Of a stretch of 64,000 bases of DNA, positions 1 to 64,000 are shown piece by piece. The notes below the pieces were generated by a model. It had not been told where the DNA came from. It ran no database searches and worked only from the letters and a program-made list of their open reading frames with translations. Positions within the stretch are counted from its first letter, which is position 1. Each line of letters begins with the position of its first letter. The stretch is from NCBI GenBank assembly GCA_004431415.1, contig QPMI01000107.1, forward strand, positions 1-64,000, in the 5' to 3' direction. The translations under genes were made by a program, and so were the position numbers. This DNA is from Cyanophora paradoxa CCMP329 (taxonomy: Eukaryota; Plantae; Glaucophyta).

Positions 1-27
1 CTGGGAGGGGGAGAGCCTCAATCACGG

Positions 28-292
28 CTACGCGAATATTCGAGAGTCTAAATCTGGCGCTGGGCTGGCGACGGCGTACAGGGTGATCTCGTTCTTGGCG
101 GGATTGAGCATGATGTGCTGGAAGCAGTCGCCCTTGCGGCACTCCAGCGAGATGTTGCGCAGCAGCCTGCAGTAGTTTGAAGCAGATCTCGCCGTTCTCG
201 TCGAGATCCTCGTCCATGGCCTCGTACTCGAAGATGCCGAAGGTCAGGCAGCAGGTCTCGTACTTGGGGCGCACATTCTTGATTTCTCTTGG
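28..292 (-). CDS. 3' exon of a hypothetical protein (PREIKNVRPKYETCCLTFGIFEYE...CRKGDCFQHIMLNP...; one frameshift)
   Basis: Coding-like codon usage, preceded on the minus strand by an intron GTGAGC...CACAG (367-293); frameshift near 180. Confidence 0.4.
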
Positions 293-530
293 CTGTGAAG
301 TGTGAGCGAGGGCGCGGCGCGGCTGCGGTTTTGAGGCCGTTCAGGTGAGGGTCAGGTGAGCGCTCACCTGAAGAGGGGGGGGAAGTGACGCGGACGCGAA
401 TACGTCATAAGTCGAATACGTCATAGTCCAAAACCTGGACTCGGGACTCGGCCCAGGCCCCGCGGTTAAAAAAATAAGCTCGGACTTGGCGCCATTTTCT
501 GAACCCCGGCTAGCTGCTTAATCCAGTACC

Positions 531-1130
531 ATGGAGCCCGCCATCTCCAGCTAGTCTCCAGGGCGCCAAGCTCGACAAGGCCTCAGTATCTACCTTCAGC
601 TGATCGAGCTGGCCTGGCCGGAGCCAATGATAGCTCAGGCCTGCAAATCGCTCACGTGGCGTTCGATGCGCCGTTCTCAGGTGACCCGACTCAGATGACA
701 TCCTGGACCAAGGAGGAGATAAAAGCCGACTTCGAGGCGCTTTTCTCATTTATGAGCAAGAAGTATGCCGAAATCGAAGCAGCTAAAGCCGCAGCCGCAG
801 CGAAGACGAAGGGCAGAAGGCACCGAAGCCTCAGCGAAGGCCCTGCCGGCGACGAAGGCACCGAAGTTCAAGGCGCTGGCCTCTGCAGAAGGCCAAGGCC
901 AAGGCCGACCTGCTTCGCGTAGGCCAAGGACATAGCCAAGGAGGCCAGCAGCCACAGGCCCGACTGGCCGGCGCCGGCGCCCTACCGCTACCTCAAGCTG
1001 GACAAGCGCAACGATACCGGCTTCACCAGGAGGAGGTGGCCTGAGCCCTTCGGTGGCTGAAGCCAAGGGAGATCAAGTCTGGAGGCGGTATCGAGCTAGC
1101 GCTAGCGCTAGAGGAGGCGGTGCAGACTTA
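531..1130 (+). CDS. Frameshifted Lys/Ala-rich hypothetical protein
   Basis: ATG 531 preceded by ATTTTC; ORF 656-922 reads TSWTKEEIKADFEALFSFMSKKYAEIEAAKAAAAAK; 3' end uncertain. Confidence 0.35.
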
Positions 1131-1668
1131 GAGGAGCAGGCGCTGCTAGATACCATCAACTTGGGCAGGGTAGAGCTGAGCTAGCTAGCTGGTATCGATA
1201 TCTAGCTAGCCTAGCGCTAGCCCAGTGCTTAATTAATTAACTGAAAGGTTGCGGAGGTTGCGGACGCGTCACAAATACGTCATAGTCGAATACGTCATAG
1301 TCCAAAACCTGACTCGGGACTCGGCCCGGCCCTGCCGGTAAAAAAAAGAGACTTGAACAAAAACACCGTACCCCGGTATTTAACTTGAAATCATCATGAC
1401 ATCATGTTCAAGTTGCTATGACATTAACTACATTCAAAAGCAATGAATGCAATAGTGTAGTCAAGCGATCGCGAAAGGATAGCGATAGGATCGGGATAGG
1501 ATAGGTGACACGATAACGATAAGATAAGCTTGCAGATAACAGGGGTACAGTATTATTATTTGAAACTTGGCGAGAGTCTGGGCCCAGGTCCCAAGTCCAG
1601 GTTTTGGACTATGACGTATTCGACTATGACGTATTTGTGACGCGTCCGCAACCTCCGCAACCTTTCAA

Positions 1669-1708
1669 TTGGACATTTGGACATTTGGACATTTGGACAT
1701 TTGGACAT
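1669..1708 (+). repeat. (TTGGACAT)x5 tandem repeat
   Basis: Five perfect 8-mers between the two right-hand inverted motif copies. Confidence 0.9.
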
Positions 1709-1867
1709 AACATGTACCCCCTCCCCAGGGCCGGGCCGAGTCCCGAGTCCAGGTTTTGGACTATGACGTATTCGACTATGACGTATTCGCGTCCGCGTCA
1801 CTTCTCCCCCATCCTACGTTCGCAGCCGCCGGGCACCTCCCACAATTTTCCGAGGTACCCAGCAAGC

Positions 1868-2070
1868 ATGGACTTTACTGACTGCGCAGGTATCAAGCAG
1901 GAGCCCGAGGACCTTCTCTCCGCCGCGCCGCGCCTCCGCCCAAGCAGCGCCGCCGCGCGGGCCCAAGTCCCTTAGCTCCGAGCCCGAGATCCTGGCGACG
2001 CCGGCCCGCGAGCCAGAGACCGTGGACTTGACCCTGGAGGAGCCGCGCGCGGCCCGCCGCGCCTTCTGAT
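1868..2070 (+). CDS. Small hypothetical protein (MDFTDCAGIKQEPEDL...ETVDLTLEEPRAARRAF), frameshifted
   Basis: ATTTTC 17 nt upstream of the ATG; coding-like text continues in a second frame to a TGA near 2070. Confidence 0.35.
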
Positions 2071-2165
2071 CCTGGCCGCCGCGGCCGCCGCGCTCTACTA
2101 CGCCGCCCGGCGCCTGGGCCCGCAGCTCTCGGGCCTGGCCCGGAACCTTTTCTAAGTCTTGCCCA

Positions 2166-2506
2166 ATGGAGGCCCTGCTAGATCTCATGGCCTTTGCGCT
2201 GCCGATCTTCTTCCTGGTGGGCCTCAGCCGCATGGAGCGCGAGGCGCGCCAGCCCGAGCGCGTCGAGCGCGGCCTCACCCCGAAGAGCAGCGCGGCCTCA
2301 CCGAGTGGGACCTGGCGCTCATGGCCGGCCGCATGCTCAACGGCGATCGGCTCGAGGCGGGCCACCGCCTCAAGCTAGAGGACGGCGGCACGGCCGTCTG
2401 GACGGGCGAGGCCTGGACGCACGACTCGACGGGCGAGCCGATGAAGCTGCTCGCCTCCGGCAACAAGTACTGGCGCGGCGACTCGATGGAGTACCGGCGC
2501 CCGTGA
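2166..2506 (+). CDS. Small protein with an N-terminal hydrophobic anchor (one frameshift near 2282)
   Basis: MEALLDLMAFALPIFFLVGL joined to EEQRGLTEWDLALMAGRMLNG...YRRP*. Confidence 0.5.
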
Positions 2507-2532
2507 TTTTCTAGCCCTTCTACCAGCAAAGA

Positions 2533-2814
2533 ATGGCTGACCCTCGCCCGACCCGGCCGCAGGCGTCGAGAGCGCTGGCAGCTCGGACGAGTACTCGGAG
2601 CTCTCGGATCCGGATCCGACGAGCCCTCCGACGCCTTCGCGACCGAGAACGAGCGCTCCTCATGCGCATCTACGAGTCCCTGCGCGAAGCTATCTACTGG
2701 GAGGACCCGCGCCTAGGGACCCTCATGAACTTCTCCAAGTTTGCCGAGTTCATGTTCGCTATGACCGTGCCCTTTACCCGAGTCGTGCTCTGGGATAGGA
2801 ACAGGAACTGGTAG
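2533..2814 (+). CDS. Arg-rich small hypothetical protein
   Basis: Intact 93-aa ORF, ATTTTC 21 nt upstream, basic N-terminal half. Confidence 0.55.
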   Translation: MADPRPTRPQASRALAARTSTRSSRIRIRRALRRLRDRERALLMRIYESLREAIYWEDPRLGTLMNFSKFAEFMFAMTVPFTRVVLWDRNRNW

Positions 2815-2830
2815 TATTGAGTACAGAGCC

Positions 2831-3232
2831 CTACGAGCTAGAGCTGCTATCGCCCGAGTCCAGGCGCGCCTTCTTGGCCTTGGAGCGGCGGAGGCGGGAG
2901 ACGTACTGCAGGCGCAGGTTGCGCACGAGCAGCTCGCCGGCCGTGGTGCCCGGCAGCCGGGAACCGCGTCCGTGGGCAGCAGCTGGCCCTCGCGTATCGC
3001 CTTGTACGTCTTGCGCTTGTTGAATGCAACCTTCTCCGTATCTTCCGTGCCGTCGTACTCGGACGTGGGAAGGAACTGCGAGGCGGTCTTGGGGACTTCT
3101 AGAACCAGCGCGCGCTTGGCCTTCTTGACGGAGACTGCGTTCGCGCGCTCCAGCTTGACGCCGGGCTCCAGGGGGTAGCGGCGACTTCGTTCTCAGCGAA
3201 GGAGACACGGGGGAAGAGCCGCCGCGGGGCAT
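2831..3232 (-). CDS. Basic hypothetical protein (internal frameshifts)
   Basis: ATTTTC 26 nt upstream; better-coding alternate frame VKLERANAVSVKKAKRALVLEVPK; C-terminal NLS-like RRSKAKKARL. Confidence 0.45.
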   Translation of the reverse strand: MPRGGSSPVSPSLRTKSPLPPGARRQAGARERSLRQEGQARAGSRSPQDRLAVPSHVRVRRHGRYGEGCIQQAQDVQGDTRGPAAAHGRGSRLPGTTAGELLVRNLRLQYVSRLRRSKAKKARLDSGDSSSSS

Positions 3233-3248
3233 GGTTCGCTCGCTTTAC

Positions 3249-3574
3249 CTAGCGTTTAGAAAATAGCGCGCGAGCCTCGAGCACCAGGAGACCCGCCACA
3301 ACCGCTGCGGCGATGACCACGGCAACCTTGAGCCAGTGCCAGAAGCGCTCGGCCACGTCCGTGAGCGCGCGGCCCGCCTTGCCCGGTGCGGTGAGTGCGG
3401 AGCCCAGCGCGCCCGCCGCAATGTCCGCCCACGCGCCTCCGTCGCCGCGCAGCACGTTCTCGCGGTTCTTCATCTCGACTGTGGCGCCGATCGCGGCGTT
3501 GAGCTCACCGAACTGCAGCCGCGGCGCGCCCTTGGGCCAAAGGTCTTGGTGAGCAGCGCGTCGAGCCAGCTCAT
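3249..3574 (-). CDS. Small membrane protein with a C-terminal TM (frameshift near 3540)
   Basis: ATG 3574 (MSWLDALLTK) with ATTTTC 19 nt upstream; TM WLKVAVVIAAAVVAGLLVL. Confidence 0.55.
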
Positions 3575-3603
3575 CTCTACTAGCTAGCGCTTCGAAAATC
3601 TAT

Positions 3604-4089
3604 CTAAATCGCGAAGCCGCGCAGGTACCAGACCATGAGGAGCGAGCCGCCGAGCGCCACGAGCAACGGCAGGTGCCCGTCGACCGCGCGCCGCGCCTCC
3701 CAGGCCCAGATCTCCTGGCGGCTCAGCTCGTTCGCGCCGTCGAAGTAAGCGCTGACGCCGTACTCGCGCGCGGGCGCAGGCTGCGACCAGAGGCCGGCGC
3801 TCAGGCGCGGCGCCCCCTCCCTCTGCTGCTGCGAGGCCAGCGCCGCCGTCGCCGCGTGCGCCGCCTCGCGCTGGCCCGGGGCGATCGCCACGAGGGGCAG
3901 GGGCCCGACGCCGCGGCCCTTGCCCGCCGCCTTAATCGACTTCAGCGCCGGCGGCGCCGGGTCCGCGCCCCTTAGCTTAGGCCCCTCCGCCCTCGCCCCG
4001 CCCCCGCCCTTGGCAGCCTCGCCGATCTTGCTGCAGCGCGAGTCCGATTTGAACACTGTACACAACAGCTTCTCTACGGCGTTCGGCAT
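3604..4089 (-). CDS. Hypothetical protein with a C-terminal TM
   Basis: Intact 161-aa ORF; LPLLVALGGSLLMVWYL; ATTTTC 24 nt upstream. Confidence 0.6.
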   Translation of the reverse strand: MPNAVEKLLCTVFKSDSRCSKIGEAAKGGGGARAEGPKLRGADPAPPALKSIKAAGKGRGVGPLPLVAIAPGQREAAHAATAALASQQQREGAPRLSAGLWSQPAPAREYGVSAYFDGANELSRQEIWAWEARRAVDGHLPLLVALGGSLLMVWYLRGFAI

Positions 4090-4207
4090 GTTCAGACGTG
4101 TAACGTGAATGAAGAAAATTTAAAAGGGAACGTCGACGGACTTGAGCAACTTGGAAAAGGGAAAGGGGGGAATGAACTTGGGAAAACTTTGAAAAGGGAG
4201 AGTTAAC

Positions 4208-4399
4208 TTAGCGCCCCGCGGGGCGCATGCCGGCCGTCGCCATCGAGACGGAGCCGGGGGCGTAGAGGGACTTGGCGGCATAGCCGAAGCCCACGCCTAT
4301 GACGGCCGAGGCGGTGGGGGTGCCGCCGAGGAGCCAGGTGAGGGTCGCGGCGAGGGCTCCAAGGGTGTAGTGCTGTGGGTAGCTGTCAGCGAAGGCCAT
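4208..4399 (-). CDS. Small two-TM hydrophobic protein
   Basis: 63 aa; two Gly/Ala-rich hydrophobic segments; ATTTTTTC 27 nt upstream. Confidence 0.6.
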   Translation of the reverse strand: MAFADSYPQHYTLGALAATLTWLLGGTPTASAVIGVGFGYAAKSLYAPGSVSMATAGMRPAGR

Positions 4400-4448
4400 C
4401 GCGGGACCGATTTGAGGGAGGGTTGAGAAAAAATACCGCCTCGGGCCT

Positions 4449-5750
4449 CAGTGGTGGAGGTGGCGGAAGGTCTCGGCGTGGGCCTCCGTCGCCGCCGCCA
4501 CGTCCTCCGCCGCGTCGATCTCCGCGCGCGAGGCCTCCAGCGTCGCCCGCCGCGCGTAGGACTGCGGGACGGCCACGCGCCGGTAGCTGTAGCCGAGGCC
4601 CTTCGACAGCCCCGCCGTCTCCGCCTCGAACGCCCGCCAGCGCTCCGAGGCCTCCGCGCCGGAGATCTGGCCGGCGCGGAAGCCCGCCTCCAGCTCGGCG
4701 CGGAAGGCGAGGGTGTGCTGGAGGCGCTGGGCCCGACGGCCCTGGCGCCGCTCCTCCGCCTCGCGCGCCAGGCGCGCCGCCAGGGCCTGCCGCTCGGCCT
4801 CCTGCTGGGCCCCGAAGCCCTGGATCGCGGAGAGGACGGCGCCGGGGCCGGGGACGGGGCTGGGGCCGTCGGCGCTCGCGGGGGAGGCGGAGGTACCCTG
4901 CCCTTGGATCAGGAGGGGGGCGGGGGGAGGGGGGGTACGGGAGGGAAAGCGGGGGGTACGCGGGGCCGGACCTGGCGCGGCAGCATCTCGTCGATGCGCT
5001 GCTGGCCGGGGCGCTGCTGGGGGGCAGTGGCGGGGGGCTGGGGCGGGAGGAAGGCCGGCGCCGAGTTGCGGGTGCGCTTGCCCTTGCCCTTGGTGTGGGG
5101 CTTGACGAGGAAGGGCCCGACGTCGGCCACCGGGTCCTTGAACTGGGCGACGGGGATCGCGATCGCCTCCAGCGCCGGCTGGCTCTCGCCGAGGGAGAGC
5201 GGGGCCTTGGGACGATGCCGCGGATGTAGGTCTGCCAGACGCCGCCGAGCTTGTAGGAGTAGAGGCGGCACGAGGAGCCGAAGCCGGCGAGGGTCTCGTC
5301 CAGCCGGCCGTTCTCGATGTCAGCGCCGACGGCGGCGGAGGTGTCCGGGCCCTCCGTGCGCGCGATGTACTCGACGATGCCCGCGACGCTCGTCATCCAG
5401 CCCTCCGTCTCCGAGCCGACGAGGAAGGTGGTGGGGTCGACGACGCAGTGGGTGATGATGAAGCGGGTGAGGGGGCAGGAGGCCGTCTCCTGCCAGAAGG
5501 CGAGGCGCTTCTCCCGCAGCCACACCGGCTCGAAGGCCTGGATGCAGGAGGCCTGGCGGCCACCTGCGGCGCGGGCGACGTTAGCGCGTACGACGTCGGG
5601 ACGGGCGGGGAAGGTGCGCGGCTTCGAATCCAGCGGCTCCCGCGAAGCTGCCTGCGGCCCAGTGAGCGTGCTGCGAGCGGGAGGTGGGAGGGATTGGGCG
5701 GGCGGGCCTGCGTCCAGCGCTGAAACGTAGCTCCACTGATGCTATCCGCG
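4449..5750 (-). CDS. Intron-containing hypothetical protein with a helical C-terminus (frameshifted)
   Basis: Coding segments WQETASCPLTRFIITHCVVDP..., KAPLSLGESQPALE... and QQEAERQALAARLAREAEERR...HLHH*; intron 4971-4898 (GTCCGG...CTGAT...GGCAG); further acceptors near 5565 and 5652; start uncertain. Confidence 0.5.
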
Positions 5751-6705
5751 ATGCGCGTAGCCCGCGACTGGCCGCGGACAAGGGAGGGCTTAGCTAGGAC
5801 AAGAACGGGTGTGGGGCGCGGGGCTGGAGGCGCGGGGAGGCGAGCCGGAGCCGCCGAATCGATGCGCGGGCTTGAGAACGAGATCTAGAAGCGTGCGCAA
5901 GTCGCCGCGAACGTCGGCTCGAGTTGCGGAAGGCGCGGCGGCCAATCTCGGCACCTGCTCAGAGACCAAATGTCAGCGGACGCGGGCGAATCGAGCGCGA
6001 GGTTGCGGGGCATGTTCTAGGTGCTAAATGCAAGGATAGAGCGGCAAGAGAGCGAGCTGGCACCTGCGGGATGCGGCGGAGTGCTCCGGCTCGGGCGCCA
6101 TCGAGCTTTCGAAGGTCCGCGGCCGGCGCGAGCGACCCTGCGCGTGGCGGCGTGAGTGCGGCGTCGAGAGAGCTTTCCAGCGCCCAAAATCTGAGGTCCG
6201 GAGCTAGCCGTGGTGCGGAGAAAGAGGTTGCGAAGTGAGGCGCACCTCCGAATCGAAAGGAGCGAGGCGGCGGCTCTCCGGGCTGAGCGGAATGCAAGCT
6301 AGTGCCTCTGGCAAGTGCTGCAAGGAGCGCTGGGCCCGGGCGCTGCGAGATGCGCTGCCCGGGCGCTTTTTTTCGGGTTGGGGTACTGTGTTTTGAGTCG
6401 AAACACGTGGAGCAACCGCGTGAGCCCAAAACTTTCTGAGCTTAGGAGCAAAGGCGGTCGAGCGCTCGGCCGCGCAAGCTAGCTCCGGCGCGCTCTGCCT
6501 TCTCTCTACACGTGTCGCATTCACGTGCGCTCAAAACTTTCTAAGCTTCGGTCAAGCAAGGGGCTAGCGCTTCCGAAGTTCTACGCGCGCGCCTCCCGTC
6601 CGCCGGGCCGACGGTCTGCGCGTCACATCGTCCGCTGCGCCAAGAAGGAGAGATCAAGACGGTGTCAACCGGGTCTAGTTGAGCGCTTAAGGTCGGACCA
6701 AAGCC

Positions 6706-6755
6706 TGTCCCGACCCTCCCAGATCTTTAAATTAATATCTCAGAAGGTCGAGACA
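6706..6755 (+). promoter_or_regulatory. 50-bp palindrome with an AT-rich core (candidate origin / OBP site), upstream copy
   Basis: TGTCCCGACC-CTCCCAGATCTTTAAATTAATATCTCAGAA-GGTCGAGACA, 90 bp upstream of the helicase ATG. Confidence 0.6.
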
Positions 6756-6845
6756 GCAGTCCAGACGTCGACTATAGCTAGCCAACAGACGTTGACTAGC
6801 CTAGTAGATCTAGAATTTTCCAAGCCTAGCTATAGAGAGACGACC

Positions 6846-9800
6846 ATGGCAACCGGACGCGTGTCTCTCGACGTCGACGCCTTCCTGGCCCGTATGCCCG
6901 GCCCGGGGTACAGCAGATAGATCTGAGCGAGCAGGAGTGCAGCTTTTTCGTTCGATTCCCTCTCGTCGAAGTCCAGAAGGCCTGCAGCCCGACCCTGGGG
7001 ACGGCTTTCTGCGTCTTCCACCCGCCCTGCATCACCCCAGCCACTTCTCGGGTGCCGAGGATGAGACGAGCACCGCGGCAGCCTGCGCCTTTGCAACCAA
7101 GTTCGGAGGCTTCACTTTCTCTCGCCCCTTGGATAATGGATTCAAGGCTGCCTACGTCCTACAGAGCCCGGAGGCTTGCGATCTCATGGCATGGTTCTTT
7201 GGGAGCTCGAGCGGCCTGGAGCTCGGTGTGGATGGCACGGGGGGCTACGTTCTGCGGGGGCCGGCGCCCGGGCCGCGAGCGGAGCTCCTCCCCACTCCAT
7301 CCAGAAGCTCGGCGCCCCGCGCTAAGCCCATCCCGGAGCCGGGCGCTCTCCTGGATTCGAGCCCAAGCCTGCCGGCCTTGGAGCGGCTCCTGGACCGCCT
7401 GCGCAAGAACAAGGCGGTGAGGGACGAGATCTGGAAGGCGGGGGCAGAGCTGCGCGCGGACCTTGGCCTGCACGACGCCCGCCGCGTTCAGCACCTTGGA
7501 GTCGAGCCCGACGGGTCCATCACCCTCGTCCTGGGCGGGAGTCAGCCGGGGGCGCCGGCGGCTCGAATCTCCATCCAGGCGCACGGTATTGAAGTCGAGC
7601 TCGAGGGGAGGGACCGGAGGGGAGTCGGGCAGCGTGGCACAGACCCGCTATGTGACCGATCCCTCGCAGCCTGTCGCCTTCGACATTGCCCTCCCCTCCC
7701 TCCTGATCGCGCTCGAGTCGACGGGCCTGGAGGCTTGCGTCAATGCAGTGGATGAACGCCACCTCTCGTGCAAGATCCTTACCTCCGCATTCGGGGCGCT
7801 GGAGCAGAACCCGAGATCCGCTCAGCCGCAGGTCGACGTCATCTGCTCGGGACTCAACACGGGGAAGACGCAGGCGCTGATCGATGCGTACCTGGACCCG
7901 GCCCTTGCAGGCGGCTGGCGAGTGATCCTCGTGACTTGCCGCCGGGCCTTCTCCCGCGACCTCAAGCGTCGCATTGATGCTGCGGAGTTGTCAAAGGACG
8001 CCGTGCTTTACATGGACATCAAGAAGCCACCGGAGAGCTCAAAGGGATCGCATGGCAAGTGGGGCTTCCGCCATGAGGAGTGCAGGTGCGTCGTCATCAC
8101 ATGGGACTCGCTGCACAAGGTGCTCGAGGACTGGGAGGGCTGGTCGACGGCGCCGCTACTGGTCGTGCTGGACGAGCTCTCCTCCCTCACGAAGCACCTC
8201 ACCTCGAGCGGCACCCTCGAGCCCACCGGCCTGCACCTAGGTATGCGGTCAGTGCCTCGAAACGCGCGCTGCGTGGGCCTATGGCGCGGCGTGATGAAGG
8301 CATCGCGCATCGTGGCGATGGACGGCTTCGTTCGGTCGGTCGATCTCGCGTACCTGGCAGAGTCGGCGCAGGAGGTCGGGGCGCGCCTGGGGCTCCTGTA
8401 CAACTCGCATCGCACCTGCGACTGGAAGATGCGCGTGTCAGACAGCCCGGCGCACGTCGAGGCGGACATCATGGCGCTGTGCAGACCGGGCGCTGCGGGC
8501 GATGATCATTGCAGAGACGCCGGCCAAGGCGATCGAGATGCAGGAGAAGATTGCGAAGCAGGCGCTGGAGCAGCTCAGCCTGGGCGGCGCTCAGTACGTG
8601 ACTCAGCTCGAGGCAGGGCCCGAGGACGGCAGCGGCGCACCGTTCACGATCGGGCTCATCGTTGGGCAGGCCAAGGAGAAGAGCGTGCGCTTCACGAACG
8701 AGGGCCCAGTGCGCATCGTGTCGATCGATGTGTCTGAGGAGGGCGCGTACAAGGCCTGCGACGTGCTCATCGCAACTTCCGCGCTCGGGGCAGGCGTGGA
8801 CTTTTCGGACGCGCACTTTGACAAGGTCTACGGCGTGTTCCAGGCAGAGCCCGCGCAGCTGGAGGCGGACGACATCGTGCAGCTGCTGTTTCGAGTCAGA
8901 AGGCTGCGCAAACGCAGCACGCCCGACGGAGAGCACCTGCTCGTCGCCGTGCGCAAGAACCGGACGCCCTCGGTTGCGGTCGGCGCGGCGGCTGCGCACT
9001 GGCGTGAGAGCGACGACGACGAGAGCTCGGACGACATGCAGCGCTACCTGGACCTGAAGGCTAGCCACCGCGGGAGCCGCCGCGCCGGCATGCCCACTCG
9101 GCGCCTCGCAGTGGCAGCGCGCCTGCGGCTGATGTCGACCTGCGCGCTGATGAACGTGCAAGTCACGGAGGATCAAAACCCGAGCGGACCGAAGCAGGAG
9201 AAGGAGCAGCGGCTGCGCGAGATCAGGAGCGTGCTGGAGGCGGGCGCGCTGGAGCCCGTCGATCTGTGGAGCACGGTGCTGGCCTGGAGGCAGTCCCGCG
9301 AGTCTCTCGCTAAGCTGGACATCGAGAAGGTTGCTTCGCTTGCTCGCACGTCGATCGCCGCGTTCCTGGCCAAGGATCCGAGCGAGCTGACCGAAGGAGA
9401 CGTCGCCTGGATGTGGGATTCGTTCTACTCCATCCCGCTCACTGCCGTGGTCACGCTGGTGCTGAAGCATGGCGCGGACGTTGCCGAGATCGTGCCTACT
9501 GCTGAGCGCCTCAAGGTATCGAAGGTCGTCGCGCTGTTCAAGAAACTCTTCGGCTGGCGGGGTATGGAAAGCTCGCGGGGCGTGCTCTGTGGTCGGACGA
9601 AGCCTACGCGGCCCTGGCGTCGCCGGAGGGTCGGGAGGCGTACGCGGCTCTGCAGAGTCTGGACGAGCGCGCGCCCCGCTTCGATGCAGCGGACGGTGAG
9701 AAGAAGCGGCTCTCGCAGCAGTCTTGGCAAGTCATCAAGTACCTGCTGGAGAAGTACCTCGGAGTGAGACGCGCTTTCTCCGACGCGGACGGAGGGCAAA

Positions 9801-9961
9801 TGGGCAGCCGAAAGCGACGCTACATCACGTGGGAGGAAGACATGCTCGACGACGCAGTAGAGCGCCAGGCTAAGCAGGCAAGGGCAGGCATGGCGCCAAG
9901 CTTCCCAGAGGTTTACAACGTTTTCTCCGACTGCTATGCTCTCATTCACAGGCGCGTGTGA
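6846..9961 (+). CDS. Replication origin-binding protein, SF2 helicase of the herpesvirus UL9 / NCLDV OBP type (about 5 frameshifts)
   Basis: Motif I CSGLNTGKT; Ia ILVTCRRAFS (UL9 VVSCRRSF); ITWDSLHKV (UL9 VQVESLHRV); II VLDELSS; III IVAMDG; V VLIATSALGAGVDF; VI IVQLLFRVRRL. Pieces lie in ORFs 6937-7755, 7463-8737, 8502-9767 and 9764-9961. Confidence 0.88.
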
Positions 9962-10062
9962 TTGTCGGATGTCACAGTGTGGACTTCGCGAACGGGATGC
10001 GCGTGCCAGTGTGTAAATACGAACGTGCGAATTCAAGTGACGTCATGCATATGATCAATGAA

Positions 10063-10112
10063 TGTCTCGACTTTTTGAGATATTAATTTAAAGATCTGGG
10101 AGGGTCGGGACA
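10063..10112 (-). promoter_or_regulatory. Inverted copy of the 50-bp palindrome, downstream of the OBP gene
   Basis: Reverse complement matches 6706-6755 nearly exactly. Confidence 0.65.
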
Positions 10113-10390
10113 TTGCGAGGGCGGACGAGAGTGAGGGCATGCACTCTCTATGTGTCCCGACCTTTTCTGAACAACTCATGATTGCCGTATCATCGATCTG
10201 CATTTACTCACTTCGTTCTCTGTCGCTTGCACATGCGCGGTGTGGGATTACTAATTAGATCTAGTCTCCCTAGCCCTCTGCGGCCGCCTTCCTGCCCCCT
10301 GCAAAGAGCAGCTCAACCAAATCCTGTGGGGTCTGATTCATTGCAGACTCGCCTTCCCCGCCTGGGCCTGAGCTACACCAAGCTACGGTG

Positions 10391-10742
10391 AGTCCGACCA
10401 AGAGACGTGTCCGGACCCTCCCTACTTTCTTTATAGATTATTGGAAAGGTCCGGACACTAGAGGAGGGAGGGCGTACATAAGTAGTCTGACCAAGAGACG
10501 TGTCCCGACCCTCCCAGATCTTTAAATTAATATCTGAGAGGGTCGAGACACTAGAGGAGGGCGTACATAAGTAGTCTGACCAAGAGACGTGTCCCGACCC
10601 TCCCAGATCTTTAAATTAATATCTGAGAGGTCGAGACACTAGAGGAGGCGTACATAAGTAGTCTGACCAAGAGACGTGTCCGACCCTCCCAGATCTTTAA
10701 ATTAATATCTGAGAGGGTCGGGACACTAGAGGAGGGCGTACA
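10391..10742 (+). repeat. Tandem array of 4 units (87-93 bp), each containing the 49-50-bp AT-core palindrome
   Basis: Palindromes at 10408-10457, 10501-10550, 10590-10638 and 10677-10725; linkers near-identical (CTAGAGGAGG..CGTACATAAGTAGTCTGACCAAGAGACG). Confidence 0.93.
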
Positions 10743-11390
10743 ACTTAAACTCGCGCAGCGCCGCCTGCTCCTCGCTGAGGTTCTCTGACTTCATTCGATC
10801 GCTGTAGGGCTCGGGCGGAGTTCCAGCCTTCACGTGCGACCAAAATAGATGTAAGCACCGCCGCATGAGCTGAATGTACCTCTCGTCCCGTCTGACGTAC
10901 CACGTTCGCACGCGCAGAGGCGTGAAGCAAAAAGTTCGGCCCACTCGCGGCCCGTTATGTCTAAAAGTCCTTGCAGCTGCGTCATGTAATAGGTAGGAAC
11001 CTTGTCGTAGAGTTCTTGTTTGTACGGACATTTTATTTCGAGTATGCGATCGTTTCCGATTAGCCCGTCCGGGCTCCCCGCCAGGAAGGGCAGTTCCTTA
11101 TGTTCGTGCAATCCAGTATGTTGCACGTCCACGTTATTGTTCAACGTTTTGTAGAGAGAGACCGCGAAGGGCTCATAGTCATGCCCGTAGGTTAGGGCAG
11201 GGTTGTCAAAGTTGTTTTCCTCCGCTATCCCGCTTAGCTCCGCCCACAGGCGGGCCCTGGATTTCCAGGGGTTTATACCGCACGCAGCCGCAAAATTAGA
11301 TGCAGTTAGTTTTTCACGGCGCGCCGCGTGCCACGCCGCGCTCCCCTGTTGTAAGTTCTCGCAAGTCTCGCAATCTGTATCGGTATGCAT
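10726..11390 (-). CDS. YqaJ-like viral recombinase / lambda-exonuclease family nuclease (one frameshift near 10935)
   Basis: QQGSAAWHAARREKLTAS, NPWKS, YGHDYEPFA, FLAGSPDGLI...LEIKCP (PD-(D/E)xK), YMTQLQG; C-terminus VRRDERYIQLM...FWSHV lies in the 10726-11031 frame. Confidence 0.9.
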
Positions 11391-11434
11391 AGCTTAGCCT
11401 CGCAGTAGCGTTTAGAATTTCTTGATGTGTGCGA

Positions 11435-12171
11435 ATGCATATGTCTGATAATCAGACTACCCTCCCACCGCTATCGGGGTACATCCGAGATTACACTAAG
11501 CAGGTAAACGGGCTGATCGGCTGGGTGAAAGAAGAGATCCCCAATACAATGCGAGACGGGGGCATGGCTGCGACGTATTTGCGCGATGTGGCACGCAGAG
11601 GCCTCGGGTCCAGGGTAGACATCCGAACGTATGAGCCGCCGGTGTACGAAATCGAACACAGGGACGACATGGGCAGGGTTCGCGATGAACTTCGCAAGCT
11701 CTGGTGGGCGTTCGGCTCGCGCAAGAGCCCCATGACCTACCTGCCCCAAGACGTTCAGAGAGTTATACTGGATCTCTTCCTGAATGCGGGCACTCGCACG
11801 GAGATCATCAATCGCCCGCTCAATATTTTGAAGCACTACTTCCAAGGCTTCGTTCACCACGCCAAAAACAAGGAAGATGAATGGGTGGTACCCTATGTCC
11901 CCCATCGGATTTGATCCCTGAAGGATGGGACGAAGAACAAGACAATATGGAAGAACGGTTCAAGAGATACAAGTATAGAAAACTGACGCCTGCCGGCCCA
12001 CCGTACGGCCCACCGGCGCCCACGGCGGAGCAGCGCCAAGAGATACTGCGGGAGGGTCAGATTCGCAGGTGGATGGAGTACAGCAATGATCCGACGAGCT
12101 GGTCGCCAGACGAGGCCGAGCTGCGGAAGCGCGCGAGGCTGCCAGGCCCTCGATACCCCGACCGCGAGTAG
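11435..12171 (+). CDS. Hypothetical protein with an F-box-like motif (ORFs 11429-11914 and 11881-12171 probably one gene, frameshift in the C-run near 11900)
   Basis: Adding one C to GTCCCCCATCGG fuses the frames (YVPPSDLIPEGW); motif YLPQDVQRVILDLF. Confidence 0.6.
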
Positions 12172-12205
12172 GGGTACAGGTATAAATTCTCACCGAGCCG
12201 CGAGC

Positions 12206-12700
12206 ATGGCGCGAACACGCGAGTCCGACGTGCTGTACAACAACGGCGACCTGGACGGGGAGATTCGACAGCGGAACGTGGACTTGGAGGATGCGAACGC
12301 AGTGCTGGAGGGAGGCGCACGTCCTCAGGGGCGGCTCGCCGGCGGAGAACTTCATGGAGCGCGTGCTCTACCTTGTGCGCTGGATTAGAGACGAATTCCA
12401 CGACGAGCGAGAGCTCCCGGACAGGGAGATGATCAGGGCCGCGGGCTTGATGGGTATGACAGAGAACCGAGATCGTACCTGAGGCGCGAACGCAGGGATC
12501 TGAACGGCGATTGGGCCGACCTGCAAGCGCTGTGGACGGCCTTTGCGAACCGCAAGAGCCAGATCCTTGCCCTGCCCGCGCAGGTACAGCAGCGTATCAT
12601 TGATTTCGTAGCCCCTGGCGCGACGAGTCCCTCCAGCAGCCATTCATGCAACCACGCTTCCTCTCCGGGCTCAGGAGCGCGTTCTTCCACTTGGCCGTGA
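12206..12700 (+). CDS. Frameshifted paralogue of the preceding ORF
   Basis: MARTRESDVLYNNG...; DLQALWTAFANRKSQILALPAQVQQRIIDFV aligns with ELRKLWWAFGSRKSPMTYLPQDVQRVILDLF; end uncertain. Confidence 0.55.
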
Positions 12701-13477
12701 GCAGCGACCGGTATTTCACACCGCAGAGGATCGTTCACGGCGAATTCGGCATACCCCCGAGTGGCTGAATTTTGCCACCGTACCCCTTCCCCACCCCGCC
12801 TCGAAGGCCCCCCTCCCCTACCCCGAGCAGCGTGAGTCACTCAAGCGTCAGAGGGAGGTACGCGAATGGATGGACGACACCAGCCACTGGGTACAGGGCG
12901 AGGCCGAATTACGCAAGTTCGGAAGGTTCGGGCAGTAACAGCGGGGGTACAGCATTCAGTTAGAGCCTGAGCATCGTTAGAGGCCGGGAGGCCCCCGAGG
13001 GGTACACCGGCTGTTACTCCCCGCGTCGGTTAGTGCTAGCCCCCCTGTTAGTGCAGCGTGTACCTGATCGCAATATAACACCCAAACCTCCGCGACGCGT
13101 GACTCATGCAACCTCCGAGGGTTAACAATGCATTGACAGCGAAGGGGCAAGCTCGAGAGCTCAACGCTTCACAAAGGCCCACGTATATATACATGTACAA
13201 GGCTATAGCTATCCAGGTTCTCAAAGTCCCTACGCCCTGTCATAGCATGTGGGGCCTTCGACACAGATTTTCCTGAGGCGTAGGGGGTGGGGCTCGTGAG
13301 GGGTGGGTGTGGACCCGGGGGGATGTGGCATCAGGAACAAGTTGATGGAAAAAAAAGCATGAGTATCATTTCGAATCGATGAGCAAGAAATTACGAAGGG
13401 GAAGAAATCCAAATTCACGCTGTCGATGGGAATGGGATCAGATCCTGCACTAAGTCCCTGAGTCCTGGAGAGCACAA

Positions 13478-13893
13478 GCCCCGAGCTCTCGCGGACTGCG
13501 CCCCGCGGACATCTGCGGGCGGACATCTCAGAGACCGTTGCGAGAGCCGCCCGGCCGCGCAGCCAGCTCACCTGGCCCGAAGAGCGAGGCCCGCTGGACG
13601 AGCCCCGAGCTTTCTATCCGCTTCGGCGCTCTGCGGGCTGCGGGCGCGCGCTACGGAGGGAATCTGCGAGCGGATATCTCAGAGACCGTTGCAAGAGCCG
13701 CCCGGCCGCGCAGCCAGCTCACCTGGCCCGAAGAGCGAGGCCCGCTGGACGAGCCCCGAGCTTTCGATGCGCTTGAGCGCCCTGCGGACTGCGAGCGCGC
13801 GCTACGGAGGGCATCTGCGAGTGAATATCTCAGAGATCGAGGCGAGAGCCGCCCGGCCGCGCAGCCAGCTCACCTGGCCCAAAGAGCGAGGCT
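13478..13893 (+). repeat. 151-bp tandem repeat, about 3 copies
   Basis: TCTCAGAGA...GCCGCCCGGCCGCGCAGCCAGCTCACCTGGCCC recurs at about 13526, 13677 and 13828. Confidence 0.9.
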
Positions 13894-14730
13894 CCCTGTC
13901 GAGAGTCTCCAGGCAGGGCTCGCAGTACTTCTGGTAGAGAGTAGACCAGGAGCCGGTCCTTTTCATGCGAAGCGAGTGCACTGCCTCGACTCCAGAGTCT
14001 GTGCGAAGGAACCCGCGGCGCTGAGCTCGAGACGTCGACTTCAAGGAGCTGATCGTCTTTCCAGGATCGTCTGTCCAGGCGCGCGATGGGAGTGTTCAAA
14101 GCTCTGCGCGGTCGAACAGCAGCGGAGCGGGAGGAATGAGCGGATCGGGAGGGATGAACGATGTTGCGAGCCGCGGTGCGGGCGCGATGTCAGCCGCGGA
14201 CGCAGAGATCGAGGAATTCACCTGAAGGCGCTCTCTCCCGACCGGCGCCCGGCCCCGAAAGGCAAGGGAACTGTGATGCTACCTCTCGGCTGCGTCTGCT
14301 GTACATGTGCGCTGCAGCTGCGGGCAGCGCTTTACGAGCAGCTGGGTCCCCTGATACGTATACCCCCCGCGGGTTTTTTTAGGTCCGCGCTTCGAACGCG
14401 GCCCGAATTCGAATTCCAGCGAGAGTTAAGGCCTCGCGCGCGGTCGGGAGTTGAAAAACGCATCCGTGACCATTTCCGGGTGCCCGGCGGCGCGCTCCGG
14501 CGACATGCATGGACTTGCATATGCACGATGTATGTGCCCGTTCTCGGCAGCCGGGCGAGCTACGGGCTCGCCGCTAGCTCGAACGCGTAGAGGAGGCCGT
14601 TCCCGGTTGTCTCCAACTCGTTCCGGCCGGCAATCCCGGTCGTGGCCTCAGGGAAACGGATTTGACGAGGGGGCATATGAAGGGGTATATACAAATTGAG
14701 CCGTTGGCTGCAAATTCAAGACTAGGGAGG

Positions 14731-14789
14731 TAATATATAGATCGAATATATATATATATATATATATAGCTATATATATAGCTATATAT
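14731..14789. repeat. (TA)n microsatellite
   Basis: Interrupted TATATA run. Confidence 0.85.
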
Positions 14790-14827
14790 GAACACTTGCA
14801 CTGTGACAAATTTTTACTGGCCCGCGG

Positions 14828-15365
14828 CCGATCACGATCATCCGATGATCGGATCATGATCACGCGTGTTTCTGGCCGCCGCCGGGCCGGGCACTCACGA
14901 TCCGATGATCACTGAGAATCAGCCACAGCCTGGCAGGCCCTGAGGACCGGCCGCGGGTGCCGTCGGACTGCGGGAGGCGTATCATAGTATCATGATCACT
15001 GATATGCCGGACGACCGTCAGCTGCAGACTGACCCTGGGCGGGGCGCCAGAAGCCCGCGGCCTCTCATGATCCGATGATCATCATGGCATGACCAGACTC
15101 AGTGACTGACGATCACTGATCATCGGATCATGAATCAGGATGATCATTGAATCCGATCATCGCGATCGGATCATGAAGCCTCCTTCAACGTTTCATCGAA
15201 TCAGAAACTTCCGAAGTTCCGGACTCTGGGAGTTCGGGCCCGCGCGCCGGGCCGGGACCCGGGCTTCGGCCCGCCGGCGGAAGCCTCAGGGCTTGCCAAG
15301 TTGATTATGAAGCCTGAAGCCTCTCGCCGAGTCGAGCTCAGAGTCTCATGATCATCGGATCAGAT
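14828..15365. repeat. Low-complexity GATC/ATCATG-rich tract
   Basis: Recurrent GATCATCGGATCATGA / TCATGATCCGATGATC words in both orientations. Confidence 0.6.
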
Positions 15366-16269
15366 CTACATGTACAAGGCTATAGCCTAGTAGATAGAAA
15401 TCTCAGAATCCGACGCTGTGACGCCGTGACGGTCTGCATGCAGCTGACCATGGCAGCACTAGCCCCTGCGCGTGGCCCAGTGGCGGCGCCCGCGGCCGCA
15501 GCCGGGCCTCCGGGCCTTCAAGGCTTCGTAATTCGAATTCGAATGTGGCCACCCCTGCTGACCACCCCTGCGCGGCAGCTGCAGCCTGCGGGCACATGGC
15601 CGGCCGCCGGGCTCGGCGAGCAGCTGCCGGCCCGGCGGAGCATCGGTGTCGTGGATCCGAAGTTGAAACCCGGGGCCTTTTGCATCTTGTTTAATTCTTT
15701 CATGCAACGCAGCTCCCCGTAGCCGGGAGCTCGAGGGAATTCGGGAAGCCCGGCCCGGAGGGACTTGGGGGCTACTCCGGGAGACTACTGCAGGCCATGG
15801 CCAGAAGGGGAGGGGGCGGGGGGGGGATTGGGGGGGGGGGAAGGGGGAGGGGCGGGGGAGGTGCGGAGGAGGGAGGGAGGGAAGGGGAGACGGAGACGGG
15901 ACGGATCACACTCACCGGGTCGTTGCACTTGTACCTGGACGGGTTGGATCGGACGATCTCGAGGGGGAGCGGCCGTTGCGCGCGCGCTGCGCAAAACTGT
16001 CAAACGGCTAAACGTGTCTGGACCGCGCGCGCGCGCGCGCTGCGGATGCATGCTAGGATATGCCACAGGCCCGACGCAGGCCGTGGCACGCCGCCGACTT
16101 CAGGCCGTACCTGTTGCACCCGTTGCTAAGCTGCGCCGCTGTGCAGCGCGGTCACGGCACGCAGTGTCCGACGGACCGGCGCCGGCGACTTCGACGGAAC
16201 TGCTCCGCTCAGCTGCACGGGCAACAAGCCTGCTCCGCGCCTGCAGGCAAATTGATGTAGTCGAGGCGC

Positions 16270-16950
16270 AAGTGGAGTGCGGATTCGCAAGACGGACGTT
16301 GACGTCGATAACAGCAGCAGACGCACCGCTTCCCCGTCCTGGAGGTATCAAGGACGTGACCTGGCGAGGCCAAACGTCAGCGGTCGCACAAGACAACGTG
16401 CGGCGGCGGCGAGCGCGGCACCGCACCCAGAAGAAGATACCAAGCACAGCGTACGGGTCAACCCAAGGCACGGGGGCGTCGAGGTACCAGATGTACGTGC
16501 CTGCGGCGGATCAGCAAGCCCCATGATACTGAAGGCTGTGAAGCGCACCGTAGCCCATGATGTCCTGGAGCACAACCTCTGCGAGCCACGCGTGAGTTTG
16601 AGCTTTCACGGCTGCCCGCCCGCGCGAGCTGCGCACCTGTGCTGTACCAGCGGCCCTGGAGGAAGCCGTCGTCGGTGGTCTGCGTCGCCCGCTTGAGAGT
16701 CAGGTGCAGCTTGCCCTGGTCGTCGACCCAGACGTCCTCGTCGCGGTTGGACCAGAAGTTGGCACCTGCGAGGGCTCGTGAGCTCAGGCGCGCGGGGCGT
16801 GCGGAACAGAAGCGGACGCACCAGGGTCAAGCTGCGTGAACTTGGCCACCTTCTTCGCCCAGACCTTGCCGGACCTGCGCGGAGAGCAAGGGGCGCGCAC
16901 AAGCAGGAGCGCGAGTCTGCGAGCACCGACGTCGAGGTCGACCGCGAGGC
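16270..16950 (-). pseudogene. Inverted DNA duplicate (exons plus introns) of the GH16 region 18408-19115
   Basis: Near-identical reverse-complement sequence; translations 16277-16696(+) and 18691-19110(-) match over long stretches. Confidence 0.88.
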
Positions 16951-17074
16951 TAGGCCGCCTGTATAGGCGACGCCAACGTCGCCAAGATCTAGATCTAGAG
17001 GGCCAGCTATAGGCATGCTCCATGTTCGAGTCCGTGTACCCGCCGTAACATGAACCCATCCGGTCATCCCATGA

Positions 17075-17182
17075 ATTCATATATATGTATATACACAAAA
17101 TATTTAATTCTAATATATATATGCATATATACGTATATATATTAAGTTATATATGCATATATGCATATATACTAATTAAGTT
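17075..17182. repeat. AT-rich TATATG/TATA low-complexity tract upstream of the giant gene
   Basis: Direct inspection. Confidence 0.7.
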
Positions 17183-17515
17183 ACCCTCACGTACACTCAA
17201 CCCGTCCCTCCATATACATGTGTCCGGTCCGCAATCCTCGATTGGCGTCGACGTCGGTACCAGTGCGGGACGGACGGCTTGTAAAGGCTACTAGGCTACT
17301 CAGGGTACGGTCGCGGACAGAGGTTCGCGACGCGACCTGCCAGGTCCAGCGGAGCAGCCAGCCGCCTCCAGGCACAGCTTCCAGTTCGCTGGAGCAGTGC
17401 AGGAGGTCGCCCTCGCGTTCTCCCGGCGGCTGTGCGCGGCAGATCGGAAGTTCTGGAGGTCAGCGTTCTGGAAGCTCAGTCGCGGCCCAGGCCTTCGCAG
17501 CCTGGGAGCGCACCC

Positions 17516-20500
17516 ATGGAAGGCGCCAGTAGGGGGGGAGGGCGCCGCAGGAGCCCAGCGCGAATCAGAACTCGCAGCATTCACACGGCATGCGTGCTCC
17601 TCGTACTTTTCGCGGTCGTATCGGCCCAGACTACCAGCGAGAGCAATCGCGCGACCAACCTCGTTTTCGTGGACCTGGATGCAGCCTCTGACTTCGCTAA
17701 GCTCGTCCCGTCCGCGCCTTACTGTCCCACTCTGAAAGGTGAGAGCGTCAACCCCTTTCAGCAAATCGGCACGAACATCTCGCCTGTTGCCTCTCTGAGT
17801 GCTGATTGCGCCTGTCCGCTTTCGCAGTTGACTCCTGGGCTGGCCGAAATGGCACCATTGCCGGATCGGTCTCGGTCTCAGGCACGACCGCGCCGCCATC
17901 GTTCGCTCTCGGTCCGCCGCAGTCGCTTATGCGCATCGTGTGCCAGTAGCAACAGCTCATTTTGATGTTCTTTGCAGCGACCGTGGAGTACCAGGTCGAT
18001 TTCGGCGTCCAGGAGTCGTACAACACCTACTACGGCAGTTGGTGGAACAGGTCAGCGCGCACATTTCGTGCATCATCGTCTCTGGTTTGATCGACCGACG
18101 GCTCTAACATCCTACGGTCCAGGCCGTCGGACGCGCAGCCGTCCGTGTCTGTTGCTGACGGCTCGTGGTCTGTGTCCGTGAACGATGGTGCGCTTCTTTT
18201 CAATGAAGCCCTTAGCTGGACGTTGCATCTAAGCGGATCGCTTGGCCGCGCAGCCGACCTCGTCAACCTGTACCTGGTGCCGTCGAGCGCATCGGTACCG
18301 CTGACGCAGGGCAACCGGTGCGCCCCGCAGGGCGACGCCGGGCTCCACATGCTTAGCGGTCTGTGATGCCGCAGGTATCTGCCGGACGCGCTGGAGTCGC
18401 TCGCTGTCTCGCGGTCGGTGCTCGCACTGGGCCCCACCACGCGGCAGCTGCAATGGTCATGACCCCGCGCTCCTGCTTGTGCGCCTGGGGCTGATGCTTG
18501 CTCTCTGCGCAGGTCCGGCAAGGTCTGGGCGAAGAAGGTGGCCAAGTTCACGCAGCTTGACCCTGGTGCGTCCGCTTCTGTTCCGCACGCCCCGCGCGCA
18601 TGAGCTCACGAGCCCTCGCAGGTGCCAACTTCTGGTCCAACCGCGACGAGGACGTCTGGGTCGACGACCAGGGCAAGCTGCACCTGACGCTCAAGCGGGC
18701 GACGCAGACCACCGACGACGGCTTCCTCCAGGGCCGTTGGTACAGCACAGGTGCGCAGCTCGCGCGGGCGGGCAGCCGTGAAAGGCTGGACTCACGCGTG
18801 GCTCGCAGAGGTTGTGCTCCAGGACATCATGGGCTACGGTGCGCTTCACAGCCTTCAGTATCATGGGGCTTGCTGATCCGCCGCAGGCACGTACATCTGG
18901 TACCTCGACGCCCCCGTGCCTTGGGTTGACCCGTACGCTGTGCTTGGTATCTTCTTCTGGGTGCGGTGCTGTGCTCGCCGCTGTTGCGCGCCGTCGTCTT
19001 GTGCGATCGCTGACGTTTTGTCCCGCCTCGTTCGCGACACCTGCAGGAGGAAGAGGCGGTGCGTCTGCCGCCGCTGTCTCGCATTGTCCGTCCTGCTTGC
19101 GTATCCTCACTCCGCTCGCGCTATCAGACCGGCATCTCCCCCTGGCGGCACCGTGAAATCGCGTTCGAGTTCAGCCAGTTCGGAGTGGGCGCCGACCCGA
19201 CGAACTTCCAGTTCGGCTCAGCCTACGACCCGGTCCGCGCTGGCGGCCATCTGCAGCTCGCGTCACTCGCGTCTCGCTCACTTACCCTGGGCCGCAGAAT
19301 CCGGCGATCGGCCGGCCGGAGAACGCGACGATTCGCGTCAACATCAATGACTTGAAGCAGGCGAAGAACGTTCCGGCGAGCCAGACCAAGTACACCCTGC
19401 ACTGTACGCGCTGCTCTCTCGTATCCCTCAATCTACAGAGAACCAATTTCACGCTTTTCAGTGACCTGGACGTCCGGCCGTGCTGTCTTCCGCGTCTATC
19501 CGGACTGGTCTGCGCTTGTCCATGACTGCGTCAGACGTACAGATTGTGAACTTGCATTCGGCAGGATCTGCAAGTCGAAGCTCATGACGAAGGTGGAGCG
19601 CGATGCGCAGACGCTTCTTGCGGAGGAGGTCATCGAGTACCCGGTCCGTCATCACGATTCATAAGCCTCGCTGTGGAATGTCGGAGTGACCTCCCTGCGC
19701 CGCAGAACATCCCTACGCCTGGCCGCCAGCGCGTCCGGATGAACATGTGGAAATTCCGTGCGCTCTGTGGACGAAGCTGCTATTGGCATACTGATGTTGC
19801 CTCGCAGCCGACACAACGGGCGGAGACCGCCAGCCCCAGGACCGGACTTACGAGGGTAAGCGCTATTCATCCTCTGTAAATCGCCCTTCTTCTTACACCG
19901 CCTTCTGCAGCGATTTTTGGTGGTTTCGACTACGTGCCAGGCTCGCTGCTCCGCTTCCCCCTGTTCTGCGACTGAATTCCAATTCTAATGGTTCTTTTGC
20001 AGGCGGACCGGTTCCTACCAGCGCGCAGATGCCGGACTGTACGACTGTCAAGGTCGCGTTCGACCAGGTGCCCGTTACATTCGTCTGTAGCTGCGCTCAA
20101 GCTCATAGCTTTTGTGCAGCGCATCGCGCTACCCCGCTCGAAGTCGCTGGTCTCCTTCTCGCCGTCTTTCGTCGGCTCCAACGCGGACCCTGCGGATCTC
20201 GCGAGCACAGACTGCTCGATGCTCGATGCCGCCTCGCTCGCCCTTGTCGGTGGCGCCGGTTCGTCTTGATGTATGTGTGCGTGTTCGCCTCGCGTGTCGC
20301 TTAGCGATGGCGCCAGATGCGAAGTGCACGATCACGGGCCCGAGCGAGATCACGATCCAGCTGGGCGCGTCCGCGACCGTCATGCCCGGCGCGAGCATCA
20401 ACCTGCGGCCCAACACCGTCGCGACTTCGACGGTGACCTGCGGCGACGCGGAGCCCCTCGTCACCTGGAGGGCCGTCGTGCCGTCGGAGCTGTCCAGCTG

Positions 20501-23500
20501 CTCGTCCACGACTTCGACAGGTCTCTCTGCATCGTGGAACCCCGGCGCTACCATCGGCGTCACCCAGCCGACCGGCTCCGACAAGCTCGACACCGTGCTG
20601 GACGCTCGTTTTAAGGCCCCCACGGCCATGCACCCTTGCAACAACCTCATGCTTGACGCCTCCACGACTGGCGGCACTTGCGGTCGGCGCGTCATTTACA
20701 AGTGGGGCTTCGGTGCGCCTCTTGTGCGATGCTTCCTTCACCGATCCTGATCCTGAACCGCCTTCGCAGAAACGCTCGCGCCGAACAACATCTCCGTCGA
20801 TGCGATTCGCGCCATCGTGGAGTCGGCGAACAGCACCATCGTCCAGATCCCCAAGGAGCTGTTCGACCCTGGCCAGACGTACACTTTCAGCCTGACCGTC
20901 ACGAACGCGTTTGGTCTGTCGTCGACCACCAAGCAGTCCACTGCCGTGTTCCCGATCGACGTTCCCATCGCCATCATCTACGGCGCTCGCGACTTCTTCC
21001 CTCGAAGCGAGAGCCTGCACCTTGACACTGATCTTATTCCCGCGTACTGCCTTGGAATCACTCTGGGCCAGCTCCCGCCACTCGGCTTTGACGTGAGTCC
21101 TTTGAAACTTGAGTCTTCTTCTTTGTTAGCCTCAACCTTGTGCGCAGTGGGCCGTGCGCGCTCTGAGCCCCCCAGGGCCCGAGCTCGCCATACCCGACGC
21201 GTCCTTCGACTCGTCGCGGCGCCAGCTTATCATCCCGGTCAAGGCGCTCACTCCCGGCACGCTGTACGGATTCACCTTCCGCGCATATCAGATCGAGAAG
21301 CCTACCGTGTACGGCGAGGCCTTCGCAATGGCTTTCGCCAAGTACTCACCGCTCATCGTCGATATTCCGGAGACGGACCGCACTGTGACTCAGCAGGTTC
21401 CTGAGAGGCTCACGTGCCAGGCGACTGATCCCGATGCGGGCTCCACGGGCACCTGGCAACCCGCGCCGGCTGAGCAGCGCCGTCGCCTAGCCAACCTTAT
21501 CGACGACTTCACGACGCGCACCAACCGCCGCCGCGCCCTCCTGGGTGACGAGCACGTGGTTGTCAAGCCGACGGTCGATGAGATCTCGTGTATCTCCGGC
21601 GGCACGGACGGCACTTGCGTCATCTACTTCGGTGAGCGCTCTCCGACTCTTGCCCAGATGTCCCTCGAATATCCCCGCAGGCTACGATAACCCGTCCACG
21701 AGGACGGTCGTGCAGCATGTGGTGACTGAGCCCGGCACCGCACCGACGTACAACACGCTGTACCTGCCTTTCGGCGTGTCGAACGTGTCGATTCCCCACG
21801 AGTTCATTCCCGGCCGCCAGTACAAGGTGTTCTACATCACTGTCCCGTGTGTCCCTTGCACGCAGACATACGCGTGGGCGCTCAAGACGAGCTCTGCGGA
21901 CTCCGCCATCACCGCTTCCGCCAACCCGTGCTTCCCGCCGACGGACAGCGCCCCAACGTTCGATACCACCAGCAAGAAGTGCACGGTCATCAAGCCGGAC
22001 ACGGCAGTCGTGCAGACGTCTGATGCGAGCTACGAGTGGTACTGCGAGGACCTGTCTGCCGCCGGAACTCCGTGTTCCGAGTTCATCGAAGCGTTTTCTG
22101 GCGGAATTCCCACAGGCGACACGCTCAACTTCATGTTCCGGCCGGGGTTCAACTTCCCCTTCAAGTTCACCTGCAACGGTTACGTTGGGAACAAGGCCGG
22201 CAAGGACTACGTGACGCTCACTTCAGTCGCTGGTAACGGTCCGACGGTCCTGGTTTATGGCGTCTTCGATGAGTACGGCAAGCCGTTCCCGAAGATCCAG
22301 GACGGCGATCGCTACATCCCGATCGTCCCGTGGAACCGCCCCCTCATGTTCCAGACCAAGGTGACGTCGAACGTCCCCGTCGGTACTGATCCGACGGTGA
22401 CGTACGAATGGTCGCTGCCGCCCTCGGACATCGCTCTCGAGTACGGCAAGACGATTTCGACGACGAGCCGCTACAACGTGCCGACTCTCATTGTCATGAA
22501 GAACGTCGTAACTCCGGGCGCCATCTACCGCGCGACGGTCACCGCTCAGGATGCCCTCAACAATGTCGCGTCTGGTTACGTCGAGTTCAAAGTCGGCACG
22601 CCGCCGCTCACGCGGTCGCCCATTGGCGGCTTGATTGTCACTCCGACGAATGGCACGGCCATGGGATCCGGCCCCGAGACTACGCTGTTCCGCCTGACCG
22701 CGCTGGACTGGTACTCGCCGTTCGGGCCCGTGGACTTCAAGTTCTACTACATTCCTCCCCGCCAGCAGCAGAACAATACTATTTGGCTGTTTGAGGATAT
22801 CGTGAACGGCACCGTCCGCAATGACACCGATGGGCGCGAGGAGCTCATCAGCGGGTGGAACCCCTCGAACACTCGCGGCAACGTCCTGCTCCCCGCTGGA
22901 GTCCTGCCGTACTACTACATCACGTATGCGATGCTCGATTGATGACTGTCGATCTTGCGCTTACTGCGATGCAGTTGTGTGGTCTACGTGCGTGACATCT
23001 ACGGAACGGAAGTCCGCGCGTTCACCCGCGCGAGCGTGCTCCCTCCGCGGTTGACGGTACGCAACTGCTAAGAACGTTGATGTTGACCAGAGGGTTGAGT
23101 TCACTTCAGATTTGGTCGATCACGAACCGCACTGTTGGCTGGGCGGCGGACATGATCAACATCGGTGATCCTGGCGCAGGCCTGAACTCCATTCTCGCCG
23201 GCGCGCATCTGATCAACTGGGGCGCGAACGGAACTGCGGCCACGTGCTCGGTGTCGCTCCCTGCGCTGGTCAGTTCCTGGAGTGACGACGATCCGGCCAA
23301 CCCCACGGACGAGGCCGAGTACATGTACATGAAGGGGCACTACATCGTACGCAACGACTGTCTTTTACTTTCCTTCTGCCCGTGAGAACCTTATTACACC
23401 TTTCCATCTTAGGTTCAGAACGAGGGCCGCACGGCCATCAGGGGCTCGCTCACGGTCACCTGCCAACAGGTGTCCACGTTCGCCAGCATCGCTGAAACAG

Positions 23501-26500
23501 GCAACCCACTCGAGACGAGGATTCCCTACTCGAATCCTTATTCGAACGACGGTGGTTTGAACCAGCGCCTCCATCCGGATAACACCATCTACGATGACTC
23601 GTTCAACCTTACCGATGTCGGCTGGGCCATGCCCGTCGGGGGCTCCTCCAGCTTCGACTTGATCGTCCGTTGCCCGAAGGGCCAGCAAGCACGGTGCCTG
23701 CTGCCGGTTTGCAGCTGCCCGACCGGGGATCAGAATCTGGCGATGCCCGAGTCGCTTGACAAGCTGATGACTTTGGTACAACGATCTTATTCCGTTTACC
23801 GTGGCTATCATCTCTAACTTTGTGAAAATGCAGGCCGCAAATATCACCTACCAGCTCAGCCGCGGCTCGATTCCGGACGCCGAAGTCGAGAAGTGCATCA
23901 ACGTCATCAACGGGATCTTTGGCAACACGAACACGGACGCCATCATGACCGGAACCACTCGAACCGCCGCCGGCATCCTGTCTGAGCTCCTTCGTGTCAT
24001 GTTTGTTTGGGCCTGCTTTTCCATGGCTTTTCCCGCAGCTGACCGCCTGCCGGCAGCGAGGCGGGCCAGCTCCCGTACGACGTTACGTATGCGGCTGTTG
24101 AATCACTGAACCGAATGCTGTGGAACCAGAACCAGCCGAACGATGTCGCGTGCGTTTCGGTTTTGTGTGCTCACAATATCGATCTATCTCACGCACCCTT
24201 TGTTCACAGGACCGGCCGCCCCGACGCGCCTTCGGTCAAGCTGTCGAATATCACGATCTCGTCGATCTTCGTCACCGTCAACTATCCGTCATCCGTGAAC
24301 CCGAGCGACGTGATCATGACGATCGTGTACCGCAAAGGGCCTGAAGACGCGGAGCCGGTGCTGCTGGAGAGCCTACCGAACGGGCAGAACTCCTTTAACG
24401 ACGAGGGGCTTCACTACGGCACCGTCTACACTTACACGGCGACCTTCACCCTGTCGAACGCGATCACCAGCCAGTTCTCCGATCCGGTCTCTGGCCTCAC
24501 GCTCCTCCCCGTCGTGCCTACCCCGGTGATCACTGAAATCATCGATGTCACCGAGAACTGTGAGCCTCTCGCTCGCTTGAGATTTGCTTTTACGTTCTGA
24601 ACTCGTTTCTTCGCAGTCGTTCAGCTGGCGTTCACGGCGGAATGGACAACGAATGGCATCGATGTCGATTCCATCCAGGCGAATCACACGCAGTACCCCA
24701 TCTCCGTCCTTTCTGCGCCAACAAAGCGGAGGGCGAACCGCCGTATGCTGGCCGCCGGCGAGCTTGCATTCAACGTACCGAGGGTCAGGGTCACTGAGTT
24801 CGGCGCGCTCAACTTCAGCGACTTCGACCTCGCTCCGGGGTCTGTGTACGACTACAACATCATGGCCCACGCTGAGAGCGGGGCCTTCTCCGCGGGATCG
24901 CCGGAGTACCGCATCACCACGTGCCCGTCGCCTCCGTCCCTGGAAGTCATCTACGTGACCTTTAACTCTGTCAACGTCTCGGTCGTCGAGCCGCTGGATA
25001 GGTCCGCTCAGGTGGCCGTTCGGGCGTACCTGAGGCGCCGCTTCGAGCGCTCGGGAGACGACGTGACGCTGCTGGTGAAGGAGGACGTCACCCCGAAGCT
25101 CGATGTGACGCTGCCTTACTTGGACAAAGGAGTGCTCCCGGGGCGCGTGATCATCTACTCGGCGCGGTACGCAGTCCTCAACTACGAGAAGCTGTACTTT
25201 TCGCGCTGGACGGAGAACATCCCCGTCTACACTCCGCCGAGTCCCCCGGCGATTGAGGCGACGCCCGTGAACTCGACCTGCGTCAGCGTCACTGTCTCGT
25301 GCCCTGCTGACGCCACGGAGCAGTACATCCGCAACGTGACCATCTACCGTGATGGCACACCGATCGCCACCCTGCCCGCCTGCGACGGGAACACGGACCC
25401 AGTTACCATCGTCGACTGCGGTGTCATTCCGGGCGGCGACCACACGTACACCTCGACTTTCAACGGCGATCACGGCACGACCTCTGAATCATCCCAGGCT
25501 GCTCCCACGGAGCTCCCGCCATCGCCCCCGACTCTCGGCAAGGAGAACGTGAAGGACAAGAGCGCCGACATTAACATTTTCCTTCCTACCGACGGCAGCG
25601 CCACCGGGAACAACTCCGTGGTCGGGGCGTACCTGCTTCGCAACGGCGAGCCCGTCAATGATGTTTCGGGCGGCCCGTTGAACGAGGGCGGCTGGGTCGA
25701 AGGGCCCGGCGACTGGACGTACCCGGACTCGGCCCTCAGCCCCGGCACCGAGTACACGTACGAAGCGTACATCGTCCGCGAAAACGGCCTCAAGTCCGCG
25801 ACGTCTGAGCCGCTGACGTTCTGGACGCCCTGCTCCCCGCCGCAAGTGGAGGCGACGTCGCCGACCACGGATTGCATCACAGTAATCATCACGCTCCAGG
25901 ACCCCGTTTCCTCTGCGCTCGTGATCAACGTCACGAGGTCCACCGAGGGCGAGGCTCCCGTGGATGTCCGGTCGATCATCGTGCAGCCCAATGTCACCGT
26001 ATACTCGTTTGAGGACTGTGGCCTGAACGCGGGCCGCCCGTACAACTACACGGCTACCGTGGACGGCAAGGGCGACACGACCTCCGACCCTTCCAAGCCG
26101 GCCGAGGAATCGACCGTGCCCCCGCCGCCCATCCTTACTCTCGGCCCGGACCCGATCACCAAGGACAACGCAACTTTCACGATTTCCGTGCCCGATGGCA
26201 CCAATGCCGACGACATCAAGTCTTTCAACGTGTACTGCAACGATAAGAAAATCGCCAGCGTCACGCTTCCTGCGGATCAGTCGAGTGTCACGTTCACGCA
26301 CGATATCCACATCCCCGGCCATTTCTGCAAGTGCGTTGCATCGTTGATTGTCTGGCAGTCGTCCGGTCTCAACTCACACACCTCGCAGTTACTCGGCGGA
26401 AATCGTGTCAAAGTGGGATGAGGTTTCGAAGGAGTCCGAAGATCTCCCGTTGACAACCTCGCCTCTGGCGCCGTTTCCGGCTTGGGTCCCGTCGGGCGAG

Positions 26501-29500
26501 GACGCGAGCGAGGATCAGAAGTGCCGGTTCAAGAACACCATCAAGGCGACCGAGGTCACAATCACCGTTGCGTACCCAAAGGACGACCCATCGGGTGCCG
26601 AGAGCGGAAGCACCGTGACTCTGCTCGTGCTCGTAGTAAATGGCCCCTCGGGTCAGGAGCAGGTTCTTACGCCGCACACGGACGCTCAAAATTACAACAT
26701 CACGATTGTGAACCTGCAGCCGGACACTGTGTACATGATCATCACCTACTACCACGGCATCGGGACTGCCCGGTCGTTCAATTCGAGCGTCACTGTCCGG
26801 ACTGCACCGTCTCCGCCGTCTGTTGAGATCACGGACACCTCGAAGACACACGTTTTCTTGTCGCTGGAATACCCGCAGACAGGGGGCAGCTTCTTGGACA
26901 TTGATTTGAAGCGGCTGCTCGCTGATACCGAGGAATGGAATCCAGTAGTTGGGTCACCCTTCCAGCCCGGAACACACAACGACAGCGCCGGCATCCTCCC
27001 TGGCCGGTACTACTCTTACATCGGCCGGATCGTTACTGCGGTTTCCGGCGTGTGCTCTGACTGGTCCACCGCGGTCTCGAACTGGACTGAGATCTATCCT
27101 CCGATCATCCACGTGGACCCTGCGAACAAGACCCTGTCCGGCCTCGGTCCTGCGGTCACGAACGAGAGCGTGCGCATCAATATCGAGTATCAGACGCTCG
27201 AGAACTGGCGGGTAGTGTCCGTGGTGTACCTGTATCGTAATCGCTCGGAGGCGTCCATCGGCGATCTCGTCGTCTATGGGCAGCCTGATCGGAGTACGGA
27301 GCTCTCTCCGCCGACTCTCATCGACCTGACGGCGAAGCCTGGAAACCGGTACAACTACGTTGCGCGGTTCGATGGCCCAGGCGAGGTCACTTCGGACTGG
27401 TCCAACGAGATCTGGGTCACCACTCCTCCCTCGGCTCCGATCTTGAGCCTGATCTATGCCGATGACGACATTATCACCATCGACGTGCTGCCGCCCACGG
27501 ACGGCAGCGCGTTCAACCCCGATGTCCCCGTCTCCATCTTCATTATTCGCGTTGTCGTTAACGAAACTGGTCGCTTCCCTTCCGACCCTATCCGAGTGGA
27601 CGAGTTCGGCCCGTGGAACGACTACGGTATCAGCCCTGACGCCCGTGAGCCTGCAACTCAGTTTGAATACGTGGCGTACTTGGAGACAGCCGATCAATTC
27701 AAGTCGCCGGAATCGAACCGCGTCGATGTCGTCACCGCGCCCACGAGGCCCATCGTTGACGCGGACTACAGCGGCGTAATTTTCATCGACGTACTCCCTG
27801 GGCTCATCGAGTACAGTCCGGTCAACGCGTCCGATGTGCCTATGCAGATCGTGATGCCGGATGACGGCAGCTACGGTGTGGCGACCGCCATCGTAATCTA
27901 CCGCGATGGGCTCATCGTGGAGTCTGCTCTCTCGATGGACGTGATTGACTGCAAGGACACTTCTGGAAAGAAGTGCGTGTACTGGCGGGACGCTGGCCGC
28001 TCCTCGGCCACATCATACAAGTACGCGGCCTCCTTCAAGACGGCGCAACCTCTGGTCAACTCGCTCCAGTCGGACAACTACACGATCGTCACTGCGCCGG
28101 TCAAGCCTGTGCTGGGGGCGTACTCGACAACTACCGACCACAACGTTACGATCAGCGTCCCGTATCCGGCGGGGTCTGCAGAGAGTGACCGCAGCGCGTC
28201 CGTCATCGAGGACACCCAGTGCTTCCGCCTGAGGGTCGGGCAGGACTCGTGGAGAACCCTCGATCCTCTACTTCTCTCTGGCGGCGAGGACAAGTACACC
28301 CTGGTCGATCGCAGCGTAAAGGAAGCCGCGGCTGTCTACAGGTACAAGTGCCTTTTCCGCGGCACCCCTGGCCAGCCGATCTACGACACGAAGAGTGTCG
28401 AGTCGGAGGCGCTGGATGTGCATCTCCGCCCGGACCCCCCCGTTCTTGGTGGAACGACTGAGAACTCCACGGCTATTACATTGACTGCGACGACCACTGG
28501 ACTGAGTGCTGATATCACGAACGGGACCCGCTTCGAGTGCAACGACACACTCATTGTTGTGACGGTCCCTGCTTCGGAATCCGGTGTGACCTCAACGCTG
28601 CTCGGTCAGCTCAAGCCCGGTACAGTGTACATCTGCGTCGCGATTCTGGAATCCCCGTACGGAGACTCGGCACCGTCACCACCGAAGGTCATCTCTACGG
28701 ACCCCGCGCTGCCCCCGACTGTTGTTTGGGCTTGGAGTAGCGAGCTCGGTGGCAGCACGAACTCTACTGCCGTCTGGCTTCGGGTGGACAATGTTCCGAA
28801 CCCGAACGTGCCCGACATTCAAGTTGGCCAAGTCGTCATCCTGACGGATGCCGATGTTCTTGTCACGACCCTGACGTCAAGTCCGTGGACGTTTGTGCAC
28901 GCGGGCCTGATCCAGCGGACTGAGTACAAGTACAAGGCTTACTACACTACGCAGGGGGCGGACTCCCTTGTTAGCTCCGTGGCGAGTGCATGGACAGCAC
29001 CGGCTGCTCCAGTTGTTTCGATGACGGACCGCACCCACACGAGCATCTCGCTTTCGATCACCGAGGACGACACTGGCGGCGGTGAGAGAATCACGCATAC
29101 CAAGGTCGAGCGCAGGCTGTATACAGCGAGCGAGGATAGCTGGGTTTCGAACTCGGACTGCTCCACCAACAACAAGCTTCCAGACGACAAATGCATGGAC
29201 GACACCAACCTCAGCCCCGGCACCCAGTACGTGTACAGGGCACGCTTCCTTGGCTGGGGAGGTGACGAGGACGTCACGGAGGGCGAATGGTCGACGCCTT
29301 TGAACGTGTATTCCGAGGTCGAGCCGCCTGTCCTCACCTGCGTCTCTGCGACAAAGGACAGCGTGACGGGCTCGATCACATACAAGAACGGCACTGAGGC
29401 AGCCACTGAAGTTCGCGTCACTCGGACTTACCCGGACTCGGATCCTGCGGCGGTCTTGACGGACAGCTCTGACCCGTGGGAAACATCGTTCTCTTCCTCT

Positions 29501-32500
29501 TCTCTCTCATCCGGGACAGTGTACAAATTCAAGGCCGTTGTCGACGGCCTTGGCCAGTCCACATCCGCAGATTCGAACACGCTGACGGTGCGGACGGCGC
29601 CGAGCGACCCGACTCTTTCGCTTGTGTCTGCTGTGACGAACACCAATACCGGTAAGAGCACGATCACCATCCGCGTCGAGCACCCTTCGGATGGCAGCAC
29701 ATCGACCGTCATCTCCAGCCTGATCTATCGCGTGCCTGCATGGGTTGATAGTGATGGGGCCGCCATGCCCTTCAAGGATTCCAGCGCTTCATCCCACGAT
29801 TACGTTGACAGCGACGGAGTTGACGCATCTGCTTCATACACGTATTATGCTCAACTTGAGATCAGCGACACATGCGGAATGAAGGGCAATAATAGTGTAC
29901 ACATCTTGTCAGCGTACTCGAACAACCTCACCATTACGACGCCACCAGTTGCGCCGAACGTCATTAAAGGACCGCAACTAGCGACGACCTCGTCCATCAG
30001 CGTGGAGATCGAGCTTCCCGCGGGTTGGGAGAAGAGCAACGGCACGGAGCTGTACCGGGACGGCAAGCTCATCGTCACGCTTCCGACGCCTGGGCAGTGC
30101 ACCGCGTGCCAGTCAGCATCCGCGGAGTGCTGCCTTGTGTACGAGGACAAGGCCGGCCTCTCGCCGGGCCACGCGTACAACTACACGGCGCTGCTGACGG
30201 TTGACAACGGGGGCGTGCGCGTCACGTCGCCCGAGTCGCCGAAGACCGAGCTGTGGACCGCCCTGCCTGCGCCTGTGCCGGTCATCCACGCGAACACGAA
30301 CTACCCGTCGGTGACGGTGAACGTGTCCCTGCCCGCGAACCTCGAGGATGTTGTGGTCGCGACCAAGTGCTGGGAGAACGCCGCCACGACGCCCTCGCTC
30401 GCAAGCCTGACGAACGAGCCGTTCCTGGCGCTCTTCAGTGTGTCGAACAAGCAGTTCGTGGTGACGAGCACTTCCAGCTTAGTAAGCATGCCTTCCGTCG
30501 ACTGGGCGACGACCTACGTGTGGGTGTGCGTGTACCTCGGCAAGGGGGAGTCGAGGAGCGAGCCGGGCAACGTGACGGTGACGCTGCCGCCGAAGGCCCC
30601 CGTCGTTGCGATGACAATGGTCGACTCGAACACCATCTCCGTGACAGTCGACATCCAGAGCCACAATGCGAGCAAGCAGCTCTCCACCGACTACCAGCTG
30701 ACCTGCAACGACACGAACACGGCGCGCACGGTGGACATCGTGCTGACTGGGCCGGCGACGGTGACCCTCGCTGCCCTGCAGCCGAGCACCACGTACTCGT
30801 GCTGGGCGAAGGCAACGTCGTCGGCGGGCGACTCGCAGAACTCGAACACCGCGTCGGCGACGACGGACGACTCGCCCAAGCCGACCGTCTCGACGACCGA
30901 CGTCAACGCGACCGCCGTGTGGGTGAAGGTGACGCTGCCGGCGCTCATCCCTAATGTCACTGTGAGCGGTGTGCGGATCTGGCGGGCGACGGACGAGAAC
31001 GACGCGTCGTCCTGGAGCGCGTGGGAGGTCGTCGCGACGGTCTCGAGTGCGGATGCCGACGGGGCGTACCGCTACGTGGATGGGGGACGCGCGTCGCAGA
31101 CGAGGTACCGGTACAAGGCGGTGTTCCTCACGCCTGCGTACTCGAAGGAGAGCGATCCTCAGGACGCCCGCACCGGCCCGCCGGCGCCCGAGCTGACACT
31201 GAACTACGCGAAGGCCTACGAGGTGAAGCTCAACGTCACCCAGAGCGGCCTCAAGACCTCTTTCGTCGCCCAGACGCTGATCTGGCGCAACGATACGCGA
31301 ATCTGCACCACGGGGCCCGACGCGCTCGACTCGTGCCTTGACAACAGCGCCGCCGATGTCAGCCCCGGCATCACGTACAAGTATGTGGCACAGTACAGAG
31401 GCGTGGCCTTCTACGGTGGGGCGCCTGACGACCAGAAGTTCGGGGAATTCTCGGCTCCGCTCTACGTGACGACGCCGCTGGTTGTGAAGCCGAGCATCAC
31501 GCACGAGAAGATCACCGCGACGACCGCGGAGGTCTGCGTGACGTACCCGGCAGACGACAGCCGCTTCGAGATCAAGACGACGGAGTTCTCCCGCCTGTAC
31601 CTTCCGGAGGCCGAAGTGAACACGTTCTCGATCACGAGGACAGCCGCGGCCAAGGACTGCAAGACGCTCACGGGCCTGGAGCCGGCGACGACGTCGAACA
31701 TCACGGCTCACTACACGACGACGGGCGTGAACTCGACGACCTCGGACGTCCTGCAGGTCACGCAGGCGAGCCCGGCGGCGCCCCGGCTGTCCGTCGACTT
31801 CGACCCGGCCTACCCGAATGCGACAGCCGTCAAGGTCCGGGTGAAGTACCCGACGCAGCCGGCAGATTCGAGCATGCAGACGAACCCGGAGGAGGATCTC
31901 TTGCCGGTCGTCACCCGCATCGACCTGTACCGCAACGGCTCGCTCGTCGGCTCGCAGACTGCTGTCAGTACGACGGACACGTACGTGTTCATCGACGGCA
32001 GGCTCGCCCCTGGCCTGCTCTACTTCTACGAGGCGACGCTGTTCACCGAGTTCACGAACTCGCCGAACAAGTCGGTCCTGGCAGAGACGGACATCGCGGC
32101 CAAGCCCACGATCACGGCGACCGGCATCGACCGCAACACGTCGGTGATCACGCTGGTGGTGGACCACCCGGTGCCGGAGCAGGGGGCCGCTGTGACGATC
32201 CGCATCCACCGCTCGGATTCGGAGAACGGGGCGTACGAGAAGATTGCGGAGATAGCCAGCAAGCCGGAGCCGGAGGGCGACTACGTGTTCACCGACGCGA
32301 ACCGCGTGGCGGGGACGCAGTACTGGTACAAGGCGGAGTACACGACGTTCGGCGAGCCGGACGGAATCGCTGGCAAGGATTCGGAACTGAGCGTCGCGGA
32401 TGGGGCGTGGACTGCGCCGGCGCCGCCGGCTGTTAGCCTGAGCTCGGCCGAGGTGATGGGTTGGAATGAAGTCACGGTCAGCCTTCACGTGGCGCCGTCG

Positions 32501-35500
32501 TTGACGGGCAACTCCGTGACTGGCTTGGTGATCTCGCGCGATGACACGGGTGCCATCATCTGCTCGATGCATGATTCTCCTCAGTGGGTCAACGGTGTGG
32601 TCGGCATCGCGACGTGTGAGGACGACGACGCGGAGCCCGCGGTGACATACACGTACACGGCCTACTACGTCGGGGAAGAGGAATTGACGAGCAAGCGCGC
32701 GCACTTCAATGTGACGACGCCGCCCGAGGCGCCGGCGGTCGTCAAGGGCCCGTACCTGGCGACGACCTCGTCCATCAGCGTGGAGATCGAGCTTCCCGCG
32801 GGTTGGGAGAAGAGCAACGGCACGGAGCTGTACCGGGACGGCAAGCTCATCGTCACGCTTCCGACGCCTGGGCAGTGCACCCCGTGCCAGTCAGCATCCG
32901 CGGAGTGCTGCCTTGTGTACGAGGACAAGGCCGGCCTCTCGCCGGGCCACGCGTACAACTACACGGCGCTGCTGACGGTTGACAACGGGGGCGTGCGCGT
33001 CACGTCGCCCGAGTCGCCGAAGACCGAGCTGTGGACCGCCCTGCCTGCGCCGCGGCCGGTGATCGATGGGACGACTCCGGTACCCTCGGTGACGGTGAAC
33101 GTGTCCCTGCCCGCGAACCTCGAGGATGTTGTGGTCGCGACCAAGTGCTGGGAGAACGCCGCCACGACGCCCTCGCTCGCAAGCCTGACGAACGAGCCGT
33201 TCATGGCGCTCTTCAGTGTGTCGAACGAGCAGTTCGTGGTGACGAGCACCTCCAACTTGGCCAGCATGCCTTCCGTCGACTGGGCGACGACCTACGTGTG
33301 GGTGTGCGTGTACCTCGGCAAGGGGGAGTCGAGGAGCGAGCCGGGCAACGTGACGGTGACGCTGCCGCCGAAGGCCCCCGTCGTTGCGATGACAATGGTC
33401 GACTCAAACACCATCAACGTGACAGTCGACATCCAGAACCACGCTGCCAGCAAGCAGCTCTCCACCGACTACCAGCTGACCTGCAACGACACGAACACGG
33501 CGCGCACGGTGGACATCGTGCTGACTGGGCCGGCGACGGTGACCCTCGCTGCCCTGCAGCCGAGCACCACGTACTCGTGCTGGGCGAAGGCAACGTCGTC
33601 GGCGGGCGACTCGCAGAACTCGAACACCGCGTCGGCGACGACGGACGACTCGCCCAAGCCGACCGTCTCGACGACCGACGTCAACGCGACCGCCGTGTGG
33701 GTGAAGGTGACGCTGCCGGCGCTCATCCCCAATGTCGCTGTGAGCGGCGTGCGGATCTGGCGGGCGACGGACGAGAACGACGCGCCGTCCTGGAGCGCGT
33801 GGGAGGTCGCCGCGACGGTCTCGAGTGCGGATGCCGACGGGGCGTACCGCTACGTGGATGGGGCCCGGGCGTCGCAGACGAGGTACCGGTACAAGGCGGT
33901 GTTCCTCACGCCGGCGTACTCGAAGGAGAGCGATCCTCAGGACGCCCGCACCGGCCCGCCGGCGCCCGAGCTGACGCTGAACTACGCGAAGGCCTACGAG
34001 GTGAAGCTCAACGTCACCCAGAGCGGCCTCAAGACCTCTTTCGTCGCCCAGACGCTGATCTGGCGCAACGATACGCGAATCTGCACCACGGGGCCCGACG
34101 CGCTCGACTCGTGCCTTGACAACAGCGCCGCCGACGTCAGCCCCGGCATCACGTACAAGTACGTGGCGCAGTACAGAGGCATTGCCTTCTACGGTGGGGC
34201 GCCCGACAATCAGAAGTTCGGGGAATTCTCGGCTCCGCTCTACGTGACGACGCCGCTGGTTGTGAAGCCGAGCATCACGCACGAGAAGATCACCGCGACG
34301 ACCGTGGAGGTCTGCGTGACGTACCCGGCAGACGACAGCCGCTTCGAGATCAAGACGACGGAGTTCTCCCGCCTGTACCTTCCGGAGGCCGAAGTGAACA
34401 CGTTCTCGATCACGAGGACAGCCGCGGCCAAGGACTGCAAGACGCTCACGGGCCTGGAGCCGGCGACGACGTCGAACATCACCGCGCACTACACGACGAC
34501 GGGAATGAACTCGACGACCTCGGACGTCCTGCAGGTCACGCAGGCGAGCCCGGCGGCGCCCCGGCTGTCCGTCGACTTCGACCCGGCCTACCCGAATGCG
34601 ACAGCCGTCAAGGTCCGGGTGAAGTACCCGACGCAGCCGGCAGATTCGAGCATGCAGACGAACCCGGAGGAGGATCTCTTGCCGGTCGTCACCCGCATCG
34701 ACCTGTACCGCAACGGCTCGCTCGTCGGCTCGCAGACTGCTGTCAGTACGACGGACACGTACGTGTTCATCGACGGCAGGCTCGCCCCTGGCCTGCTCTA
34801 CTTCTACGAGGCGACGCTGTTCACCGAGTTCACGAACTCGCCGAACAAGTCGGTCCTGGCAGAGACGGACATCGCGGCCAAGCCCACGATCACGGCGACC
34901 GGCATCGACCGCAACACGTCGGCGATCACGCTGGTGGTGGACCACCCGGTGCCGGAGCAGGGGGCCGCTGTGACGATCCGCATCCACCGCTCGGATTCGG
35001 AGAACGGGGCGTACGAGAAGATTGCGGAGATAGCCAGCAAGCCGGAGCCGGAGGGCGACTACGTGTTCACCGACGCGAACCGCGTGGCGGGGACGCAGTA
35101 CTGGTACAAGGCGGAGTACACGACGTTCGGCGAGCCGGACGGAATCGCTGGCAAGGATTCGGAACTGAGCGTCGCGGATGGGGCGTGGACTGCGCCGGCG
35201 CCGCCGGCTGTTAGCCTGAGCTCGGCCGAGGTGATGGGTTGGAATGAAGTCACGGTCAGCCTTCACGTGGCGCCGTCGTTGACGGGCAACTCCGTGACTG
35301 GCTTGGTGATCTCGCGCGATGACACGGGTGCCATCATCTGCTCGATGCATGATTCTCCTCAGTGGGTCAACGGTGTGGTCGGCATCGCGACGTGTGAGGA
35401 CGACGACGCGGAGCCCGCGGTGACATACACGTACACGGCCTACTACGTCGGGGAAGAGGAATTGACGAGCAAGCGCGCGCACTTCAATGTGACGACGCCG

Positions 35501-38500
35501 CCCGAGGCGCCGGCGGTCGTCAAGGGACCGTACCTGGCGACGACCTCGTCCATCAGCGTGGAGATCGAGCTTCCCGCGGGTTGGGAGAAGAGCAACGGCA
35601 CGGAGCTGTACCGGGACGGCAAGCTCATCGTCACGCTTCCGACGCCTGGGCAGTGCACCCCGTGCCAGTCAGCATCCGCGGAGTGCTGCCTTGTGTACGA
35701 GGACAAGGCCGGCCTCTCGCCGGGCCACGCGTACAACTACACGGCGCTGCTGACGGTTGACAACGGGGGCGTGCGCGTCACGTCGCCCGAGTCGCCGAAG
35801 ACCGAGCTGTGGACCGCCCTGCCTGCGCCGCGGCCGGTGATCGATGGGACGACTCCGGTACCCTCGGTGACGGTGAACGTGTCCCTGCCCGCGAACCTCG
35901 AGGATGTTGTGGTCGCGACCAAGTGCTGGGAGAACGCCGCCACGACGCCCTCGCTCTCTAGCCTGACGAACGAGCCGTTCCTGGCGCTCTTCAGTGTGTC
36001 GAACGAGCAGTTCGTGGTGACGAGCACTTCCAACTTAGTAAGCATGCCTTCCGTCGACTGGGCGACGACCTACGTGTGGGTGTGCGTGTACCTCGGCAAG
36101 GGGGAGTCGAGGAGCGAGCCGGGCAACGTGACGGTGACGCTGCCGCCGAAGGCCCCAACCCTCGACATGAACGTGTTGAATCAGACAAGCGTCGAGGTCA
36201 CTATCGGTATACCTCATGGACCGAGCCAAAATTTATCGGATCAAGTCATTCTGATTTGCAACGGTACTGCTGCGGCGTACAGCCCCATCATTATTCCTGC
36301 TTCTGACATGGTCGCGTCTTACACTCACGTGCTCACGGGATTGAAGCCTGGCGAGGTCATTGCGTGCAATGCGGTCCTCAATTCGACAGCGGGCAAGTCT
36401 CTACCATCCGACGCCGATAACGTGGGCAACGATGGCGATTCCACAGTTGCGCAGACTTGGCCTGCGGATAGGGCAGCAGTGACTGTTGTGGACGTGAACA
36501 GCACTGCGATCTTTATGGAACTCTTTGTGCCCATTACAGCTGGTGTCGAGGTGAACAGAATTCTGGTGTTCCGCGGAGAGCAACTGGCGGGCAACCTCTC
36601 TGCAGATTCATCAGTGTCGGCGACATCGACGACAACGAAATACACATTCACAGACGTTGGATTGGTTCCACAGACATTGTACACGTACTCAGTGATTTAC
36701 ACGACCCAAGGCGAGCCCTCAAAGCCGAGCGATCCGAAGAACGGGCGCACTGCACCGACAGCCCCGAAACTCACGTTGGTTTCCAATGGCTCGACAAACA
36801 TCACTTTCAGCATCGTATCCCCCGATCTCGATCGCGAACCTTTCACGGAGGATCACATTGTGCAAACTTTCGTCTATCGTGACGGGAGCACAATGCCGCT
36901 TGGGCTCTGCTCTGGCGAGAACTCAGTCAAGCAGTGTGTTGACGATTCCGTCCTCCCTGGGCACACGTACTCGTACACGGTCAAGTACGAGGGTGAAGGC
37001 ATAACCAACACAGTCCTGAGAAGCACGAACATGATCAACTCGTACAGCGCCGAAGCGTCCCTCCCGAACGTCGTTGTGGGTCGGCCACCAAGGCCCGTCC
37101 TGACACACGATACGCTCACGCCCACGAGTGTCAAGATCAACATCGAATATCCCACGGATGAAAATCTTCAGGAGATCACCGAAACGGTCATCACTCGCAA
37201 CGGGACTGGGGACCAGCCGACCGTGTCGCCGCTGTACGCGCCGCACACCTCGGACAACGGCCGGGCCCCGGGATCGACGGAGACGTACGTCGCCGTGTTC
37301 AAGACCGCCGGGGAGGACTCGGACCCGTCGGAGCCGGTGACGGTGACGCACCCGCCGCCGAACCCACCAGCGCTCTCGCCGCAGTCGGTGCCGCCCACGC
37401 ACACGGCGACATCCCTCAAGTTCCGCATCACCATGCCCAAGGATGGCGACGTCAAGCTCATGCCCTGGATCACGGGTATCGTCGTTTACCGAGACGGCGC
37501 TTTCCTGGAGCGTATTTCCAGCAGCAACATCGTCGGGAATACCGCGAACAACTGGTACGACTTTACGGACAGCGGCCTGAGGCCGAACGGCACGTACACG
37601 TACAAGGCGCTGATCGAGACAGCGCTGATCAACTCGAGCTTCTCATCCGAGTTGCCGATGCAGACGGCCCGGGCGGGCGCTCCGAGGATCTCAAATGTGG
37701 AGACAGTGAGCACGACCGTGCTGAACGTCACCGTGGAGGACATCCCACCCAGCGCCTTTGGGTCGGTGAACGTGATGACGATACGGCTCCACAGCTCGAA
37801 CAGCTCAGTGGCGCTTCCGGATGCGCTGGCAAAGCTGGATGGTGCGTCGTCGGTCGTATTCACCGTGAGCAATCTGCAACCCGGCAAGCTGTACGAGTTC
37901 ACTGCGGACTACACGACGAAGGGCGTGCAGGAGCAGTCTGACGGCGCCGACTCGTTCATGAGCAGCCCTTCGATCGGCCGCACGATCCCGGAACCGCCCG
38001 TTCTTGCATTGGTCTCTGCAAACAAGTCTGCGGTCTTGATTGATGTTGCCAAGCCGACGTGCGTGTCTGCCGCTTCCTGCAGCGTGGACGGGGCGACGCA
38101 AGTTCAGCTGACGCGGTCGCCTGCTTGGCCTGTGGACGGCAAGGCCGACAAGCTCATCTTCTCTGCGGGTCTCCTCGAGGGCGTCTTCGTGGACACCGAT
38201 GTGGTCCCTGGACGTGAGTATACGTACCACGCGATCTTCATGACGGATGCCCTCACGGACGCGGAGTCTTCCGCTGTGTCGAACGTCATTATCGTGACCT
38301 GCGCTCCCTCAAAACCCAAGATCTACCGCCAGGCCTACAACTCGTCGTCGCTGACAATCCGCATCGAGTCTTCTTCAATGGACGCGAACGACGTTTTTGG
38401 TGCAAACGGCACCGAGATCTATCGCTCAGATATGGGCAGCGACCCCGTGGCGATCCTCGCCGCTGGGGTGTCTCAGTGGACGGACGCGGGCTGCTCCGAC

Positions 38501-41500
38501 GCCAACGAGTACACCTACACAGCGTTGTATACCACGGACACTGCGTCTGTTCGCGTTGTTTCTGAGACGTCAGATCCCGCGATTCTGTGGACTGCTGCCT
38601 CGCCCCCTGCTCTGACGCATATTGCAAACACCACAGCCCCGTCCTTTACTTTCAGCGTTCCCTACCCCACGAACAACGCCCCCATCGAAGCGACCGAGTG
38701 CCGGCGGAATGTGTCGACTGTGCTCGACACCATGTACCGCGGGAGCACCGGGAACACGACGCTGCACGACTACAAGAACGGGCTCGTGTGGGCAACCACG
38801 TACTGCTACACCTGCAAGTTCCGGGGCGATGGCGGCACTGATGCCGGCGGCGATGTCGGCGACACGATCAGTGCTGAGTCGATTCCGCGATGCGTCACTG
38901 CGCGCCCGTCTACGCCAAAGATCAGCGGAAGGGCACTTAACGAGACAACGATTGAGCTTTCTGTGGCGGTAGATGACCTCGCCAGCCACGAGCTCATGAC
39001 AAGCGTCCTTATCAGCTTCACGCACGTTGAAAATGGCACATCAACCACCTTCATCCTTGCGAAGTCGGACGTGCTCAACGTGACGCTGTACCACGCGACG
39101 CTGGACGTCCCAGTGCTGGCAGATTCGCTGTACTCCTTCCAGGCCCAGCTGCAGTCCGATGTTGGACCGTCCGACTGGTCTCGGCCTGGCGCCGCTCTCA
39201 CTCCCCCCGCCAAGGCTCCCTCGCTCCAGTACGCCGACAAGATCAGCAACAGCACTCTCGGCTTTGCGTTCACGCTCCCTGAGTCTGCCGACATAGATGT
39301 TCAGGAAATCGTTATCATCCGCAACGGGACGGAGCTCGCGCGCTTGGTCGATTCAGCTCGCTACTTTGAGGACACTGGGCTTGAACCCGGCCAGCTGTAC
39401 GAGTACATCGCCTACTACACGACGCCCGGAGGCCCGGTGGAGACTTCGGAGAACAGCACGTCGCTCTTTGAGTGGACGGCGCCCACTGCGCCCGTCGTGA
39501 CGCAGACTGCGGGGATGCCGCCCACAGTGACGACCGTCTTCCTCAGCATTGCTTGCCCGGATGCGTCGGTTCGCGCCGTGAACCACACGTACGTGTACCG
39601 CAGCGACAAGGGAGCCAACGAGCCCGTCTGTGAAGCGGTTGGGCTCCTCACGTCGTGCAACGACATCGATGTTGTGCCTGGCAAGAATTACACTTACACG
39701 GCTGAATTTATTGGTGTGAAGACGAGTTGGTACCACAAGGGCCGAAAGAGCGCCCCGTCACAACCTATCACCCTTGCAACAGCTATTCCCATACCGCCTG
39801 TTTTGACTTACGATACGCTCACGCCCACGAGCGTCAAGATCAACATCGAGTATCCTGCAGACACCGAGATGAAGGGAGTGATCATCAACACGGTCATCAC
39901 TCGCAACGGGACTGGGGACCAGCCGACCGTGTCGCCGCTGTACGCGCTGCACACCTCGGACAACGGCCGGGCCCCGGGATCGACGGAGACGTACGTCGCC
40001 GTGTTCAAGACCGCCGGGGAGGACTCGGACCCGTCGGAGCCGGTGACGGTGACGCACCCGCCGCCGAACCCACCAGCGCTCTCGCCGCAGTCGGTGCCGC
40101 CCACGCACACGGCGACATCCCTCAAGTTCCGCATCACCATGCCCAAGGATGGCGACGTCAAGCTCATGCCCTGGATCACGGGTATCGTCGTTTACCGAGA
40201 CGGCGCTTTCCTGGAGCGTATTTCCAGCAGCAACATCGTCGGGAATACCGCGAACAACTGGTACGACTTTACGGACAGCGGCCTGAGGCCGAACGGCACG
40301 TACACGTACAAGGCGCTGATCGAGACAGCGCTGATCAACTCGAGCTTCTCATCCGAGTTGCCGATGCAGACGGCCCGGGCGGGCGCTCCGAGGATCTCAA
40401 ATGTGGAGACAGTGAGCACGACCGTGCTGAACGTCACCGTGGAGGACATCCCACCCAGCGCCTTTGGGTCGGTGAACGTGATGACGATACGGCTCCACAG
40501 CTCGAACAGCTCAGTGGCGCTTCCGGATGCGCTGGCAAAGCTGGATGGTGCGTCGTCGGTCGTATTCACCGTGAGCAATCTGCAACCCGGCAAGCTGTAC
40601 GAGTTCACTGCGGACTACACGACGAAGGGCGTGCAGGAGCAGTCTGACGGCGCCGACTCGTTCATGAGCAGCCCTTCGATCGGCCGCACGATCCCGGAAC
40701 CGCCCGTTCTTGCATTGGTCTCTGCAAACAAGTCTGCGGTCTTGATTGATGTTGCCAAGCCGACGTGCGTGTCTGCCGCTTCCTGCAGCGTGGACGGGGC
40801 GACGCAAGTTCAGCTGACGCGGTCGCCTGCTTGGCCTGTGGACGGCAAGGCCGACAAGCTCATCTTCTCTGCGGGTCTCCTCGAGGGCGTCTTCGTGGAC
40901 ACGGACGTTCTTCCAGGCGTAAACTATACGTACCATGCCATCTACGTGACTGATGTTATCACTGATGCTCAGCAATCGTCAGCATCGAACTACATCTGGA
41001 TCGTCACCTCCGCCCTCCGGCCTACAGTTTCTAGTCAGGGCAAGTTCTCGACAAACACATCCATCAAAGTCACGATCTCCACAACAGCAGATGCAGACCT
41101 GGCCATCCGCACCGAGTTGTTCCGAAATGGCTCCGAAGCCAATCACTGGGACGGTATCCCGCCCAGGTCACGAGACTGGACTAACACGGATCTCCTTCCC
41201 GGGACGCCATATGAATTCTACGCGAAAATCATTATGCCTACGATGCCTGAAACAGTAATCGTGGAATCAGAGCCATCGTTCAGCATTATTGCCTGGACCG
41301 CCGTCAACGCTCCCACTCCTTATGTGGCTAGCAAAACCGCCGACCCGTCCGTGAACATCAGTGTTCCTCTGCCGAGCGACCACACTATGGACGTGGTGAC
41401 AGCTACACGTTGCACTCGCACAGACGAAGTCACCAAGGAAACAACGGACTCGACAGTTCGGGGTGAACTGATTATTGAGACGACGACCACCGTGAACTTC

Positions 41501-44500
41501 GTGGGGGTATACACATACACGTGCGTTTTTGATGGCAAGGGAAGCACGACTAGCGCGTCGGGCGCAGTCACGGTCACACTGCCGCCGAAGGCCCCCGTTG
41601 TGACCATGGCGATGGCGGACTCGAACAACATCACCGTCACAGTCGACATCTTGAATCACATCCGAAGCAAGCAGCTCTCCACCGACTACCAGCTGACCTG
41701 CAACGACACGAACACGGCGCGCACGGTGGACATCGTGCTGACTGGGCCGGCGACGGTGACCCTCGCTGCCCTGCAGCCGAGCACCACGTACTCGTGCTGG
41801 GCGAAGGCAACGTCGTCGGCGGGCGACTCGCAGAACTCGAACACCGCGTCGGCGACGACGGACGACTCGCCCAAGCCGACCGTCTCGACGACCGACGTCA
41901 ACGCGACCGCCGTGTGGGTGAAGGTGACGCTGCCGGCGCTCATCCCCAATGTCGCTGTGAGCGGCGTGCGGATCTGGCGGGCGACGGACGAGAACGACGC
42001 GTCGTCCTGGAGCGCGTGGGAGGTCGTCGCGACGGTCTCGAGTGCGGATGCCGACGGGGCGTACCGCTACGTGGATGGGGCCCGGGCGTCGCAGACGAGG
42101 TACCGGTACAAGGCGGTGTTCCTCACGCCTGCGTACTCGAAGGAGAGCGATCCTCAGAACGCCCGCACCGGCCCGCCGGCGCCCGAGCTGACACTGAACT
42201 ACGCGAAGGCCTACGAGGTGAAGCTCAACGTCACCCAGAGCGGCCTCAAGACCTCTTTCGTCGCCCAGACGCTGATCTGGCGCAACGATACGCGAATCTG
42301 CACCACGGGGCCCGACGCGCTCGACTCGTGCCTTGACAACAGCGCCGCCGACGTCAGCCCCGGCATCACGTACAAGTACGTGGCGCAGTACAGAGGCATT
42401 GCCTTCTACGGTGGGGCGCCCGACAATCAGAAGTTCGGGGAATTCTCGGCTCCGCTCTACGTGACGACGCCGCTGGTTGTGAAGCCGAGCATCACGCACG
42501 AGAAGATCACCGCGACGACCGCGGAGGTCTGCGTGACGTACCCGGCAGACGACAGCCGCTTCGAGATCAAGACGACGGAGTTCTCCCGCCTGTACCTTCC
42601 GGAGGCCGAAGTGAACACGTTCTCGATCACGAGGACAGCCGCGGCCAAGGACTGCAAGACGCTCACGGGCCTGGAGCCGGCGACGACGTCGAACATCACG
42701 GCTCACTACACGACGACGGGCGTGAACTCAACGACCTCGGACGTCCTGCAGGTGACGCAGGCGAGCCCGGCGGCGCCGTCGCTGTCCGTGAACTTCGACC
42801 CGGCCTACCCGAACGCGACAGCCGTCAAGGTCCGGGTGAAGTACCCGACGCAGCCAGCAGATTCGAGCATGCAGACGAACCCGGAGGAGGATCTCTTGCC
42901 GGTCGTCACCCGCATCGACCTGTACCGCAACGGCTCGCTCGTCGGCTCGCAGACTGCTGTCAGTACGACGGACACGTACGTGTTCATCGACGGCCGGCTC
43001 GCCCCGGGCCTGCTCTACTTCTACGAGGCGACGCTGTTCACCGAGTTCACGAACTCGCCGAACAAGTCGGCCCTGGCAGAGACGGACATCGCGGCCAAGC
43101 CCACGATCACGGCGACCGGCATCGACCGCAACACGTCAGCAATCACGCTGGTGGTGGACCACCCGGTGCCGGAGCAGGCGGCCGCTGTGACGATCCGCAT
43201 CTACCGCTCGGAGGAGCAGACCGGGACGTACCTGGAGATCGCGGAGATCCAGAGCAAGCCTGAGCCGCAAGACGTGTACACGTACACGGACACCAGCCGT
43301 GCGGCGGGGACGCGGTACTGGTACAAGGCGGAGTACACGACGTTCGGCGAGCCGGACGGAATCGCTGGCAAGGTTTCGGAACTGAGCGTCGCGGACGGGG
43401 CGTGGACCGCGCCGGCGCCGCCGGCTTTCAGCCTGAGCTCGGCCGAGGTCACGGATTCGGGCGTGGTGAATGTCATCCTGCAGGTGGCGCCGTCGTTGAC
43501 GGGCAACTCCGTGACTGGCTTGGTGATCTCGCGCGATGACACGGGTGCCATCATCTGCTCCATGCTTGATTCACCTCAGTGGGTCAACGGTGTGGTCGGC
43601 ACTGCGGCGTGCGAGGACGACGACGCGGAGCCCGCGGTGACATACACGTACACGGCCCACTACGTCGGGGAAGAGGAATTGACGAGCAAGCGCGCGCACT
43701 TCAATGTGACGACGCCGCCCGAGGCGCCGGCGGTCGTCAAGGGCCCGTACCTGGCGACGACCTCGTCCATTAGCGTGGAGATCGAGCTTCCCGCGGGTTG
43801 GGAGAAGAGCAACGGCACGGAGCTGTACCGGGACGGCAAGCTCATCGTCACGCTTCCGACGCCTGGGCAGTGCAGCCCTTGCCAGTCAGCGTCCGCGGAG
43901 TGCTGCCTTGTGTACGAGGACAAGGCCGGCCTCTCGCCGGGCCACGCGTACAACTACACGGCGCTGCTGACGGTCGACAACGGGGGCGTGCGTGTCACCT
44001 CGCCGGAGTCGCCGAAGACCGAGCTGTGGACCGCCCTTCCTGCGCCGCGGCCGGTGATCGGTGGCACGACTGCGGTACCCTCGGTGACGGTGAACGTGTC
44101 CCTGCCCGCGAACCTCGAGGATGTTGTGGTCGCGACCAAGTGCTGGGAGAACGCCGCCACGACGCCCTCGCTCGCAAGCCTGACAAACGAGCCGTTCATG
44201 GCGCTCTTCTGTGTGTCGAACGAGCAGTTCGTGGTGACGAGCACTTCCAACTTGGCCAGCATGCCTTCCGTCGACTGGGCGACGACCTACGTGTGGGTGT
44301 GCGTGTACCTCGGCAAGGGAGAGTCGAGGAGCGAGCCGGGCAACGTGACGGTGACGCTGCCGCCGAAGGCCCCCGTCGTTGCGATGACAATGGTCGACTC
44401 AAACACCATCAACGTGACAGTCGACATCCAGAACCACGCTGCCAGCAAGCAGCTCTCCACCGACTACCAGCTGACCTGCAACGACACGAACACGGCGCGC

Positions 44501-47500
44501 ACGGTGGACATCGTGCTGACTGGGCCGGCGACGGTGACCCTCGCTGCCCTGCAGCCGAGCACCACGTACTCGTGCTGGGCGAAGGCAACGTCGTCGGCGG
44601 GCGACTCGCAGAACTCGAACACCGCGTCGGCGACGACGGACGACTCGCCCAAGCCGACCGTCTCGACGACCGACGTCAACGCGACCGCCGTGTGGGTGAA
44701 GGTGACGCTGCCGGCGCTCATCCCCAATGTTGCTGTGAGCGGCGTGCGGATCTGGCGGGCGACGGACGAGAACGACGCGCCGTCCTGGAGCGCGTGGGAG
44801 GTCGCCGCGACGGTCTCGAGTGCGGATGCCGACGGGGCGTACCGCTACGTGGATGGGGCCCGGGCGTCGCAGACGAGGTACCGGTACAAGGCGGTGTTCC
44901 TCACGCCGGCGTACTCGAAGGAGAGCGATCCTCAGAACGCCCGCACCGGCCCGCCGGCGCCCGAGCTGACGCTGAACTACGCGAAGGCCTACGAGGTGAA
45001 GCTCAACGTCACCCAGAGCGGCCTCAAGACCTCTTTCGTCGCCCAGACGCTGATCTGGCGCAACGATACGCGAATCTGCACCACGGGGCCCGACGCGCTC
45101 GACTCGTGCCTTGACAACAGCGCCGCCGATGTCAGCCCCGGCATCGCGTACAAGTATGTGGCACAGTACATAGGCGTGGCCTTCTACGGCGGGGCGCCTG
45201 ACGACCAGAAGTTCGGGGAATTCTCGGCTCCGCTCTACGTGACGACGCCGCTGGTTGTGAAGCCGAGCATCACGCACGAGAAGATCACCGCGACGACCGC
45301 GGAGGTCTGCGTGACGTACCCGGCAGACGACAGCCGCTTCGAGATCAAGACGACGGAGTTCTCCCGCCTGTACCTTCCGGAGGCCGAAGTGAACACGTTC
45401 TCGATCACGAGGACAGCCGCGGCCAAGGACTGCAAGACGCTCACGGGCCTGGAGCCGGCGACGACGTCGAACATCACGGCTCACTACACGACGACGGGCG
45501 TGAACTCAACGACCTCGGACGTCCTGCAGGTCACGCAGGCGAGCCCGGCGGCGCCGTCGCTGTCCGTGAACTTCGACCCGGCCTACCCGAACGCGACAGC
45601 CGTCAAGGTCCGGGTGAAGTACCCGACGCAGCCAGCAGATTCGAGCATGCAGACGAACCCGGAGGAGGACCTTCTGCCGGTCATCAAACGGATCGACCTG
45701 TTCCGCAACGGCTCGCTCGTCGGCTCGCAGACTGCTGTCGGTACGACGGACACGTACGTGTTCATCGACGGCGGGCTCGCCCCGGGCCTGCTCTACTTCT
45801 ACGAGGCGACGCTGTTCACCGAGTTCACGAACTCGCCGAACAAGTCGGCCCTGGCAGAGACGGACATCGCGGCCAAGCCCACGATCACGGCGACCGGCAT
45901 CGACCGCAACACGTCAGCAATCACGCTGGTGGTGGACCACCCGGTGCCGGAGCAGGCGGCCGCTGTGACGATCCGCATCTACCGCTCGGAGGAGCAGACC
46001 GGGACGTACCTGGAGATCGCGGAGATCCAGAGCAAGCCTGAGCCGCAAGACGTGTACACGTACACGGACACCAGCCGTGCGGCGGGGACGCGGTACTGGT
46101 ACAAGGCGGAGTACACGACGTTCGGCGAGCCGGACGGAATCGCTGGCAAGGTTTCGGAACTGAGCGTCGCGGACGGGGCATGGACCGCGCCGGCGCCGCC
46201 GGCTTTCAGCCTGAGCTCGGCCGAGGTCACGGATTCGGGCGTGGTGAATGTCATCCTGCAGGTGGCGCCGTCGTTGACGGGCAACTCCGTGACTGGCTTG
46301 GTGATCTCGCGCGATGACACGGGTGCCATCATCTGCTCCATGCTTGATTCACCTCAGTGGGTCAACGGTGTGGTCGGCACTGCGGCGTGCGAGGACGACG
46401 ACGCGGAGCCCGCGGTGACATACACGTACACGGCCTACTACGTCGGGGAAGAGGAATTGACGAGCAAGCGCGCGCACTTCAATGTGACGACGCCGCCCGA
46501 GGCGCCGGCGGTCGTCAAGGGCCCGTACCTGGCGACGACCTCGTCCATCAGCGTGGAGATCGAGCTTCCCGCGGGTTGGGAGAAGAGCAACGGCACGGAG
46601 CTGTACCGGGACGGCAAGCTCATCGTCACGCTTCCGACGCCTGGGCAGTGCAGCCCTTGCCAGTCAGCGTCCGCGGAGTGCTGCCTTGTGTACGAGGACA
46701 AGGCCGGCCTCTCGCCGGGCCACGCGTACAACTACACGGCGCTGCTGACGGTCGACAACGGGGGCGTGCGTGTCACCTCGCCGGAGTCGCCGAAGACCGA
46801 GCTGTGGACCGCCCTTCCTGCGCCGCGGCCGGTGATCGGTGGCACGACTGCGGTACCCTCGGTGACGGTGAACGTGTCCCTGCCCGCGAACCTCGAGGAT
46901 GTTGTGGTCGCGACCAAGTGCTGGGAGAACGCCGCCACGACGCCCTCGCTCGCAAGCCTGACAAACGAGCCGTTCATGGCGCTCTTCTGTGTGTCGAACG
47001 AGCAGTTCGTGGTGACGAGCACTTCCAACTTGGCCAGCATGCCTTCCGTCGACTGGGCGACGACCTACGTGTGGGTGTGCGTGTACCTCGGCAAGGGGGA
47101 GTCGAGGAGCGAGCCGGGTAACGTGACGGTGACGCTGCCGCCGAAGGCCCCCGTCGTTGCGATGACAATGGTCGACTCAAACACCATCAACGTGACAGTC
47201 GACATCCAGAACCACGCTGCCAGCAAGCAGCTCTCCACCGACTACCAGCTGACCTGCAACGACACGAACACGGCGCGCACGGTGGACATCGTGCTGACTG
47301 GGCCGGCGATGGTGACCCTCGCTGCCCTGCAGCCGAGCACCACGTACTCGTGCTGGGCGAAGGCAACGTCGTCGGCGGGCGACTCGCAGAACTCGAACAC
47401 CGCGTCGGCGACGACGGACGACTCGCCCAAGCCGACCGTCTCGACGACCGACGTCAACGCGACCGCCGTGTGGGTGAAGGTGACGCTGCCGGCGCTCATC

Positions 47501-50500
47501 CCCAATGTCGCTGTGAGCGGCGTGCGGATCTGGCGGGCGACGGACGAGAACGACGCGTCGTCCTGGAGCGCGTGGGAGGTCGTCGCGACGGTCTCGAGTG
47601 CGGATGCCGACGGGGCGTACCGCTACGTGGATGGGGGACGCGCGTCGCAGACGAGGTACCGGTACAAGGCGGTGTTCCTCACGCCTGCGTACTCGAAGGA
47701 GAGCGATCCTCAGAACGCCCGCACCGGCCCGCCGGCGCCCGAGCTGACACTGAACTACGCGAAGGCCTACGAGGTGAAGCTCAACGTCACCCAGAGCGGC
47801 CTCAAGACCTCTTTCGTCGCCCAGACGCTGATCTGGCGCAACGATACGCGAATCTGCACCACGGGGCCCGACGCGCTCGACTCGTGCCTTGACAACAGCG
47901 CCGCCGATGTCAGCCCCGGCATCACGTACAAGTATGTGGCACAGTACAGAGGCGTGGCCTTCTACGGCGGGGCGCCTGACGACCAGAAGTTCGGGGAATT
48001 CTCGGCTCCGCTCTACGTGACGACGCCGCTGGTTGTGAAGCCGAGCATCACGCACGAGAAGATCACCGCGACGACCGCGGAGGTCTGCGTGACGTACCCG
48101 GCAGACGACAGCCGCTTCGAGATCAAGACGACGGAGTTCTCCCGCCTGTACCTTCCGGAGGCCGAAGTGAACACGTTCTCGATCACGAGGACAGCCGCGG
48201 CCAAGGACTGCAAGACGCTCACGGGCCTGGAGCCGGCGACGACGTCGAACATCACGGCTCACTACACGACGACGGGCGTGAACTCAACGACCTCGGACGT
48301 CCTGCAGGTGACGCAGGCCATTCCTGCCTCCCCCGTCCTCGCGCTGGACTCGGTCAACTCCTCTCCGAGCTTCCCCACCGCGACCGTCGTGAAGGTCAAG
48401 GTCACCTATCCAACCCGTGCGCCCGAGGCGAACACGATCCCTGGAGAGGACCTCAGGCCCGTCGTCACGAGGATCGACCTGTACCGCGATGGAATGCTGG
48501 CCGCCTCTCAGACGATGGCTGCACCGCGCACCGTCGACTTCTTCGTGTTCACGGACTCCGGTCTCCCGCCAGGACTGACTTTCGCCTACGAGGCGGCCCT
48601 CTTCACGCTCTACTCCAAGTCGCCGAACGGATCGCTGTCTGCCAAGACGAAGGACCCCGCGGCGCCAACCCTCGCTGCGAAGGGCATTGATGCCACGTCC
48701 GTGAAGGTGACGGTGGCGAAGCCCGTGCCGGAGCAGGATGCTGCGGTCGCAATCCGCATCTACACCGCAGCCTCGGAGGAGGGCCCCTACAGCAAGCTCA
48801 CCGAGATTCTCAAGACGTCGACGACCTACGAGTACACTCACAGTGGCCTGGCGGCAGGCTCGGAGTACTGGTACAAGGCGGACTACACCACGGCCGGCAA
48901 GCCGAGTCAGACATCAGGCGTGGACTCGCCGAACAGTACTGCCGACAGTGCCTGGACCTCGCCGAACCCGCCAGTCCTGTCGCTCACCTCGTCCACCACC
49001 GCGTCCTCCGGCGACGCGTCGACGAGCATCCTGCACGTTGAGCCGTCGACTCCGGATGACGACATTACCGTGCTCGTGCTCGAGCGTTTCCGCGGAGGCT
49101 TCCTCTGCAAGGTGAACAGCTCCTGGGCTGGTGACACTCCGGGCGTGACCGACTGCACCGACGACGACGCGTCCCCTGCAACGCCGTACACGTACGTGGC
49201 GTACTACATCGGCAAGGACGGCATGGAGAGCACTCGCGTGAACATCACGATCACGACGCCGCCGGGATCGCCGACGGTGGTGCAGGGCCCGTACCCAGCC
49301 ACCACCACGACCACGAGCGTCCAGATTGAGCTCCCTCAGAGGTGGGTGGAGAGCAACGGCACGGAGCTGTACCGCGACGGCCAGCTGATCGCAACGCTGC
49401 CGAACACGTGCACGCCCTGCAGCGCGCCGACCGGATGCTGCCTGCTGTTCAACGACACCGGTCTCGTCACGGGCCGCGCGTACAACTACACTGCCTTGCT
49501 CACGGTTGACAACGACGGCGTGGTCGTGAAGTCGCCGCTGTCTGATCCGAAGGAGCTCTGGACCGCCCTTCCCGCGCCCCAGCCTGTTGTGGTCTCGACC
49601 ACGACGGGCCCGTCGGTCACCGTGAGCGTGCCTCTTCCAGCCGGTCTGGAGGGGGTGGTCACGAGCACGGTCTGCTGGGAGGATACCACGCCGGGCACGA
49701 CGTTCACGGTCTCGAACGGCCAGTTCACTTTCACGAGCTCGAGCGCGCCGTACACGGTCGACTTTGCGCTGTCGTACGTCTGGGTGTGCGAGTTCAAGGG
49801 CAAGGGAGGCACGACCAGCCAGACGGGCCAGGTGGATCCGACGCTGCCGCCGGCGGCGCCCAACCTCGAGATGACCCCGCTGAACTCGACGACCATCATG
49901 GTTACAGTCACCATCGACAATGACGCCAGCAAGGCGTTGACGAACTCGACGATCCTCGTGTGCAACGGCACTGCTGGCACGCAGACGATTGCGCCCAGCC
50001 CGTCCGGCGTGACCGTCGTCTACCTGACCGTGCTGCCCGGCGAGGTCATCTCCTGCAACGCAGTCCTCGACTCGCCGGCCGGCAAGTCGGACAAGTCCGA
50101 CAGCGACTCCAGCAACGGCCAGGAGGGCGATCCGGTGGTGGTCCAGACGCAGTACCCGCCCAAGCCCACTGTGACTTGGAAGCGTGACCCCACAACGAAC
50201 CAGTCGGTCTGCGTCAACGTCTACGTCCCCGCGACCGAGGGCATCACGATTGGGAACGTGTACTTGTACCTCGTCCAGTCGGATGGCACCCTGTCCGCGT
50301 CCGCGGTGTTCTCCGGAGCGTGGGGCTCGGGCGACACGCAGAAATGTCCGGGCGGCCTGAACTCGTTCACGAACTACAACTACACTGCGCGGTACGACAC
50401 GCAAGGCGCGCCGTCCGTGCTTGCCGACCTCACGAGGACGTGGACGCGCCCGTCCCCGCCGATCGGCACGAACGGGACGCGGGGCGCCCAGTGGCTCCAG

Positions 50501-53500
50501 TTCGTCTTCACGGACATGGACGCCTCAGGGAACGGCGCTGCCCTCCGCGTGCTCAAGGAGCAGAGCGACACCGACGCAGCCCTGTTGGCCACGTACCAGT
50601 GGGAGTACCCCGACGTGGACGTGCGCACCCACAACCAGACCAGCCTGCAGCCCGGCGACACGAGGACGTACTTCGCGCGAATCGTGCAGCAGCTTCCGGA
50701 CGGCCTCGGCGACCTCAGGAGCGACTTCTCCAACCCCGTGACCATGACCACGCTCGTGCCCGGGGCGCCGTTCCTGAGGAACACGTCGATGGACCTCGAC
50801 AGGGTGTCCATCCAGGTCACGCTTGCGCAGGACGGCACCGAGTCGGCAGTCACGGAGGTGCTGTTGCAGCGCGACTTCGGTGTGAAGGAGCTGTCGTGCG
50901 TGAAGGATGAGCCGGCTAGCATCCCGCAGACCTACACGTGCCCGACGGATACGGGGCTCAACGCGAGTCAGACGTACACCTACCGGGCGAAGGCCATCAC
51001 GCTCGGCGAGGATTCGGAGTGGTCCTCGAACCTTGTCGTGACGCTTGGCCGCCCGAACCCGCCGGCGCTCTTCTTCACCGAGCCGGCGATGACGACCCTC
51101 GCGACGCTGACCTCGGTCACCCTGATGATCTCGCCGCCGTACACGCCGCCTGGAGTGATTACCGGCTTCGTCGTCTACCTCGTCACCGATGCCGGGCCCG
51201 TCGAGGTGCACCGGAACAGCTCGGTCTCGTTGACGTTCACGCACGCGGACCGCCTGCCGGGCACCGCGTACAACTACACCGCCAAGGTCCTCACGCTTCT
51301 CTCGGAGTCCGACATGTCGCCCCTCACGCTCGCGTGGACCAAGACGGCCCCCAAGCCCACGTGCACGTACGTCAACTCGACGTCCACGACGGTGAAGCTC
51401 GCGCTCCAGATCCCCGCGGTGGCCACCACCCTCGCGGACAAGCTCCGTCTTTTCCGGAGCGACCTCCTCTTGGACGGCGCTATTTCGAAGGACGGAGCCA
51501 TCGCGCCGAGCTCCTTGGAGAGAATCGTGACCGGCCTCAACGCGAGCTCGTCGTACGTGTTCTCGGTGGACTACACGACCACTGGCGCGCTTTCGTTCCG
51601 CTCGGATCCGTGCGAGGCGGACACGTCCCCGCCGAAGCCGATCATCACCCCTGTGTTGGTGACGCCAATCGGGATTTCCGTCCACATCAGCCTGCAGTCC
51701 GGCGTCGTTGACAACCGAATTACGCACACTCGCCTGATGAGGGATGGCGTGCTCGTGACGACCCTCCAAGGACTTCCTCCGGTCGTTGACGCGAACCGCT
51801 TCTCGGATGCGGGCGTCGCCTACAGGTACACGGCGATCTTTGTGGTTGCGCCGAACGATGTGGTCACCGCGGTCGGCGACGAGTCGGCTCCGGTCGAAAT
51901 CGTGGTCCCGGTTGCCACGCCCGTCGTGCTCAAGGTCAGGGAGCCGACGACGACGGCAATCGAGATCAAGGTGTGGTACTCGGAGCAGGACGTGGCCCTG
52001 GGCTACAACGCCCAGACCATTACCGGCGCGACCATTTACCGGGACAACGTGGTCGTGCGCCAGGCCGACGCAACGAGCGCGCTTCAGGCCTGGACCGACA
52101 CGGCTGTGCGCCCGAGCACATGGTACGCGTACACGGCCAAGTTCAACACGAGCGGCAATCCTTCCAACGTCTCGGCGGAGCTCTCCCTGCGCACTCCGGA
52201 CCTGCCGTTCCCGCCGTCGGGCACTTCAAACGCGGCTGTCTTGTCTCCGTCCTGGACCAAGATCAAGCTCGACGCTGCGGCCGCAATCGCGGCAGGGGCG
52301 CCGAATGTGGCCGGCGTCTACGTGACCGACAGCTCCGGCAACTGGGTGGCGAATCTGACAAGCGGGTCTCCGACGATCGTCCTCAGCTCATACGCCGGTA
52401 ACTCGATCCAGCCGGACGTTGCGTCGTACAGCTTCACATTCGCGTACGTCATGGCGTACGACGACGGCTACGTCTCGACCTCGACTGTGACCTACACCGT
52501 CAGCACGTGGCCTCGGCCGACTTGCTCCGTGACGGCTTCAAGCATCACGCCGGTCAAGATGACTCTGACCGCGAATACCAAGAGCAAGGGCACCGGATGG
52601 GAGCTCTACATCAAATCCGGCGCTTCCTTCACTGGGGTTAGCACCAAGCCCGACAGCACCGGGCTGTTCCCAGAGGAGACGTACGAGTACCATGTCACTG
52701 TAACTGGCGGACCCGATCAGGAGACCACGAGCCCGGCCTCGAACAGCTGCTTCGGGACCACGACGCGGCTCAACGCCCCGGGTATCAACGCGACCGCCGG
52801 AACGGGTTCGTACGAGAACCAGGACGACATCACTGTGACCACGACCTATCCCACGGATACCGGCCTCAAGGCGGTCATCGCCAGCACGCTTGTCTTCCGC
52901 GACAACTGCAACACGACCGTCTGCGCCGAGTCGGCATTCAACACGTCGAGTTACTCGTCGTGCGTGTCGAGCAGGGGCTGCACGACCACTCAGGTCAAGA
53001 ACATCGCGAAGTCGAGCGCGGCGGAAGAGTCCTTCGTCGACACGAACGTCCCGCGGCCGTCCTCGTACAACTACAAGTGCGCGGCTCGCTTTTGCCTTGC
53101 TTCTCAATCGTGCCCTAACCTCTTTCCGCGCAGGGCCTTCTTCGTCTCGACGAACTCGAAGGACTCGTTCATGTCGAGCGCCTCGCGCGTCGACGTGCTG
53201 GCCACTCCGACGCCCTCGCCGTCCCCGAGCCCGAGCCCCACGCCGTCGCCGTCCAAGATTCCTATTCCGGACTACGACGATGACAAGAACGATCAGCCCG
53301 ATGGCAGCGGAGACATCTGCGACATTCTGTACAACATTGTCCGGAGCGTCGTCCAGGTCTGGCTCGGTGTGGATTTATGTGCTGTTTTCAGAGTCACTGA
53401 TGTACACATTCGCAGAGCTCGTGCACAACTGAGATGGCCGCATTGTCCGGGAAGAGCGGCGTCACGTGGCTCACGCCGAACATTCAGATCAATCGTGCGT

Positions 53501-56500
53501 TCATGGGCAAATACTTTTGTCGGCACTCGCACTCATTATATCCCTGCAGTCACGTTTACCACGCCGGCGAAGCTTCAGCAGCAGGGCCTGCAGCGCACCG
53601 GCAACCTGACTTGCAGCATCGGTCCGTGAATTCTGGTTTGATTGATTGCTTTGCCTCTCTGAGCTTGCAAATCTGCAGACCCGAGCTACAACTTCACGGC
53701 CAACGGCATCAATCAGGATGCCCCGCTGTGCCAAGCCGAGTACAAGATAACAGACTGCTCAGGTGCGGGCAGCGCAGGAGGCCAACCCATCTCGGACATC
53801 GGATTCTTCAACACCAGTGCGTTCTTTGCTTGTATGCTCTCTCAGTGGCGAGTCTTCTCATTGCTCGCGCAGGCGGAGCTGAAGTCACGTTCGGGAAGAT
53901 GAACATGACTTGCTCGGGAATGCCGGGCCCGCTGGGCATGGTCTACGATGGCATCGAGCCGCAGCCGATCGTCAGCTTCAACTCGACGCTATCGGACTGG
54001 GGTTCGAAGACGATAGCCGTCACCATCAAGCCTTCGTGGATCCCGTCCTGGAGCAAGATCATGAACACTTACGTTGAACGCTGGCGTTGCTCCGACCCGT
54101 CCAAGACGACAGAATACACATTCTTCTCCTTCGAAGGAAATCAAACGAGCTTAATAGATACCGTTCCTGATAATGTTGGTGTATACTACTGCTACCAGTG
54201 CGTTCCCACATCGTCCTCTCCACATGTTTTCGACTGATGATCCTCGCGCAGGTCCTGGTACTTCGTCAACATCACGGATCGCTTCACCGGTTACGACTGG
54301 CTCGACATCGGCGCCCTGAACTCGAGCTTCTTCTACCGCAACGCGAGCAAGTCGGCGGAAAACCGCTACAGGCTCGCTCCGTACACGTGCTCTATGAAGC
54401 TCGAGAGCGTGTGGATGAACACGACGTACCGCCGCTTGAAGTTCGCGCTGTCGTACGAGCCCGCTACCTCGTTGAGGAACATCAAGGGCATCATCATCAA
54501 GCGGATGCGTTGCCCCTTTGATTCAGCGAAGGACGGCATACTCCCCAAGGTCACCCCGTGTACCGAGGGAGAAGCTAGCATTGAAGGATGCGGCGTCGGG
54601 CGCTGCTTCTCACCGATCCGGAAGACGTGCTTCAATAACGCCACGCGGTCTTGCGGGAGCTGGACCTCGCCAAGTCAGTCAGCAGCCGACTTCACACTGT
54701 ACAGAGGTGGCAAGGTTGATGGTCTGCGCACCGATCCACTCCCGTCCGTCTACGAAGTTGAAGGATATGACGACGAACTTCCATCCCTAGACGTCATTCA
54801 CTGGCGGTGCATTCTTGTGGCATTCGTCTGTGTTATCTGGTCACTGATGTTTGTCCACAGCTCTGCCTGCCTGCTGTACACGGACCGGACCGATACCGCG
54901 AGTAGCTTGACCGACGAGCCACAGGACGCTCGTTACGACGCCGATGACACGGGCTGTCGCCTGGGAGGCACGGACGATCCTTACGGGCCTTGCGGGCCTG
55001 ACCCCCGGACGACCACTGTCACGCCGCTTCGGACGTACAGCCTTATTCGCAAGCTCACGAACATCAAGCGCCACGAGTTACGAGTCCTGCTTCCCAACAG
55101 CTACAAGAGTCTCGGCAGGGACGGGGCTATCCTGGGCGTGCAGGTGTACCGCACGGACTGCAAGACTTATAATTGTAGATTCGTGTCAGATGGCCGGGTC
55201 GGTTTCTCTTGTGACAACAATAACCTCAACTGCGGTGCTTATTACCGAACAATGGACGAGTGTCTAAAAAAGGACACAGATTGTGGTGTTGAAACATACG
55301 ACACACTTGTCAAACTCGCCAACATTGCATCACGCCATCCGCACGAATGGGGTCAGTTCAAGCGTATTCCGAACTCATATGGGCTCTATGAACCAGACTA
55401 CAATGTATACAATTCGACCTACCAACCAGAGCCGTACACCATGGATATGTTCGATCCTGCCATCATCACGCCTCCGAACTGGATGTTGCTTCGAGCCGGT
55501 ACGTCAGGTCAAGATCCATGGAATTTGGGGAATGCTCTTGGTACATCGTATACGTTTTACTACCGGTGCATTTCCTCCCTCTGCTCAGCCGTCACATATC
55601 CTGATTAGAATTGTTGCGCAGCACCCACTTCGTCTTCAAGGATGGCGAAGGGCGTAGATTTGACGGCTCCAGCGATTGGGTGAGCTGTGACCTCACCGGT
55701 TCTGGAAACGAGTTCAAGCAGTGCCCTGGTTTCGATAATCGCTTCTTCGGCGTTGCTGGCACAAATGTCCCATGTCGGGTGGATATGCCTGCTACAGGGG
55801 ACATTGTAACCACGAGCACCACGATAACGGCCAAATACAAAGTCACGAATTACGGGTCGTTCCCGGTCCCGTACGTGTCCTACGTCCAGTGCAACTTCTC
55901 TGGCACCCCGTACGAGCTCTACAGGACAGCCCCGTACAGCCACGTGGTAAATAACAAAGTGTTTCCTTGGGCCACGGATGTAACGATAGATCCAAGGCGA
56001 AACAACAGCTTCTTTGACGCACTCACGGCCAACGTCGGCAATTATACCATCTACACGAGAGCGCCATTTTCCGATACAGCGACCTGGCACTCCATGCGCC
56101 TTGACACGCTCTTCACGTCTCCAAATTATTCCAGTGTTGTGCATGGCAATAGGATTGCGGGTCTCTGGGATGTTGGTGCGATTACAGATAAGACTTCTAT
56201 GTGGAAAATGGCCAGTACTGATGCGCACGCAGGTGGCAACAGCGGAGGAGCCCTCCTTGCAGATGACGGAGGTACCGGATTCTTCAAGATCAGGGTCCAA
56301 TGTCCTAACCCATCATCATCGTCTCCTTGCGATGCAAGATCCCTGCCCACATGCTACTGCTTGAACGGTGAGGTTGTTGCTGCATGTTCCTGGGTAGCAT
56401 CTCACTTTTCGACAGGATGGCCGAAAATGGGCGGCTTGAAGAGCGCAGGGGCCACGCCGATATCCGCATCGGCCACGAAGCGCCGCGCGATTCTCGGGTC

Positions 56501-58243
56501 CGAGGCGGACGTAGAGTACCGCGCTCATCGCCAGTTGTCGTCGCGCCGTCTCAGGGCAATCAAGCCGTCGCTCCCGGCTGCCGTCGAGCCTCAAGGAGCG
56601 CTGTCAACGGCCCAGCTGCCGTCCGCAGTCCAGCCGCAGCTGAGCCTGCCCCGTCGGCGCATGTTGAGTGCCAGCAGCGTCTCCGTGAAGCGCGTGCTGT
56701 GGCCGGGCGCGCAGCTGCCGACGGCGGTGATGGTGAACGGCGGCACGATCGTGTACACGTCGTCGAGCAGCGACGGGCAGTTCATGCTCCGCTCGATCAC
56801 GTACCAGATCACCGGCATCGACCGCACGGAGGTCGCCGAGAAGCAGCCGGTCCCCCTCGTCTGCTGGTCCGTTTCTGTGCTCGATTAGTGGTCCTTGAAT
56901 GCAGTTGTTGACCGTGATGTTGCAGGCAACAAGACAAGAACGTCGTGATCGACCCCGAGAGCCTGGCCACGAGCTACCAGCTCTCCGACGGGTACTCGAC
57001 GTCGAGCTCGTTCTTCCGCCTCGAATCTGTGAGCCGCCTTCAGTCGCTTCTACTCGTGCAGTTTTTCGGGTACTGATTTGGCGATCGCAGACGGGCCGCC
57101 GCATGCACGCGGGCAACGCGTACACGCGCGGCATGACGCTCACGATCAAGTGCCCGGCCGGCTCGAAGTGCCCGTCCCCTGTCTGCACGGCGCCGACCAG
57201 TGCGTCTTCCGCTGCAGTCGCTCCGCGCCGTGTGCCCAACTGACCCCCTCGCAGTCTCCGTGTGCGCGCGCTACGACAGCAGCGCCAAGGGCTTCTCGTC
57301 GGCCGGTTGCTCGTCGACGTACGAGTGCACGGGTCCCTCGTGCCAGACCATCCCCGGCTCGGACGGCCCCGTCGGCATCATCGACGAGGCGTACGTCTCG
57401 GGCCGCCAGTCGTTCGCGACCGGCACCATGAACTGGAACGACCTGGGCTGGAGCGTCACCTCCTGCACATGCGACTCGATAGACGTGCGCCCTGTTGCCC
57501 GCTCTTCTTCCGTTCGGGGCTGACAGTGCATGCGCCGCGCAGGTCGTCACGCTCATCCAGAGCGTGCCGCCCGCGATCCCGAAGGCGGCCCTCCCGGCGC
57601 CCAACCCCGTCCCCGCGGTTCCGCCGGCTACTGGCGGCGCGGACACCGCTCGCTCGAGCTCGTCCTCGAACATCGGCGTGATCGTCGGCGGTGTCATCGG
57701 CGGTGTCGCCCTCGTCGCCATCGCCGTCGTGGCGGTCTACGCCGCCCGCATTCACTATTCCCGCAAATGTGCGCGGGCGCCCTCTCTGTGCTCGTTGCAC
57801 CGCTTCCTTGTACTCACGCTCCTCCCGCAGCGGCGATCAAGTCGGTCACGAACCGCGGCGACCAGGTGTACGCGATCGGGTCGGACCGCGCCTCGCACGA
57901 GCTCGTCCACGTCTCGGAGGGCATGCCTGTCTCGCACCCGACTTCCGTGCGGGTCTCCAACGAGATCCGCCTCGCCACGCCGGCCCTCAGCGCCCAGCCG
58001 TCCTTCGCCGCCCCGGCGACGCCCGCGCCGGCGGTCGTCGCGACGGCGGAGGCCGTGAGCGAGGGCGACGTGATGCTCGCCATGCCCGCCGACGCCGAGG
58101 CCGACCAGGTGGGCACTGCCACGCAAGCTTGCCCGGTTTGCCGTCTAATCTCCCTGCGGCAGCTCTCCAACGTGTCGGAGCGCTCAGAGCGCTCGTCGGT
58201 GGCGCCAGCCGGCGTCGAGCAGGTCCCCATCATCACGCTCTAA
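17516..58243 (+). CDS. Giant multi-exon type I membrane protein: signal peptide, GH16-like, REJ, ~90 FN3-like repeats, GPS-like motif, TM, cytoplasmic tail
   Basis: ATG 17516 then ACVLLVLFAVVSA|Q signal; coding text continues across the short introns checked (e.g. 26331-26388, 53077-53133, 53357-53415, 57485-57542, 57768-57830); not every junction was verified; TM at 57672-57746; stop TAA at 58243. Confidence 0.8.
18512..19935 (+). other. GH16-like (beta-glucanase fold) domain of the giant protein
   Basis: Spliced text DPGANFWSNRDEDVWVDDQGKLHLTL..WYSTEVVLQDIMGYGTYIWYL..VLGIFFW..HREIAFEFSQFG..IPTPGRQRVRMNMW resembles bacterial GH16 proteins. Confidence 0.75.
20600..23020 (+). other. REJ (polycystin-1 / sperm receptor for egg jelly) domain
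   Basis: LMLDASTTGGTCGRRVIYKW; IPKELFDPGQTYTFSLTVTN; LIIPVKALTPGTLYGF; TPP..GGLIVTPTNGTAM..TLFRLTALDW..FYY. Confidence 0.75.
26389..53076 (+). other. Single 26,688-nt exon encoding the FN3 stalk
   Basis: Open frame flanked by the acceptor at 26388 and the donor GTGCGC at 53077; recurrent L.PGT.Y.Y...S.....T.P.PP FN3 pattern. Confidence 0.85.
29981..48318 (+). repeat. Intragenic 2778-bp (926-aa, nine-FN3) near-identical repeats plus a ~1.09-kb duplicate
   Basis: Unit starts at 29981, 32759, 35537 (partial), 43754 and 46532 (partial), with a partial copy at 41580-43753; second family 37108-38196 vs 39811-40902. Confidence 0.95.
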
Positions 58244-58714
58244 GCGTGACCCAACCGTTTTCTGTCGACTCGATTCAACTTATAGATATCTAGTCGCCTA
58301 GTGCTCTTCTTTTCTTTCCGAAAATCGCCAGCGCATGCCACCGTATTCAGTAGTTTGCGCCTAGTATTTGCATCTATATCGCCCGCCCGCCTGCGCTTAG
58401 ACATGCGCTAGCTATAAGATCAGTATCGCCTCGCCTGCGCACCGCTCTATGCAGTTGTCTTGCTTATTGTGATGTAGCCGCTAGTCTGATTATAAATTTT
58501 GTTCTAGGTGCACGCGTCTGTGTCAATTCAAGTATTACCAAATGAAACTCGTCTCCTCATGGCACGCATCCCAGGATTAGTCGATATTTTTGCGGGGCAA
58601 AGCGGAATCCTAGAACGCTGAAAAAGTTCTACTGAGGCGACAAGCAACAGGATACACTGGCGGGCAGCTGCAGCTAACCGCGGCCTAAGAAGAAAGCGAG
58701 GGAGAACACTAGAT

Positions 58715-61700
58715 CTAGAGCTTGGTGGCGCAATAGACGATGAGGCGAACGGTGATGGAGATGAAGGCGGCGGCGCCGGCGGTGACGGCCCACACGATGT
58801 AGTACGGGTCCTGCTTCTTGCGGTTGGAGGGCCCGAGGGGCAGGAGGTACCAGGCCGAGTCGTTGGCGGAGCTGTAGGTGGTGAAGCGGACGTCGTAGAG
58901 GTCGATGACGTCCGAGGCGAGCTCGGAGACGTACGTGAAGGCGAAGAAGACGGGCTCCTCGCACGCCACCGACGTCGGCGTCGTCGTGAAGGTCTGGTTG
59001 CCGCGCCCAACGTCCACCCAGATCTCCGCGTACGCGTTCTCGTACACCTTGAAGGGCTTGATGGGCGGGATGGGCGGGCACTGCACGGAGAAGCGGAAGC
59101 GCTGGAAGGGGACGCCGGCCTGCTGCGCCCACGAGAGGACGTCGCGCCAGATGTAGTCGGTGGGCGACCCGACGGGCTCCGAGCAGGCATCGTAGTTGAA
59201 CGTCACGGCGGCGGCGGAGGTGCCGAAGACGTTGGTGACCATGGCGGGGACGACTGTGTCGGCGAAGACGGCGAGGACCTGCGGGCGGACGCCGTTCTCG
59301 ACGGCGTTCGGGCGCGTGTAGAGGGGGATGTCGGCGCGGTAGGCCTTCGGGTTGTTGTTGATCGTGTGCAGGAGGCTGTACGACTGCTTGTTCTCGAGGG
59401 TGCGGAGGATGCGCGAGCCGATGCCGTCGTAGTCGGGCACCACCGTCCGCGACGGCGCCCGCCCGTTGTTCTCCACGTAGCTGTTCTCCTCGAAGCCCAG
59501 GATCGCCGCCAGGCGGTCGTTCCTGCGGCGCAGCCGCGTGAGGAGGCGCCGGCCGGGACGCCGCGGCGCGCCCTGCCCTCGCGCACCGGGTGCCGTCGGG
59601 CAGCATGCAGCCGAGGCACGACGACGTGGAGATGATGCGGGCGTTGAAGGTGGTCGTGGCGAACTGGTAGAGGTTGTTCGCCTCCGCCTCGTTCATGATG
59701 TAGACGTTCGGGAAGATGAGGATCTTGAAGAACGTCGCCAGCGCGGAGGCGTCCAGGTTGTACCGCACGCCCACTGCGCCCGGGTCAGACGCGGGAGCGC
59801 CGAGGGGCGCAGAGACGAGACTGGCGGACGGTCAGTGGCCCAGTTGTCGTCGAGGATGTAGTAGACCCTCTTGCCCTGAGAGATGAGCTCGTACTCGGCC
59901 TTGAAGCTGAAGTCGGAGAGGCGCTCGTAGCCTGCGGCGTCCATGTGCTCCGCCAGGTTGTACACCTGCCGCGGCGTCAGCAGGGCGGCGGGGGGCGGAG
60001 AGAAGTCGGGCGGGGCGGACGGCGAAGGCGTGGCCGGAGTAGATGGCGGCGGTCTTGGTGGAGTTGTAGACGAGGACGCGGTAGGGGTTGGCGTCGCGCC
60101 GCATCTGGTCGGGCAGCATCCAGTTCCAGCCCATCGTGATCACCTCCTTGGCGTTGTCCGAGACCTGCTTCAGCTTGCGCCGCTGCGCCGGCTGGTAGCC
60201 GATCGGGTTCGGGTTGACGGCCCCCGGGAGGTTCGCGAGCGCCCGCCCCACCGCCGGCCGCTGCGCCACTTCGTCCGTCTTGCCGTAGCGCTGCGCGGCG
60301 GGGCGGTGAGCGGCGGGGATCTTCGAGAGGGCCGGGGCCGGGGCCGGCGGGTCGGGGCGCGCGCACGGGGTAGGAGAGGGGCCAGACGCCCCAGTCGACG
60401 GAGATGGCGCGGCCCTTGGAGGTGGCGCGCGTGACGTTGTCGGAGCGGCGGATGATGCGGGAACGGACAAAGAAGGTGCCCCCCAGGTACGTCGAGTTCA
60501 CCCCGTACGGGCCCGCCAGGTCTGCGGCGGCCGCCGGCCATCAGCGCGGCGGGAGCTGGAGGGGAAAGGCCGCGGCGGCGGGCGCACTGGGGTCGGGGAT
60601 CTGGATGGGGAGGGTGACGGCGCCGAGGGCCCCCGAGATGGAGACCTGCTCCGTGGAGGCCCAGATGACCGTCGGGTTCAGCACCTGCGCGCCAGCCTCA
60701 GGGAGGGGCGGGCGGGGCCGGGGGCCGGGCCGGCGCGCCGATCCGTAGACGATCTCGCCGACGAGGTTGTAGGTCTCGGGCGTGCCGGCGAAGCTGGTCG
60801 GCAGGGCGTAGTCGAGGGTCATCTGGTAGGAGAAGGCCTGCCCGTTGGGCATGACCGCCGTCGGGTACTGCAGCCGCCCGTCGTCCAGCGGCTGGGACCG
60901 CACTTGGATTGTCGGCGACACGATCGCTGCGCCGGCGTCAGGGTCCCGGTGCGAGGGGCGGGGGGCGGGGGGCGGGGGGCGGGGCGCACAGGAGGCGCGG
61001 GAGCGGAGGACGAGGGTGGTGAGGGGGTCGACCTGGACGGTGAAGAACTTGGAGCCGCCGCCCGTGTCCTGCGTCAAGAAGACGCGCTGCAGCGAGACGA
61101 CGTTGATGAGGTGGTCGGCCGCCGCCAGCACGTCCATCGAGATCGTCAGCTGCCCGCCCCGCGTCAGGCGCACCCGCGAGCCGAGAGGGGAGACGGAAGC
61201 GTGTGCTCGGACGCACCCGCTGGACCTGCGAGCTGAGGTACACGTCTTGCCAGAACATGACCTGCGGCGTGGCATTCAGCGGACGGGACGGGTGCGGGCG
61301 GCGCTAGCGTGACGAAGGACGCACGAAGATAAGGTAGTCGCCATTAACGAGCCTGCGGTAGTCGACCGACACATACTCGCGCGCCGAGCCCGTCACGCGG
61401 ATCTGGCGGTCGGACCGTGGGCCATCGGCCATCGGAGGGCGGCGCGGGCGGGCGGGGCGCACCCCGGGGGAGAGGTTGAAGCCGGCGCTGCTCCGGAAGA
61501 CGACGTTGTACCAGTCGAAGTGGGCGCGCAGCGACTCGAGGCCGCCCGTCGCGATGCCGCCGAACCCGAAGGGGGCGATGGCCGCCTGCGGTCCCAGGGG
61601 CGTGGGCGGGCGAGGCGGGCGGGGCGCGGAGCGGGCGGGGGTGGGCGGACCTTGAAGGTGGTGCCCGGGTAGTTCTTGACGACGACGGCGGGGATGGAGT

Positions 61701-63600
61701 CGTTGCCGCGGGCGATGCCCGGGCAGATGGAGACCTGGCTCACGTCGCCGGAGAGCTGCAGCGTCGCCAGCACGGTGACGTTCGTGTTGCTCGCGTTCGT
61801 CGCGACCCGCGAGTACTGCCACGTCTTCACGCACGAGGGCGCCAGGTTCTGCCCGTAAATCTGCGCGGCGCCCGGTCGGCCAAAGCGCCACGCCGGCGGA
61901 GCGGGGCGGAGGCGGCGGCGGCGGCGCATGCGCACGATGCCCGAGGCGAAGGTGACGTTGGAGGCGTGGTCGGTGACGTAGTCGGCGGCGGCGGCGGTGT
62001 CCGTGAAGGCGTCCGGCGTGACGGGCGTGATCCCGAAGACGCTCTCCATGAGATCGTTGAAGTCGGTCTGCGGCTTGATGCCCGAGTTGAGCCCCGTCGC
62101 CGTCGGGTCCGTCTGCCGCCCGGGCAGGTCCCCGTCCGCGAAGATGGGCACGCCTGCGCCGGGGGCGCCCCGTCGGCCGGCGCGAGGGCGCGGGGAAAGC
62201 CCCGCGCACCGTTTGCGCGGGCCCTGTCGACGATTTGCTGCAGTTCTCCGACGGCCATCCGCTGCGGCAGCGTCAGTGTCGACGCGCGCGGGGCCGCGGG
62301 CAGCGCCGGCGGCGCTTGCGCACGCGGTTGCGGGGCAGTACGACGGCCTTGGGGCGCTGCGTGTTGCTGCCGAGGCGGGTGGTGAGCTGCGACGCGTCCG
62401 CGAAGGTGCAGTCGAAGCCGAGGCGCGTGAGAGCGCCAAACATGCCCTGCGCCCGCGCGTCGGGCGGCGTCGGGGGCGCGAGGGTGCGGCCGGCGCACCG
62501 CCGTCTGGGACATGTAGCGGCCGATCATCTCTGCGAGGGGAGAAGAGCGTCGGGTGCCGGGACGGGTGTCGAGGCGCGGGGGCGGGGCGCACGGTCGGCG
62601 GCCGAGGTCCAGAGGAAGACGATCTCGGGGCGCGGGTTGCGGGTGGACTTGGGGAGGAGGCTGCAGAACTCGCGCCGGGTGGGGCACTCGGTGGCGAGGT
62701 CGTCGATGGAGTCGAAGACGGAGGTCACCGCCGAGAGCGACGTCTTCGAGAAGCGGTCCGACGTCACCAGCCCGAACCCCCGCTCCGCCTGCCCGCCCCG
62801 CCCCGTCAGCCGCCGCCCCGCGCAGGGGGGCGCAGGGGGGCTCGGCCGGGCGCGCCAGGGGGAACCAGACGCGGTCGTTGAAGTTGAAGACGTGGACGCC
62901 GATGGCGCCGGTGAGGACGGCCTCCCAGACGGCGCTGCGCAGGTACAGGCCCTGGATCTGCGCGCCGGCCCGCCCCGCTCAGCCGCCGCCCGCGCGACGC
63001 CTTCGGACGGCGACGGGCGCACGGCCTGCGGGTCGCTGGTCTTGGCGAGGGCGGGGTCCGTGGAGGAGACGCCGATCTCGGTGGCCATGATGGGCAGGCC
63101 CGTCTGCCAGCGGACGCGCTCGAAGGCCCAGCGCGTCGAGCGCAGCTCGCTCCCCGTCGTCATGTTCGGGTAGATGTTCAGCCCGATGAAGTCTGGCCGG
63201 CCCCGGCGCGCCCCCGGCCGTCGGCGGCGGGCAGAGCGGCGGCAGGAGGCTCCCGCGCACCGAGCTTGGCGTTGGCGGAGGCGCATTCATCGGCGATCTT
63301 CTTCAGGTCCTCGGCGTTGTAGCGCCAGTCCTCCGGCCCCAGCGGGACCGCCCGCGTGGCGTAGCCGATGACGTGGTTCGGGTCTGCGGGGGGGGAGGGG
63401 GGGGGGGGGGGGGGGGGGGCGTTGGCGGGGCAGGCGGGGCGGGCGGGGCGGCGGGCGGCGGGCGGGCGCACCGAACTGCTTGACGGTGACGGCGGCGTCG
63501 CGGACGAAGCCGGCGAGGGAGTCCTCGCGCCACGCGATGAGGTCCGCCCAGCGCACGCTCTCCCGGTCGTACGACTGCCCCCCCCCGCCCCACTCAGGCC

Positions 63601-63633
<33 letters not shown>

Positions 63634-64000
63634 TGGGGCGGGGCGGCGGGCACCTCGGGCATCCGCACGGTGGTGAAGGAGCCGAAGGTGGAGCCCCAGC
63701 GGGCGTTGAGGGCGCTGATGGCCCCGCCGAAGCGGCGCTGCAGGTGCAGCCGGAACGCCTCCTCCGACGGCGGGTCGTAGCCCTGCTGCCGTTGCGTCAA
63801 CCTGCCCCACCCCCGTCATCAGCCGCCGGCGGCGCCCCGGGGGGCGGAGCGGGGCGTGGGGGACGCGGCCGCCGCGCACCCCCCGATGTAGCCCATCTGG
63901 TTGCCGATGATCCACCCCCCGATCGTCTCCTCGTTGCTGTACCTGCTGACCACCGCCTGCAGGTACTCCTTGAACTGCGCCCGCGCCTGCCGCGCCGCGC
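58715..64000 (-). CDS. Membrane-anchored clan GH-A glycoside hydrolase-like protein (GH42 beta-galactosidase-like), 5' end outside the window, many introns
   Basis: FRLHLQRRFGGAISALNARWGSTFGSFTTVRMP; WADLIAWREDSLAGFVRD..DPNHVI; DFIGLNIYP; PIMATEIG (nucleophile); C-terminal TM YYIVWAVTAGAAAFISITVRLIVYC; stop at 58715. Confidence 0.8.

What the first reader, a model, noticed from the sequence alone, without database searches (positions are those of the whole stretch)
17516..58243. Titin-scale single-pass surface receptor: glucan-binding head and REJ on an ~90-FN3 stalk with a GPS-like base
Seen: one spliced gene of roughly 12-13 thousand codons with signal peptide, GH16-like, REJ, FN3 array, Cys-rich region, GPS-like C..Y.....F...GC...T.C.C, one TM and a short tail. 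Known: REJ plus GAIN/GPS characterise polycystin-1 family ectodomains, where they are adjacent and followed by 11 TMs. Here they are separated by ~9,600 aa and there is one TM. Inference: at ~3.5 nm per FN3 the stalk could project ~0.3 um, acting as a long-range glycan sensor, adhesin or mechanosensor. I do not recognise this architecture.
Basis: partly seen in the sequence, partly recalled or inferred. Interest (0 to 1): 0.8.

Follow-up and report, generated by a model that had tools for sequence, protein, structure and literature searches.

The report
Giant FN3-stalk surface protein, Cyanophora
This is one real gene of the alga Cyanophora paradoxa, wrongly split into three in the public annotation, that encodes a roughly 12,400-residue single-pass membrane protein whose sugar-enzyme-like head and REJ module sit on about 92 fibronectin-type domains. 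It may form a cell-surface or flagellar filament about 0.3 micrometres long.

Summary
The observation largely holds. Window 17516-58243 (+) is one gene of Cyanophora paradoxa. Its core is a single stop-free exon of 9,093 codons (26348-53626).

**Annotation.** The public annotation tiles the locus with three models, g675, g676 and g677. Both boundaries fall inside that open frame and inside FN3 domains, so the split is an artefact. The composite protein is about 12,300-12,600 aa.

**Confirmed features:**
- a signal peptide;
- a REJ module (Pfam 37.2 bits against a cut-off of 25);
- about 91-94 FN3 domains, supported by profile matches to titin and RPTP FN3 domains and by an AF2 model (pLDDT 91) with an FN3 fold;
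- a Cys-rich base of about 1,300 aa with no known family;
- exactly one TM helix and a tail of about 126 aa (P0001 4910-5035).

**New here.**
- The stalk is a nine-FN3 super-repeat kept in register for about 7.3 units. Its young copies are 95-98% identical, with dN/dS about 0.33.
- A second giant locus exists, with a head 94% identical.

**Not confirmed.**
- GH16 fails Pfam, NCBIfam and PDB searches. The head is instead 35% identical to uncharacterised Flavobacteriia lipoproteins that carry EVDIEF, where Cyanophora has EIAFEF.
- GPS/GAIN fails Pfam, lacks the HL-T/S site, and the fold test was inconclusive.

**Precedents.** Single-pass REJ receptors already exist (suREJ1). The closest functional analogue is Chlamydomonas Mstax.

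**Limits.** No RNA evidence could be obtained, and the function is inferred.

The parts
17516..17626 (+). Start codon and signal-peptide-like N-terminus (residues 1-37, ...CVLLVLFAVVSA|Q)
   Evidence: This is the first ATG of its frame. It is the same start as public model P0003 and is conserved in paralog P0018.
18517..19756 (+). Beta-glucanase-like (GH16-style) head domain, spread over about 11 tiny exons (P0003 residues ~199-425). Its motif is EIAFEF.
   Evidence: ESM atlas score 0.97 to a 'beta-glucanase-like' cluster, with the GH16 set taking 17 of 30 hits. It is 35% identical (E 2e-21) to Flavobacteriia ORFs that carry EVDIEF. Pfam, NCBIfam and PDB sequence searches are negative.
20799..23050 (+). 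REJ module (P0003 residues ~662-1360)
   Evidence: Pfam PF02010 scores 37.2 bits (profile positions 223-416) and 23.5 bits (148-292) on the spliced model. Single exons score 27.5 and 17.9 bits.
24220..53089 (+). Array of about 91-94 FN3 domains, forming the stalk
   Evidence: The self-profile finds 84 + 6-7 domains, with about 3 more likely in gaps. Profile A1 matches titin, RPTP and fibronectin FN3 domains (E 1e-16). The AF2 model has pLDDT 91.4 and its Foldseek matches are all FN3.
26389..53076 (+). Giant exon, part of the stop-free frame 26348-53626
   Evidence: The acceptor at 26388/26389 is used by both P0003 and my DP model. The donor at 53077 comes from P0001. That 57-nt intron is in frame and may be optional.
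29936..36156 (+). Young super-repeat block A: 2,778-bp unit of nine FN3 domains, about 2.2 copies
   Evidence: Self-blastn identity is 95-98%. Domain order is ABCDEFGHI. dN/dS is about 0.33.
41534..48318 (+). Young super-repeat block B, about 2.4 copies of the same nine-FN3 unit
53204..53254 (+). Thr/Ser/Pro-rich hinge (TPTPSPSPSPSPTPSPS) after the last FN3 domain
   Evidence: Read directly from the sequence
53416..57198 (+). Cys-rich membrane-proximal region with no known family. It includes a predicted beta-sandwich encoded at ~56650-57198.
   Evidence: No Pfam or NCBIfam match. The only relative is Cyanophora paralog P0004. VIA alignment gives Z 9.4 to CBM2-type sandwiches, but on a low-confidence model.
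57255..57484 (+). Juxtamembrane Cys-rich exon with GPS-reminiscent spacing: CARYDSSAKGFSSAGC at 57263-57310 and SCTCDSIDV at 57461-57487
   Evidence: The cysteines are conserved in P0004. There is no Pfam GPS or GAIN match. The atlas finds GPS clusters only at 0.86 and 0.83. HL-T/S is absent.
57672..57746 (+). Single transmembrane helix, IGVIVGGVIGGVALVAIAVVAVYAA, followed by RIHYSRK
   Evidence: This is the only stretch above the hydropathy threshold in the whole protein, apart from a translated intron.
57747..58243 (+). Cytoplasmic tail of about 126 aa (P0001 4910-5035; two introns) plus the stop codon. It carries a short motif, AIG...[DE]LVH[VL][ST]E, shared with P0004.
   Evidence: P0001 mapping and my reading of the P0004 sequence

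Best explanation
Window 17516-58243 is one gene of the glaucophyte Cyanophora paradoxa. It encodes a type I membrane glycoprotein of about 12,300-12,600 residues (my estimate: about 1.3 MDa before glycosylation).

Shown:
- a cleavable-looking signal peptide;
- an N-terminal domain of about 230 aa that is homologous to small bacterial beta-glucanase-like proteins, in which the GH16-style ExDxE motif has become ExAxE;
- a REJ module;
- about 92 tandem FN3 domains, built mainly by repeated duplication of a nine-domain unit;
- a Ser/Pro hinge;
- a lineage-specific Cys-rich base of about 1,300 aa;
- one TM helix and a tail of about 126 aa (P0001 4910-5035).

Inferred:
- The FN3 array is a semi-rigid stalk of about 0.3 micrometres. 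It holds the carbohydrate-recognising head and REJ module far from the membrane.
- The molecule therefore acts as a long-reach adhesin or sensor filament of the cell or flagellar surface.
- It is anchored by the disulfide-rich base.
- It probably does not self-cleave, because the GPS catalytic triad is missing.
For: One gene:
- The frame stays open for 27 kb.
- Public models P0003, P0002 and P0001 tile the locus end to end. Their boundaries (about 27643-27842 and 41152-41387) lie inside that frame and inside FN3 domains.
- P0003 joins REJ to 10 FN3 domains, and P0001 joins FN3 domains to the TM helix.
- Paralog model P0018 joins the head, REJ and more than 30 FN3 domains.
- The introns share a tight consensus: 48-89 nt, GTGCG donor, CTGAY branch site, CGCAG acceptor.

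Domains.

Selection: dN/dS is about 0.33 between repeat copies, and the head is about 97-100% conserved between the two loci.

Topology: there is one TM helix and 159 N-glycosylation sequons in the giant exon.

Precedents: suREJ1 is a single-pass REJ receptor that binds a sulfated fucan (PMC10855541). Mstax is an ~8,000-aa filament with a lectin head, a shaft and a membrane anchor (bioRxiv 10.1101/2024.12.24.630281).
Against: - There is no transcript or peptide evidence.
- The GH16 and GPS calls fail the HMM tests.
- Glycan binding by the head is untested.
- The copy number of the 95-98% identical super-repeats depends on the long-read assembly.
- Some introns are uncertain: 55235-56079 versus 55566-55621, and the in-frame candidates 41361-41423 and 53077-53133.
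Confidence: 0.7

Rival explanations
1. The protein is the shaft, or the whole filament, of one of the two kinds of Cyanophora flagellar hairs (mastigonemes). On this reading it is a functional analogue of Chlamydomonas Mstax, and the second giant locus makes the other kind. This is a location-specific version of the best explanation.
For: Cyanophora flagella carry two kinds of mastigonemes, one short and flat and one long and narrow (PMC6704402). There are two giant paralogous loci. Mstax has the same logic: a distal lectin head, a long repetitive shaft, a polycystin-related membrane anchor and about 8,000 aa. REJ is a module of the polycystin-1 family.
Against: There is no sequence similarity to Mstax or Mst1. 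The shaft chemistry differs (FN3 domains, not Hyp-rich repeats). There is one TM helix rather than a PKD2-like region. No localisation data exist. The two loci may be alleles or recent duplicates rather than two hair types.
Confidence: 0.15
2. It is a polycystin-1 or adhesion-GPCR-style mechanosensor. On this reading the juxtamembrane Cys-rich exon is a true, divergent GPS within a GAIN-like domain, and pulling on the stalk exposes or sheds a tethered element.
For: The spacing C-x2-Y-x6-F-x3-GC ... T-S-C-T-C sits directly before the TM linker and is conserved in paralog P0004. ESM feature neighbours include three GPS-bearing clusters at 0.86, 0.83 and 0.77. REJ is present in the same protein.
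Against: Pfam GPS and GAIN give no match even at E = 1. A PDB profile search is negative. HL-T/S is replaced by SI-D in this protein and GL-R in P0004. About 50 residues lie between the GC and the C-x-C, against about 10-22 in typical GPS motifs (from my own knowledge). The AF2 model (pLDDT 48.5) shows a CBM2-like sandwich, and no GAIN domain appears among the top matches.
Confidence: 0.1
3. The public annotation is right, and the locus gives three or more separate transcripts and proteins (g675, g676, g677).
For: The BRAKER1/AUGUSTUS models were trained with RNA-seq (PMC6704402). I could not check any reads.
Against: Both boundaries fall within one stop-free frame and cut through FN3 domains. 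g676 would have neither a signal peptide nor a TM helix. The g676 and g677 starts are merely internal Met codons. The genome authors themselves state that the models need manual curation.
Confidence: 0.06
4. It is a shed or secreted extracellular-matrix or mucilage protein rather than a membrane-resident receptor. The TM form would only be a precursor that is clipped in the hinge or base.
For: There is a Ser/Pro hinge and a large Cys-rich base. Many giant surface proteins are shed.
Against: No recognised protease site or domain was found. The TM helix and a tail motif are conserved in P0004.
Confidence: 0.09

Closest known systems
[quoted passage not shown]
   Same: Both have carbohydrate-recognition modules at the N-terminus, a REJ module, one transmembrane segment and a short tail. 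suREJ1 binds a polysaccharide, the fucose sulfate polymer (PMC2120838, PMC10855541).
   Different: suREJ1 is about 1,450 aa (from my own knowledge), with C-type lectin and EGF modules. It has no FN3 stalk. Here the head is beta-glucanase-like, about 92 FN3 domains are inserted, and no GPS is detectable.
Polycystin-1 (PKD1) / PKDREJ family
   Same: Both contain a REJ module (Pfam PF02010 above its cut-off) in a very large modular ectodomain.
   Different: This protein has no 11-TM region, no detected PLAT, GAIN/GPS or PKD domains, and the REJ module is not next to the membrane.
Chlamydomonas Mstax (axial protein of mastigonemes)
   Same: Both are giant proteins (about 8,000 aa versus about 12,400 aa) with the N-terminus at the distal end, lectin-type head domains, a long repetitive shaft of hundreds of nanometres, a membrane anchor and a cytosolic tail (bioRxiv 10.1101/2024.12.24.630281).
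   Different: The Mstax shaft is made of glycosylated Hyp-rich repeats wrapped by Mst1, and its anchor is a PKD2-like multi-pass region. Here the shaft is made of FN3 domains and the anchor is a single helix. No sequence similarity was found.
Titin A-band FN3/Ig super-repeats
   Same: The FN3 domains here give their best PDB profile matches to titin FN3 domains. The array is organised in multi-domain super-repeats that are kept in register.
   Different: Titin is intracellular, mixes Ig and FN3 domains, and has 7- and 11-domain units (from my own knowledge). This protein is extracellular, made only of FN3 domains, and has a nine-domain unit.
Bacterial fibrillar adhesins and the uncharacterised Flavobacteriia ~272-aa beta-glucanase-like lipoproteins (L001, L002)
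   Same: The head domain is 35% identical over about 130 aa and alignable over the whole domain. The general stalk-plus-tip-adhesin design also matches.
   Different: The bacterial proteins are single-domain and keep EVDIE. The Cyanophora head has EIAFE and is fused to a eukaryotic stalk.

Membership tests
Fibronectin type III (PF00041) | Sequence profile matches known FN3 domains over the whole domain | tested here: met
   Profile A1, built from 45 divergent repeats, matches titin, RPTP, fibronectin and FN3con over positions 3-92 of 94, with E down to 1e-16. Pfam fn3 scores 46-62 bits on a few copies.
Fibronectin type III (PF00041) | Seven-strand beta-sandwich fold | tested here: met
   The AF2 model has pLDDT 91.4. 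The top 50 Foldseek matches are all FN3 domains, with TM-scores of about 0.6-0.8.
REJ module (PF02010) | HMM score above Pfam's gathering cut-off of 25 bits | tested here: met
   37.2 bits (profile positions 223-416) plus 23.5 bits (148-292) on P0003. 27.5 bits on the single exon 21491-22939.
Polycystin-1 family | REJ directly followed by GAIN/GPS, then 11 TM helices with PLAT | tested here: not met
   REJ is followed by about 92 FN3 domains. There is one TM helix only. No GAIN, GPS or PLAT match was found in Pfam.
GPS motif / GAIN domain (PF01825, PF16489) | HMM match | tested here: not met
   No family at E <= 1 on P0001:4560-5035 or on the exon 57137-57520. A PDB profile search is negative.
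GPS motif / GAIN domain (PF01825, PF16489) | Autoproteolysis triad HL|T/S after C-x-C | tested here: not met
   The sequence is CTC-D-SI-D in this protein and CTC-A-GL-R in paralog P0004.
GPS motif / GAIN domain (PF01825, PF16489) | GAIN subdomain B fold | tested here: inconclusive
   The AF2 model has pLDDT 48.5. Foldseek gives no match at E <= 1e-3. The top VIA matches are CBM2-type sandwiches (Z 9.4), and no GAIN domain appears in the top 50. The atlas finds GPS clusters only at 0.77-0.86.
Glycoside hydrolase family 16 (PF00722) | HMM match | tested here: not met
   P0003:1-520 matches no Pfam family at E <= 0.1, no NCBIfam family at E <= 1, and nothing by PDB phmmer or profile search at E <= 10. 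The bacterial relatives also match no Pfam family.
Glycoside hydrolase family 16 (PF00722) | Catalytic E-x-D-x(0,1)-E motif | tested here: not met
   Cyanophora has E-I-A-F-E: both Glu are kept but the Asp is lost. The same is true in paralog P0018. The bacterial relatives have E-V-D-I-E.
Glycoside hydrolase family 16 (PF00722) | Concanavalin-A-like beta-jelly-roll fold | not tested
The only lead is the ESM atlas: 0.97 to a 'beta-glucanase-like' cluster, with the GH16 set taking 17 of 30 hits.
suREJ1-type single-pass REJ receptors | Carbohydrate-recognition head, REJ and one TM helix | tested here: met
   The head type differs (not C-type lectin or EGF), and glycan binding is untested.
Mstax-type mastigoneme shaft | Hyp-rich MHR repeats and a PKD2-like TM region | tested here: not met
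   The shaft is made of FN3 domains and there is a single TM helix. The resemblance is one of design only.

The most novel reading that the evidence does not exclude
The two giant paralogous genes encode the filaments of the two kinds of flagellar hairs of Cyanophora. Each hair would be a single FN3 chain of about 0.3 micrometres, with a distal glycan-binding head plus REJ and a non-cleaving, GPS-reminiscent juxtamembrane module. This would tie polycystin-type ectodomain modules to ciliary hairs in a second archaeplastid lineage. It would also suggest that the link between polycystins and ciliary surface filaments is ancient.
Probability: 0.12. Interest if true: 0.85.

Novelty: new variant of a known kind. 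Interest (0 to 1): 0.58.

Why it matters
If it is one product, it is among the largest proteins predicted in any alga. It is also a rare extracellular example of a titin-like, in-register FN3 super-repeat array.

It places a REJ module, known mainly from animal polycystin-1 and sperm receptors, at the tip of a 0.3-micrometre stalk in a glaucophyte. That gives a handle on the pre-metazoan history of polycystin-type ectodomains, and on the unknown molecular make-up of glaucophyte surface or flagellar filaments.

There is also a practical consequence. The public Cyanophora proteome splits this gene, and its paralog, into pieces. That distorts orthology and domain-architecture surveys.

Tried and rejected
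No reads could be laid, so no expression or splice evidence was obtained.
- The search for homologous proteins on the REJ exon alone found nothing, because of the length filter.
- Pfam scans of single exons of the head, of the Cys-rich base and of the GPS-like exon found nothing. The same was true on the spliced public models, and NCBIfam gave nothing meaningful.
- PDB sequence and profile searches with the head and with the base found nothing meaningful.
- The exhaustive representative search with the base found only one true relative, the Cyanophora paralog P0004. The other 13 hits covered only the Pro/Ala linker and the TM helix, and I discarded them.
- The AF2 model of the base, built from a two-sequence alignment, was of low confidence (pLDDT 48.5). 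Its fold matches are therefore only weak hints.
- My own splice-graph model, run from the ATG with strict intron thresholds, stalled at 18090. It needed relaxed thresholds. I rely on the public model P0003 for the head.
- The joined spliced protein of my own model was never sent to any search or fold tool. Spliced sequence was searched only through the public protein ids P0001 and P0003, and otherwise exon by exon by reference.
- Supplement and literature searches for these gene ids, or for FN3 or REJ in Cyanophora, gave nothing.
- An assembly artefact as the source of the repeats was considered unlikely. The copies differ by 2-5%, have no indels over kilobases, and show dN/dS of about 0.33.

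Full report
**What is there.** The window is GC-rich eukaryotic DNA. Frame 2 of the + strand is open for 9,093 codons, from 26348 to 53626. That cannot arise by chance. A word search with the unique C-terminal part of this frame returned a 5,035-aa protein, P0001, of EukProt set EP00741, Cyanophora paradoxa, named tig00000431_g677.t1. A second search returned P0002 (g676, 4,444 aa) and P0003 (g675, 2,707 aa). So the organism is the glaucophyte Cyanophora paradoxa, and the locus is already in a public proteome, but as three adjacent gene models.

**One gene, not three.**
It runs through 33 short introns into the giant frame and stops matching at 27643.
- P0002 starts at an internal Met at 27842 and ends at about 41152-41351.
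- P0001 starts at an internal Met at 41387 and ends at 58240, just before the stop at 58241-58243.
- Both boundaries lie inside the single stop-free frame and cut through FN3 domains.
- g676 would have neither a signal peptide nor a membrane anchor.
- The genome paper states that the BRAKER1/AUGUSTUS models of this intron-rich genome need manual curation. It reports a mean of 9.2 introns per gene and a mean intron length of 86 bp (PMC6704402).
- At a second locus (tig00000470), model P0018 (5,766 aa) is 94% identical to P0003 over the whole head. It continues into more than 30 FN3 domains in a single model.
- The introns share a tight consensus: 48-89 nt, donor GTGCG or GTGAG, branch site CTGAY, acceptor CGCAG.
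- A splice-graph search of my own, trained on 17 introns (16 from P0001 plus my candidate 55566-55621), recovered nearly the same path from 17516. It joins the head to the giant exon through the same intron, 26331-26388.
- It also prefers a consensus 56-nt intron, 55566-55621, over P0001's odd 845-nt intron. That would restore 263 coding-looking residues. The paralog P0004 aligns across this junction, though with only modest support: score 56, against 33 +/- 5.5 for shuffled sequences.
- The composite length is 12,321 aa with the public introns, or about 12,584 aa with the alternative.
- I did not send any joined model of my own to a search or fold tool. Spliced sequence was searched only through the public protein ids, and otherwise exon by exon by reference.

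**Domains that hold.**
- *Signal peptide.* The N-terminus has a basic n-region, a hydrophobic core CVLLVLFAVVSA and a small-x-small site. It is conserved in the paralog, though it is its most diverged part.
- *REJ.* Pfam PF02010 scores 37.2 bits (profile positions 223-416) and 23.5 bits (148-292) on the spliced P0003, against a cut-off of 25. Even single exons score 27.5 and 17.9 bits.
- *FN3 count.* Pfam itself sees only a few copies. A self-profile iterated on the locus finds 84 domains in the giant exon and 6-7 in the exons just upstream. Three gaps of one or two domain lengths suggest more, giving about 91-94.
- *FN3 identity.* A profile of 45 mutually divergent copies (mean identity 18%) matches titin, RPTP, Robo and fibronectin FN3 domains end to end, with E down to 1e-16. 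The AF2 model of one copy has pLDDT 91.4, and its Foldseek matches are all FN3 domains.
- *Membrane topology.* Hydropathy finds one TM helix in the whole protein, at 57672-57746, followed by RIHYSRK and a tail of about 126 aa (P0001 4910-5035).
- *Glycosylation.* The giant exon carries 159 N-x-S/T sequons and is rich in Thr, Ser, Ala, Val and Pro.

**The stalk has a super-repeat.** Self-comparison shows a 2,778-bp unit of 926 aa, or nine FN3 domains. It occurs in two blocks, 29936-36156 and 41534-48318, at 95-98% identity without indels. I assigned every domain to its best match among the nine types a-i. The order abcdefghi is kept in register from ORF residue 1200 to about 7911, which is 66 domains or about 7.3 units. 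These comprise young copies, an older copy at 37-58% of self-score, and still older copies between the blocks whose weak best matches mostly follow the same order. Young copies differ with dN/dS of about 0.33. So they are distinct, translated sequences under purifying selection, not collapsed or duplicated assembly errors. The closest analogy is the super-repeat pattern of titin, but outside the cell.

**The head.** Pfam, NCBIfam and PDB sequence searches give nothing on P0003:1-520. Other evidence is still informative.
- Language-model features of P0003:195-445 score 0.97 to a cluster auto-named beta-glucanase-like. GH16-bearing clusters make up 17 of the 30 hits.
- A scan of bacterial genomes found two Flavobacteriia ORFs of 272-273 aa with lipoprotein-like N-termini (L001:1351-2169, L002:1360-2175). 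They are 35% identical to the head (E 2e-21 pairwise) and align over the whole domain.
- These bacterial ORFs carry EVDIEF, where both Cyanophora loci have EIAFEF. This is the GH16-style E-x-D-x-E motif with both Glu kept and the Asp lost (the motif definition is from my own knowledge of the family).
- The bacterial proteins also match no Pfam or PDB entry.

So this is an un-named family that I can call GH16-like only by motif and by language-model neighbours. Its fold was not tested. Whether the head binds or cuts a glycan remains open.

**The base.** About 1,300 residues between the Ser/Pro hinge (53204-53254) and the TM helix match nothing in Pfam or NCBIfam. An exhaustive search of 1.84 billion representative proteins found one true relative, the Cyanophora protein P0004 (tig00021504_g21971, 37% identity). 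P0004 shares the Cys-rich part, the juxtamembrane exon, the TM helix and a short tail motif.

SCTCDSIDV, at 57263-57487) and is conserved in P0004. However:
- the Pfam GPS and GAIN models do not match;
- HL-T/S is replaced in both proteins;
- the gap between GC and CxC is about 50 residues;
- a PDB profile search is empty;
- ESM neighbours with GPS reach only 0.86.

The AF2 model from the two-sequence alignment is poor (pLDDT 48.5). Its best matches are CBM2-type beta-sandwiches for the first 120 residues (Z 9.4). No GAIN domain appears among the top matches. I therefore treat GPS/GAIN as not supported but not excluded.

**How it most likely works.** The anatomy of a type I membrane glycoprotein is shown. 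The rest is inferred.
- At about 3.5 nm per FN3 domain, the stalk would reach about 0.3 micrometres.
- It would present the glycan-enzyme-like head and REJ module at its tip. The Cys-rich base and single helix would anchor it, and the conserved tail motif would offer a cytoplasmic contact.
- Without the GPS triad, self-cleavage is unlikely.

There are two precedents.
- suREJ1 is a single-pass REJ receptor with lectin modules. It binds a fucose sulfate polymer (PMC2120838, PMC10855541).
- Chlamydomonas Mstax is an ~8,000-aa protein with distal lectin domains, a shaft of hundreds of nanometres and a polycystin-related membrane anchor. It forms the core of flagellar hairs (bioRxiv 10.1101/2024.12.24.630281).

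Cyanophora flagella bear two kinds of hairs of unknown composition (PMC6704402), and there are two giant loci. A role as a flagellar-hair filament is therefore an attractive but untested special case.

**Limits.**
- There is no RNA or peptide evidence.
- The super-repeat copy number rests on the long-read assembly.
- Searches of this scan's earlier notes found no previous note on this gene.

**Verdict.** This is a real, single, titin-scale surface protein gene with a new domain architecture. The REJ, FN3, single-TM and signal-peptide calls are confirmed. The GH16 call is weakened to homology with an un-named, GH16-like bacterial family. The GPS call is unsupported. It is a new variant of known kinds, namely single-pass REJ receptors and giant repetitive surface filaments. 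Interest is moderate to high, limited by the lack of expression and functional data.

Noticed in passing
window 16392-16890 and 18497-18995: A 499-nt inverted repeat, 97% complementary. The upstream arm is an inverted copy of the exons and introns that encode part of the beta-glucanase-like head. The public annotation calls it a separate 107-aa gene (g674, P0020). The loop of 1,606 nt holds the giant gene's start codon and first exons.
   Followed up: partly
tig00000470 (proteins P0018, P0019; not in the window): A second giant locus. Its head, REJ and first FN3 domains are 94% identical to P0003, and nearly 100% in the head domain, while the signal peptide and the FN3 array are more diverged. 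It could be a paralog or a divergent haplotype.
   Followed up: partly
L001:129-1346 (Flavobacteriia MAG contig JABXHW010000030.1): The bacterial relative of the head domain sits directly downstream of a 405-aa ORF, with 4 nt between them. That suggests an operon of two secreted or lipoprotein-like glycan-related proteins. Neither ORF was characterised.
   Followed up: no
window 41361-41423 and 53077-53133: Two consensus-looking introns of 63 and 57 nt lie inside the giant open frame and are in frame. They could be optional (retained or spliced), giving isoforms that differ by 21 or 19 residues. Public model g677 starts inside the first of them.
   Followed up: no
window 17115-17183: An AT-rich microsatellite (ATATATGC-type, 8-32 nt periods) about 330 nt upstream of the start codon, in an otherwise GC-rich region of about 61% GC. 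It may be a promoter-region feature.
   Followed up: no
window 494-12208: Earlier first-stage notes flag a virus-like island here, with a UL9-like origin-binding helicase and palindromes, about 5 kb upstream of the giant gene. I did not examine it.
   Followed up: no
P0001, P0002, P0003 (precomputed Pfam column): The database lists PF25833 for all three models, but the local Pfam copy did not report that family on the same sequences. I could not learn what PF25833 is.
   Followed up: no
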